Positions 1 to 64,000 of a stretch of 64,000 nt of DNA are shown piece after piece. The stretch's first letter is position 1. Each line of letters opens with the position of its first letter. Made by a program: the position numbers and the translations under genes. The stretch is from positions 35,065 through 99,064 of the IMG/VR virus record IMGVR_UViG_3300028797_000135; one strand, given 5' to 3'. Under the pieces are notes generated by a model, which was not told where the DNA came from, did not search any database, and worked only from the letters and a program-made list of their open reading frames with translations. Source of the DNA: a virus. Its lineage: Duplodnaviria > Caudoviricetes.

Positions 1-26
1 AAGGCCGTTTTGTCAATGGTGTTATT

Positions 27-881
27 TTAACGACGGGGAGGTAGCTTCGAGAACATGTCAGAATCTCGACCGAAGCGTTTCTTGGTGAACGCCTTCTTTC
101 CGCCTGGAATCCTGTGCCACCCGAACCATATCTCGTCTGGGCCATCAAGATACATTGAAGGAATTTTTCCATTGAACTTGACATCTTCTATGTATGCCAT
201 CCTGTTGGACAGGTCTGCATATTTCCGTTTAGTCTCTGGATTGTCAGCCTGTTCCAGCCCTGTCATGAACGGGTGCATGAGAGCCTTTTCCAAGCAATAC
301 TTTCCTACAAGCTCGGCTGTTCCGCCGTGGTTAAGGGCCTCGTTGATTTCAGGGTCATTCTTGTATGCTGAAATACCAGCACCACGAGACGGAAACTTCA
401 TCCGTAGGCAATCACGTTCCCATTGGAGATACCTTCTGAAGTCCGACCTATCCTTCTGTCTACGGTCAAACATCATGTTGAGCCAAGCCTTGGCCTGTGC
501 ATCGGAGTCATACCTTTTTTCTTCCTCGCTGTACACGCTATCTTCGTCCAAGTGCTTAATTCTAGGAATCCACGTCAGGGAGTGCAGGTCAACATCGAAC
601 CAGTTGTCCTCAGGTACTCTCAAATTGTATTTATCCCTAAGCTCATGCCATTTCTTATTCACTTTCGCAAAGAACTCTTCCTTGCTGTGAGGCATAGAAC
701 TAAGGTAGTTCGCATAAGCGTCCATCCGTTCGTTAACCTCGTTGATGACATCTCCCATGTTCTCGCCGTTAATCTTCGGGCGGTTTGCACTAATCTTGTA
801 CAAATTGCTGAGAGCTTCCAATTGCGGCGTGGTAAGGTCCAGCTTGGAGATGGCTTCCATGAAAATCTTGTAATTATCCAT
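27..881 (-). CDS. hypothetical protein carrying the shared N-terminal leader motif
   Basis: ORF 27..893, with a likely ATG at 881. N-terminus YKIFMEAISKLDLTTPQLEALSNLY aligns without gaps to five other proteins in the window. Confidence 0.8.
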   Translation of the reverse strand: MDNYKIFMEAISKLDLTTPQLEALSNLYKISANRPKINGENMGDVINEVNERMDAYANYLSSMPHSKEEFFAKVNKKWHELRDKYNLRVPEDNWFDVDLHSLTWIPRIKHLDEDSVYSEEEKRYDSDAQAKAWLNMMFDRRQKDRSDFRRYLQWERDCLRMKFPSRGAGISAYKNDPEINEALNHGGTAELVGKYCLEKALMHPFMTGLEQADNPETKRKYADLSNRMAYIEDVKFNGKIPSMYLDGPDEIWFGWHRIPGGKKAFTKKRFGRDSDMFSKLPPRR

Positions 882-903
882 ATTTGACACCAATCAAATT
901 CAT

Positions 904-1257
904 CTACAGTTTATCGGTTTCCTTTTCCAGCAAATGTTGCAGATGGGTATCAATGAACATTATCTCCCAGTGGTAGGAGTTCACAATCCCGTCCATAATG
1001 GTTGCAACGAGCGTACCAGTACGGTTGCGATACACCGCAAAATGCCGTTTCATCCTGTCTGACAGGATAGTGACGACTGAATCCTGATAGCATATCCCGT
1101 GCATCTTCTTGCCTAGCAGCTCAACTTCCTTGACGTTCTTGCCGAAACGTTTCAGGACATCGACCGCCCTCTGTATCATTTCGGCAACATCGTAGTTGAT
1201 TAGCAGCTTCGGTGCGTTCTGGTCTATTACTTGTTTGTTTTGCATCATTGCTTGCAT
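904..1257 (-). CDS. hypothetical protein
   Basis: 117-aa ORF with AGGAGG SD upstream of the ATG; first gene left of the 1276-1297 palindrome. Confidence 0.8.
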   Translation of the reverse strand: MQAMMQNKQVIDQNAPKLLINYDVAEMIQRAVDVLKRFGKNVKEVELLGKKMHGICYQDSVVTILSDRMKRHFAVYRNRTGTLVATIMDGIVNSYHWEIMFIDTHLQHLLEKETDKL

Positions 1258-1275
1258 AGTGGCCTCCTAGCAATA

Positions 1276-1297
1276 CATACAGTTTATAAACTGTATG
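1276..1297. promoter_or_regulatory. bidirectional putative late promoter (perfect 22-bp palindrome CATACAGTTTATAAACTGTATG)
   Basis: TATAAACTG reads on both strands between the divergent genes starting at 1257(-) and 1315(+). Confidence 0.7.
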
Positions 1298-1314
1298 AAG
1301 ATAGAGGTCGTAAA

Positions 1315-2094
1315 ATGAAATCTCTTTTTGAACGCATCGACAAGCTCGATACAAACCTTAGGATAACCAGCGAGTGGGCCAAACGGAAGTACAACGAGTT
1401 AAATTCCCGTTTCTTCGGTGGAAGGCTCCCGAAGGACATCCAGTTCGAGATGTCTGGAACGCAAAACGCTGTCGGCGACGCATCCTGTGTCGTCAGCAAC
1501 ATGCCGTCAGCGGGAAGCATACAGGTTGGCGACAACTACGTTGGCAAACTCAAAATCCGTCTGTCCAGCTATTTCAACGACATCACCGAAACCGAGGCAG
1601 AGGAAGTCCTGCTCCACGAGATGATTCACATCTGGCAGTACGTAAGCATTCCGAAGTCCCAGTGGGGTGCCAACATGCACGGAGCGTCGTTCACAAACAA
1701 GATGAACGAAATCAACCGTATGTCAGGCGGCAAATACAACGTGACAACGACAAACGATTCCAGCATGAAGGCTCGCCACGCTGACGACCTCATGAAGAAC
1801 AAGAAGGAATACGACGAGCTTAGAGACTCCAGACTAATGTTCATCAAGGACAAGAACAACGACAGCAAGGTGGACGTAATCCGTTTCAAGGACGAAGCCG
1901 ACATGAAACAGTTTGCAGAACAGTTTGTCCCGATGCACGAACTTGAAGTTACTGGAACCGCAGCACCTCATGACATCGACGCTTATCGGTACAGGTTCGG
2001 TGCATTGAAGAACAACACGGAAGAGAACCGTAACGGCTACTACATTATGAACAAGAGAGATATCGACGAGGCAAAACGTCTCGGAGCAATCTAG
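1315..2094 (+). CDS. SprT-like zinc metalloprotease
   Basis: YNELNSRFFGGRLP, LLHEMIH (HExxH) and downstream HGASF...M..IN are typical of the SprT family; ATG at 1315 follows AGAGG. Confidence 0.85.
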   Translation: MKSLFERIDKLDTNLRITSEWAKRKYNELNSRFFGGRLPKDIQFEMSGTQNAVGDASCVVSNMPSAGSIQVGDNYVGKLKIRLSSYFNDITETEAEEVLLHEMIHIWQYVSIPKSQWGANMHGASFTNKMNEINRMSGGKYNVTTTNDSSMKARHADDLMKNKKEYDELRDSRLMFIKDKNNDSKVDVIRFKDEADMKQFAEQFVPMHELEVTGTAAPHDIDAYRYRFGALKNNTEENRNGYYIMNKRDIDEAKRLGAI

Positions 2095-2103
2095 GAGGAC
2101 AAC

Positions 2104-2301
2104 ATGTCATTGAAGAAGCAAATGTTCGAATCAGAAATCAGAAAGTTGAACCTGCCAGCGGCAATGGAATCGGTCATCAACGAACTTCACGACGTAGCGT
2201 TCCAAGAGGATGGTGACGACGAGCCTCAATACGTCGAGAAGGACTGGAAGTCCGTTGACAAGGACAACGGCGACGGAACGTCGTCTGTCGAAACTACATG
2301 A
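2104..2301 (+). CDS. 65-aa acidic protein made mostly of the shared N-terminal leader motif
   Basis: SD AGGAGG; KKQMFESEIRKLNLPAAMESVINELHDVAFQE followed by an acidic tail. Confidence 0.8.
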   Translation: MSLKKQMFESEIRKLNLPAAMESVINELHDVAFQEDGDDEPQYVEKDWKSVDKDNGDGTSSVETT

Positions 2302-2366
2302 TTGGTCCAATGATAACTTTCGCAATCGTCGTCATAACAATTCTACTGATAACGGGCAAGGTATGA
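2298..2366 (+). CDS. putative 22-aa single-pass membrane peptide (MIGPMITFAIVVITILLITGKV)
   Basis: Hand-translated; ATGA overlap with the stop at 2301, fully hydrophobic core, ends in the terminator. Confidence 0.45.
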   Translation: MIGPMITFAIVVITILLITGKV

Positions 2367-2398
2367 AAAAGGCGGGTTCAACACCCGCTTTCTTCATA
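2362..2398. terminator. bidirectional rho-independent terminator
   Basis: AAAAAGGCGGGT-TCAAC-ACCCGCTTTCTT between convergent genes. Confidence 0.75.
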
Positions 2399-3122
2399 TC
2401 CGTTCGACATAGTTGAGTAAAACCCACCCGTCAGTGGTTCGGCCCCATCCACGCCTTTCAGCATAGATATTTATCTGGGTGCCCTTCTCATACTTAGTGA
2501 CAACATTTCCTACGATGGGAGCTTCACGACAATTCAGATTTGCCGTTGTCGTTCCTGAATACAACGGGTTTCTAGGAAGCTTTTCCTTACCGATGATTTT
2601 AAGAAAGTCATACCAGTTGGACAGGCATTCTTCGTTCCTCACCCACGGCTGCGGGCATTGCTTTCCGCTAATGCAGTGATGCATGATGACATGGTCGAGT
2701 GGAATATCGTATTCTTCCATGAGCTTCTTGGCGAGCAATGCGGTACGTTCGACAACCTTATCCGAAATACTCCAATCAGTATCAGTTACTTTGAGTGACT
2801 TGGTATTCTTCTTGTCAGAACACATCTCAATCGAGATACAGTTTGCATTACGAGCGGTCTTGTACAACGTTCCACCAAGCGATGTGGAAAATTTATTGTA
2901 AATCTTATCACCAACAGCCCAGCAATACTGGTTCCTGATGTCTGGATTGAACTGAACAACTTCATCTTGGTCCACGATAAAGTCGGCACTCGCCTTCGTA
3001 TCCTGCTTCCCGAAATAAGTTGCAATACGCTTTGCGGTTCCGCCCTTGGAACTCGTGCCCGCAGTGTAATGAATAACAAGATATTCTATCGGGCGGTTCT
3101 TTTTAACAGTTACGTTGTACAT
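2394..3122 (-). CDS. N-acetylmuramoyl-L-alanine amidase (Amidase_2) with C-terminal SH3b-like domain; probable endolysin
   Basis: YLVIHYT, ASADFIVD, CISIEMC and VIMHHCISGKQCP (Zn ligands intact); C-terminal LNCREAP...WGRTTDGWV is SH3b-like; ATG at 3122. Confidence 0.9.
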   Translation of the reverse strand: MYNVTVKKNRPIEYLVIHYTAGTSSKGGTAKRIATYFGKQDTKASADFIVDQDEVVQFNPDIRNQYCWAVGDKIYNKFSTSLGGTLYKTARNANCISIEMCSDKKNTKSLKVTDTDWSISDKVVERTALLAKKLMEEYDIPLDHVIMHHCISGKQCPQPWVRNEECLSNWYDFLKIIGKEKLPRNPLYSGTTTANLNCREAPIVGNVVTKYEKGTQINIYAERRGWGRTTDGWVLLNYVERI

Positions 3123-3123
3123 A

Positions 3124-3657
3124 CTATACCGCAGGACCACCAGCAGCGGCAGCTCCGCCTCCGCCACCACCATCGTAGCAACCAACGGCACAACCCTGCT
3201 TGTACGGAGAGTAGTTCATCCTGTTGGGAGCAGCGAATCCACATGCCATCGGCTGTGCGCTTGCGTTATAATTAAGGACTGGATAATTCTGCTTGATGTG
3301 GCCCTGTGCGGTCTTTATCATTTCCTGAATTTTCGGGTCAGTCTTAATCTTTTCCCTCTTCCATACAATCTTGCCAGGGAAGCATTCCTTCATTTCCTTC
3401 TTAGGGTCTCGGTTTGCGTTCGGGTTTGTTGAAAGGGTCATCGGGTGCTGTTGAGCGCCAACTTCGTTCGAGTGGGAACTGTTCGTAGCCATCGGCGTCT
3501 GAATAGCATCATGAATGTTATGGTTATCAGCCATCGGCAACATCAGGTTTCGTTCAAAGCCCTCGAAACACGCCTTGTGAAGACGCTTGATGGCTTCCAA
3601 CTGGGCCTCGGAAAGGCCGAGCTTTCCGATAGATTCAAAAAACAGTTTCGTTTCCAT
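3124..3657 (-). CDS. hypothetical protein with shared N-terminal leader motif and Gly/Ala tail
   Basis: METKLFFESIGKLGLSEAQLEAIKRLHKACFEG; C-terminus GGGGGGAAAAGGPAV. Confidence 0.8.
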   Translation of the reverse strand: METKLFFESIGKLGLSEAQLEAIKRLHKACFEGFERNLMLPMADNHNIHDAIQTPMATNSSHSNEVGAQQHPMTLSTNPNANRDPKKEMKECFPGKIVWKREKIKTDPKIQEMIKTAQGHIKQNYPVLNYNASAQPMACGFAAPNRMNYSPYKQGCAVGCYDGGGGGGAAAAGGPAV

Positions 3658-3661
3658 ACAC

Positions 3662-3677
3662 ATAGTTTATAAACTAT
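3662..3677. promoter_or_regulatory. bidirectional putative late promoter (palindrome ATAGTTTATAAACTAT)
   Basis: TATAAACTA on both strands, 5 nt from an ATG on each side. Confidence 0.7.
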
Positions 3678-3681
3678 TTGC

Positions 3682-4707
3682 ATGAAGGTAAACGGATTCA
3701 TCATACCCGTAAGGGGTAACTGCCGAGCTATGAACGAGGAGCGAAAGAACTTCTCGGTACTGACGCACGTTTCCGAACATCTGTGGAACGACAGGATTGG
3801 AGCCTATGTCGAACGGTCTGAAAAGGCCCAGATTAACAACCCAGTCATGTCCCGTGACAGGAACCTCGGGGTGAGGTTCCACTACCGCAGGCACAACGCA
3901 TTCCTTGACCAAGAGCGTTATGACAGGATGTCATCGGACTTTGTAAAGCGTCAGGGTGTATTCATCAAGTATTACACCGTGACGATGGACGTGGACAGCA
4001 ACTCATTGTTCCACGAGGACAACTTGCGTACTGTTGACAGGGAGTTCGACTTCCAAGTTCTAATCGGGTTCCAGCCGCAGAAGGAACTGTACGACAGGTA
4101 CGGCATCCAGTTCGACGGAAAGATGGAACTGCAATTCCTGATGACCTACTTCCTCGAATGCAACTACCAGTCACTGAGAGAACATGGCATCAAGCCTATG
4201 TGCGCCCCGACAGAGCACAACCCCATCTGGTATCAGCGTGGTTATGAAGACTTCCGTTACTATGGTTATACCGCACAGCAGATTTTCCCCAAGGCTGGCG
4301 ATATGCTCAAATTCGAGTTCAACAACATCTTGTATCAGGTGACCAAGATTTCCGACGAGCAGCCTGAATACGAGTACAAGCAAAGAAAGTATTGGTGGAA
4401 GGTTTTCGTGGATACGGCAGTGGATTCTGGACAGAAGGTATCGGACGACGTTTTGATGAAGCCCGAACAGGAGAACTTCATCAACAACCTCCTCGGAAAG
4501 ACAACCTACGAGAAGGGAGAAATGGAATCGGGTGCGGATGCGGCAAAGCCGACAACACAAGCGGAATACCCGTTCGCTGTCAACGCAACTATCGACGAAC
4601 TCAAAAAGGATGTCCTGTTCAGGCCTCCCGAAGTTCCAGAATGCGTGGACAATGTTACCGAGTCCCCGTCCTATCAACCTTGCGAGAAACTTCTTGGTGG
4701 TTGGTAA
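3682..4707 (+). CDS. neck/head-completion protein, T4 gp14-like
   Basis: GVFIKYY...LFHED...RYGIQFD...PKAGDMLKF..NILYQVTKISDEQP resembles the gp14 motif order; start may be 3682 or 3730. Confidence 0.65.
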   Translation: MKVNGFIIPVRGNCRAMNEERKNFSVLTHVSEHLWNDRIGAYVERSEKAQINNPVMSRDRNLGVRFHYRRHNAFLDQERYDRMSSDFVKRQGVFIKYYTVTMDVDSNSLFHEDNLRTVDREFDFQVLIGFQPQKELYDRYGIQFDGKMELQFLMTYFLECNYQSLREHGIKPMCAPTEHNPIWYQRGYEDFRYYGYTAQQIFPKAGDMLKFEFNNILYQVTKISDEQPEYEYKQRKYWWKVFVDTAVDSGQKVSDDVLMKPEQENFINNLLGKTTYEKGEMESGADAAKPTTQAEYPFAVNATIDELKKDVLFRPPEVPECVDNVTESPSYQPCEKLLGGW

Positions 4708-4710
4708 CGC

Positions 4711-4740
4711 AAAAAGCTCCGTTCAAACGGAGCTTTCTTC
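4711..4740. terminator. bidirectional terminator
   Basis: AAAAAGCTCCGTT-CA-AACGGAGCTTTCTT between convergent genes. Confidence 0.8.
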
Positions 4741-4920
4741 TTATTTGTGGTATTCCCATTGGTATCTTACATTGGCATCTGGATTTTCTGCTTGAATCCG
4801 TTCCTTTTGGTGACACAGGCCAAGCTTTACCAATAGCCGTACGATTGGGTCGAAAATTCCATTGTCGATGACAATTTCCATCTTCGGTCGTTCAGGACAT
4901 TTAATATTCATTTGCGACAT
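4741..4920 (-). CDS. hypothetical 59-aa protein (not in ORF track)
   Basis: Hand-translated MSQMNIKCPERPKMEIV...WEYHK; SD AGGAG. Confidence 0.65.
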   Translation of the reverse strand: MSQMNIKCPERPKMEIVIDNGIFDPIVRLLVKLGLCHQKERIQAENPDANVRYQWEYHK

Positions 4921-4934
4921 TAGATATTCTCCTA

Positions 4935-5093
4935 TTAGTACACGACAACGACTTTCTCTTCTCGACCGTCGTCATAATACTTAATGCCTTCAAATACCTC
5001 TTCAAACTCCATCTTGTTCATATCTACTACGGGCAAGTCCTGAGGCATCTTTTTCAGCTCTTCAGCCAAGTCTGCTACTGTCTTTATTGCCAT
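4935..5093 (-). CDS. hypothetical 52-aa protein (not in ORF track)
   Basis: Hand-translated MAIKTVADLAEELKKMPQDLPVV...; the TVxELxxxLxxxPxDxxV start is common in small phage proteins. Confidence 0.7.
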   Translation of the reverse strand: MAIKTVADLAEELKKMPQDLPVVDMNKMEFEEVFEGIKYYDDGREEKVVVVY

Positions 5094-5096
5094 GTA

Positions 5097-5435
5097 TCAC
5101 CCCAGTTTGAACAATTCGTCAGCACACGTCTTGTAGTACGCATCACGCATGATTTTCACCATGCTGGTTTCTTCAATTTGATGAGCCTGTTCAAGCTTTT
5201 TCAATTCATACAAGAAATTCTTTAAATTCTCCATCTTGTTAGGAATGTATCTTACCCATTCACTGTTCCTAAGATGAAGCCCACGAGTGTGACTTACTGT
5301 GGTGAAATCATTGAATTCAATCTTCGTACCGCATTCCTTGCAGTATTTTTCAGATTGATAGACAGCGTGACCGCATTTGGGACACACCGCACAAATCCAC
5401 GGAGAACCATTCCGAACATAGACGTGAGCTTCCAT
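5097..5435 (-). CDS. double zinc-ribbon protein
   Basis: CPKCG...YCKECG; TAATG coupling with the upstream ORF. Confidence 0.75.
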   Translation of the reverse strand: MEAHVYVRNGSPWICAVCPKCGHAVYQSEKYCKECGTKIEFNDFTTVSHTRGLHLRNSEWVRYIPNKMENLKNFLYELKKLEQAHQIEETSMVKIMRDAYYKTCADELFKLG

Positions 5436-5611
5436 TATTCCCTCGGTTTCTTTTTCTGTTTTACACTCACTGAAAACGACACGGTAATCTCGCCGTAATT
5501 ATCAGGGTCAATACCCTTGCGGTCGCACTCCCGTATAAAGGCGGTTTCCATCCATTCCCATATATCGAGCAGGTCATGGCTACACACAAAATCATCTTTC
5601 ATTCTCATCAT
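5435..5611 (-). CDS. hypothetical 58-aa protein (not in ORF track)
   Basis: Hand-translated MMRMKDDFVCSHDLLDIWEW...KKKPRE; stop and start overlap neighbours at both ends. Confidence 0.65.
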   Translation of the reverse strand: MMRMKDDFVCSHDLLDIWEWMETAFIRECDRKGIDPDNYGEITVSFSVSVKQKKKPRE

Positions 5612-5751
5612 TTCTCGGCATCCTCCATAAATTTATGAATAGCAGTCGAGAAAGCCATGCCAATGGCAAAGCCCAAGCTCAGGATTTTCAACCCGAGCAT
5701 GAGGGCTTGTGCCTTAGCCTTGGTAGAGCGAAAGATGCCCTTTATGCTCAT
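5608..5751 (-). CDS. 47-aa putative membrane peptide (not in ORF track)
   Basis: Hand-translated MSIKGIFRSTKAKAQALMLGLKILSLGFAIGMAFSTAIHKFMEDAEK; ATGA overlap with the IF-3 stop. Confidence 0.6.
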   Translation of the reverse strand: MSIKGIFRSTKAKAQALMLGLKILSLGFAIGMAFSTAIHKFMEDAEK

Positions 5752-6347
5752 ACTGCTTCCTTAGCCTGACCCTTACCTTTCACATAGAAGAACATCCAGT
5801 CACGGGCGTTGTTCTTGTCGGTAATAGGCAATTCCTTTGTACACACAGCGTTAGCCGCAGTCATACTTTCAACAATCATCGGCTTCAAGGTAGCCATCGC
5901 AGTATCCTTGTGGGAAATTTCACGGCCATGGAACTGTACCGCAATCTTGACGGGATGACCTGCTTCAATGAATTCTGCAGCCTTGTTCATCTTCGTCTTG
6001 AAATCGTTTTCGCCAATGTTCGGACCAAAGGTGATGGTCTTTTCTTCGGAACGGCGAGCGTTTTCACGGTTCTTCTTGTCCTGTTCCTTCTGAGCCTTCT
6101 TTTTCAGGTACTCTTCCTTCTTTTGGTCGCCAAGCTTGAATACGGCAGCCTTTTCGTTCACGACAACGACATCCAATCCTTGGTCTTGTGCCAGCTTTTC
6201 AGCCTGACCATAGGTCATTTGTTCGATTGAACCATCATCCTTCTTCAATCGGATGGTGGCATTACGGTCGAAAGTCTTCGTTTCGTTAAAATCACGGGCA
6301 TCCTTGCGCTTGTAGCCGAAGTTGCCGTTATTGTAGGATTTGTACAT
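5748..6347 (-). CDS. infC: translation initiation factor IF-3 homolog
   Basis: N-domain IRL...AEKLAQDQGLDVVVV, Lys-rich linker, C-domain KTITFGPNIGENDFKTKMNKAAEFIEAGHPVKIAVQFHGRE. Confidence 0.88.
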   Translation of the reverse strand: MYKSYNNGNFGYKRKDARDFNETKTFDRNATIRLKKDDGSIEQMTYGQAEKLAQDQGLDVVVVNEKAAVFKLGDQKKEEYLKKKAQKEQDKKNRENARRSEEKTITFGPNIGENDFKTKMNKAAEFIEAGHPVKIAVQFHGREISHKDTAMATLKPMIVESMTAANAVCTKELPITDKNNARDWMFFYVKGKGQAKEAV

Positions 6348-6400
6348 TTAATTTCCTTGTTTTAATGTTTGGTCGGAGGCTGTTTACCCCAGACTACCAG

Positions 6401-6429
6401 AATATAGATTATTAAATCCCCCTTGTCAA
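6401..6429 (-). promoter_or_regulatory. sigma70-type early promoter for the IF-3 operon
   Basis: Minus strand reads TTGACA-N17-TATATT. Confidence 0.75.
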
Positions 6430-6437
6430 GGGGGATT
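6415..6437. terminator. inverted repeat overlapping the -35 box; possible terminator of the upstream gene or operator
   Basis: AATCCCCCTTG-T-CAAGGGGGATT, 11-bp arms. Confidence 0.5.
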
Positions 6438-6468
6438 CTAAAATGTAAATGTAAAAGATATTTTACAA

Positions 6469-9400
6469 TCAGTCCTCGTAACCTGGATTTAGGTAGCCGT
6501 CTGCCGCTATCGCAACATACTTAGTAGAGCTACCTTCGGGGTCTGGCTCATTGTCTACAACGGGACCGTAGGAGATTGAGTCTAGCAAGATTACTGACGG
6601 GTAACCATCCATGTCACCAAGGTCCTTAATCCAATACTCCTTTTTCTCAGGGTCGTCATCATCGTCCGCAAGGATAAGCACACCATCGACAGGGTATACA
6701 CACTGCGGTTTCGTCGCATTGTACAAATCGACAAATTCCTGAACGGATATCGGCGTATTGTAGAACCTGAAATCATAAGACATAGGTATCTTAACTTTTG
6801 TCGTGTTCGATTTGATAGTCCAGCTTTCGTCGATTGTTCTCCATGTGAGAGCATTGCCGACAGCGACACGGATAGGATAGCGTTTCTTCTCGACCGTTTC
6901 AACCAATTCCCCATCCTCTACATGTCGGGTGACCACATCATAGGTAGGCACTTCATGACTCAGGCAAGCCTCATACGTTATATAATTTTCATCCTCTTTA
7001 TCAACCGTTATAGTAAACGGTATCGGGCGTATTTGCCCCTTAGTTGAATAGGCATAATAGGTCTTGCCAACCGTGAGACGGCCACTTACAGGAACAACCA
7101 ATTCATAATAATCCTTACTTTCATAGGTGGATTTATACGTCAACGGATAGTCGGCACTTCCGCTGAAAACCCATGAAGGGTCACTGATTTCAATGCCATA
7201 CCCGACCATCTTGTGGCGATAAATCTCCACATAGTAGTCATCTTTGTTGAATCCAGCATGTAGGGTAATGTCAGCAGTTGCAACACCATTTTCAATACGG
7301 GTTACTTTGGCCCGCATCTTCTCTTCCATCACATTTCCGTTCGACACATTCAGCACGTCGCCTACCTGAACATCGTCAACATAATCGTTTACAGGCAAAT
7401 TGAATGTAATCATATCAGCCGCAATGTTAGCGCCAGTTATTGGAACCGCCCTGAAATAAGTGTTTTCACCATCATCGTAGGACACTGGCAAAAGTTCGAA
7501 CCAGTCGGTCACATCGACCATTTCAACTGTCGCCGCACCAACTTGCTGTATGCGGTATGCAACATATTCTTTCGGGTTCTTAGACGTGCGGGCAACAAGA
7601 GCATACATAGTCCAGTAGTCAACACGGTCATCGTCCATTGTCGCCTGCCAGAACACCATACTGAATCCAGTGCCATCAGCGCTGTTGTACTTGCCATCTT
7701 CCCCCTTGGAGAATGCGGCGTACTCGTGGTCACAAATCGCACCCTCATTACAGTTCGGGTAGATAGCGTCTTGTATGCAGCTTCCTTGCTGAACAACATC
7801 TTCCAAGTCAAATCTGTATTGCTTGTCAAAGGACTCAACATTTTTTACGCACTCATCTATCAGCGGGTCGCCGCTGCTACCTGGCATCAATCCCTTGTCA
7901 ACTTCGGTCTTCACCTGATAGTCAGTTATGCGGATTCGCTTGCCAGGAACAAGGGTTCCGTCCTTTTCACCGCACTTACCTACAACCTTCACTGTCCTTG
8001 TCGCCGTATTCAGAACGCAAGAACCATTGAGGTAGTAATACCAGATGTGGTAAACTCCGCACTTGCAGAAATCAATGTCGTTGTAGGTGACGATATCATT
8101 GGACATATCGACGCTATTGCCGCTATACGGGCCAGCTTCACCCAGATACTTCCATTCGCCACACATGATGCGATACAGGCCGTTCTGCCCGTCATCCTGA
8201 TTCTGCAGGTTGACAATCATACCGCTTCTCAGATTGACTGTTCCAAGCCAGTAGTTGCCATACCTTCTTCCTACATTGGTATCTATTGTAGCAGACACCG
8301 TCTCTGTTACACGAGCACCAAGGTCAATAAACGTATCTTCGGTAACATCGCCGTAATACTCCCAGTCACCCTTCTTCACAATCCATAATCCGTTTTCGTT
8401 TACGGATTTTCCATCTTCGGATTCCTTGATGAACTGCGATGTAAGCCATACCAAGTCGTTTTCCTGCAACTTAATTCCGTTAAGAGTCAGCTCACCGTGC
8501 TTGTATTGGAGATACTCGTTGTATTTCACCTTGACTGAAAGGTATCTCATCGCACAGCATGACTCTGGGCTACGCAGCTTGACGTACATATCCTTGCCGT
8601 AGCTCTTTGCTGGCGTATTTGAATCACCTTGGTAGTCATCCGTGTTCAATTCGATTGGGGACGTATAAATGCAGTTCGCACCAGTCGTATACTTTCCATC
8701 ATCTTTAGAACCGTCATAAACGTAACGTATGACAGGGAAATCAACACGGTATGCTGGTTGGTCTTCACCACAGCCCTTTCCGCTGATAACGATGTTGCTC
8801 TTTCCGCATACCTCACGCCCACGCTCGTCCACAGGGAACATTCCCTGCATCAGATTTATCTTGATTTGGTTGTTATCCAAGTCAAGTTCATACACAGGCA
8901 CATTGGCCGTGCTGACACCATCGTATAGCTGCAACTCGGTACAGGCGGTACTTGAACCTTCTACGATAAAGTCGTTATGACACTGGTCGATAGGGAACTT
9001 CAGCAGGCCGATTTCTTCAATGTTCTGTCCGATTACGACACTTCCATCCATGAGCAATGTCGTAAACTGTTCCCCGTTAGGAGACTTCAAACCTATTACC
9101 GATTCAAGTGTCAACCGTACGGTTGAATCAAAGTCAACTTTCCAAACTTTGTACTCAACACCGTCAACCCTCACGTTGCCGACAACATCCTTTCCGAACG
9201 TACCGACAAGTACGCCATCCACATAGAATTTCGCCTTACCCTTGATGTTGCCCTTGCTCATGATATAGATGTGGGACAACGTGTCGAAGGTTCCGCTTAC
9301 CATAGACTTGCCGACTTCGACATAATCATGGTATGAACCATTCGGTATGACCTTGGTCGTAAACTTCCTGTCATCAGTAGCATCCTTATCGACAGGCATT

Positions 9401-10185
9401 TCGAGGGTAAGCGTATTGTCGTTCTGGACATACTTAACCTTAATCGGGCCAGTTATCTTTGTTCCGTCTTTGTAAATGGCAGACTTGTCAATGACATAGT
9501 ATATGTCGTTTCCGTATTCATCGACACCAACCTTGTATTTAAGGGTCAGCACATCACCTGGGCTGAACATGTCCTTGATTTTGTATCGGGAAGGTATCTT
9601 GATGCTCTGATAGAACATCTGGCAGAAACGGGTCTCGAACGAAGCGTGTTCCGCAACGGACTTTTCACCCTCGTTTTCGAAGAGCACATGGAAATATGCG
9701 AGCAAATCAGACAGGTCTACAGATGACGGGTCGAATCCCTTTTCGCATGATGTTTTGCCATTAGCGTCAAGTACGGGAAGCATATTGAAATCAAGGACGA
9801 GCTGCTTTCCAAATGTATTCGCTTCCGTCGCCGCATTCTTGACATGGCCTGGAATGACCGTGTATATAGGGAAGGTGCATGTTTCCTCATACTCGTTTAC
9901 ACGGACACGAAGGTTCAACTCGTTTACAACTGGGCATTCACATGTCTGGACATTGATAAGGGCACATCTGTTCAATGATAGGTTATATACAATAGGACCA
10001 TCCTCATCGGCTAACACAACATCCAGAGGATTAAAAAGACCATCTTCATCCACAACTTCAAGGCTTGTAACAGCCTTATCCAGAACGAGTATGCGAGAAA
10101 CAAACTGACCTGTATAGTTTCGGCCAAAGATAATAAACGGGGTTTCTATCTTAATTTTATCCTTTATTTCATCGCAAAACGCCAT
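6469..10185 (-). CDS. large virion structural / fibre-like protein
   Basis: About 1238 aa, beta-rich and acidic; two copies of a phage fibre motif (LNGIKLQENDLVWLTSQ..ENGLWIV and LGTVNLRSGMIVNLQNQ..QNGLYRI); preceded by the late box. Confidence 0.6.
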   Translation of the reverse strand: MAFCDEIKDKIKIETPFIIFGRNYTGQFVSRILVLDKAVTSLEVVDEDGLFNPLDVVLADEDGPIVYNLSLNRCALINVQTCECPVVNELNLRVRVNEYEETCTFPIYTVIPGHVKNAATEANTFGKQLVLDFNMLPVLDANGKTSCEKGFDPSSVDLSDLLAYFHVLFENEGEKSVAEHASFETRFCQMFYQSIKIPSRYKIKDMFSPGDVLTLKYKVGVDEYGNDIYYVIDKSAIYKDGTKITGPIKVKYVQNDNTLTLEMPVDKDATDDRKFTTKVIPNGSYHDYVEVGKSMVSGTFDTLSHIYIMSKGNIKGKAKFYVDGVLVGTFGKDVVGNVRVDGVEYKVWKVDFDSTVRLTLESVIGLKSPNGEQFTTLLMDGSVVIGQNIEEIGLLKFPIDQCHNDFIVEGSSTACTELQLYDGVSTANVPVYELDLDNNQIKINLMQGMFPVDERGREVCGKSNIVISGKGCGEDQPAYRVDFPVIRYVYDGSKDDGKYTTGANCIYTSPIELNTDDYQGDSNTPAKSYGKDMYVKLRSPESCCAMRYLSVKVKYNEYLQYKHGELTLNGIKLQENDLVWLTSQFIKESEDGKSVNENGLWIVKKGDWEYYGDVTEDTFIDLGARVTETVSATIDTNVGRRYGNYWLGTVNLRSGMIVNLQNQDDGQNGLYRIMCGEWKYLGEAGPYSGNSVDMSNDIVTYNDIDFCKCGVYHIWYYYLNGSCVLNTATRTVKVVGKCGEKDGTLVPGKRIRITDYQVKTEVDKGLMPGSSGDPLIDECVKNVESFDKQYRFDLEDVVQQGSCIQDAIYPNCNEGAICDHEYAAFSKGEDGKYNSADGTGFSMVFWQATMDDDRVDYWTMYALVARTSKNPKEYVAYRIQQVGAATVEMVDVTDWFELLPVSYDDGENTYFRAVPITGANIAADMITFNLPVNDYVDDVQVGDVLNVSNGNVMEEKMRAKVTRIENGVATADITLHAGFNKDDYYVEIYRHKMVGYGIEISDPSWVFSGSADYPLTYKSTYESKDYYELVVPVSGRLTVGKTYYAYSTKGQIRPIPFTITVDKEDENYITYEACLSHEVPTYDVVTRHVEDGELVETVEKKRYPIRVAVGNALTWRTIDESWTIKSNTTKVKIPMSYDFRFYNTPISVQEFVDLYNATKPQCVYPVDGVLILADDDDDPEKKEYWIKDLGDMDGYPSVILLDSISYGPVVDNEPDPEGSSTKYVAIAADGYLNPGYED

Positions 10186-10213
10186 CGAGCTAAACCACTG
10201 ATTCAATCATCAA

Positions 10214-10222
10214 TAGTTTATA
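10214..10222 (-). promoter_or_regulatory. putative late promoter box TATAAACTA
   Basis: About 29 nt upstream of ATG 10185; its TAA doubles as the stop codon of the upstream gene. Confidence 0.65.
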
Positions 10223-10772
10223 CCCCGTCCAGCTCTGAGAAGGACAGGTCAGGCAGCGAAGTGGCCGACGGTTCGGGCTTCTTTCCGACATCCTCATACG
10301 CCTTATCGCAAGGATATAGCAGAATGTTCTTGTATATCTCCCACAGGAGGTCAGGAACCTCGGTAGTATGAGCTCGGGGAACACCTATCCAGCACCGTCC
10401 ATCTTCAACAAGCCCATAATTAATCCACTGCTTGCACTTCAATTTGGCGAAAAGATTGTCCATCCTGAACTTATACATGGATTTATCGCCCTTGAATGTA
10501 TGCCTTCCTTTACTGTACTCACTTTTGAAGGTCAAGCAAATCTGAACCCTTCCCCTATCCAGCACATTGATTATGATTCCTATGGTGAGGTCATGCAGCT
10601 TTTTCTCGGACTTCACGCTAATGACTTCCATTAAAGCCATGTTCTTCCACTCGTCAACGGACGCATAGCGTTCAAAACCAGATGCGGTGGTCTTCTTATT
10701 CCACCGTTCGAGGTGATACCCGCTGATGTCATTCAGGAGGTCTGGAAAGTTGTATTCTTCGGAAGTTCTCAT
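10218..10772 (-). CDS. hypothetical protein
   Basis: ORF with ATG at 10772, 7 nt after a -10 box. Confidence 0.75.
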   Translation of the reverse strand: MRTSEEYNFPDLLNDISGYHLERWNKKTTASGFERYASVDEWKNMALMEVISVKSEKKLHDLTIGIIINVLDRGRVQICLTFKSEYSKGRHTFKGDKSMYKFRMDNLFAKLKCKQWINYGLVEDGRCWIGVPRAHTTEVPDLLWEIYKNILLYPCDKAYEDVGKKPEPSATSLPDLSFSELDGV

Positions 10773-10779
10773 AAAAGCA

Positions 10780-10808
10780 AATATAATCCATATTTGCGTT
10801 TTTGGCAA
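10780..10808 (-). promoter_or_regulatory. sigma70-type promoter
   Basis: Minus strand reads TTGCCA-N17-TATATT. Confidence 0.65.
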
Positions 10809-10821
10809 GGCTTAACGAATA

Positions 10822-10830
10822 TATAAACTA
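10822..10830 (+). promoter_or_regulatory. putative late promoter box TATAAACTA
   Basis: 26 nt upstream of ATG 10857. Confidence 0.65.
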
Positions 10831-10856
10831 AATGAGAAGTCATAAAAGGATTCTTT

Positions 10857-11339
10857 ATGGGTACACTAAAATCTTCTGAATACGCTTATCGCAGTGCTGG
10901 TGACAACTTCGACACACATCCAGACTATCGCCACGACATGTTCACGATGTGTCAGGAATATGCCAAGAACGTGAGCGACATTTCCAGCGGCAAGGCAAAG
11001 AAGTTCCTTGACCGTGCCTACAACCAGAACTACTGGCATACCGCAGACAGGCTTGCCGCAGAACAGGACAAGTTCCTTGAAGACGACATGGTAAACAACA
11101 CCCCAGGTCGTGGTTACCGCAACTATCGCCGTATGGAATACGACATCCCGAAGGATGCCAGCAACATCGGCAAGTCCGCTCAGAAGGACCGTGAAGCCGC
11201 AGAGGAGCGCAAGATATGGGACAAGGACGAACTGCTTAGGGCACTAAGGCAGAACAGGTTCGCCATCTGCTCTACTGCATCGGCAACATCTGACAAGCCG
11301 ATTACCCAGAAGGACTACAAGGACCAGATTAAGCTTTAG
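10857..11339 (+). CDS. hypothetical protein
   Basis: 160-aa ORF with SD AAGGA and a late box upstream. Confidence 0.8.
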   Translation: MGTLKSSEYAYRSAGDNFDTHPDYRHDMFTMCQEYAKNVSDISSGKAKKFLDRAYNQNYWHTADRLAAEQDKFLEDDMVNNTPGRGYRNYRRMEYDIPKDASNIGKSAQKDREAAEERKIWDKDELLRALRQNRFAICSTASATSDKPITQKDYKDQIKL

Positions 11340-11370
11340 TTGTGGTGAATTGCCTCCTTATAGCCACAAC

Positions 11371-11402
11371 AAAGGAGCCTCCCATTTGGGGAGGCTTTCT
11401 TA
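11371..11402. terminator. bidirectional terminator
   Basis: AAAGGAGCCTCCC-ATTTG-GGGAGGCTTTCTT between convergent genes. Confidence 0.7.
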
Positions 11403-11419
11403 TTTAATTATGTAATTTA

Positions 11420-12067
11420 TTACTTTGCTTTCTTGGCCGAACCAGTCTTCTTGGTTTCCTTTTTCGGTTTTTTCTCATCAAGTTTGAGAACATGCTTGTT
11501 GACAAATTCCTTGGTGAGAATAGGCTTTTCCTTCTCTGCCTTTTTCTTGCCTTTTTTCTTTGCCTTTTCTTCGGCAGCCTGAGCTTCGTATTTCTTGATT
11601 TCAGGGTCTTCAATCTTTTGCCTCGGAGCGTACTTCACCTTCCAAAGGCGCTCATGACAACAAATTTTCATTCCTTCAAGAAGTGCGATGATTGTTCTGT
11701 ACAAGGACGGAACATTGCAGTCAAGCTCCTGTGCAGCATGGCCATCGCCATCGGAGTTGAGCTTCACGGCATCAATCTCGCTCATGACGTTACGGGAACT
11801 TGCAAGCAGGTCGCTAGCGACTTTGCTGAACCCTTCGCCTACGGACTGTTCAACCGCTTCAAGGAAGGCATACACCTTGCCATAGTCTTCCTGTGTCAGC
11901 TTATCGCTGAGTCTGGTCAGGGCACGGCCCAAGATGTCAAAGCTTCCGATTGAATATTCGTTTTCGGGGCCCTTTTTGCCACGACCGAATACTTGGTCGA
12001 GAAATTCCTTCTTTTCGTCGATGTTAACCTTGAGGTCAACTGCATGCAGGGTTAATGTATGTTTCAT
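11420..12067 (-). CDS. hypothetical protein with Lys-rich (histone-like) C-terminus
   Basis: 215-aa ORF; C-terminal AKKKGKKKAEKEK...KKPKKETKK. Confidence 0.8.
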   Translation of the reverse strand: MKHTLTLHAVDLKVNIDEKKEFLDQVFGRGKKGPENEYSIGSFDILGRALTRLSDKLTQEDYGKVYAFLEAVEQSVGEGFSKVASDLLASSRNVMSEIDAVKLNSDGDGHAAQELDCNVPSLYRTIIALLEGMKICCHERLWKVKYAPRQKIEDPEIKKYEAQAAEEKAKKKGKKKAEKEKPILTKEFVNKHVLKLDEKKPKKETKKTGSAKKAK

Positions 12068-12149
12068 TGGGTATACCTATTTGTTAAACTACTGTTAAAA
12101 TACATTTTTCAAAAGGTATTTTTATACCGAAACGTTTTATTTCCACCCT

Positions 12150-12165
12150 GATAAACTATAAACGA
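12150..12165 (+). promoter_or_regulatory. variant late box (GATAAACTA overlapping TATAAACGA)
   Basis: Two 1-mismatch copies upstream of ATG 12182. Confidence 0.5.
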
Positions 12166-12181
12166 AAACCCGTGAGCCAAT

Positions 12182-15100
12182 ATGTTCGATTTCAGCAAGT
12201 ATTACAAAAAGATGTCAGGAAAGACTGACGCCAAAATAGAGCTAAAAGATGTACCAATCAAGTCAGATTCGTCCGCATCCACCGATGACGGCGATACCAC
12301 GCTGAACGAATATGTCACCCGCAACATCGACTACATCATCACGGGCATCGCCCTTGGTGATTACAGCCGTTATTATGGAACGACAAGGTATTTCGACGGA
12401 AGCAACGATGACAAGAAGAGCATGCTTGTCCAAAGTTGTTCTGTTATCGACGAGGACGGAAATGAAAGCGAAGACAGATACGCTTTCAGGGTCGGTTCAT
12501 CTCTCGGTGATGCGGAATACGAAGTTCCCAGACCTGGCGGAACCTTGATATCCTCTGTTCAGGGTTTTGCACACTACGATGATGACGCCAGTGTAGACCA
12601 GAAAGTTCCTCTTGTTATGAGCGTCGTCCCAAAATACACCTTAATTGCAAACCCGCAACCAGTGGCGACAGACGAGGACGTGTATGCACACGCAATGGCC
12701 ATGTTCGGTCTTCTTGGTAGCGGATGTGAAACCCTTAAATGGGCAACATCAGGCAAGTACAAGAAGAAAAATTGCGTACTGTCCTACTCCACGCTAGAAC
12801 GCCGAATGAGCAAGGTCGCACGGGATGTTAGGGAAAACAAGTTCGAGGTAGAGGTATCTACATACTATGACCTCGTAGACCCGAACGCAGCACCTCCTCC
12901 GCAAGGACAGAACCCTGTTGACGTAACGGTTCCAAGCCCAGTCCTCCCGAGAACGATGACTGCATCAACCATAGTCAAGGGAGCTAATACGGCAGCATTC
13001 TGCACACGCATGCAGAACTACGGCTACATGATTGATTGCACTGGCGACAACAAGACCCCGTTCTTGCCATCTCTTCGTGATGCCTTCGAAGCATATTATC
13101 CAAAAGAAGAAGTTGCCGAAGATTTTGAAGACGCATTTGAGGACGTTCTTGAAGGAATCAAGAGTCTATGGGTATTGAAAAAGTCGTTGAAATCATCTAC
13201 ACGAAGCAAGATTAAGGCAGTATCTGCACAAGATTTCCGCAACGCAACCGCAGAAGAAATCAATTTCACAGCACCTGGCGAGACGTTCCTTATTGACATT
13301 GAATCATTGAAATGCAAGTATGAAGGAGACGGATGGAATAGATACGTCAGCATTGTATCACCATATTATGCGAATGGAACATACAAATTCCGAAGGTACT
13401 TGTTTAACCGAGTTGATACTTCGGTTGGAAAATATGTTTATGTTGACATGAGTGTTGATATTGGTAAAACTATTGGTAGCTTAAAAGACGCATACGGTGA
13501 TTCTAACTTTGAACACGCTATGCTATCTTACACCGAATATTCCATGCAAGATTTCTACACGTTGTTGGTTGAAACCTATGACCAATCGGTACAGCCACGC
13601 CCGTCAGGTGTTACTAGGTGCGAATATCTTGCTAACATACTCAACCATGTTATAGTAGGAATGACAACCCCAGTGGAAAACGCCAAATACAGTTCGTTTA
13701 GCGTTCCACCAGTTATGACTGCCGTTGTGGTCAATGGACAGGTTGATGAAGCACAGACAGCAGCTATGATGGAAAGTTGGGTCAACTCTCATGCTGATAT
13801 GAAAGTAAAAGTTGTAGACTGGTATAAAGGAGCCGACCTTGACGAAGATAAAGAGTGGTCTACATCAACTAAACGTTCAGATATGGTCCCATTGTTACAG
13901 CAAGATTCTTCAATCACTGCAACGAATTTGTCCTTGAAGTTAAAAATAGTAGATGATGTCGATGACATTGTAGATAAGTTTGATGCAGCAATCATCGCAA
14001 TGGCATTTTTCCAACCAGCAGCTGCCGCCCTATTGAGGATAAAGTTAAACTCGTTGAAGCGTAGCGTTGATGAGTTCAATCGTGTAGTAAACAGGATAAA
14101 ATACTTCGAGTATTATACCGCAGATTCAGTGTTTGAAAGCAAGGAAAGGATTCTAAGCGACTCCCAGTGCTATCGAGTAGAAAACGGAATTCCCATCACG
14201 GCAAAGTTCCCCGCAAGAATGCTGATTGCAACCCGCCTTTACAAAAAGGTAAAGAAAAGAAAGCGTTTCCTTTGTTTCTGGCGTACGATAACCAAGACAA
14301 AGTTCATCGGTGTCCGCTGGACGGAAATCAGGTTTATCAACGTCGGCCTGTACAGCAAGTACCCCAAAGACATGAGAATACCCGAAAGGATGATTCCATT
14401 CGAGTCAAGCTATACTTATGGTTCAACCGTCATCGTAACCAACGAGATTCCTAGCGACCTCGAAGCAGGCAAGAAGGTTACGCTGAAAGTTTCAGGGTAC
14501 AATGATGAAGTCGCAGGTACGATAACTGATGCACATACCATAACTCTCGACAAGGCAGAAGGCATCCCTAAGACAGGTACGACACAATACTTCAAGGTCG
14601 GTCTCGACGATACGAAGAGTGGTGACGAGACCACCCAAGTGAACATTGAGTACAACCTTCCGTACTTCCCCTACGATGAGGAAATCCGTGGTTACGCATT
14701 TGGCTCTTACGGACCGTTCGACCAGTCGAGATACGCAATCAAGGACCGTAGCGGTAGCTTCGGTTCTGGAAAGGACGGATGGAAAATCTTCTTCGATACC
14801 AGCAAGGAGATTTCAAGCCTTAGAAAGGGTATAAATATATATCCTACCGTAGCACACCTCATCAGAATTCTTCGAGACGAGTTCGGTGAGAACAGGGTAG
14901 AGCTGGTGGAAACGACACGCTCTGTCGATGACCAGAGGGCAAGATGCCTTGGCGGAAGCGAGAGCGCTTTCCTCTCGTGGCATAACTATGGCCTAGCCGC
15001 CAAGATAATGATTTATGGCGACGACAACAAGACTCCTATCAAGGATGGCAGCGATGATATGATGAAGCTCATCGAGATTGCTCGCACTTTCACAGACGAC

Positions 15101-16465
15101 TGTCTCAAAGGCAAGTATGGAGCGAGATTCAATGTTGTCTGGTGCGGTCGCCTGACTGTTGGTGCAGACCTGTTCGACTGGGAGTTCCTCCCAATCGGTG
15201 TCAATCACAAGGATGCCCCGAAGTTCAGGGACAGCTTGATTTCCCAGAGAGACCCGATAGTTGACTTCTCCTATGTTCCCGCAACGAAATATGCAAAGAC
15301 TCCTTCTTCTGAACTATTAAAGGACAAGAACACACCGTGGTTCCCAAAGAATTCGGCTGTATACAATGAAGCAGACAGCTATGGTGGAGTAAAATACGTC
15401 AACCCCAAGTCCATCCGCAACTTCAAGTTCCCGAAGAACCTTCCTCTGATTAACCTGATTGAATACATCAGGATGATTCAGTTGAAGATGGATGCATACG
15501 GAACGAAGATGCCGAACAAGGGCGACATGTACGAATGGATTAACAAGAACAAGACTGCATATCAGCAACTTCTTGTGTATTTCGGAATGATGGGAAACCT
15601 TCAATCCTTCCGTGCATTGCTCGCAGGTGAATACATCACCAGATACAAGCCAGTCGTTTCAAGTTACTATTCTACCGACCCGATTGCATTTGTCAAGAAT
15701 TTCCTTGGAGAAGAATACGAGAAAGTGCAAATCAGGGCACAGGATATGATTGATGCTTCCTACATAACGCTCGCAGACGGCAGGCTGCACATCCCGTGCG
15801 GTGACGGAAGACCAAATCTTCCTCTGTCTGTAGACAACATGTACGACCAGAAGCAAGTCACCAAGGATAACTACGAAAGGGGCCGCTGGGTTGATGGTCT
15901 ATTCGTTCCTGCAACGAAGGAAGATGAATACGTTTCCCAGACTTCTGTAATCGGAGGTTACAACAACTTTGTTGCAGTCGGCGGTGACGCATACATCCTG
16001 CATTCGTTCATAGCAGACCAGATTAAACAGGAGTTCGATGCCATCGTCAAGATGTTCGAAGGATATAACGGTGAACTCATGTTCGACTCGTTCTACAACG
16101 GACCGTATGCAGACAAGTTCGAACAGCTTGAAAACGAATTTGGAATCATCGCAAAACAAGACCTAATCGACTTCGACCAGTTGAAGGGAATGCTTACCGT
16201 CGCCGACCTGAACGAGCAGACCAACGGAACGGCAATCACAACAAAGACTGGCGATGATGGAACCGAGTACAAGGATATCTACGAAAAGGTTATATCAAAT
16301 GCAGAAGTCGCTGGAATGAAGCTCGCTTCACTCAGCTCTGCACACCTCGAAGTGAATCCTCCGAAAGCGGAAACTGTCACGATAGAAGATGTCTACAAGA
16401 TTTTGAACAACGGAAATGCCCCTACGGCAAACGACATTGTCAACTTTAGAAGGAACAGGGATTAA
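12182..16465 (+). CDS. 1427-aa putative virion protein with a degenerate peptidase M15 (L-Ala-D-Glu peptidase-like) domain
   Basis: ETTRSVDDQ...SWHNYGLAAK...VVWCGR...DLFDWEF at about aa 905-1002 follows the M15C motif order. Confidence 0.65.
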   Translation: MFDFSKYYKKMSGKTDAKIELKDVPIKSDSSASTDDGDTTLNEYVTRNIDYIITGIALGDYSRYYGTTRYFDGSNDDKKSMLVQSCSVIDEDGNESEDRYAFRVGSSLGDAEYEVPRPGGTLISSVQGFAHYDDDASVDQKVPLVMSVVPKYTLIANPQPVATDEDVYAHAMAMFGLLGSGCETLKWATSGKYKKKNCVLSYSTLERRMSKVARDVRENKFEVEVSTYYDLVDPNAAPPPQGQNPVDVTVPSPVLPRTMTASTIVKGANTAAFCTRMQNYGYMIDCTGDNKTPFLPSLRDAFEAYYPKEEVAEDFEDAFEDVLEGIKSLWVLKKSLKSSTRSKIKAVSAQDFRNATAEEINFTAPGETFLIDIESLKCKYEGDGWNRYVSIVSPYYANGTYKFRRYLFNRVDTSVGKYVYVDMSVDIGKTIGSLKDAYGDSNFEHAMLSYTEYSMQDFYTLLVETYDQSVQPRPSGVTRCEYLANILNHVIVGMTTPVENAKYSSFSVPPVMTAVVVNGQVDEAQTAAMMESWVNSHADMKVKVVDWYKGADLDEDKEWSTSTKRSDMVPLLQQDSSITATNLSLKLKIVDDVDDIVDKFDAAIIAMAFFQPAAAALLRIKLNSLKRSVDEFNRVVNRIKYFEYYTADSVFESKERILSDSQCYRVENGIPITAKFPARMLIATRLYKKVKKRKRFLCFWRTITKTKFIGVRWTEIRFINVGLYSKYPKDMRIPERMIPFESSYTYGSTVIVTNEIPSDLEAGKKVTLKVSGYNDEVAGTITDAHTITLDKAEGIPKTGTTQYFKVGLDDTKSGDETTQVNIEYNLPYFPYDEEIRGYAFGSYGPFDQSRYAIKDRSGSFGSGKDGWKIFFDTSKEISSLRKGINIYPTVAHLIRILRDEFGENRVELVETTRSVDDQRARCLGGSESAFLSWHNYGLAAKIMIYGDDNKTPIKDGSDDMMKLIEIARTFTDDCLKGKYGARFNVVWCGRLTVGADLFDWEFLPIGVNHKDAPKFRDSLISQRDPIVDFSYVPATKYAKTPSSELLKDKNTPWFPKNSAVYNEADSYGGVKYVNPKSIRNFKFPKNLPLINLIEYIRMIQLKMDAYGTKMPNKGDMYEWINKNKTAYQQLLVYFGMMGNLQSFRALLAGEYITRYKPVVSSYYSTDPIAFVKNFLGEEYEKVQIRAQDMIDASYITLADGRLHIPCGDGRPNLPLSVDNMYDQKQVTKDNYERGRWVDGLFVPATKEDEYVSQTSVIGGYNNFVAVGGDAYILHSFIADQIKQEFDAIVKMFEGYNGELMFDSFYNGPYADKFEQLENEFGIIAKQDLIDFDQLKGMLTVADLNEQTNGTAITTKTGDDGTEYKDIYEKVISNAEVAGMKLASLSSAHLEVNPPKAETVTIEDVYKILNNGNAPTANDIVNFRRNRD

Positions 16466-17562
16466 GCCAATGCGTTGAAGTTGCCAGCGTTTTCCTTGGC
16501 CTTTCTACGTTCTTCCTTTTCGATAGCACGCATCTTCGCATTGACTTCCTGACGGTGCTTCACGTTAGCTTGGTGGATGCTACGTCTTACCTTACGGTTG
16601 TATTCAAGTTTTTTGGGCGTTACGTGACCGTTCTCAACGAAGTCCTCAGGGTTCATACCAAGGACTTCACCCACCATGATTTCTTCGTCAGACATTGTAC
16701 ATAGTGCGTTCTTTCTGGCGGTAGCGTTCACACGGGCCTCGTCCACTCGCTTCTTGATGTTGTCGAAGATTCCATACATCACATTGAAGTTCTTTTGCAA
16801 ATACTGCACGAGCTTGGCACCATTCATCGGAGTCGTAGAAATAAGGCCTTCTGGGACAACCCTTCGGTCCATCCACAGCTTCTTCTTAACCTCGCACGGA
16901 ACTATGACGAAAAGGCCATCTGCGGTTATTTTCACCAATGTGATATGCTCTGGGTTTGCCGCCCAGCAAATGCTTCTCTCCTCCATGTGACCGTTAGAGT
17001 CATACTTGATACTAACCGTCTCGTCGCAAGTGAAGATAACACCCCAGTAATAACCCTGTGTGTCCCTTGGTCTGACCGAAGCCAACTTCCTAGCGTAGAC
17101 GTAACCGTTACGACGACCACCGACTTCCTCTGGCTTGGAGTTTGTCTCGATTTTCATAAATGAGTTCAAGTTAGGATTGCCATGATACACCTGTGTCTCG
17201 ACAATGTTCCTAGCCTTCACCTCGGACTTCATCATATCTATGTACCAGATATTTGGCGGTTCTTCATGATAACCCGTCGTATGGTAGAAGATGTTTAGTG
17301 TACCGTTTACGAAATCTATCCATTTCTGGTCACTCGATGTCTGGAAGTCAAACTTTTTGAACCAGTCCTCATATTCTTTCTGCACAGCGGTTGGCAGGGA
17401 TTCTACTGTAACGAAACCCTGTAACTTATCGGGAGAACGGTTATATTGAGGTGCAACATTCTTTATCCAATAGTCAAGAATGATATCCTTATGGTCCTTC
17501 CAGTTGATACCATCGTTCAAATAGTTGAATAAGCGGATGCCAGCAAGTTTCTTCGATTTCAT
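16462..17562 (-). CDS. hypothetical protein (weak ADP-ribosyltransferase-like VYHG...GYVY motif)
   Basis: ATG at 17562 with SD AAGG; late box upstream; the family call is weak. Confidence 0.7.
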   Translation of the reverse strand: MKSKKLAGIRLFNYLNDGINWKDHKDIILDYWIKNVAPQYNRSPDKLQGFVTVESLPTAVQKEYEDWFKKFDFQTSSDQKWIDFVNGTLNIFYHTTGYHEEPPNIWYIDMMKSEVKARNIVETQVYHGNPNLNSFMKIETNSKPEEVGGRRNGYVYARKLASVRPRDTQGYYWGVIFTCDETVSIKYDSNGHMEERSICWAANPEHITLVKITADGLFVIVPCEVKKKLWMDRRVVPEGLISTTPMNGAKLVQYLQKNFNVMYGIFDNIKKRVDEARVNATARKNALCTMSDEEIMVGEVLGMNPEDFVENGHVTPKKLEYNRKVRRSIHQANVKHRQEVNAKMRAIEKEERRKAKENAGNFNALA

Positions 17563-17583
17563 AGATAAACCTTCTTTCACTAA

Positions 17584-17622
17584 TAGTTTATACTTCCGCC
17601 CAATCGTGAACTGTATAAACTA
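17584..17622. promoter_or_regulatory. divergent pair of late boxes (17584-17592 minus; 17614-17622 plus)
   Basis: TAGTTTATA and TATAAACTA, 21 and 26 nt from the flanking ATGs. Confidence 0.7.
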
Positions 17623-17648
17623 TATGTGAATTCAATAGGAATACAACA

Positions 17649-18602
17649 ATGTACAGCAACGACGAACTTTCCATTTTTGAATCACAGGCTCAGTTCGAGG
17701 AGTTGAACCAGCAGTGCAAGGCCATTGCCAATCTCCCCCCAGAAGAGGAAGAAAACACCCCTGAGGATGAAGATACGATGGCACTCATCGTACAGGCAAG
17801 CCCGTACGACGACGCAACCGAACCCCTCTACAAGGCATACGGCATTTCGGGCAAGGAAATCAACGCCAAGAAAGGCCCTCTGTTTAGTTCGACTGACGAC
17901 GGGAAGCTTTCAAAGGAAGAAAAGCTTGCCATCTGTGAAGCTGGTCTTGGTCTAAACACCATGAACACAATCCATGCAATGAAGAACATCAACGCCCTTG
18001 AATCCCTTGGTTTCGAGGCTCCGTACAATGTAGGCGATACAGTTCAGTTGAAAAACAAGGACATCCCTCACATCTTCATCATCGTTTCTAATGACGGTGA
18101 CGGTTACGAGCTGGCAAAGCCGACGAACAACCGTGCTGAAATGCGTACCTGCGGCGATGGATGCTGGCCGAGAATGCACTGTTCTGGTGATGAAATTGAC
18201 CAAAGAACAATGTTCGACCTCACGGGTATCGACCATATCCTGAGGCAGAACGAGAAACTCGACAGCGAAATGCGTGAAAAGCTCTGCCCGACACTGGTCC
18301 CAGAATATGACACTGGTCGTCTAGGAATGCACCAGCTCCACGAAGCACAGATATCTCGTGTTGACAGCCGTGGACAAAAGCTTGCAAAGCAGAACCGCAA
18401 CGCCATCATGCACCAAGACATGAAGACCCTGCACGACAACCAGATAATGGATGACCAAGGTCACCTGAAACCGAACAACAAGGAACTGTTCAAGGGTATC
18501 GCCCAACGAATGGACGAAATCTTCGGTACTGGCTACAAGGACAAGTACGTGTATGACGGCGGTCCAGAAGTGCAGTGGTCCGACGAACCAATCAAGGCGT
18601 AA
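17649..18602 (+). CDS. hypothetical acidic protein
   Basis: 317-aa ORF with SD AGGA and late box. Confidence 0.8.
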   Translation: MYSNDELSIFESQAQFEELNQQCKAIANLPPEEEENTPEDEDTMALIVQASPYDDATEPLYKAYGISGKEINAKKGPLFSSTDDGKLSKEEKLAICEAGLGLNTMNTIHAMKNINALESLGFEAPYNVGDTVQLKNKDIPHIFIIVSNDGDGYELAKPTNNRAEMRTCGDGCWPRMHCSGDEIDQRTMFDLTGIDHILRQNEKLDSEMREKLCPTLVPEYDTGRLGMHQLHEAQISRVDSRGQKLAKQNRNAIMHQDMKTLHDNQIMDDQGHLKPNNKELFKGIAQRMDEIFGTGYKDKYVYDGGPEVQWSDEPIKA

Positions 18603-18622
18603 GCTTATTCAAAGGAGAGAGC

Positions 18623-18958
18623 ATGACGTTGAAACCTAAAATCTACTACGATGCCAGTTGCCCTATTTGCAGCAGCTACATCCGAGTCATCAAAAAGAAA
18701 GTCAGCGAAAATGATGTTGACTACATTGATGCAGGCTCGGATGCAAAGGACTTCAAGTACACGGATTCTAACGGCTCGACATATACAGGAACAATGGCAA
18801 TCGACCGCATGACAAAGGATTTCCCAGCAATTCTCGACTTCATGTGGGTTCTGCCACCATCGTTACGAACAAAAGGCTTGAAGGCCGTGTACAAAGCCAG
18901 CAGCGTCGTACGACGGACATTACCCAAAGTCAAGAAAGGTTGCAACTGCGGACATTAA
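18623..18958 (+). CDS. DCC1/DUF393-family thiol-disulfide oxidoreductase-like protein
   Basis: N-terminal IYYDASCPIC (DxxCxxC); SD AAGGAG; C-terminal CNCGH. Confidence 0.75.
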   Translation: MTLKPKIYYDASCPICSSYIRVIKKKVSENDVDYIDAGSDAKDFKYTDSNGSTYTGTMAIDRMTKDFPAILDFMWVLPPSLRTKGLKAVYKASSVVRRTLPKVKKGCNCGH

Positions 18959-18959
18959 A

Positions 18960-18992
18960 CAAAAAACCCACTGAACATTCAGTGGGCTTTTT
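18960..18992. terminator. bidirectional terminator
   Basis: AAAAAAACCCACTGAA-CA-TTCAGTGGGCTTTTT. Confidence 0.8.
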
Positions 18993-19007
18993 CATATAGG
19001 AGACTAA

Positions 19008-19499
19008 TTATCCATTAGTTCCTTCATCCGTTTGTTCACCAATTTCGCCACCAGCTGGTTCAACTTGTTCGTCACTAGCAGGTGTAACCGTCCCATCGCC
19101 AACAGTAATTGGCTGTTCGCCGCTATCAGGCTTTTTCTTGACCGCAATAGTGCAAAGGCCATTCTTTACCGTCGCCGTTGCATGTGCTACATCGTAGGCG
19201 CACGGGAAAGCCCATGAGAACGTGAAGTTCGGCCTCTTGATGTAATCATAGTAGGTGACATAGTTTTCTGGGTCTGGCGGTGCTGCTGCCGTAACCTTAA
19301 TCAAGTTACCCGATGCAGTAACCGTGACATTCTCGTTAGAGCAACCGACAACGGCAATCTCTATAATCAAGACTTCTTCATCATTGATGATAGCCTTCTT
19401 AAAGGCATAGGGGAAAATCGGGCGACCGAATCTCTTTGGGTCAAAGATGTCGAATACATTTTCAATCATACTGTTCAATACAGGAAGTGTTCCGTACAT
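19008..19499 (-). CDS. small heat-shock protein (Hsp20/alpha-crystallin)
   Basis: IIEIAVVGCSNENVTV...FTFSWAFP...ATVKNGLCTIAV; ATG 19499 with SD AGGAG. Confidence 0.75.
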   Translation of the reverse strand: MYGTLPVLNSMIENVFDIFDPKRFGRPIFPYAFKKAIINDEEVLIIEIAVVGCSNENVTVTASGNLIKVTAAAPPDPENYVTYYDYIKRPNFTFSWAFPCAYDVAHATATVKNGLCTIAVKKKPDSGEQPITVGDGTVTPASDEQVEPAGGEIGEQTDEGTNG

Positions 19500-19636
19500 A
19501 GTTATTCTCCTGTCGGCGGTTTGCCGACCGTTGAGTGAATGAAGGTTCCAACAGTTTGTCGAAACCTCCGTACCGTCAGGAGTTTCCGTCAGGTACAATA
19601 GAAAAAGGGAGCCACTGCGGCCCCCTTCTTCCTATT
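19500..19636 (-). ncRNA. structured 5' leader (four hairpins) of the Hsp20 gene; candidate cis-regulatory RNA
   Basis: Hairpins at 19597-19636, 19570-19596, 19541-19569 (13 bp) and 19512-19528; three have AAAC at the apex; internal CUCCUG is complementary to the SD CAGGAG. Confidence 0.5.
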
Positions 19637-19637
19637 C

Positions 19638-19646
19638 TAGTTTATA
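19638..19646 (-). promoter_or_regulatory. putative late promoter box TATAAACTA
   Basis: Immediately 5' of the structured leader. Confidence 0.6.
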
Positions 19647-19650
19647 TCTG

Positions 19651-19998
19651 TTAGAGTTCTTCTTCGTTGAACGATGCCGTGGTTTCCGACTGGTCTTCAT
19701 ACGACTTGATTCTCTGGTCGTTTGCAGCAACCGTTCCCACAAGGGCCGCATCGACCCCTTCGGCATTCAGGAACTCGACAATCTTCATGAGTCCACGCTG
19801 GATTTCTGCAGGTGTCTTCTTGGTGGAAACCGCAGTCAGGAGCTGTTTTACAGTCCTGATTTCGGTAGCCCTACGCCACACCCTCCATTCGTAGTCTGTC
19901 ATGTCGCCACGTTCCGTAATCATGTAGCCCATGTTCGTATCTCGTAGGAGAGGAACTAGGACATACTTCGCATTGATTATTTCCGCTACGGTCTTCAT
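19651..19998 (-). CDS. hypothetical protein
   Basis: SD AGGAGG; in an operon with the sigma factor and Hsp20. Confidence 0.75.
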   Translation of the reverse strand: MKTVAEIINAKYVLVPLLRDTNMGYMITERGDMTDYEWRVWRRATEIRTVKQLLTAVSTKKTPAEIQRGLMKIVEFLNAEGVDAALVGTVAANDQRIKSYEDQSETTASFNEEEL

Positions 19999-20007
19999 AG
20001 TCACCTC

Positions 20008-20889
20008 CTAGATGCCAACGGCTACGCTCACACCCTTTTCGCTTGACAGGATGTTGATGGTAACATGCAACTGGCCGTTTTCCAACTTGGCCTTCACATT
20101 GTCCTCATCGACAGGCTTGGCGAACGGGAACGTGAACTTGAAGTGGTTCAACAAGTATGCAGGCACACTCGACTGTGCAGCCAGCACCTTGACTCTCTTG
20201 TTCTTCTTTCCAGCAGCAGGAGAATCTGAATGGAGCTTACGGACACCGCTAACTTCCAGACTGTTCTGCACGACCCTTACTTTAAGGTCGCTCTGAGGAA
20301 CCCCAGGTAGGTCGATGTAGCATTCGTACACTTGGTCGCTCGTCACATACATTTCAGAGAACGGTGCTCCAAAGCCATCGCTCATCTGAGGAGGCTGCTG
20401 GACAGGCTGCATCTGCTGCATAGGCTGCATCTGCATCGGCTGCTGCGGGTAGTAATAGCCAGCTGGCGGAACCTGCGGCTGTGGCTGGTAATACTGCTGC
20501 GGCTGGTAATACTGCGGTTGTGGCGGTGGTGGCGGAGCGATAGGCTGTTGCGGTTGTTGCGGCAACGGCTGTGCCACCATCTGTGCAGGAGCAACACGCT
20601 GTACCTGATTCACAGGCGGCTGCTGATAGTTGTTATACTGTGTCACAGGGCCGTTCGGGCGTGGTGCTGGGCGTTGTGGCTGCTTGCGGTTGACCTGACC
20701 AGGGATTACTCCAAGAGCGTTCCTGTTGGCCATTTCCGCCATTTCCTGAACTTGCCTTGCAGCTTCGTTGTTTGACATTGTAGGTGCGCCATTCGGTACA
20801 TCACCAACGGACTGACCTGACATAGCAAGGGTTGGTTCCTCTTCCATATTTTTGCCTCCATTAAATAATTTCTTGATAAAATTGAACAT
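20008..20889 (-). CDS. Hsp20-domain protein with long Gln/Pro-rich low-complexity N-terminus
   Basis: C-terminal YIDLPGVPQSDLKVRV..LEVSGVR...FKFTFPFAKPVDEDNVKAKLENGQLHVTI; second in-frame ATG at 20847 with GGAGG. Confidence 0.85.
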   Translation of the reverse strand: MFNFIKKLFNGGKNMEEEPTLAMSGQSVGDVPNGAPTMSNNEAARQVQEMAEMANRNALGVIPGQVNRKQPQRPAPRPNGPVTQYNNYQQPPVNQVQRVAPAQMVAQPLPQQPQQPIAPPPPPQPQYYQPQQYYQPQPQVPPAGYYYPQQPMQMQPMQQMQPVQQPPQMSDGFGAPFSEMYVTSDQVYECYIDLPGVPQSDLKVRVVQNSLEVSGVRKLHSDSPAAGKKNKRVKVLAAQSSVPAYLLNHFKFTFPFAKPVDEDNVKAKLENGQLHVTINILSSEKGVSVAVGI

Positions 20890-21683
20890 TACGAATTTAC
20901 CGTCTCTTTAAGGAGACTATAAAATTCCTTGTTTTTGGCTATCTTCTCGTATGCCGCCTTCTTGATTTTCTGGAACTCCGTTTTCTTCATGTTGAGGTTT
21001 GCCGCAATATCGGCTGCGGGAAGGATAACATCGTCCTTCAATCCGAACGAATACCTCATTATGTAGAGTTCCTTCTTATCAAGGCTATTTTCCAGCATCT
21101 TCCACAGGGTAGCCTTCATGTTGTCGTGTTCGAGTTCTGCAATGCCGTCCGAGTTGACATCAGGCGCCTCGTTATGGAAGCCATCCTGTTCATCCTCAGT
21201 TGAAGCCCTGACCGACTGTTTCAGGTTGGTCATAACTTCCTTTGCATGGTCCTCTCTTTCAGTGTAATCCGTCTCGTTGAGGCGACGCTTCTTGGCGACA
21301 TTTGCCTTCAATGCGATAGGAATCCTGATTAAATCATCGTCTGACACAAATGTGTTCAACGCACGGCGTACATACCACACGACAAACGAGATGAATTTCG
21401 TGCCCACATGGGGGTCGTACTTGTTAAAGGCTTCAATCAGGCCGATTTTCGCCTCGGAGAACAAGTCATCAATGGACTTGTTGCAAACCTTGGCCTTTTC
21501 ACTGGCCATCTTGAATGCAAACTTCAGGTTAGCCAAGATAATCTTGTCGAAGATTTCCTTCTTTCGGGCTTCATCCGTGCTATTTGCATACTCGTCAAAC
21601 AGACGGGCTTCCTCCTCCCGACTCATTTTAACCGATTTGTTAAGTTCTGCCTTTATGCATGGTGTAATCTTACAGTAATCCAC
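20889..21683 (-). CDS. phage-encoded sigma70-family RNA polymerase sigma factor
   Basis: Region 1.2 (SREEEARL), region 2 (ANLKFA...DDLFSEAKIGLIEAFNKYDP..GTKFISFVVWYVR..LIRIP) and region 4 (LDKKELYIMRYSFGL...DIAANLNM). Confidence 0.88.
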   Translation of the reverse strand: MDYCKITPCIKAELNKSVKMSREEEARLFDEYANSTDEARKKEIFDKIILANLKFAFKMASEKAKVCNKSIDDLFSEAKIGLIEAFNKYDPHVGTKFISFVVWYVRRALNTFVSDDDLIRIPIALKANVAKKRRLNETDYTEREDHAKEVMTNLKQSVRASTEDEQDGFHNEAPDVNSDGIAELEHDNMKATLWKMLENSLDKKELYIMRYSFGLKDDVILPAADIAANLNMKKTEFQKIKKAAYEKIAKNKEFYSLLKETVNS

Positions 21684-21732
21684 AAAACAACCATTGTTTC
21701 GAGTATAATCTAATATATATTATTTGACAGCA

Positions 21733-21757
21733 ATTCCCTCAAACTAATTTGAGGGAA
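21733..21757 (-). terminator. hairpin after the 1385-aa gene
   Basis: TTCCCTCAAA-CTAA-TTTGAGGGAA. Confidence 0.55.
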
Positions 21758-21771
21758 CCGCATTTTCTTCA

Positions 21772-24700
21772 CTATTTACGCTCATTCGATACAGGATAGC
21801 CCAGCAATCGGAAGTCTTCCTCTGTTGCCAACCTTGCCAAGAAATGTTCGTTATCCATTCCATTAGCCGACTTGATGTTATCCAACAGCTTTACCTTGAC
21901 TGGACCAGAGTTTTTGTCTGCGACAAACTTATCCTTTTCAGGTATATACTTCAACTTACGACATCTCAGCTCCTCGCATCCAATGTTGTTCAGACCGTCT
22001 CTTACTCTCTGGCTCATTCTCTTCTTGGGAACGATATTGCCTAGCACAAATGCGAACTGGTTAGAGTTCTCACGGGCAGGCAATGTAAGGATATACACCT
22101 TTTCAGGAGAATCTACTGAATTGGTATCTTCCTTAATTTTCCTAACAATACGGTTCAATCCACTTTCAAGAGACATGTCAAGGTCTTTGGATTGCATCGT
22201 AATTCCATTAAGTTCGTTTATCTTGGCTGCGATAGCGTCTTTCTTATTTAGGCCCTTTGTATTTCCAGAAACCGCCCTATGGACGATGCTAAGCAAATCT
22301 GGGTCGCCAGCTGAGTGCTTTGTAAGGAAGATATAACCCATCTTGTAGATACCATCCTTGCTGCAATCAACAACCTTTCTCTCAAACTCTCCTTTGCCAT
22401 CATCACCAGTCCATTGCTTAGTGCGAGTAGATACAATAGCTTTACCGACACTATCCACGACAGGTGTTGTATATGCATACCTGTTACGTTCAGTTTGCAC
22501 AACCATACCGCCATCTTTATCGAGATAGGCCGTTACGATGCTATCATATGTATCAACATCACTGATGTTATTCTTACTCGTATCAGTGTCCAAGAACAGG
22601 CTAACTTGACGTTTGTTGTTGTTACTAATAGTCCTCATCTGGTCAAGGGTCAGCTTAAACGGAGTCATCGTACCATCCTTGATGTAGCAAAGCTGCACGA
22701 AGTCCTCGCCGAACTTGTTTGCGGTGTTATATTTGTAACAGTCGCCATAACCGTTATCATCCAAGAACTTCAAATACTGCCTCAATGTAATTACACCAGA
22801 AAGATACGTCTTAAAATCAACATCCTGACCAGGGTTGGTTTTCTTCTTTCTGGCGATTGCACTATGGTCCAATATGACGTTAGGACACTTCAACATAACA
22901 ATTCTGCCATATTTCGTAACAGCATTTCCAGCCTCGTCACGAGTTTCTTTGATTGCACCGACCAAGAATCCACCAATCGGGTCCCATATAGTCTTTTTCA
23001 ACTCTGGTTTCGGTACAACGTCACCGTTTTCCTTCATTTCCATGAACACACTCGGGTCCATCAAGACAGAAGACGTGCTCTTCAAGAAATCGTCGATGAG
23101 GGTTTTCGAATCATATACACTCAGGTCTTTCAAGGCATCGCTAGTATCTCCTGCCTTAAACTGGTCATATCTTTCAAACGGCGTTTGACGTTTATCATCA
23201 GTACCAAATGAATTATGCGTACGATTCAATCTACGTGCAGTAGCATTCAAATCAGAGCAGTCACCAACCAATATAGTGGTTGGCTTGATATACCGACTCA
23301 GCAAACCAGATTCCCTTTCGTTTAGAGTATACGGCAAGCAGGTATTCATCCTCATGTTGCTACGGACATACGCCACGTCATCGCCTTCACTTGCGATTTC
23401 CGAACCCTGTATCTGGGCACCGCCTTCAATAAACACCCTACCAGTTAGTACAATATTTCCACTCTCACTGTCTGAGTCAGAGTTGCCTAGCACAGTGGGG
23501 TGATTGGTTCCGTGTTCGATTCGAATGAACTCAGGACTATTGCCGCCAGGATTTGTAGTAACCGCTGTCAAATCAGTGGACTTATATTCTGCCTCAACAT
23601 GAGCGCCATAACCTACCGTTATGCCACTCAATTTACATGTTCTGATTTTGCACGGTCCATTGACAATAGCATTATTCAAGACAGTACCGCTACATACAAT
23701 ATTACCTGTACTAGAATTGAGAACAACATTGCCAACAAGATTCGTTGTCACGTCGCCTTGTAGCCATGTGCGATAACCATATTTTCCTTTTATAGGACTC
23801 TTTTTGTACTCACCACGATAGTTCGCATGTCCAGTTATGGTAATCTTTTTGTCACCAGCAAATTCAACATTGCTAGCATCATCAGTTCTCCAACCGTTGA
23901 ACACTTTCACACCAGCATTGCTGACATTCAATTTACTGATGACAGAATGCACTATCTGTGCATATCCATTTTCAATACTTGAATCGGAAACAATAGAGTC
24001 CTCTATGACTACACCTCGAACACCGTCAACCGTCTCTGCTATCGCCCTGTTATTCGGCAAAACCTGTGTTGCGCCGTTGTTTCCAACAGCGATGTAGGTA
24101 TTCGTAACCTCCGTCTTACTAGGACTTGCTACACCCGCTACATCACTTTTCAGTGAACCAATGCTTACATATCCAGTGCTTTTGGATATGTCTACCTGAC
24201 TCAGTAAACACTCGAATATGTTAAAATCGCCTACTTTTTCCAAATTACAACCATTTGTAATAGTAGCGAATCCATATATGGTGGGTTTCGGTCCAGTAAG
24301 ACCATCTTTACCGACAATCCTAGTTATAGAATCACCTGGCTTGCAGCACGAGTCGTCAAATACAGCAACCAGCCTAGGAATCAGCCTACCCTTTCCATCA
24401 CGCAGCATAACCAGCGGGTGGTATTCATAACCGCCACTTACCGTTCCGTCTGCGGCATTCATCTCACCACCAATCGTCAGGGTATTTTTACCAGCGATAT
24501 AGTTGTAGAACTTTCCGTCAGCACGGGCACCATACGCAGCTTTAAGCTTCTTAATAGTATCATCAGTCAGAACATATTTGTCCTTATCACCGTCAAACTT
24601 CCATTCGATGTTTTCAACCCAGCCATTTTCATCGTGGCCATACACATTCGAACCAGTCCTATCGGACTGACCAAATTCAGTAAACTGCTTGTACTCTTTG

Positions 24701-25929
24701 GAAATGATGTTGTTCAAGTTTCCAACATCATAACGCTTTACCTGATTCTCAATAGACGGGTCGTTGACGCTCTTGATATACTTATCATAGTTAGCGTCAT
24801 CCATATACACATATTTGGGGTCACTTTCAATGCCCTCGATTGGGCCAACCTTTGGAACTTGGTAAATGGTGCTAGAAACGACTTTCCTCGACCCTGGTTC
24901 CAACAACAGCTTGAACATATCCTGAGTCTGGGCCCACTCAGCCAGCTTCGATGTGCTAATCGTAGCCGTCTTCTTGGAGCCAAAGTGTGGACGTGCTTCA
25001 CGCAGGTCCTTATCACTGATACCAGACATGGAGGCATCCCTAGTAACATCATAGATAAAGCCAGTGTTCTCATCCATGTAATACTGGTCGTTAGCATCCG
25101 TCCATTCCTTCAACACTACCTTATAAAGGCTTTCGACTGGCAAACCATATAACTGGCTCAACTCATTCTTCTTCGCTTCATTCGTCTGGGTAAGACCAGA
25201 CGTTATGTCACGGTCGTCAATAGAAGTAGAAAGAACTGTCGCCGACGGGTTAACCTCGACCTTACATTGAAGTCCAATGTTCGGAGCTTCCTCACCAGTA
25301 CGGTGAACAGCATTGCCAAGAACCAAACGCTTGATGTCAATGAACGGAATGTCTTTCAAGTCACCTATGCCAGGATAGCCATTTTCTTCATAGTATGTAA
25401 GTATCCTATTGTATACATCATTGCTCATGACCACAGGGTTTGTTGCCGTCGCATGTCCATACTTCGGCACACCTTCTTCGCCTTCTGCGGTAATCTCGTA
25501 CGGAACTGTACCAGCACGGAAGTACGTCGGCTTTCCATTCGGGGTCGGAATCATGAACTCAACATTGTCAAAACCGTTATTGAAGTTCAAGCCAAAATCA
25601 GAAAACCTCGGCTCAGTCTTTACCCACTTCAACGCCATGCTCCATGCACTGTCGAACGGAATCTTAGCCTTGGTCATCAGGTCGCTAGGATTGTATTCCT
25701 TCTTTGTCTCAACAGGGGTTTCTGGTTTCGGTTCATCGCCAAACTTCTCTTCAACTTCACCCACTTCAAAATCATCGGCAGGCAGTTCTTCACCACCGCC
25801 GAGGTCATCAAGAAAGTCGTCTATGCCTTCAAACAGGACGCCATTGATGTCCTTAACCGCCTCCAAAGCAGTCTTGTTCAAACCCAACCGTCCCAAATAG
25901 CTCTCAAAAACCTGTTTCTTGCTAAACAT
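21772..25929 (-). CDS. 1385-aa protein with shared N-terminal leader motif and central beta-helix-like region
   Basis: KKQVFESYLGRLGLNKTALEAVKDINGVLFEG followed by an acidic linker; mid-region I/V-x-x-S-x-I repeats. Confidence 0.8.
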   Translation of the reverse strand: MFSKKQVFESYLGRLGLNKTALEAVKDINGVLFEGIDDFLDDLGGGEELPADDFEVGEVEEKFGDEPKPETPVETKKEYNPSDLMTKAKIPFDSAWSMALKWVKTEPRFSDFGLNFNNGFDNVEFMIPTPNGKPTYFRAGTVPYEITAEGEEGVPKYGHATATNPVVMSNDVYNRILTYYEENGYPGIGDLKDIPFIDIKRLVLGNAVHRTGEEAPNIGLQCKVEVNPSATVLSTSIDDRDITSGLTQTNEAKKNELSQLYGLPVESLYKVVLKEWTDANDQYYMDENTGFIYDVTRDASMSGISDKDLREARPHFGSKKTATISTSKLAEWAQTQDMFKLLLEPGSRKVVSSTIYQVPKVGPIEGIESDPKYVYMDDANYDKYIKSVNDPSIENQVKRYDVGNLNNIISKEYKQFTEFGQSDRTGSNVYGHDENGWVENIEWKFDGDKDKYVLTDDTIKKLKAAYGARADGKFYNYIAGKNTLTIGGEMNAADGTVSGGYEYHPLVMLRDGKGRLIPRLVAVFDDSCCKPGDSITRIVGKDGLTGPKPTIYGFATITNGCNLEKVGDFNIFECLLSQVDISKSTGYVSIGSLKSDVAGVASPSKTEVTNTYIAVGNNGATQVLPNNRAIAETVDGVRGVVIEDSIVSDSSIENGYAQIVHSVISKLNVSNAGVKVFNGWRTDDASNVEFAGDKKITITGHANYRGEYKKSPIKGKYGYRTWLQGDVTTNLVGNVVLNSSTGNIVCSGTVLNNAIVNGPCKIRTCKLSGITVGYGAHVEAEYKSTDLTAVTTNPGGNSPEFIRIEHGTNHPTVLGNSDSDSESGNIVLTGRVFIEGGAQIQGSEIASEGDDVAYVRSNMRMNTCLPYTLNERESGLLSRYIKPTTILVGDCSDLNATARRLNRTHNSFGTDDKRQTPFERYDQFKAGDTSDALKDLSVYDSKTLIDDFLKSTSSVLMDPSVFMEMKENGDVVPKPELKKTIWDPIGGFLVGAIKETRDEAGNAVTKYGRIVMLKCPNVILDHSAIARKKKTNPGQDVDFKTYLSGVITLRQYLKFLDDNGYGDCYKYNTANKFGEDFVQLCYIKDGTMTPFKLTLDQMRTISNNNKRQVSLFLDTDTSKNNISDVDTYDSIVTAYLDKDGGMVVQTERNRYAYTTPVVDSVGKAIVSTRTKQWTGDDGKGEFERKVVDCSKDGIYKMGYIFLTKHSAGDPDLLSIVHRAVSGNTKGLNKKDAIAAKINELNGITMQSKDLDMSLESGLNRIVRKIKEDTNSVDSPEKVYILTLPARENSNQFAFVLGNIVPKKRMSQRVRDGLNNIGCEELRCRKLKYIPEKDKFVADKNSGPVKVKLLDNIKSANGMDNEHFLARLATEEDFRLLGYPVSNERK

Positions 25930-25959
25930 GATAGCCTACATTAGGTTAATTTTCATGTA

Positions 25960-25968
25960 TAGTTTATA
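25960..25968 (-). promoter_or_regulatory. putative late promoter box TATAAACTA
   Basis: 30 nt upstream of ATG 25929. Confidence 0.65.
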
Positions 25969-25977
25969 ACGTATAAA

Positions 25978-26001
25978 GGCATCATGCACACGCATGATGC
26001 C
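25978..26001 (-). terminator. terminator
   Basis: GGCATCATGC-ACAC-GCATGATGCC followed by TTT on the minus strand. Confidence 0.65.
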
Positions 26002-26028
26002 AAACACACGGCTCAATTGACACTACAA

Positions 26029-26676
26029 CTAGGTATTCTCTTCCATTGTAAATATCAGGTCTTCGTCAGACGCATATTCGATGGCATCAGCCGCATCAAG
26101 CATGTCGATATACTTCTGCTTGCGTTCCTCGGTAAGGAACGGGTCTGTGTCAAGAGCCTGAAATACGGTCTTCGCCTCACGGAATGAGCCCGTCAACACA
26201 AGAGTGTACGCCTGTGCCAGTTTTGCCGCAATCTCCAATGGAGTAATTCCACTGAATTTTGTCAGACGGCATTCTTCCTTGAACAACGCAATCATCTCAT
26301 TGCCAATATCTATGTTGTATATGACTTCACCGATTGTTCCATCAATCGCATTGATACGGTTGATATTCGTGTTCAATTCATCCACATACCTATCGTAAGG
26401 AACCGCCCTTCCAATAAAGTCCAACACCTCGTGTTCAGAATAGTTTTCTGGGGTCAACGGATTCTGTACAGCGGTTTTCGACCAGTATTCCCTGTTGTTG
26501 TAAATACATACCCCATCGACATGGGTAATGGTTGATATATACCTCATACCAAACTCCTGAAATAAGATGTAATCATTGATATCCTCATGCGCCTGTTCCA
26601 ACATAAGGTCTAGCACCTGTTTGTTAGTCGCACGGAATTTAACCTTTTCGGTTGATTTATTCATCGCATAAATCAT
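26029..26676 (-). CDS. hypothetical protein (fibre-associated by position)
   Basis: 215-aa ORF, last gene of the collagen operon. Confidence 0.75.
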   Translation of the reverse strand: MIYAMNKSTEKVKFRATNKQVLDLMLEQAHEDINDYILFQEFGMRYISTITHVDGVCIYNNREYWSKTAVQNPLTPENYSEHEVLDFIGRAVPYDRYVDELNTNINRINAIDGTIGEVIYNIDIGNEMIALFKEECRLTKFSGITPLEIAAKLAQAYTLVLTGSFREAKTVFQALDTDPFLTEERKQKYIDMLDAADAIEYASDEDLIFTMEENT

Positions 26677-26678
26677 TG

Positions 26679-28268
26679 CTAAACCTCTCGATTATTGACC
26701 TTCAAATAAAATTTCTTGTTAGACGAATCTAACAACGTATTTTTAAATTCGAGCGTCGCTTGCGATACTGCTGAAATTTTGCTGAAAGCTGCGTTTTTCA
26801 CATCGCCAGTGCTATCAGAGGCGACATCGCCAAAGGCAACTGATGATGCCATATTGTTTGTCGTAACATTATTATTATTCGAATCCTTGTAGCGTTCGAA
26901 TATATTGCCCAAAGATGTTGCTACTTCCCATACAGGAGTACTGCTGGATGACGTATTTATCACGATAGCTTCCTTTGTAATCGGATTTCCACCCGAGTCC
27001 AACCAGCCATCAGCTGCGGTGGTTGCACCCTTGTAGTATATCCCTAGCCAACCTATTCCGCTGGTAGGTTCCTGAGTTATCGGTGTTAATGAAGTAATAT
27101 GATTATTACTATTGTTAACAGCTTTATATACATTCTCTCGCTGGAAATATCCAGAATAGTCTCCCCCGATGTCATTATAATCCATGTACGCAAATAGTTT
27201 ACCTGGGGTATTTCCTATTAGCATATAAAGTTTAGCCATCTTTTGGGCATAACTCAGGCCATTAAAAAAATTGGCATCAACAAAACCTAAAAATCCAATT
27301 AAAGATACATTCGCTATATACAATACGTCGTCGTTAAACCCAGAACTTTGATAACCACCTTTCCAGTAGAATATGTTATTCAAATCAACTACGGATAGCG
27401 ATTCGCCACTGGTAAGCTTTCCCATGTAAACATTGGATGCCGATTGGTAGTTTGCCGTCCTTTTATAGAACTTACTTGAATTGTCATTTGCTTCTTTATC
27501 AAACATCACGTCATTGGCACGCATGGTAAAGAACTTTGTATATAGATTGTTCTGCCGTTCAGGGTTGGATTCTTCGGATGAATTATCAACTTCCCCTACA
27601 TACAAAGCTACGCTTGGGTCAGTCGAGCTAACTGGGTATGAACTTGTTCTACCACTAACCGCATCATAATTGAAGGTAGAAGAGTAAAACGCTTTACCCG
27701 ACTCATACTTCATTGCAGTATCCCAGTCCATGGTGGAAAGTTCTCCCATATATTCATATAGACCGCAGTCGGATACTAACGTGTCTATGTTTCCATCCAA
27801 GCATATCTTTTTATAATTACCCACCTCACCTTGATAATACGCAAAATAATCAGGAGTTGAATCCGTCGTAGCCCACTGACCGTGTTTCCAGCAGATATAA
27901 TAAGTATGCCCCTCATAAAATTTCAAATTTGAAAACGTATGAGTCCTTAGATAACCTTGACAGCCATATATCTCTGTTGCGTTTGAGCCCTGTGTCGTAG
28001 ATTTGGCTACGCAATGATTGTCCTCCATTATCCACATAACGCCATCATTGGTAGTTCTATCAAGAAACACGCTTATGCTTGACACATTTTCAGTTAGCTT
28101 TGCTTCATATTCAATACATACCCACCGCTCATCGCCCATGATTAAGTTAAAAACTTTCTCCCAGACAAGAACATTGCCATAATACACCGCATCAACAGGG
28201 ATATTACCATAGAATATCCCATCAGTATTATGTCGGTTGAATGCTATAAGTCCATTTATCGCCATCAT
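26679..28268 (-). CDS. Tyr/Asn/Ser-rich putative fibre-tip or receptor-binding protein
   Basis: 529-aa ORF, visibly more AT-rich than its flanks; N-terminal VDAVYYGNVLVWEK motif is seen in small tail proteins; directly after the collagen. Confidence 0.55.
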   Translation of the reverse strand: MMAINGLIAFNRHNTDGIFYGNIPVDAVYYGNVLVWEKVFNLIMGDERWVCIEYEAKLTENVSSISVFLDRTTNDGVMWIMEDNHCVAKSTTQGSNATEIYGCQGYLRTHTFSNLKFYEGHTYYICWKHGQWATTDSTPDYFAYYQGEVGNYKKICLDGNIDTLVSDCGLYEYMGELSTMDWDTAMKYESGKAFYSSTFNYDAVSGRTSSYPVSSTDPSVALYVGEVDNSSEESNPERQNNLYTKFFTMRANDVMFDKEANDNSSKFYKRTANYQSASNVYMGKLTSGESLSVVDLNNIFYWKGGYQSSGFNDDVLYIANVSLIGFLGFVDANFFNGLSYAQKMAKLYMLIGNTPGKLFAYMDYNDIGGDYSGYFQRENVYKAVNNSNNHITSLTPITQEPTSGIGWLGIYYKGATTAADGWLDSGGNPITKEAIVINTSSSSTPVWEVATSLGNIFERYKDSNNNNVTTNNMASSVAFGDVASDSTGDVKNAAFSKISAVSQATLEFKNTLLDSSNKKFYLKVNNREV

Positions 28269-28286
28269 CCAACTCCCGTTGTCACA

Positions 28287-30306
<2,020 letters not shown>

Positions 30307-30330
30307 TAGTTTCTTTGTCTGTTGACTTCA

Positions 30331-30981
30331 CTACGTCAACGTGTTCAATTTGCCGATGTAGTTTCGAAGACCCGCAGCAAGCTTTGTCAGAAGCGGCTGG
30401 AACTTCGGAACTTGGTCCTGACTTCCCTGAGGGAACCAAGCGGCAGGGTCGGAAACAATCTGTGCCAACTGTTCCATAGAATTAAGAACAGCGGTTAGTT
30501 TCTGTCGGTCGTTCATTCCACTTTTGGCGGGTTGTCTGACCGATTCCATCTTTTGGCCCATCGCATACAGGTTTCCTTCAACGTCAGCGTGTTCTGTACC
30601 GTTAATCAGGTCGAGGGCGTTGTTTAACTCTTCGAGTCGTCCATCCGCATCAATCTGGTTACAGTAATCCCTTGTAGCGGCATCGGTATCGTCGCCATAC
30701 GGCGTTTCCACGATTCTCTGACCGCCAGGGAGCTTGCTCGGCCTTCCCTGTTGTCCCTGAGCATACCCAGGCTGTGCATAGCCCTGTCCTTCAAACTGAG
30801 GCGGGCGCTGCTGGTACGCACCTGGCGGCATAATGCCAGGGTTCACCATCGGCTGTTGATAACCCTGCTGGGGATAACCCTGCTGCGGATAGTATTGCGG
30901 CTGCTGAGGATATCCCTGCGGCTGTGCATATTGGGGTTGCTGAGGCTGTTGCGGCTGTCCAAAGTATTCGTTATTGTTCAT
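30331..30981 (-). CDS. protein with Gln/Pro/Tyr/Gly-rich N-terminus and helical C-terminus
   Basis: QPQQPQQPQYAQPQGYPQQ... repeats. Confidence 0.8.
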   Translation of the reverse strand: MNNNEYFGQPQQPQQPQYAQPQGYPQQPQYYPQQGYPQQGYQQPMVNPGIMPPGAYQQRPPQFEGQGYAQPGYAQGQQGRPSKLPGGQRIVETPYGDDTDAATRDYCNQIDADGRLEELNNALDLINGTEHADVEGNLYAMGQKMESVRQPAKSGMNDRQKLTAVLNSMEQLAQIVSDPAAWFPQGSQDQVPKFQPLLTKLAAGLRNYIGKLNTLT

Positions 30982-31023
30982 ATTCTACCTAGTAGGTGAT
31001 ATCATCTTTTAAAGTATATTTTT

Positions 31024-31686
31024 CTATTCCCTGTTGACATACAGGTTGATGTCATAATCGACCGAATCGATTCTGAATGTCTTCACGTACTTGAAGTGGA
31101 CTTGTCTCATCAGGTTGTTCGTAGTGTAGTCATCGGCAGGGCATACCAAGAACGTTGCAATCTTCTGTTCCAACAAATGGTTGACAAGTTCCTGTCCAAT
31201 AGGGTACTCGTTCATTTCAGAAGATACGACGAAATACTCGATTTCAAGCCTGTTGTCCAGATTGTACGCACTATGGAGAGAATACGCCTCTGCTGGGACA
31301 ATGTTCATGTAGTTTTCCTTTGTCGGGTCAGACAGCGTAAGTACACCGACAGGAATATCCTCGTATGTGATGTACTCCACCATGTCCGCATTCTTGATTT
31401 GTTCCACCGTATCTGGCTTAGATACAATACGCTTCAAGTTGCGGAAGTCATCACTGTACTTTCCGTCAATCAGCTTTCCCAGCTCATTCAACATGTTGTC
31501 GTCAATCTGACTCGGATTCTTGATATACAGCTTGAATTTATCATCAAACGGGCCACTGTTCGTCTGTCCGTCAATTTCAAATCCGTCGATTACCCCGCCA
31601 TCATCTTCAGGCTGGTATTCCTGTATAATCGATTCACCGCTTATAGCTTCAAACAACTCGTGTTCAGGAACGTCATTGAAATCCAT
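31024..31686 (-). CDS. GNAT-fold acetyltransferase-like protein
   Basis: EIEYFVVSSEMNEYPIGQELV...NNLMRQVHF resembles GNAT motifs A and B (degenerate). Confidence 0.55.
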   Translation of the reverse strand: MDFNDVPEHELFEAISGESIIQEYQPEDDGGVIDGFEIDGQTNSGPFDDKFKLYIKNPSQIDDNMLNELGKLIDGKYSDDFRNLKRIVSKPDTVEQIKNADMVEYITYEDIPVGVLTLSDPTKENYMNIVPAEAYSLHSAYNLDNRLEIEYFVVSSEMNEYPIGQELVNHLLEQKIATFLVCPADDYTTNNLMRQVHFKYVKTFRIDSVDYDINLYVNRE

Positions 31687-31695
31687 GTCAACCCC

Positions 31696-32313
31696 CTAAA
31701 TCGCATCGCCCGCTACCATTGACGGGTCTTCCTCTACTTGTTCACCTTCCCCAGCAACCTCACCAGTATCATCACCAGCAACTTCGCCGTCAGGCACTAC
31801 GTCAACCTCTGGGCCAGGTTGCTCTGGCGTCGGCTGGATAGAGTTAATCATGTCAAGCGATTGGTTAGTCATGTCAGAATCCCCATTGACAGACCCAGCA
31901 TCAACAGGTTCGTTCATTGCAATACCCATTCCACTGATGTCGTCAGGCTCTGGATTCATACTGTTGGCCCAATCAGCAGCCGTATCCCAGTCGTTAATTG
32001 CATCAACACTGAACGGATTTGCACCTGGGGCCTGCTCGGTAGTCGTCGGCTTGTCCTCTGGGATATCCACTTCAGGATGCTTCAAATCGACCGTCACCTT
32101 TTTAGTGGCATCCTTCACAACGTCGTACGGAGTCTTTGAGTTTACGTACGCAGCTGGATTCATCATCCTCTTTTGCTGCTCTTCACGGATTTGTGCATCA
32201 AGCTTTGCCGCAACGGTTCCCTGACTTTCGCCAGTTTGCGCAGCCAAGGTTCCCGCAATCGGCGTCCCGCTTCTAAGAGGATTGACCGAGAAATCAAGGG
32301 TATCTTCATTCAT
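31696..32313 (-). CDS. acidic, disordered hypothetical protein
   Basis: 205-aa ORF with SD AGAGG. Confidence 0.75.
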   Translation of the reverse strand: MNEDTLDFSVNPLRSGTPIAGTLAAQTGESQGTVAAKLDAQIREEQQKRMMNPAAYVNSKTPYDVVKDATKKVTVDLKHPEVDIPEDKPTTTEQAPGANPFSVDAINDWDTAADWANSMNPEPDDISGMGIAMNEPVDAGSVNGDSDMTNQSLDMINSIQPTPEQPGPEVDVVPDGEVAGDDTGEVAGEGEQVEEDPSMVAGDAI

Positions 32314-32325
32314 AGCATCTACCTC

Positions 32326-33942
32326 TTATACAGGGGAAGCATTCTCATCAACAGGGGCAGCGGCTTCACCACCAAGATTCGGCAGCTCTTCGCTCGTGTT
32401 TTCGCTAATCTTGTCAACTTCTCCGATTTGATTGATGTCAGGTTCACCACCGAATGCAGCACCAGAGTCATCTGCTGGCATTCCTTCCATGCCAGACATG
32501 TCGCCTGTGACATCACCGCCAACGGCACCCATGTCACCACCAAAGCCAGCACCACCAGCGGCACCCATGTCACCGCCAAAGCCAGCACCGCCCATAGCAC
32601 CGCCCATGTCGCCTCCAAAGCCAGCACCACCCATAGCACCGCCCATGTCACCGCCAAAACCAGCACCGCCCATGTCGCCGCCCATAGCATCGGCTGCGCC
32701 ATTAGCCGCTTCCGTTCCATCAGAAGGAAGGTCAACATTATCCAAGCCGTCTTTAGTTTCAGTACCCTGAAGACCGATACCCTTACGCTTATATAGCTCC
32801 TTCATTGTCGGATTACTCAAAATCCATGCCTCGAAATCCATAGCGGAATTCACGTCGTTGCTGTTGAGGAAATGCTCGAATTCGTTCATCTCCTTTCCAG
32901 ACACCATTCCATCAAAAGCCTTATACTGTTCTTGGAATTTAGCAATCAGCGTGTCAGCACTCCAATCCTTGGCAATGCCTCTCGTTCCATCACGCACCTG
33001 CTTTGCAGTTAGATATTCTCCTGCCGAAGATTCTCTGGACTGTTCAGCAATAGTATCGGCAACGATTGTTGCAAGCTTTTTCAATGTTCCTGTCTCTGGG
33101 TCCGTATTGAGTATGCCTCGGCAAGCGTCTGCGAAATTTACGTCGTCCTCGGGATTGTCTATATCACCGCCAAGGGCAGCAGCTCCGCCTGCGGCTCCAC
33201 CAGCACCACCGCCCATGTCGCCACCGCCCATTGCACCAGCGACATCAGCAGCATCCGCACTAAAATCGGCTTCACCAAATCCGCCTGCATCACCACCGCC
33301 CATATCAGATTCCATGATGGCATTGGTCATTTTCAGAAGACCACGCATATCGGCGGACATGATTGGCTGATATCCAAATTCATCGGTAGAATAGATATCA
33401 TCTTCCTCGGCCATTTCCTCAGCTTCCTTGATTGCGGTGTCGCAACAACTGATGATGGTACGACCAAATCCGTTGATATAATGTTCGGAATCCAGAGAAA
33501 GTTCAAACATCTTTTCAGCAACGTCATCAACGTTGTATCTAATCGTAATGTTTCCATTATCGTTAGGATAAAGCATGTCAACAATTACTGAATGATTCCT
33601 TCTCGTAATTTTAAACTTTGCATGGGCAGCATCGCAAACAACATTACCAAGGTCAAGACGGAATAGAGACTGACCGACAGCCTGTGTCGCAGCCTCGGTC
33701 AAAGCCTTCTTCAAAATCGTCTGTATCGTGGTATATGGATGCGGGTTGCAATCCTTATTTATCTTCTTGGCGAGCTCACCCCAGTTAGTGCCTTTCTCGC
33801 CACGGACGTGCTTGCCCTGAATAGATGCCACAAGATTCCTCACCGTCTCGATGGACACAGTCTTTGCTGGCTTGACTGGGCCACTTTCCGTGTGGACATA
33901 ACCAAAAGTGCTGTTGTTATTCATACCTATGAACTCCGACAT
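32326..33942 (-). CDS. acidic Gly-rich protein with GGDMGGAMGGAGF repeats
   Basis: 538-aa ORF; tandem coding repeats near 32500-32690; late box upstream. Confidence 0.8.
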   Translation of the reverse strand: MSEFIGMNNNSTFGYVHTESGPVKPAKTVSIETVRNLVASIQGKHVRGEKGTNWGELAKKINKDCNPHPYTTIQTILKKALTEAATQAVGQSLFRLDLGNVVCDAAHAKFKITRRNHSVIVDMLYPNDNGNITIRYNVDDVAEKMFELSLDSEHYINGFGRTIISCCDTAIKEAEEMAEEDDIYSTDEFGYQPIMSADMRGLLKMTNAIMESDMGGGDAGGFGEADFSADAADVAGAMGGGDMGGGAGGAAGGAAALGGDIDNPEDDVNFADACRGILNTDPETGTLKKLATIVADTIAEQSRESSAGEYLTAKQVRDGTRGIAKDWSADTLIAKFQEQYKAFDGMVSGKEMNEFEHFLNSNDVNSAMDFEAWILSNPTMKELYKRKGIGLQGTETKDGLDNVDLPSDGTEAANGAADAMGGDMGGAGFGGDMGGAMGGAGFGGDMGGAMGGAGFGGDMGAAGGAGFGGDMGAVGGDVTGDMSGMEGMPADDSGAAFGGEPDINQIGEVDKISENTSEELPNLGGEAAAPVDENASPV

Positions 33943-33958
33943 ATAGTCTAATCATTCA

Positions 33959-33967
33959 TAGTTTATA
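33959..33967 (-). promoter_or_regulatory. putative late promoter box TATAAACTA
   Basis: 16 nt upstream of ATG 33942; its TAA is the stop of the upstream gene. Confidence 0.65.
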
Positions 33968-36302
33968 ATATCGGGGCATCCTTCAACTTGGCCAGACGGT
34001 GCTGCCAACGTAAAACAAAATTGATTTGGTCTTCTTCCCAGTCATCGCCACCGACATAATCCATGTAGTCTATGCAGGTTACAACATTCGTGTCCATTAC
34101 GCACACCCTCTGGCGGCACTCATGGCAGAACATCGAAAGTTCAGCGGCAATGTGGTCATCCCCGATTACATAGCCATTCAGTATGCGGACACGGAGAATG
34201 TCAGGTATCATGCTAGCCCTGATAGCGAATACGGGGCCTCCTAGAATGTTCACATCGGTAAGCTGTCCGAACCCGAGTTCACCTATGATTTTTCTGGTGC
34301 TGTTATCCTTAACGGACAACCCTTCATAACATCCATAGGAATCGTGGCTGTCATGCCAGTTGAACGAGCTAGGAACCGTTTTCCAGCCATATACGCCAAC
34401 CATACCAACATCAGTAGGAAGCCTGTCAAGTTTTTCCTTCCAGAAAATGTCAGATATGCAGGTAGAGCTGTCCATGTAAATGAACCAGTCTGGCGGACAA
34501 CTGAATGTTTCCTCCTCCATTTTGAACATTCCCGAGAACAACGCCTTGACACTCAGGGAAACCCTGTTCGCACTGTTCTTCCTCGTAAAGAAGTGGTTCG
34601 GATGGTACACATAGTCGTATGTCTTGTAGCCGCCATCGAACCTCTTGTACATATCCACATTGCCCCTCTTGTATATGCAACGGAACACCTGTGGCGATGT
34701 CAACGACTTGACAACATCGTTAGTTGTAACGGCAGGATTCTTGACGGGGGTCAAGCCGAGGATTCCTCTCATCTTGTTGTCGTGTTCTATTTCCTTCTGC
34801 TTAATCTTTTTCAGGAGGCGTTTCTTTTCATCATGAACAAGGCGAGGTTCGTTAATCTTCGTGTCAAGCGCAAGGGTAACGTCATCGTCCGTAACCTCGT
34901 GGTACTGGTACGGGCTTTTCTTCCTACTTTCGACACACTTCTTGTGCATCATGATAATGGAGAACTTGCCCTTCTTGTAACGCAGGGCATTTTCCTCCTT
35001 GTCAATCTTCAGTTTCTTCCTGATAAATTCACGGGTGATGTCAATGAAGTTTCCACCCTTGATTAAAGCCTCGATATCGACATAGTTGATACCAATCATC
35101 ACTTCCTTAATCTTGCTGTCATGATAGGTAGACCAAGTCATTATCTTTCCAGAAGCCAGTTTTACATGGACCTTTTCGCTATCCTTTGCATAAGTGTCAA
35201 TCCACTTATCATTGACACCGTATCTGTTCTTGATGTGCCTCCTAGTGATGAACTCTCTCCCGAGTCCATACAGGTTTCCGCAATCCCTTTCGTAAATGTA
35301 CCTATCAAGGTCTTCCACGAGGAACATTGCAAAGCCTTTTCCTGAACGGCTGAGCTTTGAACCGTTTGCCTTTCGTACAGGGCGTATCAGCTTCCGTTCG
35401 TATCTAGCACGTAGCCATTCCTTCTTGTTAGCCCCGACGTATATCCTAGCCATGTCACTAGAAATGATGTCCTTCAACGGGTTGTAAATAGAGGTGTCAC
35501 CCTTGTGTGAAGCAATGAATTTCCTTATGTCGTCAGATGAGTACCTGTCAGTAACATAACCATCCACCGTCTTCATCTTCCTTGGCTTGTACACAGCAAA
35601 GAACTCATTTGACTTGGCAGTGTTGCCGATAACGTCAACGACATCCTCAAACGAAATCGTTGCGTTAGCCTTCGCCAACATATCAAGGAAACGGTTATGG
35701 CGGTTATACACATCCAAGTCCTTCTTGTAATAAACGATATGCTTCTCGCCATCGGTTGAAACCTGTTCCTTGAACGGAATATCCTGTGCAATCGACTCGA
35801 ACTTTTCCTGAGACACCCCAAGGTATTCTGCAGCTTCCATTCGTCCAAACGTGGAAAACGGAAGGTCTTTCCTCCTGAACTCGATAGACAGGAGCTTGCA
35901 CCGTTCCACCACCTCTGGTTCACGATACAGACGGTCGCCGTTGCTGTCGAGAATGTAGAACAGGTTGTGCAGGATATCCCTGTCATATACCCATTCCACG
36001 GTACGGTTCAGGTTGCGGCAGATGTATTTCAGGCTGATATACTTTACGTTGTCCTTCAACACACGGTCCGCCTCGGAAAGCTCATACAGACCGTACTCCA
36101 CATTGGATTGGAGCAACTGTTTCGTATCAGTCGGAATCTCGTACTTTATTTCGTCATAGTTAACCTTTCCGGAGGATTCCTCCTTCAAGAAATCCATGCT
36201 TGCAATCTCCTCGTCGTTGACAACGGGGGAGATGTCATAATCGGATGCAAGAGCAAGCGTGTCTTGCGGTAGTTTCCAAAGCTCGTCGTGTATCGGTTTC
36301 AT
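33963..36302 (-). CDS. multi-HTH (MerR/excisionase-like repeats) protein fused to a C-terminal glycosyltransferase-like domain
   Basis: About five repeats such as FGRMEAAEYLGVS...YYKKDLD; C-terminal WFIYMDS...VGMVGVYG...GGPVFAIR...AELSMFCHECRQRVCV is GT-A-like. Confidence 0.55.
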   Translation of the reverse strand: MKPIHDELWKLPQDTLALASDYDISPVVNDEEIASMDFLKEESSGKVNYDEIKYEIPTDTKQLLQSNVEYGLYELSEADRVLKDNVKYISLKYICRNLNRTVEWVYDRDILHNLFYILDSNGDRLYREPEVVERCKLLSIEFRRKDLPFSTFGRMEAAEYLGVSQEKFESIAQDIPFKEQVSTDGEKHIVYYKKDLDVYNRHNRFLDMLAKANATISFEDVVDVIGNTAKSNEFFAVYKPRKMKTVDGYVTDRYSSDDIRKFIASHKGDTSIYNPLKDIISSDMARIYVGANKKEWLRARYERKLIRPVRKANGSKLSRSGKGFAMFLVEDLDRYIYERDCGNLYGLGREFITRRHIKNRYGVNDKWIDTYAKDSEKVHVKLASGKIMTWSTYHDSKIKEVMIGINYVDIEALIKGGNFIDITREFIRKKLKIDKEENALRYKKGKFSIIMMHKKCVESRKKSPYQYHEVTDDDVTLALDTKINEPRLVHDEKKRLLKKIKQKEIEHDNKMRGILGLTPVKNPAVTTNDVVKSLTSPQVFRCIYKRGNVDMYKRFDGGYKTYDYVYHPNHFFTRKNSANRVSLSVKALFSGMFKMEEETFSCPPDWFIYMDSSTCISDIFWKEKLDRLPTDVGMVGVYGWKTVPSSFNWHDSHDSYGCYEGLSVKDNSTRKIIGELGFGQLTDVNILGGPVFAIRASMIPDILRVRILNGYVIGDDHIAAELSMFCHECRQRVCVMDTNVVTCIDYMDYVGGDDWEEDQINFVLRWQHRLAKLKDAPIL

Positions 36303-36325
36303 CTTGATATAAAATACAATATTTG

Positions 36326-36360
36326 AATGGGGGTCCCCCGTGAGATAGGAACCCCCATTC
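36326..36360. terminator. strong hairpin closing the prohead operon
   Basis: GAATGGGGGT...ACCCCCATTC; the U-tract is weak. Confidence 0.5.
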
Positions 36361-36383
36361 GTTTGGTGTACAGTGGAAACTGG

Positions 36384-37337
36384 TTAGATGAACACGTTCA
36401 TTCCTGCGTTCAGTGCCTGCCTGACATCATCATCGGCAACACCGCCTTCCAGCGAAGTGGGCTGGGACAGCATTTCCTTGGTCACATCAGGGCTGTTATA
36501 CACCTTGTTCTTAGATAGTCCCTGCCCAAGGGCTTCAAATGCAGCATTCTTGCTGCCGAAGCCTACGGAGGCCAGTTTGGGTGCGGGGCGTACCTTTTTG
36601 CCGACAGCGGCGTTTCCACCAGCGGGATATCTTACCTCGTTCACTTTGAGGTTGTTCTTGCGATAGTTGTCCAGACCGTTCTCGGCGATATCGTCGTTCA
36701 TCAGGCTGTCCGCTATCTCGTTAAGTTCATTCATATCAACTTGGTTCGGGGCCTTGATTTCTCCGATACCGCTAAATTCTCTGCTCGTAATAGAGTTGGA
36801 ATCAATACCGTTGATATAGTTAAATATGTCTTCTCGTTTCAGGTCGTCAAGGGAAATGTCCCTATTCGGGTCGGTGAAGTATTCGACTGCCCTTTGCTGA
36901 ATCTCTGGACGATAACCGTTGGTTTCACGGAGAACCTTGTCGGTAATCTTGGCGTACATAAGCTGCTTCATAGCACGCTTGTACTCAACCACCTTTTCTT
37001 GGAGTTCCGTCTTCAGCTGGGCAACCGTTTTCTTGGCTTCCCTTTCCTGCGTAGTTTCTATCTGGCATTCTTCAAGGACATTTACAATCTTTTGCAAAGC
37101 CTCGAAGAGCTTGCCCTTGACGGCGTTCTCGCCCATGCTGTCCACTTTCTTCTGAACAGCAGGTTTAACCAACGCATCCCATTGCCCAGATACGGCCTCG
37201 ACCAAGGACTTGAACTGGCGGTCGCCCCTAGCCTCGTAGTCAGCTATCGCCTTATTGCAATTCGATTCAATCTTTGTTACAATATCAGGGGCGATACTAC
37301 CTAGTTCTTCTTGTGTTAAAAAATCTGACAGTTGCAT
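36384..37337 (-). CDS. prohead core scaffolding protein, T4 gp22-like
   Basis: Coiled-coil protein directly downstream of the prohead protease (T4 gene order 21-22); several (F/V/L)E(A/G) sites. Confidence 0.6.
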   Translation of the reverse strand: MQLSDFLTQEELGSIAPDIVTKIESNCNKAIADYEARGDRQFKSLVEAVSGQWDALVKPAVQKKVDSMGENAVKGKLFEALQKIVNVLEECQIETTQEREAKKTVAQLKTELQEKVVEYKRAMKQLMYAKITDKVLRETNGYRPEIQQRAVEYFTDPNRDISLDDLKREDIFNYINGIDSNSITSREFSGIGEIKAPNQVDMNELNEIADSLMNDDIAENGLDNYRKNNLKVNEVRYPAGGNAAVGKKVRPAPKLASVGFGSKNAAFEALGQGLSKNKVYNSPDVTKEMLSQPTSLEGGVADDDVRQALNAGMNVFI

Positions 37338-37342
37338 ATATC

Positions 37343-38071
37343 TCACCTTGTACGCAAATAGTTAAGCAGTGCATCCTTGTTATAAACGTGAAACCTGTCA
37401 GTGCGGAAATCCATGTTACGATTAAGTACAATTTCCTTGCCGTAACGCTCAATGCACTCGGTAAGAATCTTGTGGGACTTTCTCTTTCCAGCGTCGCTTT
37501 CAAAGTGGCTCGTGATAAGCGCCTTGTTGTCGAAGCTCGGGTTTCCAACAACGTCAACAGTAATCAAAGTATAATCAGGGTCGATTTCTTCATAACCAGT
37601 GGGAAGCTTGATTGTGTCACCAGCACCACGCAAAGAGTAACCTGGGGTGTAGCCAGCCTTGATTAGACCAGCAAGGTTTCTACCAGCGTCAGTATCTTCG
37701 GCGACAACCATGCGGCAATAAAGATTCTTTCCCTCCATACGGAGTTCTTCGATAACAGCACAAGTCTTCCACAGATTCATTTCAAAAATTGGGTAATCCT
37801 TCGGGTTTCCCTCAATGTCTACACGAGGGTGGTTCAACTCCGCTGCGAGTCGTCCAAGGCGAATCTTCGTCCTGTTCAGCTTTTCAACTTCCCTTGCGAT
37901 GATTGCCCTAGGATATGAACGACCATTAATACCTGGCTCGTCACAAACAATAGCTGTGCCTTCCAGAATGAGTCTTTTCACCTTATTACCAAACACGTCG
38001 GTGCGTTCCGCAACAGTCACCTTGCTGTCGTCAAAATTCGGAACGCCAATAATTTCCCGTACCTTTCCCAT
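37343..38071 (-). CDS. prohead core protease, T4 gp21-like
   Basis: LEG...NGRSYP, AELNHP, GYSLRGAG and LITVDVVGNPS catalytic motifs; alternative GTG start at 38089. Confidence 0.92.
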   Translation of the reverse strand: MGKVREIIGVPNFDDSKVTVAERTDVFGNKVKRLILEGTAIVCDEPGINGRSYPRAIIAREVEKLNRTKIRLGRLAAELNHPRVDIEGNPKDYPIFEMNLWKTCAVIEELRMEGKNLYCRMVVAEDTDAGRNLAGLIKAGYTPGYSLRGAGDTIKLPTGYEEIDPDYTLITVDVVGNPSFDNKALITSHFESDAGKRKSHKILTECIERYGKEIVLNRNMDFRTDRFHVYNKDALLNYLRTR

Positions 38072-38085
38072 GACGCTTCCCCTAC

Positions 38086-38265
38086 TCACGCCTTCTTGGG
38101 TGAGTTAATACTTTCCATGACTATCTTGGTTTTCTCTTTCGTACAGATGCTATACGCAGATTCCATATAGGCATTGACGAGCTTCTCCACATTGGTGGAG
38201 TCGCCATTAAGCAGATAGCTTATCAGCGAGCGAGCGTCATTGTCTTTAAGTCCTGGTATTGGCAT
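38086..38265 (-). CDS. small prohead core protein, T4 gp67-like
   Basis: LISYLLNGDSTNVEKLVNAYMESAYSICTKEKTKIVMES resembles the gp67 pattern; located upstream of gp21. Confidence 0.55.
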   Translation of the reverse strand: MPIPGLKDNDARSLISYLLNGDSTNVEKLVNAYMESAYSICTKEKTKIVMESINSPKKA

Positions 38266-38299
38266 CACCGAAACCCACAATAATCATTACATTCGTATA

Positions 38300-38308
38300 T
38301 AGTTTATA
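38300..38308 (-). promoter_or_regulatory. putative late promoter box TATAAACTA
   Basis: Heads the gp67-gp21-gp22 operon. Confidence 0.7.
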
Positions 38309-38371
38309 ACGGAGAACGTCTGGCCACCATCTCGTGATGCTGGCCTCATATACTAAAATACGTTTTTTCGA

Positions 38372-39106
38372 CTAAATTCCGTTATTGTTCTGTGAGATAT
38401 CTTCTTCGGGAACTGGATTTTCTGCAGGTTGTTCCATCGGAGTTTCTGTCGGGGTTTCCTCAACAGGTTCTTCCTCGACTGGATTTGGCGTCACCGCTGG
38501 TACTTTATACTGCTTTGCAGCCTTGATAATACTCATCCAGTTCGTCATCACAGCATTGAACGCAGCAAGAAGATGCTTGCATACCCTATTCTTGTGATGT
38601 GGGTCCCTTACATTAGGCGGGATGTCCTCACCGCCAGACGGTACACCTTCAACCGACTCATATCCAGCCAGATAGCTGTCGTAAACGTGTTTAAGATTGT
38701 ACTTCATGCCAGACCAGTTGAAGTCTGGGCATGTACAGAACACCTTCACATCACATGAACGCAACAAGCCAATCTTTGCGGCAGGAGTCATAGGACCCTG
38801 TGCCATGCTGAACAAAGTTCCTTTCTTGGGTATGAACTCGATATAGACATCATAGTTCTTGCCCTCGGTTGCCGAAGGTACGACAAAGTGGACAACAGCC
38901 TGACCGCTATCCTTGTTCATAGTCAGGTCGTTAAAATGGAAAGTGAGCGTCTTGCTCCTGTATTTACGGAGATTGTCGGCAGGCCCCGAAAGGTCCTTCA
39001 TGGTCGCCTCGAAGCATGCGTCATAAAGACGAGAAACGCTATTGTACTGGCGCCTGTTTAGACCAAGATTGCCTACCGCTTCCAAAAAGATTTTCTTCTC
39101 GTTCAT
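38372..39106 (-). CDS. SWIM-type zinc-finger protein with shared N-terminal leader motif
   Basis: KKIFLEAVGNLGLNRRQYNSVSRLYDACFEA; VFCTCPDF...VCKHLLA. Confidence 0.75.
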   Translation of the reverse strand: MNEKKIFLEAVGNLGLNRRQYNSVSRLYDACFEATMKDLSGPADNLRKYRSKTLTFHFNDLTMNKDSGQAVVHFVVPSATEGKNYDVYIEFIPKKGTLFSMAQGPMTPAAKIGLLRSCDVKVFCTCPDFNWSGMKYNLKHVYDSYLAGYESVEGVPSGGEDIPPNVRDPHHKNRVCKHLLAAFNAVMTNWMSIIKAAKQYKVPAVTPNPVEEEPVEETPTETPMEQPAENPVPEEDISQNNNGI

Positions 39107-39115
39107 ACATTCCAC

Positions 39116-41728
39116 CTAGCTAAAAAGCACTTCCGCATCATGGTTCTCCATGATGAAAATTCCATCCATGCCAGCCTTCTTCACATGGATTGCAACAAGG
39201 TCTACATCAAGTCGCACCAAGTTTCCAAAGAAATTGTTGTTGCGGGCTATCTTGTACACCTCATTGTTTCCGCCAGTGAACTGGTCAGCCAAAACATACG
39301 TGTAAGGATATCCGCCATGAGCAAGGATGTCCTCACGGAATGCAGTTATTGCTGCATCAGATACTGCACTCGGGTCAATAGAACCGCCCGATATCGTTTT
39401 CAACTGGGCCTTGAACATTCCTTGTCCACCAACACCATAAGGAAGGTTTCCAGAAAATGCGCCGCAAGCAATGTATTCATCAGCATTTTCCAACGGATTG
39501 ATGATATCGTAGAACTGCTTCAAATACTTCTTCGATACGGCAGCACTCCTCTCGGGCTTAACAGGATTATACACCCTTACGTTTGCAAAGTGGTCGTTGA
39601 CTGCGTTAGAAACAATCGGGTTTCTCTCGTAAGCACTTGCTGGATTCGTTGCAATAACAAGCGTATTTCTTGACACAGGAGTTTCCTCGCCATCCAACGC
39701 CATCTTGATTAACTTCAAGATATTCTTGATTAGCATCGGGTTGCTGGCAAATGAAGTCACCTTGCGAATACCCTTTTCGATAGAAGATATAAGGCCAAGA
39801 CCTTCTCCGCCAACCTGAGTTTCCTTAGTCCTGTCGCCTACAAGGAACTTCGACATCAAGCTTCCATTCTTGATTTCCTTTATCAGCTGGCGTTCCGCCT
39901 TATCTGCGTTTACCTCAACCAGTTTAAGGCGTTTCTCCAACAGCTTGTCCATAGCGCCGAGCTTGCCCTTTGAATTCTTGGATTTCTTGGCCTTGGTATA
40001 CTTCGATGTGTATTTCATCGCAATCGCCTTGAATATCGGATGGCGAATGTTGATAAACGGGATTCCGAACACTTCCGTATAAGGCTTGTTTATCTCGACG
40101 TGCGACTTGCTCAGGCCATATCCTGCTGGAATGTAAGCCCGAGTTGCAATATTCATTCCATGGTCGATACTTATCGTATCCTTAGCCTTGGCTGCGGTGT
40201 CGTCAGCCGTGTCGTGCCTATCAATAGGTTTCTGCGGGTTCATCAGCTCTTCGCAATAATGCTCGATTGCATTTGTCTGCGAAGCACGATAACCACGGCT
40301 CACCATACTGTCCACAACACGCTCAACATCCTCGTTGTCATAACTATTGTGATACTTTGCCGCAAGTTCATCCATCTTCTCGATGACAGCAGCATACAGG
40401 GCGGCAGCTTCTCCTTGGGAGTACGATTCCATGTTGAGGTTGATATCTTGCAGGTCAACACCAACCGTGCTTGCTCCGCATAACGTCCTCAGCATCTTGT
40501 AGAATGCCTCATAGTCGCCTTCTTCAACAACATGAAGCATTTCAGGATTGTCAGCCAATATTCTCTTGTATGCAACTAGATACTTGTCTTCTACATCACT
40601 AAGGTTCGGTCCGTATATCAGGCATGCAACAGCCACCGCCAGTTTAATCAACTCATCAACGCTGTCGTCAACGCTGTTTCCAACCTTCAATTCTCCAGAC
40701 TGTCCTGTACTGCCCAAATACTGGATGATAAACCCATTTTCAACCATGACTCTCGCCTTGGTGTAGCCAAAGCCCTGAATAACAAATACACCACCATCAG
40801 AACTCTTATCGTACAGTTCCTTGCAATAAAAGATGATATCTATGGCTTCAAATGTTTTATCGGTATTCCTTTTTATGTACGAGATAATCTCAGACACAAT
40901 GATAGCCAAGGCCCGCTGGCTTCCAGCAACCACGATAGCCTTTACGAACTGAATAAAGGAATCGCAAGCCTCACTACATAGCGTTGAATCATACTTCTTT
41001 TGAATAGTTTTCATTGCAGCAGGGTCTACCGCATTTAGAAACTCAACAACCTCGGAAGGCTTTACACCACTATCCTTCATTGACTGTGTCAATATCTTAG
41101 CAAGAGGAATGTCGGTAGATGGCTCTTTTTCCTTGGCCTGTGCCCTTTCAGGCTTAGTATCTTCATTAACCTTAGGGCGTTCCTTCCTATGAGGATTAGC
41201 ATTCCGCAACGACAGTTCCCCGTTGCCGCCACCCCCTTGTTTCTGTGAAGCCGACCCTTCATTTGATGTCTTCGGGGTTTCCTCAACTTTCTGTTCAGAG
41301 TTGGGATTCCCTCCCGCTGACAATGCAGCTGCACTTTGTTCTTCCTGTTGTTTAACAGCTTGTTCTGCCTGTTGTTCAGCACTTTGTTCTTCCTTTGGCT
41401 TCACTTTTGGTTCTGGCAATCTTTCTTCAACTTCACTAACAGTAGGGTCAACATCATCGTCATCGTCATTAGAATCAAGCCCAAAGATAAAACCTACATC
41501 TTCATCCTTAGGCTCTTCGCTACTGAAGTGTTCCAACACCGCCGCTTCCTCTGCGTCGCTCATTTCATCAATCGCAACTGTCTTGTCCCCGTCCCCATCA
41601 AGGCCAAAAACCATGTTCAAAAAATCCTCTCCAACCCCGATATCGTCGTCAGAAGCATCAGTATTGGTAGGCCCAACATTTTGGAGGGGTTTAGACTCTT
41701 CAACATTTACGTCGTTTTCTAGTGACAT
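39116..41728 (-). CDS. 870-aa hypothetical protein with acidic disordered N-terminus
   Basis: Long ORF with late box upstream. Confidence 0.8.
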   Translation of the reverse strand: MSLENDVNVEESKPLQNVGPTNTDASDDDIGVGEDFLNMVFGLDGDGDKTVAIDEMSDAEEAAVLEHFSSEEPKDEDVGFIFGLDSNDDDDDVDPTVSEVEERLPEPKVKPKEEQSAEQQAEQAVKQQEEQSAAALSAGGNPNSEQKVEETPKTSNEGSASQKQGGGGNGELSLRNANPHRKERPKVNEDTKPERAQAKEKEPSTDIPLAKILTQSMKDSGVKPSEVVEFLNAVDPAAMKTIQKKYDSTLCSEACDSFIQFVKAIVVAGSQRALAIIVSEIISYIKRNTDKTFEAIDIIFYCKELYDKSSDGGVFVIQGFGYTKARVMVENGFIIQYLGSTGQSGELKVGNSVDDSVDELIKLAVAVACLIYGPNLSDVEDKYLVAYKRILADNPEMLHVVEEGDYEAFYKMLRTLCGASTVGVDLQDINLNMESYSQGEAAALYAAVIEKMDELAAKYHNSYDNEDVERVVDSMVSRGYRASQTNAIEHYCEELMNPQKPIDRHDTADDTAAKAKDTISIDHGMNIATRAYIPAGYGLSKSHVEINKPYTEVFGIPFINIRHPIFKAIAMKYTSKYTKAKKSKNSKGKLGAMDKLLEKRLKLVEVNADKAERQLIKEIKNGSLMSKFLVGDRTKETQVGGEGLGLISSIEKGIRKVTSFASNPMLIKNILKLIKMALDGEETPVSRNTLVIATNPASAYERNPIVSNAVNDHFANVRVYNPVKPERSAAVSKKYLKQFYDIINPLENADEYIACGAFSGNLPYGVGGQGMFKAQLKTISGGSIDPSAVSDAAITAFREDILAHGGYPYTYVLADQFTGGNNEVYKIARNNNFFGNLVRLDVDLVAIHVKKAGMDGIFIMENHDAEVLFS

Positions 41729-41754
41729 AGTACAGCAATCGGATAATTTACCTA

Positions 41755-41763
41755 TAGTTTATA
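41755..41763 (-). promoter_or_regulatory. putative late promoter box TATAAACTA
   Basis: 26 nt upstream of ATG 41728. Confidence 0.65.
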
Positions 41764-41810
41764 ATGCAGCTAGACACCATTTGATTCAAATCATCGAGTT
41801 TACCGAATAC

Positions 41811-41844
41811 AAAAAGAGCCACCGTCATAATAACGGTGGCTCTA
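41811..41844 (-). terminator. terminator
   Basis: Minus strand AGAGCCACCGTTA-TTA-TGACGGTGGCTCTTTTT. Confidence 0.8.
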
Positions 41845-41862
41845 CTATATAAGTCTGGATTA

Positions 41863-44800
41863 TCAGTTGATATTTAGGGTTTGTTTTACGTTATACGGGA
41901 GGTTCGTCTTGACATAGTTAGCGAATGCATCCCTATTCTTTACCTCAACGCCTCCTACCCTCTTAGTCATGTAATGGTCTCTGAGATATTGGATAGCGTC
42001 ATCAAACGTCGGCGTACTGGTTGTTTTTTTGTACGCTTCGATAAGAGGCTTAGCGATATTCCAGTTGTGTTCCTTCAAGATATCATCGAGGACAGGCTTG
42101 TATCCACTTGTTGGAGATATCATGTCAAGCAACTTGGTTGCATCCTCGGGAGATAGCTTAATCTTTCCATCTACGTTCGGCTTACCATTTGGGCTCGGCT
42201 TGCTCTTTAACGTGAGGTATCTCTTGACATCATCTGCACCTACATATCCTGACCACTTAGACAATGTATCCACGATAAGTTTCAGGCTGTTCGTGGCATC
42301 CATATCCAAGCTTGCGATGGTAATGTTTGCAGCCGCTTCATGTCCACCCTTGCGCACGTTTTCTGGTGTAACAAGGTCGTAATGGAATTGCTGCGCCGTG
42401 CTGATAAAGTCATCAGGCAGAATGTCTAGGATTTCAGCGTATTTTTCAGGGTCCTTCTTTATGCCATTCGGGCCCAACTCTTCCAAGTCAAGAGCTATCG
42501 TATCGAAATACTTCTTCATCAACGGGTCGCTCATGTAGCCACCCACACGACGAAGGGTTCTGTTTGGAGCAAAATCACCATTATAGTTGCTTGCTCTCCA
42601 CACACAGTATGACACGAGAGACTTCATGAGCAGAGAACCCGAGCATCCCTCATACAACTCTTTCAGGATGTGCAACTTCTGCTTAACGTCCGCTGGTATT
42701 CCACCCTTACCAAGACCGTCATACTGTTCATGCCATCCATTCAACTTCGCTAGAACGGCGTTCAATGTTTCACCGCCAAAATCGAAGCCAGACAGCTTGT
42801 TTGCAGACTGGAATCTCTGGAATGGGATATCCTTCTTCGATGGAGCCAATCCATAAATAGAAGCAATCGTGTACTTGTATAATGTATGCTGTTTATTATC
42901 CTTACCAACATATTTCTGGGCATCAACCGACTTTACAACCCTAGGGTAAACTTCGTTACCGACAGTAATGACAAGTTTATCGTTCTCATTCAATATAACG
43001 TTAGTTGTGATAATCATGTCACCACCAGCATCATTCTGGATAACGTTCAACGTTCCTGTCAGAGTGATGTCGGTTCCTGTCGTACGACTACCTTTCTTAC
43101 CCATATCCGTAATGAGTTTATGGGCAGCACCCACATCGATTGGCTTGTCGCTAATAATATCATCGATAAGCTCATCCGTACGGTTTTGAGCAAATTGCTC
43201 TTTGCCACGCATAATATTCAATGCAGATTTTGTCGGGTCGTTATTGCTTGAAGGGTCCTTATCATCGTCGCCAGAAGTCTTCACGTTCGATGCTGCCGCA
43301 CTAGCTTTAATCTTGCCCATAAAGTCCATATAAGCGTTGAAATCAGCAATCTCCAATTCAGCAGTGAGATTCGTAAACTTGGTCATCAGATTTTGCTGGA
43401 TGATTTCCGCAGAACCGTACTTCACGTACTCACCTTGTGCCGCCAATTTATCTATAAACGTCTTAACGTCGCTTGGCATCTTAGACCTAGCATTCACGAT
43501 ATCACATGCCGCCTTGTACAACAGCATTATCAATTCGTTTTTGCGGTATTCAACCATTTTAGCAATATCGGCTGGCTTGGTTCCGTTGGCGTCAAGTTTG
43601 TAATTGCAGAACAACTTATAGTCGTCCTTAATATTATCAAACCTGCTCAACATGGCCTTAGCTCTACCATCAGCGTCGAGATTCTTTATATTTGCCACGT
43701 CGAGTTCCGTGTTATTTGCATATCTAACAACACGGTTTCCTTGGCCAACTTCAGATAGATATTTCTGATAGTCTTGCTCGGCGGTCTCGATGTCAATCTG
43801 CTTGCTAAGGGCATTCATTTGTTTCCTGAGTTCATCAGTATGCACCGTAGCCAAAGCAAGCGCAACAGGAGACACAGTCTTATCGATGACTTCATTGCGT
43901 CCAGTAAGCGAACCTTGTTTACCGAGCTTTTTCTCGTTATTCTCATCTACTCCTACGCCAAATCCGAGGGACTTCCTAGATTGATATACAGAGCGGTTTT
44001 CAGCCTTGATTAGTTCCTCATAATAAGCATAGGCACTGATAAGTCTAGCATTATTGTTTACAAGGACGTTCATCGGGTTAGCCACCACCTGCTTCATTAC
44101 CTTAGCAAGGGTTTGTGTAACAATCTCATCCTTGGGTGAAAGTTCATTGGATTGCAATCCGTTATATACACGAGTAAATGTAGTATGCAGCGACTCAAAA
44201 TACTTGTTTTCAAGCACCTTTTGTTTCTGCACCTCGTTGTTAAGCGTATTCTGCGTACGCTCCTGCCTTTCAATAGTCCCCTTAGGACCAGAATAAGCAC
44301 CGATGTCATTGTAGCTGTCGGCAAAAGCCATCAAGCCATCAAAGTATGCCTTCACCGCATTCAGGTTAAGCGACGCTCCATTGTACTTAAATGGAGATGT
44401 AACACCAGGCTCGCATTCAAACAGCTTACCAACCGTACCGTTTTCGTATGTCTTTTTGATTTTCTGTTCCAAGTCACCAAAATTGATATTGGCCTTACTA
44501 GCAATCTGGTCACGCAGGTCATGCTTGTTGTAATGCGATTCCAACATTTGAAGTTCATTCGCCCACAACTCACGAACAGTCTTCGTGTCCAACCGAGCAA
44601 TGCCGTTAGAATCAGTACCATAATCAATGGAGAGACATGATTTTGGCACAGACTTGTACAGCCTGTACATCATAGCATTTATGCCCTCAGCACCGAATGC
44701 CTTATTCAGGGTTGTCATGCTCTGATTTGTATTATCTTCTATACCGTACAGGCAGAAGTCAATAAGGGCATTGCCAGCATCATTAAACCATTTTGCCGCC

Positions 44801-47800
44801 TTCCTATCAAACGGGACATATGGAACCTTTTCGGCAGCCTCATCAAGAGACACCCCATTCAAGTCATTGACAATCGCATTGGCGTTCTGTGCAACAAGAT
44901 TGGCTACACGAGACACATAATCTGGGTCATTATCAATCTTTTCCTGAATAGCTGAATACAGGTCGGCATCACGTTTAGCAACTTCCACTTTGAACCTATT
45001 AAGCTCCATGTCTACATCTTCGCCAGACGCAGCATTTTGAAGTTGTGCCACAGCGTCCATCTTCATCTGCCAGTCCTTTTCGAAGTTCTGGTTAAATGCC
45101 GATGCAAGGTTCTCAGGATTACAGCTGGTGTTGAGACCATTGTTCTCGAAAGCGGAACTGGTAGCATACCTCATCATCAAGCTTCCCATTGCTGGTATAA
45201 GCTTTTTATCGGTATCGTTATATGCTCCCTTTCTAACAACGTCGTACAAGCATTTCTTGACCGATGGTTCCAATTCGTCAGAAACAACACCATTATCGTT
45301 GGTAAAAGCTTCCATTCGGATAGAGTTGTCACTCAAATCAGGTTCCGTAGCAACAGCCTTGTCAGCCACTGCCCAGAACTTGTTAACAAAGTCCTTAAAG
45401 CTAGTATACTCAATTCTTTGTACCGCAGGGATGATGTTGAGCGAAATCAGGTTGTTAGCGCTCATTTCGTGCAACTTATTCACTATACCGTCTTTCAACC
45501 TACGGCCATCTTCCAACGTCAGGGTTCTGGCATCGGCACCACCAAACAGGTCCTCGTAGGCTTCATCGAACGCATTGCGTATCGCCTTGGCATTCTCATT
45601 GCCAATTCCTTCACCACCAACTTCGGCATTGGATTCAGCGTCGAAGTTTGCTTCGCCTTCATCGTCCGTCGGATAGGTTTGTGCATCCTCGGAATATTTT
45701 CCACCGCCAAACCGTGTTGCGTCACCTTCCAATCTACGATTGCGAAGACGCTCGTCAACGTCATCTTCGTCGGCAAACTCAGAGGACGTTCCATTAAGGG
45801 CGGCGTCCGCTCTCAATACGTTGCGGAAATTCCAGTTGGTCAGGTCCCACTTACTAGATGGAGAAACTACTTTAAGGATATTGATTACATCCCACCCACT
45901 GTAATCCTCAACCGTTTTGTCAAGGTTGTACATATCGCTCAAATGGCGAATGAGAGTGCCACCTACACTAGAAGTGGATTCGAAAGCAAATTTGCCGCTC
46001 TGCTTGTCGTAAGATTCAACCGACATGCCTACACCGCCCAAGAACGGCTGAATGATTTCATGTTGCTCAGTCGGGTCTTGGAACTCATTGGATATCACAG
46101 TTTGGAGTACACGAATTGCACCCTTCCTACCAGACATACCCTCCACTGGGCCTGGGTTCCACACCTGGTTATCTTTCTTCATGTTCCTCAATGCTTCCAG
46201 CACCTTGGCATAAGATTTGTTCGCTTCATCTGTGTCGAATTTAACTCTACCGACCTTGCGATACCTCACTACGGCAGTACCGTATTTACCAATCGGAGAG
46301 TTCATCAAATCAGATACACTCGAATACCTCATAGGTTTTCCATCACGCACCAAACCCATGCAATATGTATTCGGGTTCTCGGTACGGACAATCGTATCAT
46401 CGTCATTCTCCTGCATAGCAGCAAAAGCGATACCACGAGGAATAGAAATGAAATAGGTATGACCATTCGTCGAGACCTTACGGGAAATGACGTTTTCAAA
46501 ATTAGTATTGTCAAGCGTATCGTAAATACCGTCAGTAACAGCCATATCATGGTGTTTACCATCAAAGGTATCATACACTATTCTCGACGGAGCCGATGGA
46601 TTGAGTGCTTTAACCACTCTCCAGAACTTGGCAATAAACTCCCTAGCACTACCGAACTTTAGTCTTTGTATATTAGGAACAACGTTGACCGTAAGCTCGT
46701 TGTTCGCATCCAATGCTTTCAACTTGCTTATGATAAGGTCTTTCAACTTGATGGCAGATTTCAATTTCAAGTTTTTAGCGTTGGCATTGCCAAACAGCTC
46801 ACTATAAGCCTCTTGATAAGCGTTACTTATCGCCTTGACATTCTCATCACTAAGTCTTTCCCCACCAACTTCGGCATCTGGGTCCTTAACTACATCACCT
46901 TCGCCAATCACCATATCCTTGTTTGACTCGGCAATCATATCATAGCCAGTCATTTCACGGTCGGTGTTAGCTTGCCTCAATGAGTCACCCTTTGCGACAG
47001 GGACTACCTGTACCTCCCGCTTATCCGAATTGTTCTCTGGCGGTTTTGCAAGGAGCAGCTCGTCCAATGAGCTTTCACCCGTCTCAGACACCCAGCTACT
47101 GCCCCACTTCTTGAAGATATTGTTAAGGCCAGCACCAAGGCACCCATGAATAACATTCGGGTCTTTCAATATAGCGACAAGCTCTTTTGAGGTAATGTCA
47201 AGAATCTTATTGTCACCGTCACCTTCAAGGTCAGTCAAACGGTCCGCAATGCTATCATACCCACAATTTTTCAGCACATTTCTGAAGGCATCCGCTGTCG
47301 ATGGGGTCAATGCCAACACGTCAATCGTAAACTGCGGATATACATATATTTCAGACAAGTTCGAGCTATTGATTCTGAACGGGTCTATCATTCTCAAACT
47401 ACGCTGACGCATGTTGTAATAAGAATGCTTGTTAGTCAAGCTTCCAGTAGAGCTAGCTGGCAACCGCTCTGCCGCAGTCTTTGCGATAGTATGTGCAGGC
47501 ATGTCCAGCAACTCGTGCATTTTAACCTTCTCGGTATCGTCGTCAGTTGCTTCACCTGTAATCTTTCTGGAATTTTCGAACATGTGGAACATGTACCCAA
47601 TATATGCAGCATACAGTAAGCCATCCCTAGAAAGACTAGCACCCCTTCGCACAAACTTGTAGATTGTCTCCAGATGTTCTTCGGTCACGTCAAGGTATTT
47701 TTCCTGCGTATCACGAATAGCCCTGTCATTATCTAGCGGCCTGACATTAGCCCTTCCACGTTCATCGAACGTCGTTTCTGTACTGCTCACTGCGGTCTTG

Positions 47801-48210
47801 CCCAATTCAGTGCCCATAAGCAGATTGAACCACTTGAACACTTGCGGGCCGTCCGTCAATTTCGAAAGCACAGGATACCTACTCTGATATTTTTCCAGTG
47901 AGTTGGCATCCTCTTTCGAGAAGAACATGCTTTCGTCCGTCTTTTCCGTCAGAAGACCCTTAGCAAGGTCCTGCAAGAATTTACGATGATAATCCTTGTT
48001 GTCGTTTTTATAGTATTCCTGCAATGCCCATTCAAACGTGATGGGTTCATTCTTGGCTACCTTATCCTTAATAACTTGCGTATCAATGTTCTGAACACCG
48101 TCCATCGGAAACACGCACTTTTTCAGCCTATCAAAGTCAACGTTTGCCTCACGAATGATGGCCTTGTCGTTCGCTGTCATCGCTTCGAGCATGATTTTCT
48201 GCATATTCAT
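41863..48210 (-). CDS. 2115-aa orphan protein with an internally duplicated ~90-aa domain
   Basis: Long ORF; AEVGGE...ENxKAIxNAxxEAYxxLFG...KFW occurs twice. Confidence 0.85.
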   Translation of the reverse strand: MNMQKIMLEAMTANDKAIIREANVDFDRLKKCVFPMDGVQNIDTQVIKDKVAKNEPITFEWALQEYYKNDNKDYHRKFLQDLAKGLLTEKTDESMFFSKEDANSLEKYQSRYPVLSKLTDGPQVFKWFNLLMGTELGKTAVSSTETTFDERGRANVRPLDNDRAIRDTQEKYLDVTEEHLETIYKFVRRGASLSRDGLLYAAYIGYMFHMFENSRKITGEATDDDTEKVKMHELLDMPAHTIAKTAAERLPASSTGSLTNKHSYYNMRQRSLRMIDPFRINSSNLSEIYVYPQFTIDVLALTPSTADAFRNVLKNCGYDSIADRLTDLEGDGDNKILDITSKELVAILKDPNVIHGCLGAGLNNIFKKWGSSWVSETGESSLDELLLAKPPENNSDKREVQVVPVAKGDSLRQANTDREMTGYDMIAESNKDMVIGEGDVVKDPDAEVGGERLSDENVKAISNAYQEAYSELFGNANAKNLKLKSAIKLKDLIISKLKALDANNELTVNVVPNIQRLKFGSAREFIAKFWRVVKALNPSAPSRIVYDTFDGKHHDMAVTDGIYDTLDNTNFENVISRKVSTNGHTYFISIPRGIAFAAMQENDDDTIVRTENPNTYCMGLVRDGKPMRYSSVSDLMNSPIGKYGTAVVRYRKVGRVKFDTDEANKSYAKVLEALRNMKKDNQVWNPGPVEGMSGRKGAIRVLQTVISNEFQDPTEQHEIIQPFLGGVGMSVESYDKQSGKFAFESTSSVGGTLIRHLSDMYNLDKTVEDYSGWDVINILKVVSPSSKWDLTNWNFRNVLRADAALNGTSSEFADEDDVDERLRNRRLEGDATRFGGGKYSEDAQTYPTDDEGEANFDAESNAEVGGEGIGNENAKAIRNAFDEAYEDLFGGADARTLTLEDGRRLKDGIVNKLHEMSANNLISLNIIPAVQRIEYTSFKDFVNKFWAVADKAVATEPDLSDNSIRMEAFTNDNGVVSDELEPSVKKCLYDVVRKGAYNDTDKKLIPAMGSLMMRYATSSAFENNGLNTSCNPENLASAFNQNFEKDWQMKMDAVAQLQNAASGEDVDMELNRFKVEVAKRDADLYSAIQEKIDNDPDYVSRVANLVAQNANAIVNDLNGVSLDEAAEKVPYVPFDRKAAKWFNDAGNALIDFCLYGIEDNTNQSMTTLNKAFGAEGINAMMYRLYKSVPKSCLSIDYGTDSNGIARLDTKTVRELWANELQMLESHYNKHDLRDQIASKANINFGDLEQKIKKTYENGTVGKLFECEPGVTSPFKYNGASLNLNAVKAYFDGLMAFADSYNDIGAYSGPKGTIERQERTQNTLNNEVQKQKVLENKYFESLHTTFTRVYNGLQSNELSPKDEIVTQTLAKVMKQVVANPMNVLVNNNARLISAYAYYEELIKAENRSVYQSRKSLGFGVGVDENNEKKLGKQGSLTGRNEVIDKTVSPVALALATVHTDELRKQMNALSKQIDIETAEQDYQKYLSEVGQGNRVVRYANNTELDVANIKNLDADGRAKAMLSRFDNIKDDYKLFCNYKLDANGTKPADIAKMVEYRKNELIMLLYKAACDIVNARSKMPSDVKTFIDKLAAQGEYVKYGSAEIIQQNLMTKFTNLTAELEIADFNAYMDFMGKIKASAAASNVKTSGDDDKDPSSNNDPTKSALNIMRGKEQFAQNRTDELIDDIISDKPIDVGAAHKLITDMGKKGSRTTGTDITLTGTLNVIQNDAGGDMIITTNVILNENDKLVITVGNEVYPRVVKSVDAQKYVGKDNKQHTLYKYTIASIYGLAPSKKDIPFQRFQSANKLSGFDFGGETLNAVLAKLNGWHEQYDGLGKGGIPADVKQKLHILKELYEGCSGSLLMKSLVSYCVWRASNYNGDFAPNRTLRRVGGYMSDPLMKKYFDTIALDLEELGPNGIKKDPEKYAEILDILPDDFISTAQQFHYDLVTPENVRKGGHEAAANITIASLDMDATNSLKLIVDTLSKWSGYVGADDVKRYLTLKSKPSPNGKPNVDGKIKLSPEDATKLLDMISPTSGYKPVLDDILKEHNWNIAKPLIEAYKKTTSTPTFDDAIQYLRDHYMTKRVGGVEVKNRDAFANYVKTNLPYNVKQTLNIN

Positions 48211-48244
48211 ACTAAAATCCCTATGATGGAATCATTTTCACATA

Positions 48245-48253
48245 TAGTTTATA
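48245..48253 (-). promoter_or_regulatory. putative late promoter box TATAAACTA
   Basis: 34 nt upstream of ATG 48210. Confidence 0.65.
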
Positions 48254-48277
48254 TAACGACATTAAAACATATATCAC

Positions 48278-48303
48278 AAAAAGCGGGAAATCTTCCCGCT
48301 TTA
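48278..48303 (-). terminator. terminator
   Basis: AAAAAGCGGGAA-ATC-TTCCCGCTTT. Confidence 0.8.
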
Positions 48304-48329
48304 TACAATCTACTCTATCTGACCGCCAT

Positions 48330-49058
48330 TCACGGTTCGAGATGAACGACTTCACACCTGCTAGGCTCATTACGAATAGGGAAATTGTGCTCCCTTATCA
48401 AGTCCACATAAGTCTGCAAGGATTCCCGATAGTCCTGATGGGAATCGCTATCACCACCAACCTTGCCGTTTAGCAGGGTTTCACACGTAAGGGCAACTTT
48501 ATGTTTCAAGTGTTCGCATACAAGTCCTAGATACTGGTCTTCATTACCCCAAGTGGTAAAGCGTTGTTCAAAGAATACCCCATTATTGAATGCAATAACA
48601 TCCAATATAGCCGATACCCTCATGATAAACCCACAGGAGTAGAACGGATTGCACAGCGTTCCCGTATCAACGATAGTGGCACCTTCCAACGGAACATAGA
48701 TTTTAGTGTGTCTTGCGTCGTTTCCGCAGGAGTACAACATACAGTGTATGTCGTATTTTTCCATCAGACGCAGTACACTGTCTGGATTGTAGGTAGTCGG
48801 GAAACGGTCTCCATCAAAGAACTCCACATAGTCATCAGGGTTCGGTTTAAACGTGGAAAGTACCTTTTGTAACCCAGCATTTCTGTTGGCTCCCCTGTTT
48901 CCTGCTACTGGCATACACACATGGGAACAACCATGAGCGTTACACTCGTCGATATCTTCCTGTATCGGGTCATCAAAGACAAACACGGTAGAACACCCGC
49001 TAGGAAACTTGCGGATGTTCTCGGTTTGATGATGTGATAGAACTACTCTGTAAATCAT
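48330..49058 (-). CDS. glycosyltransferase, GT-A fold (GT2-like)
   Basis: VFVFDD, ANRNAGL, FFDGD (DxD), YSCGFIMR, FEQRFTTWGNED. Confidence 0.8.
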   Translation of the reverse strand: MIYRVVLSHHQTENIRKFPSGCSTVFVFDDPIQEDIDECNAHGCSHVCMPVAGNRGANRNAGLQKVLSTFKPNPDDYVEFFDGDRFPTTYNPDSVLRLMEKYDIHCMLYSCGNDARHTKIYVPLEGATIVDTGTLCNPFYSCGFIMRVSAILDVIAFNNGVFFEQRFTTWGNEDQYLGLVCEHLKHKVALTCETLLNGKVGGDSDSHQDYRESLQTYVDLIREHNFPIRNEPSRCEVVHLEP

Positions 49059-49061
49059 ATC

Positions 49062-52000
49062 TTAGTATGACATAACATATATTTTTCCATCCAACTTGAC
49101 AAACCTTATCGTAGCTACTGCTATATCAACAAGGCTGTAATGAGCCCTAGTTGAAGTCGGATAAGATTCAACATTGCTGTGCTTGTGGAATTTCGGGTAG
49201 AATCCGTACGAGTACGTATTATCTACTACCGCATTACTTCCCCAAAAACATACAACATTCTGGCACGTACTGTTGTCTGGGTTATAGAACTGGATGCTCA
49301 TAGATGGGATTTTTCCACCGCTTCCACTATATGACGGATTCGATACAACTTCGTCTGGATATGCCTGTTGCATAGCAGTACCCAACGTATCCACTGAATA
49401 AGGACCTGTGGGCAATTGAACAATATGAATGTTCACTTCGTATACAACCCCTGGTTTCAAGTCGTTAAAATCTACATATAGAGACATATGTGAATTGGTA
49501 ACCCATTCAACCACATGCTCAGTAGGCTTTGTATTAAGAACACTCAAAGAATGCCACTTATACCAATCGACAACATTGGACTCACCAAACCTAAATAGCC
49601 CACTCTTATCATCCGAACTATATGGTCCATACCATGTACTACCTACTATTCCAATGTCATCGGCGACGGACTTAAATCCACTCTGGTTGGGACGAACTAT
49701 GGTAAGTTTATCCCACCCAAACCCTGTCATAGAAGTTATAGGCGCAACGTTATATTCTTTTTGGTCAGGATGCAATGGGTTGGTCAATTCAGACAAATCG
49801 AAGTCGGTAATAATAGTATGCTGTGACATTCCAGCACCACCGCCACCTGGCTTCCATGCGACAGTGGCAACATTGTCTTCTGTTCCGACAACCGTAAGGA
49901 CATCGTTGATTGCAGGAGCACCCCCACTTACGTCCTTATTGCCAAGAACCATCTTGTTCATGAACAGGCCAATGCCACCCAAAGACCAAATCATCGGGTA
50001 GTTCTTGCTGTTTCCAGTGATAAAGGAGCCGAACTCCGAAATGTAATTGCTGGCCGAACTGTTATGTGGACCAATAGTAGTACCATCCAATCCACCCAAT
50101 ATGAGTTGGTTATTTATGCTTGAAGTGAGTGTCAATGAACCATAGATATGCAGGTTATTGAACGTCGAACTCTTTAGCGATATCATCTGTCCGACCAACG
50201 TAGCAAACTTAATCGTTGCCGATTCCAGATAGTGCTTCGTGCCAGATTCATAAACGTACGAACAGTCACACATTGCAATGCTGGATTCGGACAGTTTCAT
50301 CACACCGTACGCAAAGCTATGTGTAGCCGAAGACGAGGTCATCTGCATTATGCTATATCCAAGTGATATATCAGAGAATAATATGTTACTCTGACTAGCA
50401 GAGCCATTGATATAATTTGTCGCTATGGAAGATGAAAATAGTTTAATTATACTGTGGCAAATATTTAAGGCCTCTAACGTGTTATCCTTAAACCATGTGT
50501 TCTGATACGGGCAATTGCCGCCATAACCATATCCATCCGCAGATACATCAGAATACAGGATTGACGAATGAATGATACCAGCCGACGTAAGTGCCACACG
50601 GCTATGGCAAATATCACTATTCTCAGTTGGGGCATTTCTCTTACTCCAAAAATGTGATTGGTTTCCCGTAATATCAGAGTAAAACAATGACGCTCCAACA
50701 TCGTATTGCAATGCAGAAGGGAGTTCGGAAACACCATCGTTAGTCCATGTTAATCTGGACATCCAGATGGCTGGCATGTGATGCACCCCATACGCAATAA
50801 TGTCCGAGTAATATATTCCTCGGTTACTTTCCGTTACCTCTCCGACTACACGAGCACAATAGATACTCTTGATATCAAGCGATGCACCTAAAATACTGGT
50901 GTGATATGCGCTTTCTACCGTGGACTTTTCAGCGATAATCGCCGATGTTGCTCCACCGATAACTGTCGTGTTGGTCGCAGCGAGCAACATGCGGCATGTC
51001 GGTACTCCTACACTCGTCTTTTTTAACGTGTTAGTATCACCAAGAACCAGTGAATGAACCGAGCCCAACAACGCATTGCTAAACCCATTCAATACAGTGT
51101 TGTGGTCTGAATCGGTGACGATATTATTCATGCCGCTCAATATACTATTGTAATTGGCCGTTTCTGAAATAATACTGTTCTTGGCCGCATTGAAATTATG
51201 GTCTCCCTCACTAACACTTCCTTCCATGAGAGCGTACGAATCATAGCCAAGCTTAGATTTAGCCTTTCCATCGAAGATTTTAACCGCATCGCCAACACAG
51301 AGGACGGCGACATAGCTCAATCCAGATTCACTATCGGCAAAACTTGGCGTTTCGATAATGCTGAAGGTAAATCCGTTAAACACGACAACATGAGCATCAT
51401 CGTCTCCAATAGCAAGATAAACTGCCTGAGATACACCATCTGGGGTAGTCGTACGAATGGTAGTTCCTCCTCTACCCGTCATGGCTCCACCAATCGGGCA
51501 TACACCACCCGTTCCGCCAGTCATACCAGCCCATCGTACATTCGAGCGAATCTTGTTGATTTTATCGCCAGTGCTATTTGCAATAATTTCATTCCAGTCA
51601 GCAGTTGTCGGAATCCTCCATCCTGTTGATGCCAAACGCTGGTTGATTTTGTCATACGAGTTTAATTTGTCTATCTTATACAGTTGAATTTTCGGCATCT
51701 TCAACGTAGCTTTTCTCTTGAACTTCAATCCAGTATAATCACGTACACTAGCAGACTCCGTGTAATATACCGTGTACGAACGTTCGGTTTCATAGTTTTC
51801 AAACGAACGGGTAATCTCAGCGACAAAATCACTTCTCGAAGCCAACTCAGTAGGATAATTTGGTGTCGTTACGCCGTCATCATCTGTCTGAATTCCAGAT
51901 GCAGTCTTAGTTACTGTTATATAAGGACGGTAATCGTTTATTACACCCTCACCCGCCCAGTCAGTTATTTTTCCTACGGCATTTGCAAAGTCATTTGTGT

Positions 52001-53999
52001 CGGCATCATCGGGATAGTCGTACGTAATGCTAGTGTCTTGGGTATTTGGTTTAAGGAAAGTGTACATCTCATAGTACAAGTTAGTACGAACCCATAGCTT
52101 ACCAATACGTGTAGTATCCGTTTCACCATCGGTATTGATACTTGGAACCATCTCCAAATATTCATTGCCATCGAACAACGCATTAGCGTATGTAGGAGTC
52201 AACGATGAGTCTGGCCTAGTACCATAAAATGCAGAATAAAAGTCTTGTGACGAGCCTGCACCTTCGGTAAACCTAGCAAGAAAAGTGTGATAAGGTGTTG
52301 CCTGAGGATATCCAATTCCTCCGAAATGGGGCATACTATCTGAATACAGGGCTGGAATCGGTTTTCCTTCTTCCAGTGCAAGCCTGTTCCTGACAGAGTT
52401 GGAGTTATAGTCCCGTGCATCTACGAGGTTCCTAAGTCCAGTAACATACTTGTCCTTCTGCTGGATAGCTTCCTGCTTCGGGCAGCAACCCTGCTTGGCA
52501 TTCTTCTGGTTACGGAGATAACCCATTTCAATCTGCATGTTGACCAGTGCTTCCGCCATAGAAGCGTTTGCAAGCAACTGGTTCTTGTACCAATCGATTG
52601 CATCGTCCTCGTAAAGGTTGTAGAACACAGCGCTTTCACGGATTACAGAAGAATCCTCGACAGCAGCAGAAAGGTCGATGAAAACATCAGACTGGAATTC
52701 AGACAAGCCTTCGCCAGAGTCGCTCAACGTGACAGGGGAATCCCATTCACATACAGCAAACAGCACAGGTTCGGCCTCGGTATCAATCTGGTACTGAGCC
52801 TTCATTTCAGCGCTGTCATCAGAGCATCCGTACTGCCTCATCGGGACAGCATAGATACCAATTCGGTTGAATTTAAACGATACTTGCTTGGTGTTGAACA
52901 GTTGATGTTCTTCTTCTGTTGCCTCTGGATTCAGCGTTGCAACATTCTCCTCATCAGCCATTTCAACGTCTTTGAAATAAGCACCATCCTCAGCATTTCC
53001 ATTCAGTTTCAGCTGGACTTTCAACTTGATTCCAGTAGCATACTCGTTGTCGTCAGTCTTTGCCGTGCTAGTCACAGAGTAGTCGCTAATCGGGAAATAC
53101 TTCGTAGCCTTAGCCATGTTGCGGCAACCAGTATTTTCGTCATACAGGAGGCCAGAAGCGTTAACTGGGGCACAATACTTGTTGAAGTTGGAAATGGAAA
53201 GCACTTTCCAATACTGTCTGCAGAATTGGTTGTAATCCATAGTCGGGGCATCGTTCTGCGTATACGTGTTTACAGAAGGGAACCAACCATCGAAGTCCAC
53301 GCCTTCGTTAGTAATATCGGTCAAAGCGTCCGCATAAGCCTGTTCACCGTCATCCAGTTTCGGAAGACCGTTCTTGTAACCTTCGTAGTTACGGAAGTCT
53401 GCGGAAACCCTTGGAATCGTCAGGTCGCTTGAATCCTTGTCAACTGGATAGAAGTTTTCAATACGGTCATTTCCCGTACCGAGGAAGATGTTCATGCCAT
53501 TGGTAGACCATCCTTCTCCCGCAGCAAGTACACCTGTGTACAGCAGGGGAGCTGGAAGCGGAATCTTAGACTTTGCATAGTCAATACTGTTGTCATCACG
53601 AGACTCATTGACCTTGACACCTGGGTAAACACATGCACCCTTCAAGCCGTTCTTTCCATCAACGAAGGTAACGAGGTTATTTCGTCCGTCCTCGTCCAGC
53701 ACATATCGGTAGTTCTTCTTGATATTGCTGTCGTAGTTTACAGCCTTGAACTTGTCACTTGCCTTAGTAGTCTGGTAACCGTCGCCATTCATGTCGCCTT
53801 GGAAGATGTTGTAGATGATATCTCCCTCTTCCGTAAGCTTCGTCATGTTAGGGCCCAGCTTTTCAGCAGTCTCGTCCTGCAATTCATCAGGCACGAACGC
53901 CAGAGCGTACCAGCCAATCCACCAATGCTGGCCTGTTGCCTTAGATGAAGAAGCCAATAGTTCAAGTCCCTTATTAGTTATCTGTGTTTTCGCTGCCAT
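49062..53999 (-). CDS. 1645-aa tail fibre / baseplate-attached protein
   Basis: N-terminal ITNKGLELLA fibre-attachment motif; FKFNRIGIYA..VLFAV; central GWRIPTTADWNEI module; beta-helix-like C-terminal half. Confidence 0.65.
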   Translation of the reverse strand: MAAKTQITNKGLELLASSSKATGQHWWIGWYALAFVPDELQDETAEKLGPNMTKLTEEGDIIYNIFQGDMNGDGYQTTKASDKFKAVNYDSNIKKNYRYVLDEDGRNNLVTFVDGKNGLKGACVYPGVKVNESRDDNSIDYAKSKIPLPAPLLYTGVLAAGEGWSTNGMNIFLGTGNDRIENFYPVDKDSSDLTIPRVSADFRNYEGYKNGLPKLDDGEQAYADALTDITNEGVDFDGWFPSVNTYTQNDAPTMDYNQFCRQYWKVLSISNFNKYCAPVNASGLLYDENTGCRNMAKATKYFPISDYSVTSTAKTDDNEYATGIKLKVQLKLNGNAEDGAYFKDVEMADEENVATLNPEATEEEHQLFNTKQVSFKFNRIGIYAVPMRQYGCSDDSAEMKAQYQIDTEAEPVLFAVCEWDSPVTLSDSGEGLSEFQSDVFIDLSAAVEDSSVIRESAVFYNLYEDDAIDWYKNQLLANASMAEALVNMQIEMGYLRNQKNAKQGCCPKQEAIQQKDKYVTGLRNLVDARDYNSNSVRNRLALEEGKPIPALYSDSMPHFGGIGYPQATPYHTFLARFTEGAGSSQDFYSAFYGTRPDSSLTPTYANALFDGNEYLEMVPSINTDGETDTTRIGKLWVRTNLYYEMYTFLKPNTQDTSITYDYPDDADTNDFANAVGKITDWAGEGVINDYRPYITVTKTASGIQTDDDGVTTPNYPTELASRSDFVAEITRSFENYETERSYTVYYTESASVRDYTGLKFKRKATLKMPKIQLYKIDKLNSYDKINQRLASTGWRIPTTADWNEIIANSTGDKINKIRSNVRWAGMTGGTGGVCPIGGAMTGRGGTTIRTTTPDGVSQAVYLAIGDDDAHVVVFNGFTFSIIETPSFADSESGLSYVAVLCVGDAVKIFDGKAKSKLGYDSYALMEGSVSEGDHNFNAAKNSIISETANYNSILSGMNNIVTDSDHNTVLNGFSNALLGSVHSLVLGDTNTLKKTSVGVPTCRMLLAATNTTVIGGATSAIIAEKSTVESAYHTSILGASLDIKSIYCARVVGEVTESNRGIYYSDIIAYGVHHMPAIWMSRLTWTNDGVSELPSALQYDVGASLFYSDITGNQSHFWSKRNAPTENSDICHSRVALTSAGIIHSSILYSDVSADGYGYGGNCPYQNTWFKDNTLEALNICHSIIKLFSSSIATNYINGSASQSNILFSDISLGYSIMQMTSSSATHSFAYGVMKLSESSIAMCDCSYVYESGTKHYLESATIKFATLVGQMISLKSSTFNNLHIYGSLTLTSSINNQLILGGLDGTTIGPHNSSASNYISEFGSFITGNSKNYPMIWSLGGIGLFMNKMVLGNKDVSGGAPAINDVLTVVGTEDNVATVAWKPGGGGAGMSQHTIITDFDLSELTNPLHPDQKEYNVAPITSMTGFGWDKLTIVRPNQSGFKSVADDIGIVGSTWYGPYSSDDKSGLFRFGESNVVDWYKWHSLSVLNTKPTEHVVEWVTNSHMSLYVDFNDLKPGVVYEVNIHIVQLPTGPYSVDTLGTAMQQAYPDEVVSNPSYSGSGGKIPSMSIQFYNPDNSTCQNVVCFWGSNAVVDNTYSYGFYPKFHKHSNVESYPTSTRAHYSLVDIAVATIRFVKLDGKIYVMSY

Positions 54000-54024
54000 A
54001 TCGATAGTCTCTGAAATACATCAA

Positions 54025-54071
54025 TAGTTTATAATGTGTCACAGGCACCGTTTCGTGCCTATTATAAACTA
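54025..54071. promoter_or_regulatory. divergent pair of late boxes (54025-54033 minus; 54063-54071 plus) flanking a small hairpin
   Basis: TAGTTTATA...AGGCAC-CGTTTC-GTGCCT...TATAAACTA; 25-26 nt from both ATGs. Confidence 0.7.
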
Positions 54072-54097
54072 TATTCAGAATTAATCGAGGATTATTC

Positions 54098-55240
54098 ATG
54101 ACCAACCGAACCAAGATATTCACTGAATCCGTGTCCCAGCTCGGGGTAGGGAAACCTGAACTAGAAGCATTGACACGACTGTTCAAGGTGTGTCTCGAAA
54201 GCGCCCTAGAAGAAGATGACGAGGAAGACTATAGCGAAGACGGATTCATTCGGAACGCATTTGACAGCGACGAAGACAATGCAGATGCATCTACTCTCAT
54301 TAGTGCAACCTCATTCGGAAAGGAAGACCTGCCCGATGACATATCCAAAGAGGAAACAAGTCCTTTCGACTATCCTATTGAATGGGAAAATAACGACAAT
54401 GAAGACGACAACGACAATGACAACACCCCGATGGAAGCATTCAATGCTACGGCAGGAACAAATCTAACCAAAGCCTATACACTGCTTGCGCCAAAATTAC
54501 TAGCCAAAGGATGTTGTAACGCAAATAACATAGATAACCTTCACGAATTTATTAACTGGCTTCTCTCTGTATTCGAAACTAAATTCAAGTCTGACACTGC
54601 CCTAAATACTTTTGCAAAAGACACAAAATACGATGCCAACCGCATGGATAAGGTCATCAACGTCATCGATAACGGCAAAAAGACAGCCCAACTTTTATCA
54701 GAAATCAATACTACACTCGAAGACGCTCTTGTAAACGCAACGCTTAACAACAGTAAGGCCATATCCAATGCAGCAGGTCAAATCAACAATTACATTGTTA
54801 AGAGATTTGACCACGCAGCATCAGAAAGCCAGATGACAGCCGAACAGAGTGACCCAAACGTAATCACAAAATGGGATGGCGTCGGCTTCGTTGATATTGA
54901 TAGAGACGTTGACCACATGGACCCTAATGAAGCACCAGCAAGCCAAGAGGAGATTAACAGTAAATTCGACAAAAATAAAACTGCTACACAATCAGACCCA
55001 GCAATCTTCAAAGAAGATTCCGATATAGACGAGATAGATAAGGCACTAAATGCCTTTATCAGCGTCATACCGACCGCTGCTGTTAAACCTGATGAGGCAG
55101 AAGCATTTAATAAACCTCTCGACAAAGCCTTGATAGACACTGCCAAAGAGATGGCAGAAAAACGTGCCAGCTTAATGAAAAGCCATGCAGGTAACATTGT
55201 CGATTCGTCCGTATTGAACTACGACGACGATGACCTATAA
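54098..55240 (+). CDS. acidic protein with shared N-terminal leader motif
   Basis: RTKIFTESVSQLGVGKPELEALTRLFKVCLES followed by an Asp/Glu-rich linker; SD GAGGA. Confidence 0.8.
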   Translation: MTNRTKIFTESVSQLGVGKPELEALTRLFKVCLESALEEDDEEDYSEDGFIRNAFDSDEDNADASTLISATSFGKEDLPDDISKEETSPFDYPIEWENNDNEDDNDNDNTPMEAFNATAGTNLTKAYTLLAPKLLAKGCCNANNIDNLHEFINWLLSVFETKFKSDTALNTFAKDTKYDANRMDKVINVIDNGKKTAQLLSEINTTLEDALVNATLNNSKAISNAAGQINNYIVKRFDHAASESQMTAEQSDPNVITKWDGVGFVDIDRDVDHMDPNEAPASQEEINSKFDKNKTATQSDPAIFKEDSDIDEIDKALNAFISVIPTAAVKPDEAEAFNKPLDKALIDTAKEMAEKRASLMKSHAGNIVDSSVLNYDDDDL

Positions 55241-55258
55241 TGAATATTTCCTATTGAT

Positions 55259-55289
55259 AAAAATGCCGAACACTGTTCGGCATTTTTTT
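55259..55289. terminator. bidirectional terminator
   Basis: AAAAATGCCGAACA-C-TGTTCGGCATTTTTT. Confidence 0.85.
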
Positions 55290-56499
55290 ATTCAAATGTT
55301 ACAGTCATCTTTGGCAGCGATGGGCGCCCATCCAAATCGCTCGCATTGATTACTGGAATCGTATCATCCTTGGCCTCAGCCCTGATGTGTTCAATAAGCT
55401 TCTTCACCATAGACTTCTGGTAAGCCGAGTACGAACCTATCTTGGAGAACTTGTTCTCGGATGCCACCAGCACAATGGACACAGCGTTCTTGTTTGCCGC
55501 CTCGTCGTTGTATTCGACACCGCTAGCATAATAGGCATCTTGGTCCAACTGAACGAATTGCAGGAAACCTGAGTTGTTAAGGATGCCTGTCGGGGATTCA
55601 GATGCGATTTCAGGGTCACCTTCTATCTGTCCAACAAGGTAATGGGCACTTGACTGAGAACCTTCCTTCATAAACTCGTCCATCATTTCTGGGAACGTCT
55701 TGGAATCGCTTATGCCAATGATAATCTTGTCAATCTTCTTGTCGAATCTCGAAATGTAGTTCCTAGTCAGAGACAGTTCAACCTCATCAACCTTCTTTCC
55801 ATTCGCATCGTTGATTGGAAGGAATGTAGCACTCGGGTCGCCCTCGACGATTACAGACGGTTCATTGGTCTTGTTGTCTGCAGTCGGGTTGTTGTAGGCT
55901 TCGATTGTCTTTGCGGACACATGAGGAATGGTCAGATACTCGCTTCCCTGATTCAGAACACCCTTTCCAACAGGCATCGCTGTGAAAATGTCGATTGAAG
56001 CCTCTGTCAGCACAGCATGTTCAGCTACACCTTCGTTATTGTTGGCTCCTGTTCCAGCATTCGTGTAAGCCTTGTCACTGCTAAACAGTATCTTACTTTC
56101 ACCGTCCCATACGATATGTCCACCATTTGGACAATCTATCGTACTCAGCTGTTTCGCCCTATCGTAATACCTCATGAAGCCGTCACCGCCAAGATTGTAG
56201 ACAGCGACATTCGGATATGAGTTCTTCGCAGTGTAGTTGTAATCAAAGAATCCGTCCTTGGATGGGGACACGGCAACATACCTTCCCTGCCGTATATCCC
56301 CGTCGATGAAGTACACTTTCAGGTAATACCCCTTTTCTGGGACAGCATTCAGGCAGGTCATGTCTGGGCGTACGAAATACTGAGCATCGTCGTCAATCTC
56401 GTCAGTTTCACCAATGATTCTAGCCTGCACACCACCCCTCAGTTCGGGGTCAACCTTATTCGTCACGACCAAGGCATCGTACAGAAAATTTTCTCTCAT
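55288..56499 (-). CDS. baseplate hub protein, gp5-like OB-fold N-terminus with degenerate Amidase_2-like C-terminal domain
   Basis: VVTNKVDPELRGGVQARIIG...VPEKGYYLKVYFIDGD (gp5 OB fold); SSAHYLVG..QFVQLDQDAYYASG..NKNAVSIVL (amidase fold); ATGA coupling. Confidence 0.7.
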   Translation of the reverse strand: MRENFLYDALVVTNKVDPELRGGVQARIIGETDEIDDDAQYFVRPDMTCLNAVPEKGYYLKVYFIDGDIRQGRYVAVSPSKDGFFDYNYTAKNSYPNVAVYNLGGDGFMRYYDRAKQLSTIDCPNGGHIVWDGESKILFSSDKAYTNAGTGANNNEGVAEHAVLTEASIDIFTAMPVGKGVLNQGSEYLTIPHVSAKTIEAYNNPTADNKTNEPSVIVEGDPSATFLPINDANGKKVDEVELSLTRNYISRFDKKIDKIIIGISDSKTFPEMMDEFMKEGSQSSAHYLVGQIEGDPEIASESPTGILNNSGFLQFVQLDQDAYYASGVEYNDEAANKNAVSIVLVASENKFSKIGSYSAYQKSMVKKLIEHIRAEAKDDTIPVINASDLDGRPSLPKMTVTFE

Positions 56500-59400
56500 T
56501 TGTCCCATATACTACCACACATCTCTGCTTCTTCGGTTTCATCAATGTTGTAGTTCATGTTCACGTCACTCTTTCCCGTGTTCACGAACGATACCTTATT
56601 AACATATATTTTCCCGTGCGGGAGGTCTAGGTACTTGATGAAATCGTCGAACACAACCTGTATCGGCTTGAAACACTTGATGTTCTTTATCAGGGTGCTA
56701 ACCTTTTCATCACCGACAACTCCGTTGTCGAAGTTGGCATCGCTGCGGAACTTTACCTTTACGTGCGGTGTCGGGACCCATTTGCTTATCTTGCCCTGTT
56801 CATAATCCGAATTTTCACGGATACGGACTTGGTCTTCCTCGATAAGCTCATCATACGGGCGGTCAACATCAGTCCACATCGTGATGACCTCGGCGACAAG
56901 GCCGAAGGTTTCCATCAGCATTTCAAGGCCAGGTTTGGTTCCACCCAACGTGTAATACTGAGGAAGGTTGGACACGGTTTCCCTAACAGCCTTCTCACGG
57001 GCTTCCCTCGTGGCGTACATGCGGTTGGCATCGACATCGTTCTTTGCGTCGGTTATGTCATATCCCATGAATCTTGCCAGATAACCGATAAGGTCATAGT
57101 CAATTACATTGGCATCACGCAGATAGATGAGTCGTTCCAGTTTTTCAACGAGAGGATACTTCATGTCAGGTATTCCCTTGAACTTTTCGTCCATGTCGTA
57201 TCTAGGAGCGACAGACGCATAGTCGTGCTTCGAGTTGAACTGAGGCATCGGCTGTTCTGTCGAATCAAGGTTCTCTACATACGGGCTGGAGAAGTTGTAG
57301 CTCCTTATATGGAACGGCATAATGTATGAGGAAATACCGTTGTCGATATCCTCTCCCATCATACGCTCGACTTCTGGATAGGTATATGGATGATACACAT
57401 ACTCGTCAATCATCTCATCGACGGTAGCACCGTCCCACTCGTTGTTGTGATACCTATCCACATCCAGCTTCTTGATTTTCATGATGCGCTTTTCGGAACA
57501 AGGTGTCCATAGGCCCTTCTTGACAATATACCGTTTCGGCATGTCGTCATTAAGATTGTCGTAGGCAAACACCAAGTCGCCTTCCTCAAAGTCGTACTCA
57601 CCCTCAATACAATTCAGGTACTGCTTGTATAGCCCAAGAGGTTCCACATTGTCAATATGGTTCTGCTCTGGGATGTACACACCCTTGAACACATATCCGC
57701 CAAGCACGTCGATTGGGCTAAGCGTCTTGTCGGCAAACTTGTAACGGAAAGCCTTTTCGCTTATCACATTCAACACTTCGGCATTGTAGTATTCGTCATC
57801 CTTGTAGATAACAATCTTCGTGCCTTCCTTGTAACCATGCGGTATCTCAGTTTCAACGTAATCCAATGTGACATTACCAGCGATTTTATCTACAATCGCC
57901 GTGCCATACTTGAAGATTTCATACACGGATTTACGGTTCACCGTCACTTCGCTTACAAGATACTTGAACCATTTTCCTTCATTACATGTCATCTTGCAGT
58001 TGTTGACTGCACGGCCAGCAGATTCTGGAATGCTGTTCGGAACAACCTTGTAAGTGAACATACGAGGTGTCACGACCGTATCGACAACGAAACGGCCATC
58101 AAATTCCAGCGGATAAACCTGCCCGATGTACACACAGCTCTTCTTAGGAACCAAGTCCATCCTGTCATGCACAACGACCGTGACCGTATCGTAACCGTCG
58201 AATGTTATCGATTCAATCAAGTTGTCGTCACCCTTTGCACTCGACGGGTTGGTTGAACTGATGTCCATGATATTCTGATGGCTATACAGATAGAACGGAG
58301 TCTCGATGGTATCGCCAGAGAGTTCAACCCAATCCATGATGCCAACCTTGTAAAACTGTCCATCAACATTCAGCACATCGCCGTCTTCAGGAGAAACCAT
58401 GGAATATGAGTTTTCCAACGGATTGCTAGAACTGGATGAACCAGTCTCATAATGCAACCACGAACTACCAGCAAGCGGCACATGCACAGCATCCAACTTG
58501 ATGCCATACACATAGTCATCAACTACGACATCAACCTTATGCTTGCTTCCAAGCACAGAGTCAATCCATCCCGCATTATCCATATTGGTCGGGGCATTTA
58601 GCACACTCACCTTCGTATAGATTGAGTAACCGTGCGGATATGCAGTGTGTATGTACAGATAGCCACCCTTGTACTTTGTTCCTTCTTGGTCATTGAGGTA
58701 GTAGTCTATCCTAGTTATCGGATTGTAAATGTCACGATATCCTGTTATCTTCGCAGTTCCAGTTGCAGTTACGTTAGATTCGTCATAGTCAGAATGCCTG
58801 ATGTAAGTAAATTCATTCTCGTCAACCACAGTAATGGTATCGAACTCATTTACTGGCGTATTGAAGTCAAACATTTCATACGGGCTAACTGCACCAGTTA
58901 CCCTCACTTTCGCATTGTTTGGAAGGTTATGCTTTGTCGCCTTCACTCGCACAACATAAGTGCCAGCTTCGGTTGCATCTGCTGTCAAGTTCTCGGCAGT
59001 TACTTCAAGCGTATTGGAAAGTCCTTTCAGGGTAATTCCTTCACCTGGAATGGTTTTTGCAACAGAGTAGTTTTCCATGTTCTTCAACACGATGTCATTT
59101 TCATCGTATGTCGTGTAGAACTCGCAAAAACCAGTCCTAGCCTTTCCAGACGTATTGTACGTTGCCATGTTCAATAGGAAGTCCCTATCCTTCCAGCCGA
59201 AGATAAGCCTATTGTCGTCCGCCTTTTCAATGAACAGCCTGTTCACGACATCGGTCAGCTTATCATACTGTCCAACATCGACAGACTCACCATAATCCAG
59301 CTGAGATGTGCGGAATATTCCTTGCATGTACTCGTTGTAGATTGGTTTCCTTGCAATGTCAGCAACAGTGTACATATAAGGCACAACAGCGCCATTCTCC

Positions 59401-61649
59401 TTCAATTCGCTTTCACTTTCCGAACCAGAAATAGGTTTCACCACACGATACACAGACTTTGTCTCAGGCCAGTAAAGCAACGTACCCGTATTGTAACCAT
59501 GCCCATTCTCATATTTTACAATACGCACAACAACATCATATTCATCCTTGTACGCACACTTCAATACATAGGAACCATCGGACGGGACCCAGTAATCTGC
59601 GGTGAAGATGTCATCGTAGCGATACTTGCATTTAGCCTCATGTGCAGTTGCATCAACTTCTCCAAGAACCGCCCTCGACTTGTCATCTGGACCCTTCAAG
59701 AATGCAATCTCAAAGCATCCGTTATCAAGCACAGGTATGTCCTTGTCAAACCATACGTGATACTTAGCGCCAGCAGGGTCCATCAAAGTAACGTTCTGAA
59801 TTGTATACAGGCCGCTTACCGCCGTTCGAGTAAGACCATCTGTGCCAAGTTCAATCTTGCTCAGTAGGCAAAAATCTCCCACGTCAGGGCTAACGTCACT
59901 GTACATTATCATATCGCTATAATCAGGGTCATTCGTATATGTTCCCATAGCGGCATCCATTGCGTACACATCAACCACGAGGGATTTTGCGTCGGCAATA
60001 GGTACAATGCTTCCTAGCGAAGGGAATTTCAACTGGGCGTTACCATTCAGTTTCCTGAAATACGAACGTCCAGCAGATACGGAATAACTTGCCAACGGAT
60101 TGTCGAACACATCGTCAAAGGCATTCTTCCAATCCGTTGATTCAGAACCGTCGTAGCGATATTCGAAATAATAGTGTCCACCAGCCTCGATTGCAATGCT
60201 CTCTGGAATATCAACAAAGTTCTTTGGCTTAACATTGATGTATCTGCTCGAATCGTTAGGGTCTTCCACAAAGCTGTACATATTCTCGAAACGAAGTTCA
60301 CCAATCTTTTTGTTGGCCCTAGTCGTGTACGGATATACAGTATCACCTTCCTTTACCTTGTCGTCATTAACGGAAGCATCATGGTCCCATATAATTTTCG
60401 AGGTTACCTGAGAATAGTCGTAGCCAAGGCGAGAATACGACAAAGCATACTTGTACAGCCTGTTTGGCATAGTCATGTATTTTACACGAGACATGCCAGG
60501 AGTCAGGTCTATCGCCTGTCTGAACCTTATCTTCAATACATTTCCGCACGGTTCAGTTTCTAGCGTGTACGCACCCGCAAGAGTTACGTCATGAATGTCA
60601 CTCGTGCCGATAACCTCGTTGCTTTCAATCATAAACGTTTCGCCAGCATTGAGGTTAACCACAGTGGATAGAGTCAGATAACCGAGTTTAGCCACTGACG
60701 GGTTCTGCTCGGTCGGGATAAACTCAATCTTTTCAATCCTGTATTCTTGATAGATGTATGAATTTTCCCCGTTAAGGAACTCATACAAGTCCTTGAAGTA
60801 GAATACTCCTGTCGGGGTATCTCCATTCCAGTTAAAGATAGGAGAATGTGTTGCATTGTCCACGCACACGAAAGAAGTCGTGTCGTTAAGGTATGTGTAC
60901 AAATCGACATCTATCGTATCAGAGCCGATTTCCTCCCTGTATTTCGACGGGGCATTCTCCACTTCGTTAATCGTTACATCGAACTTGATGCTGTAAACAT
61001 TGGCGTTGTTAATCTGTCCTACAAAGGAAACTATCGGCTCGCTGACATCCTTCGGAATGAACTTAATCACACGAGGGGCGCCATTCATCATCGCATTGAG
61101 CGTATTCTTGAACGGGTCCTGAGAAGTTCTCATCGGGTCGAGAACCAACAGGTTATCAGCCTTGTTGATATAATACGGATAAACGCTATTATCCTTGTAC
61201 TGGATATAGATTACGTCACCGTCGTTCGACGGGTCGTTCGGCATCCTGTTCTTGAACACATCCAGCGGGATGGTTTCACTGAACTCTCCTTCATAGTAAA
61301 TGTTGTTCTTGATGTATGTCAGAGCCTCTGTCGTGTTGTACGTTGCATTCGTTCTAGGCAATGACAAGTAGTACACATAAAGATTGTTATTGTCGCAGGC
61401 AGTAAGCTTTTTCACGAGCTCATCAATACGGTTCTTCATGTTCTTAGCCGTACTCTCGGTCGCAAAAAAGTTGAACGTAAACCGTGTAGAATCTTCAAGG
61501 TTCCTGTAAGCGTTGTTCAGGTAGTCACTGAACAGCTGCATAAGGGTAACAACGTCCTCTTCTTCCTTCAAGAAGTCGGGGACGTAGTTCATGAAATCTA
61601 CAAAGCGGAATAGTCCGCCATCATTTACTGCAATAGGATTCTTTGCCAT
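56496..61649 (-). CDS. baseplate wedge protein, gp7/tail-protein-I-like, with large insertions
   Basis: N-terminal YVPDFLKEE..LFSDYLN; C-terminal LIGYLARFMGYD..PQYYTLGGTKPGLEMLMETFG..KCFKPIQV; internal H(G/N)x-type beta repeats; follows gp6. Confidence 0.65.
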   Translation of the reverse strand: MAKNPIAVNDGGLFRFVDFMNYVPDFLKEEEDVVTLMQLFSDYLNNAYRNLEDSTRFTFNFFATESTAKNMKNRIDELVKKLTACDNNNLYVYYLSLPRTNATYNTTEALTYIKNNIYYEGEFSETIPLDVFKNRMPNDPSNDGDVIYIQYKDNSVYPYYINKADNLLVLDPMRTSQDPFKNTLNAMMNGAPRVIKFIPKDVSEPIVSFVGQINNANVYSIKFDVTINEVENAPSKYREEIGSDTIDVDLYTYLNDTTSFVCVDNATHSPIFNWNGDTPTGVFYFKDLYEFLNGENSYIYQEYRIEKIEFIPTEQNPSVAKLGYLTLSTVVNLNAGETFMIESNEVIGTSDIHDVTLAGAYTLETEPCGNVLKIRFRQAIDLTPGMSRVKYMTMPNRLYKYALSYSRLGYDYSQVTSKIIWDHDASVNDDKVKEGDTVYPYTTRANKKIGELRFENMYSFVEDPNDSSRYINVKPKNFVDIPESIAIEAGGHYYFEYRYDGSESTDWKNAFDDVFDNPLASYSVSAGRSYFRKLNGNAQLKFPSLGSIVPIADAKSLVVDVYAMDAAMGTYTNDPDYSDMIMYSDVSPDVGDFCLLSKIELGTDGLTRTAVSGLYTIQNVTLMDPAGAKYHVWFDKDIPVLDNGCFEIAFLKGPDDKSRAVLGEVDATAHEAKCKYRYDDIFTADYWVPSDGSYVLKCAYKDEYDVVVRIVKYENGHGYNTGTLLYWPETKSVYRVVKPISGSESESELKENGAVVPYMYTVADIARKPIYNEYMQGIFRTSQLDYGESVDVGQYDKLTDVVNRLFIEKADDNRLIFGWKDRDFLLNMATYNTSGKARTGFCEFYTTYDENDIVLKNMENYSVAKTIPGEGITLKGLSNTLEVTAENLTADATEAGTYVVRVKATKHNLPNNAKVRVTGAVSPYEMFDFNTPVNEFDTITVVDENEFTYIRHSDYDESNVTATGTAKITGYRDIYNPITRIDYYLNDQEGTKYKGGYLYIHTAYPHGYSIYTKVSVLNAPTNMDNAGWIDSVLGSKHKVDVVVDDYVYGIKLDAVHVPLAGSSWLHYETGSSSSSNPLENSYSMVSPEDGDVLNVDGQFYKVGIMDWVELSGDTIETPFYLYSHQNIMDISSTNPSSAKGDDNLIESITFDGYDTVTVVVHDRMDLVPKKSCVYIGQVYPLEFDGRFVVDTVVTPRMFTYKVVPNSIPESAGRAVNNCKMTCNEGKWFKYLVSEVTVNRKSVYEIFKYGTAIVDKIAGNVTLDYVETEIPHGYKEGTKIVIYKDDEYYNAEVLNVISEKAFRYKFADKTLSPIDVLGGYVFKGVYIPEQNHIDNVEPLGLYKQYLNCIEGEYDFEEGDLVFAYDNLNDDMPKRYIVKKGLWTPCSEKRIMKIKKLDVDRYHNNEWDGATVDEMIDEYVYHPYTYPEVERMMGEDIDNGISSYIMPFHIRSYNFSSPYVENLDSTEQPMPQFNSKHDYASVAPRYDMDEKFKGIPDMKYPLVEKLERLIYLRDANVIDYDLIGYLARFMGYDITDAKNDVDANRMYATREAREKAVRETVSNLPQYYTLGGTKPGLEMLMETFGLVAEVITMWTDVDRPYDELIEEDQVRIRENSDYEQGKISKWVPTPHVKVKFRSDANFDNGVVGDEKVSTLIKNIKCFKPIQVVFDDFIKYLDLPHGKIYVNKVSFVNTGKSDVNMNYNIDETEEAEMCGSIWDK

Positions 61650-61658
61650 TTTCGCCCC

Positions 61659-63998
61659 TTAGATTTCCCTGTCATAGGAAATCGTGATGTCCTCGGGATG
61701 TATCTCGCACTGGACAATTTCGTTGTCCATAGAATAGTTCGTGATGTTTCCGTCCTTGTCGATAAGGCTCTTTGCAACCTTGTACAGGAGGATATTGCGG
61801 ACAAGCTTCACATATTCCAATCCGTAGCGGATGTAATCGTACATGAAGTTTCCGTTCTGTTCATTCATCAAGGTGATAACGTCCGTGTCGATGAAGCCCA
61901 ACTTGTTTTCCTTCGTTATCGTCCAACCCTTGATGGCATCAATTACATCGTAATACCTGTTCGCACGTTCAAGGTCGCCAGTTCCACGAGCATTCTTGTA
62001 TGCGTCATAAACCGACTTGAACATGGATTGCATCAAAAGGTCCCAAATATATGCAACGAACTTGTCTACATCATCCTCGTTGATGCCATCTCTGATTACA
62101 TACTTTCCATCTACCGTCTGAGCCAGATACTGCTTGTAGTAAGCTGAAATCAGTCCAGCCGTTTTCGTCTGAGAAGGAACTGGGAATGTCAACGCTTCCG
62201 TAACGGAACTATGACCAGGTGCGTGATGGGTGTATGCAAGCGTTATATCGAATCCTTCCTTATTGATTGAACCCGATGTAATGTACTCGCTTGTCGCATC
62301 ACCCATCCATGTCAACTCGGTCAAATCCAAACCATCGTACATGTCGTTGGCCGCCTCGAATGTAACATTCACACCAGCAACCTCAGGGAAAGTATGGATT
62401 AGGGATGCAATCCTCGACCTGTAAATTCCAGTCTTGAAATCGGTATTGTCCTTGAGATACTTGTACACCGTATATTTCAGCTTTTCCTTGATGTCGCTGA
62501 AATTGTTACCACGATACAGGATAAGTTCAAGCTTGATGTTGTAGTTATGAACGACTGGGTAAACATACATGTGGTAACCTGCGCCAACCGTAATCATTCC
62601 ACGACGGTTCAAAGCCCTCATGATGCTATCAATTTCGCTACCCACCTCAACAAAGTCATACGGGGTAACCTTTGCACCGAACACGGTGTCAACATACGGA
62701 AGAGTAATGATGTCTTGGAACGACTGTCCCTTAGGTATTGCGTTAACCATGAGATTACGGTAGTACGCCTCACCCTTGTCACCTTCCTTAGCCAAGGCCT
62801 GCGCCACATAGGTAACTGCAGACTCCATAGCATCCCTGAACTTGTATGCACTTGTCTTGTCAGGCATTTTCTGGTTATCGTATTGCCAAATATACATCAA
62901 GCCATTCACCTTGAAACCAGAAAGGAAATACTCATCGGGTGCGGTAGGATAATACTTGTCGTCCTTCAACCTGTAAAGGTCCTTGATGGCTGTAAACCTG
63001 ACTTGGTTCATATACTTGATGTCAAGGGTTCCATCAGGAAGCTTCGTATTCAGAATGTCCTCGCCAAATGCAGTTGCATACTTGATGTCCGCATATCTGC
63101 TGAGGAATATCTGGTAACTCAGCTTGTTCACCAACCTATCCAAAGTGGCATAGATTGACGGGGCGTTATTCTTGATAGAATCGATGCTTTCGATGTCAAG
63201 GCCACCCCTAACGTCGCTAGTCAAAGCGAATTGCAGGTCATCCAGCTTGATATCGGACTCGTTTTCGTATTCGTTACGAATATGGATGTTAGACTTGTAC
63301 GGGTTAATCTTCGTTCCAACAACGTTGATGAGGTTGCCACGTTCACCGTTGGTGTAGAAGTAATGAACCTTCACTTCGCCGTAAGGAATAGCGGATTTCA
63401 AACCGTCGCCAAACCTTACCTGTACACTGCCGTCGTTTGCAGTTTCCAGCAAAACCGTATAGTTTGTCGTAGAGTTTTCACCTTCAACAAACTTTTCAAT
63501 GTCGTTTACCTTGTTTTCCAGAGCAGGGTCGATGAAACCTCTACGGGAAATTCTCCAGTAGATGTTTCCATTGATTGCATCCGTGCTATCAAAGTTATCT
63601 ACAAGGGAAGCATCAGTCGTGACGCTAGTAAAGGTATTCTTCCTGCTCTCAAACTTATGGTCTTCTGCATAGTTCGGGTCATTTTCCCCGAAATAGTCAC
63701 TAAATCCACCATCGACTAGATAGAAAGTCTGGTTCTGTGTGCCGTTGGACACAAAGACCGTTTCCTTGAAGTAACCCTCGGCACAAACGCAGTTTCCTGA
63801 TATCAGTTTCAAAAGGCCAGTTTCGTCAGGGTCGTTATTTCTGTCGTATTCCCATTCAGAATCGCTGACAGCAGTAAGAATGCTGCTTCCAATGCTGAAC
63901 TGCGTTCCCATCGGGATGAAAATCTTAATCTTGCCATACACGCCAGTCTTCTTGGTTTGTATAGCGAACGCCGCCTTTGCTGGAACAGGTCTACGGAT
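61659..63998 (-). CDS. baseplate wedge protein, T4 gp6-like (5' end outside the window)
   Basis: VRFGDG..AIP, YTNGERGN, GGLDIESIDSIKNNAPSIYATLDRLV; the frame stays open to the window edge. Confidence 0.85.
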   Translation of the reverse strand: MRRPVPAKAAFAIQTKKTGVYGKIKIFIPMGTQFSIGSSILTAVSDSEWEYDRNNDPDETGLLKLISGNCVCAEGYFKETVFVSNGTQNQTFYLVDGGFSDYFGENDPNYAEDHKFESRKNTFTSVTTDASLVDNFDSTDAINGNIYWRISRRGFIDPALENKVNDIEKFVEGENSTTNYTVLLETANDGSVQVRFGDGLKSAIPYGEVKVHYFYTNGERGNLINVVGTKINPYKSNIHIRNEYENESDIKLDDLQFALTSDVRGGLDIESIDSIKNNAPSIYATLDRLVNKLSYQIFLSRYADIKYATAFGEDILNTKLPDGTLDIKYMNQVRFTAIKDLYRLKDDKYYPTAPDEYFLSGFKVNGLMYIWQYDNQKMPDKTSAYKFRDAMESAVTYVAQALAKEGDKGEAYYRNLMVNAIPKGQSFQDIITLPYVDTVFGAKVTPYDFVEVGSEIDSIMRALNRRGMITVGAGYHMYVYPVVHNYNIKLELILYRGNNFSDIKEKLKYTVYKYLKDNTDFKTGIYRSRIASLIHTFPEVAGVNVTFEAANDMYDGLDLTELTWMGDATSEYITSGSINKEGFDITLAYTHHAPGHSSVTEALTFPVPSQTKTAGLISAYYKQYLAQTVDGKYVIRDGINEDDVDKFVAYIWDLLMQSMFKSVYDAYKNARGTGDLERANRYYDVIDAIKGWTITKENKLGFIDTDVITLMNEQNGNFMYDYIRYGLEYVKLVRNILLYKVAKSLIDKDGNITNYSMDNEIVQCEIHPEDITISYDREI

Positions 63999-64000
63999 GC

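Follow-up and report, generated by a model that had tools for sequence, protein, structure and literature searches.

The capsid-targeting sequence (CTS) of phage T4 was, according to reviews, reportedly the subject of work by Mullaney and Black in 1996. Carried by IPI, IPII, IPIII and Alt, it is necessary and sufficient for loading into the head, and it is removed by gp21, which cuts past Glu in the motif L/I-x-E (PMC9026906, PMC5694885). The proteases of phiKZ and SPN3US likewise cut past Glu, and the propeptides on head and ejection proteins of phiKZ, 201phi2-1 and SPN3US are cut by gp175/gp245 past A/S/G-x-E; in the same group the paralogues gp53 and gp54 have an identical N-terminus (PMC10052503, PMC5694885). 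In phage P1, a reporter enters the capsid when it bears the first 30 residues of DarB, which are sufficient, whereas 9 residues are not (PMC9024508).

Here we analyse a stretch of 64,000 nucleotides (the window; positions 35,065 to 99,064 of the IMG/VR virus record IMGVR_UViG_3300028797_000135, Caudoviricetes), in which an earlier note had recognised six unrelated late proteins with a common N-terminal leader. This leader is probably an enlarged counterpart of the T4 CTS, a propeptide of ~33 residues that would form a two-helix hairpin, target proteins to the capsid and be removed by the head protease. It shares with the T4 system an N-terminal tag on unrelated proteins of one phage, an encoded S77 protease of the gp21 type, a tag end made of Glu and a small residue, late expression, and core proteins rich in this type of site. 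The T4 CTS, however, is a linear tag of 10-20 aa without sequence similarity to the leader, which is three times longer and predicted to form a two-helix hairpin; P3 is L/I in T4 and Cys in the leader; there are about 20 carriers per genome here versus about four in T4, with cargo here of up to 1385 aa; and the function of the T4 CTS is established, whereas that of the leader is a prediction.

The phages of the phiKZ/SPN3US type are likewise giant phages; they have a Glu-cutting gp21-like protease, and propeptides stand at the N-termini of their internal or ejection proteins. Their propeptides (20-254 aa) have no single portable consensus, whereas here one 28-aa consensus heads many families, its P3 departing from their A/S/G-x-E with Cys in 77 of 112 clusters, and the protease, set against the gp175/gp245 type, has direct matches to T4 gp21 and to the Pfam S77 model. 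The P1 DarB signal is similar to the leader in length, but the Dar proteins have no common consensus and no gp21-type processing site, and P1 belongs to an unrelated phage group. The tags of encapsulins, whose shells share the phage capsid fold, and of microcompartments are short helical addresses that are joined by a flexible linker to unrelated cargo and read by the shell interior. As a rule these tags stay on the cargo; in encapsulins they often stand at the C-terminus, and they serve cellular compartments, not virions.

Results

Six proteins of the window begin with the same leader

The start codons and peptides of all six N-termini could be verified, at 881, 3657, 25929 and 39106 on the minus strand and at 2104 and 54098 on the plus strand. 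All six fall into one family, which is larger than first described, with further copies beyond the window. The leader proteins, referred to as A to F, and the neighbouring features at the left end are as follows.

27 to 881, minus strand: leader protein A, 284 aa; leader = residues 1-34 (780-881)
1285 to 1293, plus strand: late box of the unit formed by the SprT-like gene (true ATG 1315) and the gene for B
1315 to 2094, plus strand: SprT-like metalloprotease, true ATG 1315; outside the scored leader family
2104 to 2301, plus strand: leader protein B, 65 aa; leader 2104-2208, ending AFQE, with an acidic tail after it
3124 to 3657, minus strand: leader protein C, 177 aa; leader 3559-3657, ending ACFE, next residue G
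21772 to 25929, minus strand: leader protein D, 1385 aa; leader 25825-25929, ending VLFE, next residue G; late box 25960-25968
38372 to 39106, minus strand: leader protein E, 244 aa; leader 39005-39106, ending ACFE, next residue A
54098 to 55240, plus strand: leader protein F, 380 aa; leader 54098-54202, ending VCLE, next residue S; acidic linker; late box 54063-54071

Two members had been described as deviating at the end of the pattern, and they do so: the terminal (F/L)-E site is missing from A, and the leader of B has FQE as its last residues. The acidic linker was also borne out, with D/E making up 24% of the 30 residues past the leader versus 15% overall; in D this linker is hypervariable as well. 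Partial leaders had in addition been proposed for the SprT-like protein (MKSLFERIDKLD) and a 2115-aa protein. There is a visible resemblance, the first 12 residues of the SprT-like metalloprotease being like leader helix 1 only, but the leader profile scores neither protein, and both were dropped.

The leader is conserved as protein and extends to more than one hundred clusters

Leave-one-out profiles, each made from the other five copies and run against the six-frame translation of the 99-kb record, recovered A, C, E and F (E-values 2.9e-12 to 7.5e-5) and did not recover D (0.094) or B (15). A broader profile without the protein's own orthologues recovers D at 8.7e-8 and B at 2.5e-6, and the best match in a reversed-sequence control has an E-value of 0.68. 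Identity among leader copies at third codon positions is 0.14-0.54, which indicates that the leader is conserved as protein and not as a DNA repeat. The 99-kb record holds eight clear and two weaker copies, two of the clear and two weaker ones lying outside the window, and complete relatives of 419-422 kb carry ~16-21 copies each.

A search of 1.84 billion protein representatives gave a family of 112 real clusters. The leader was expected at N-termini only; it is N-terminal in 91 of the 112, at 1-7 residues from the initial Met (86 strictly, and 5 once over-called starts were corrected), but in 17 it lies behind an in-frame late-promoter box and in three (P0079, P0094 and P0107) it is truly internal. 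In a modular family the leader sits after an N-terminal part of 55-500 aa, and this part is preceded by a late box of its own. Four genomes gave 37 distinct copies, in which the invariant Phe is found 1-7 residues past Met, or at 9 residues in the weakest copy.

No common cargo domain was found among proteins whose cargo ranges from 59 to 1385 aa, which upholds the claim that the cargo is unrelated. Pfam, PHROG and NCBIfam hold no family matching the leader or the six leader proteins. Likewise, 32 leaders scanned singly (E-values up to 1) gave scattered matches, each of at most two members, with a best E-value of 0.052; the leader thus has no significant match to a curated model in these three collections that would make it an already described domain. 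DNA and protein searches of cultured phages returned no close relative, the only, weak, match being to an unannotated metagenomic record. A more distant clade of 253-kb phages has just two leader-like N-termini. A short pre-sequence common to that clade was considered and dropped, because a profile of the 16-aa pre-sequence finds nothing in its genome G004 and a profile of the clade's own leader-like N-termini finds two adjacent genes only.

Leader genes follow a late box

The exact TATAAACTA box stands 6-31 nt upstream of C, D and F (for C at 3663-3671, 6 nt upstream), and A has GATAAACTG ~28 nt upstream. The claim that all six lie in box-headed units holds directly for C, D and F only. Neither B nor E is itself preceded by a box, and both would be downstream genes in box-headed units. 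The gene for B is the second behind the SprT-like gene, and the box at 1285-1293 overlaps a box on the opposite strand (1280-1288), forming a palindromic two-way site. The expected link between leader genes and the late box is seen in a complete relative, where an exact TATAAACTR occurs at most 60 nt upstream of 11 of 17 leader genes versus 38 of 518 others (odds ratio 23, p 1e-8).

The leader is a predicted hairpin whose end resembles a processing site

AlphaFold2, run on the leader alone, gives a helix-turn-helix (pLDDT 89), the same fold that had been anticipated from the sequence. The leader comprises a 28-aa core, or ~33 residues counted from Met, and its conserved columns are hydrophobic or helical positions, one Cys and one Glu. 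It ends in the consensus C-(L/F/M)-E-(A/S/G), next to which comes the acidic hypervariable linker; among the 112 clusters, Cys is present in 77, L/F/M/Y in 96, Glu in 88 and A/S/G in 89. Copy A and some relatives are without the terminal Glu. In the model of E, the E33-A34 bond lies in the loop that joins leader helix 2 to the well-modelled body.

In the D family, identity is 0.84 in the leader, 0.27 in the following 30 residues and 0.42-0.50 in the body, and no other 29-residue stretch among the 1385 residues is conserved as well as the leader. For A, C, D, E, F and G, a comparison of the window with its orthologues in G002 shows a leader that is conserved at least as well as the body. The pre-sequence of the E family is T4-like and 16-19 aa long in other clades and 33 aa long here, and its final Glu is nearly invariant across clades. 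Together, the drop in conservation right past E-(A/S/G) and the near-invariant Glu of the E family point to a processing boundary.

One leader gene lies within a head gene module

The gene for E lies in a module that contains the following genes.

36384 to 37337, minus strand: scaffold-like helical protein, downstream of the protease
37343 to 38089, minus strand: gp21-type prohead serine protease (Peptidase_S77), presumed leader-removing enzyme
38086 to 38265, minus strand: small conserved protein, 59 aa, just upstream of the protease
39116 to 41728, minus strand: 870-aa protein, first gene of the unit to which E belongs; late box 41755-41763

The gp21-like protease claimed for this phage is indeed encoded, with matches to phrog_207 (6.5e-31), PF03420 (5.3e-14; 52.6 bits versus a cut-off of 27) and the T4 gp21 structure 5jbl (1.2e-7), and with the His (ELNHP) and Ser (GYSLRG) present at the aligned positions. 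The 59-aa protein, which has two hydrophobic-E-(S/A/G) sites kept in both phage clades, is presumably a prohead core protein cut by the protease. The scaffold-like protein has six hydrophobic-E-(G/S/A) sites, and K-(I/L)-E-S at its residues 22-25 is invariant in both clades. Per 1000 aa, the scaffold-like protein has 18.8 such sites and the small core protein 33.9, with a background of 4.1; this is an enrichment of 5-8 times, and the sites are conserved in the two clades. The N-terminus of the scaffold-like protein looks like a leader (F6, LG, K-I-E-S) but was rejected as a homologue because the profile-profile probability was only 0.4%.

The gene for E lies between the 870-aa gene and the genes for the small core protein and the protease, directly upstream of the latter two and roughly at the place of the prohead core genes of T4. 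This position, the enrichment in hydrophobic-E-(G/S/A) sites of the scaffold-like and core proteins, the encoded protease and the SLT and peptidoglycan-binding domains among the cargo in relatives all point to the head. The 870-aa protein may be the portal, judging by position and size only. Searches for the major capsid protein and the portal identified neither, and the 538-, 779- and 870-aa proteins, sought as such, gave no family match; the protein atlas suggests a weak glycosyltransferase-like tail in the 779-aa protein.

Discussion

The most likely account of the leader is a longer version of the load-then-clip head tag of T4. Late in infection, some twenty unrelated proteins would be made with the leader module at the N-terminus, and the leader would dock them onto the assembling prohead core, composed of the scaffold and core proteins, with the shell closing around them. 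The S77 protease would then cut past the conserved Glu, between E and the small residue in C-(L/F/M)-E-(A/S/G), possibly with a second cut past F-x-E near the leader start. The cargo would thereby be freed inside the head, and a part of it, such as the transglycosylase and peptidoglycan-binding proteins, would exit with the DNA. Docking, encapsidation, cleavage and ejection are all steps that we infer. The head-loading and clipping proposal is partly supported, in that all indirect tests that we ran fit it; speaking against it are the Cys at P3, which is neither the L/I of T4 nor the A/S/G of phiKZ and SPN3US, the missing terminal Glu of copy A and some relatives, the lack of profile support for the partial leaders, the few internal copies and the modular family, the fruitless searches for the major capsid protein and the portal, and the presence of just two leader-like N-termini in the 253-kb clade.

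A tentative possibility is that the leader, far from being a linear tag, is a small docking domain with a fold of its own, derived from an ancestral, CTS-like pre-sequence of 16 residues by insertion of a turn and a second helix, and that late promoter and leader form a mobile cassette. Such a cassette of box, start and leader could be placed before any gene, even inside one. In the modular family one frame would then encode two products, the full-length late protein and a shorter one that is addressed to the head and starts from the in-frame box (TAT-AAA-CTA, read Y-K-L). It is unlikely that the leader is instead a docking module for virion assembly and no clipped head tag, being either retained or meant for the tail, baseplate, portal channel or an inner body. 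In favour of such a module, the modelled helix-turn-helix is unlike a short linear tag, the terminal Glu is missing from copy A and some relatives, SLT and peptidoglycan-binding cargo is typically found in tail-associated lysins and internal proteins alike, and the same box co-regulates leader genes and tail genes. However, conservation falls sharply past E-(A/S/G), the Glu of the E family is kept across clades almost without exception, one leader gene lies within the protease/scaffold module, and the scaffold-like and core proteins are enriched in the same type of site.

The evidence that links leader and capsid is indirect, and two-helix hairpins often serve dimerisation or docking, so that the leader might have nothing to do with the virion and act as an oligomerisation, chaperone-recruiting, degradation or localisation module at the N-terminus of late proteins. 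The same phage encodes Hsp20-like and SprT-like proteins, and a few leader copies are internal, which would suit such a role. We consider it quite unlikely, because it leaves unexplained why E lies in the head module, why the leader ends in Glu and a small residue, matching the sites of the scaffold-like and core proteins, and the short, T4-CTS-like pre-sequence that relatives of E carry in the same place. That the 5' end is kept as nucleic acid, a promoter-leader cassette for expression or recombination with the peptide as a by-product, is very improbable. The spacing between late box and start codon is indeed constant, the box and leader of the modular family mark a junction of module exchange, and in T-even phages, as is known, the internal-protein loci are shuffled around 5' sequences that stay conserved. 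Yet identity at third codon positions is near random while the residue pattern is retained, conservation falls on hydrophobic and helical columns, a Cys and a Glu, and the alignment of paralogues yields a confidently predicted fold.

If the T4-like head-tag account is correct, the leader reveals the head-loaded, and probably DNA-co-delivered, proteins of uncultivated 420-kb phages, about twenty per genome. This set, mostly of unassigned function and in part very large, would otherwise be invisible without a cultured phage. Furthermore, the head-loading principle of T4, where four proteins have a 10-residue tag, would extend to 4% of the genes and to a module that is folded and 30 residues long, and the conserved Cys-hydrophobic-Glu site would be a third type of specificity in the gp21 protease family. 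The defined peptide and protease could perhaps be used for loading proteins into large capsids.

Within the proposal, it is only the nature of the cargo domains that suggests ejection. The cargo of a complete relative includes SLT transglycosylase and PG_binding_1 domains, and cargo acting on peptidoglycan could equally have a role in the tail. Pfam, PHROGs, NCBIfam and the protein atlas suggest no function for the 1385-aa cargo of D. The fold of the E body has no match in the PDB, and the viral library gives only SWIM-type proteins of jumbo phages; this body is a SWIM-type zinc-finger protein that is conserved in jumbo phages. Homologues of the D cargo are confined to the present phage clade.

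A leader family at the N-termini of late proteins

The start codons and N-terminal peptides claimed for six leader proteins agree exactly with the text of the earlier note (window start, strand):

881 (−), leader protein A
2104 (+), leader protein B
3657 (−), leader protein C
25929 (−), leader protein D, 1385 aa
39106 (−), leader protein E, 244 aa, SWIM-type
54098 (+), leader protein F

That one family lies behind them holds directly for A, C, E and F, each found by a leave-one-out profile of the other five (E 2.9e-12 to 7.5e-5), whereas recovering D and B took a wider profile (8.7e-8 and 2.5e-6, own orthologues excluded). The best match in the reversed-sequence control had E 0.68. The source of the window (bases 35065-99064) is a 99,064-bp virus record, itself a fragment, and the six-seed profile, run over all its stop-to-stop frames, found, beyond the window, two additional clear copies (minus strand, 13176 and 14601 in record numbering) and two weaker ones, all of them N-terminal. 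The leader falls outside all Pfam, PHROG and NCBIfam models, and we found no publication describing it or such expansions.

DNA and protein searches returned no close cultured relative of the phage; its closest IMG/VR relatives include G001 and G002, which are complete (419 and 422 kb) and carry terminal repeats. At E up to 1, the six-seed profile has 16 matches in G001 and 19 in G002, and a motif scan of G001 adds four more diverged copies, which brings the leader-bearing genes there to at least 21 of about 500. Across 37 distinct copies, a Met precedes the invariant Phe by 1-7 residues, or by 9 in the weakest. In the 253-kb sister clade (G004), a diverged leader-like N-terminus, ending L-C-E-S or L-L-E-S, is seen in just two neighbouring genes (G004 228594-228958; L016, L011, L013), next to that clade's own head module; the large expansion thus appears to be confined to the 420-kb clade.

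A 32-sequence profile gave 114 matches (E up to 0.001) among 1.84 billion cluster representatives, two of them false: P0010, a repeat protein, and P0105, with an unrelated repeated motif. Among the 112 real clusters, the Phe lies within the first 12 residues in 86 and five have over-called starts; 17 others form one modular family and 3 are truly internal. Within the record itself, no internal site scores. The profile is marked by F6 (111/112), L/I/M at 13, G/N at 14, L/I at 15 and A22, and ends in C30 (77/112), L/F/M/Y31 (96/112), E32 (88/112) and A/S/G33 (89/112). The acidic linker described earlier is borne out, with D/E making up 24% of the next 30 residues against 15% overall.

Two box-headed or late-region proteins have leader-like N-terminal fragments that the profile does not score, and may carry short or degenerate tags:

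17649-18602 (+), …LSIFESQAQFEEL…
31024-31686 (−), …HELFEAISGES…

Fold and conservation of the leader

The helix-turn-helix form proposed earlier is recovered in a model of the isolated leader based on the paralogue alignment (helix 2-11, turn, helix 17-37; pLDDT 89). In the full-length model of E, the body has pLDDT 89-97 and the leader a lower 58-68; Cys31 ends helix 2, and F32-E33-A34-T35 form a loop ahead of the body, so the presumed scissile bond would be exposed. In the D family (15 clusters, 41-50% identity), no other 29-residue stretch of the protein is as well conserved as the leader, whose mean identity to the window sequence is 0.84, compared with 0.27 over the 30 residues that follow and 0.42-0.50 in the body. 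When compared with their G002 orthologues, A, C, D, E, F and G (a leader protein of the record outside the window) have a leader no less conserved than the body; H, another leader protein, does not.

The E body (window 38372-39106), a SWIM-type zinc finger (C-x-C...C-x-H), is conserved across several clades of uncultivated large phages, and its structural matches are only uncharacterised jumbo-phage proteins (BcepSauron, Y3, Motura). The Glu ending its pre-sequence is nearly invariant. In other clades this pre-sequence has 16-19 residues, with Phe at position 6 and L-L-E-N or M-L-E-A at its end; the window phage's clade differs by an insertion, between these two ends, that supplies a turn and most of helix 2. 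By this comparison, a short T4-like tag seems to have been elaborated into the long leader at a conserved processing boundary.

A putative late box and expression

The box TATAAACTR occurs 17 times in the window (0.86 expected), upstream of structural genes. Since it resembles the T4 late promoter, TATAAATA, and given the kind of genes it heads, we infer that it is a late promoter. The claim that all leader genes lie in box-headed units stands directly only for C, D and F, with an exact box 6-31 nt before the start codon; the box of A has one mismatch, and B and E are downstream genes. Leader genes do favour the box: an exact box lies no more than 60 nt upstream of 11/17 of them in G001, against 38/518 other genes (odds ratio 23, p 1e-8). 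At two sites between divergent genes, opposite-strand boxes overlap in the palindrome AGTTTATAAACT and look like two-way late promoters:

1280-1293, between 904-1257 (−) and 1315 (+)
3663-3676, between 3657 (−) and 3682 (+)

A start-calling artefact recurs in the clade, in which gene calls run through the box and read Y-K-L some 10 codons upstream of the true Met (clusters P0035, P0051 and P0081 in public gene calls; window ORF 1231-2094 in a mechanical ORF list). Directly upstream of B, in the same unit, a SprT-like metalloprotease (window 1315-2094) has a first 12 residues resembling leader helix 1.

Head module and protease

Structural genes predominate in the window, where several proteins of 1245-2115 aa are without family. 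Other features are:

5748-6347, translation initiation factor-like protein
19008-19598, Hsp20-like protein
20889-21683, sigma-70 region-2 protein, which might read the late box
28287-30263, collagen-like fibre
33963-36302, 779-aa protein after the scaffold-like gene, whose C-terminal part is weakly glycosyltransferase-like (Pfam 1.5e-4, under the cut-off; a protein-atlas match agrees)
61659-63998, baseplate-wedge relative

A translation initiation factor, 1A, is also known from the published 'Jug' gut jumbo phages (PMC12880540). The head module, on the minus strand, consists in order of an 870-aa protein (possibly the portal), leader protein E, a 59-aa protein, a Peptidase_S77 protease (PF03420, 5.3e-14; T4 gp21 structure 5jbl, 1.2e-7; His and Ser at aligned positions) and a 317-aa helical scaffold-like protein. 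No gene could be assigned to the major capsid protein in a search of the window phage.

T4 gp21 cleaves after Glu in L/I-x-E, shredding gp22, gp67 and gp68 and taking off the capsid targeting sequence (CTS), and cleavage by the phiKZ and SPN3US enzymes follows A/S/G-x-E (PMC9026906, PMC10052503). Hydrophobic-E-(G/S/A) sites number 4.1 per 1000 residues in the G001 proteome and 5.1 in cargo bodies, compared with 18.8 in the scaffold-like protein and 33.9 in the 59-aa protein. Two clades whose proteases share only about 57% identity have retained both of the latter's sites as well as the scaffold-like protein's K-(I/L)-E-S (residues 22-25). This enrichment and conservation are consistent, though indirectly, with a protease cutting after Glu before a small residue.

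Possible roles of the leader

The best-supported reading is that the leader is probably a capsid-targeting propeptide clipped off by the S77 protease; it would be a version of the T4 CTS that is longer, folded and much expanded. Among the G001 leader proteins, an SLT transglycosylase domain is found in one and peptidoglycan-binding domains in two, which suggests that this cargo acts on the cell wall at infection; the C-terminus of G has a peptidoglycan-binding-like motif, judged by eye. Cell-wall-acting proteins of this kind can be internal virion proteins or equally tail proteins, and a docking module that stays unclipped or sends proteins to another part of the virion is conceivable but unlikely. 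The majority of the cargo is without known domain. A module with no relation to the virion is less likely still. Identity at third codon positions between leader copies is only 0.14-0.54, so selection acts on the leader peptide; a cassette kept at the nucleic-acid level is very improbable.

A modular family with an internal leader

The 17 clusters of the hyper-modular family (G001 63161-64651, L045 and L051; G002 L031; G005 L026; clusters P0001-P0047) have no member in the window's record and one in G001. A conserved 55-aa N-terminal part ending M-H-I-F-x-E-(S/A) is followed by optional inserted modules, then by (Y/D)-K-L-(L/I)-G-E-S...M-D-K-R and the leader; variable modules joined at C-M-E-G-V and a final P-E-F complete the protein. 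The Y-K-L is an in-frame late box, TAT AAA CTA in G002, 36 nt ahead of the internal Met (GAT AAA CTA in G001 and G005), a spacing that matches free-standing leader genes. The internal box may yield a shorter, leader-first product from a nested late gene; alternatively, the box may be a scar left by fusions that took place at a 'box + leader' cassette. In G001, a separate and exact box precedes the full-length frame by 33 nt.
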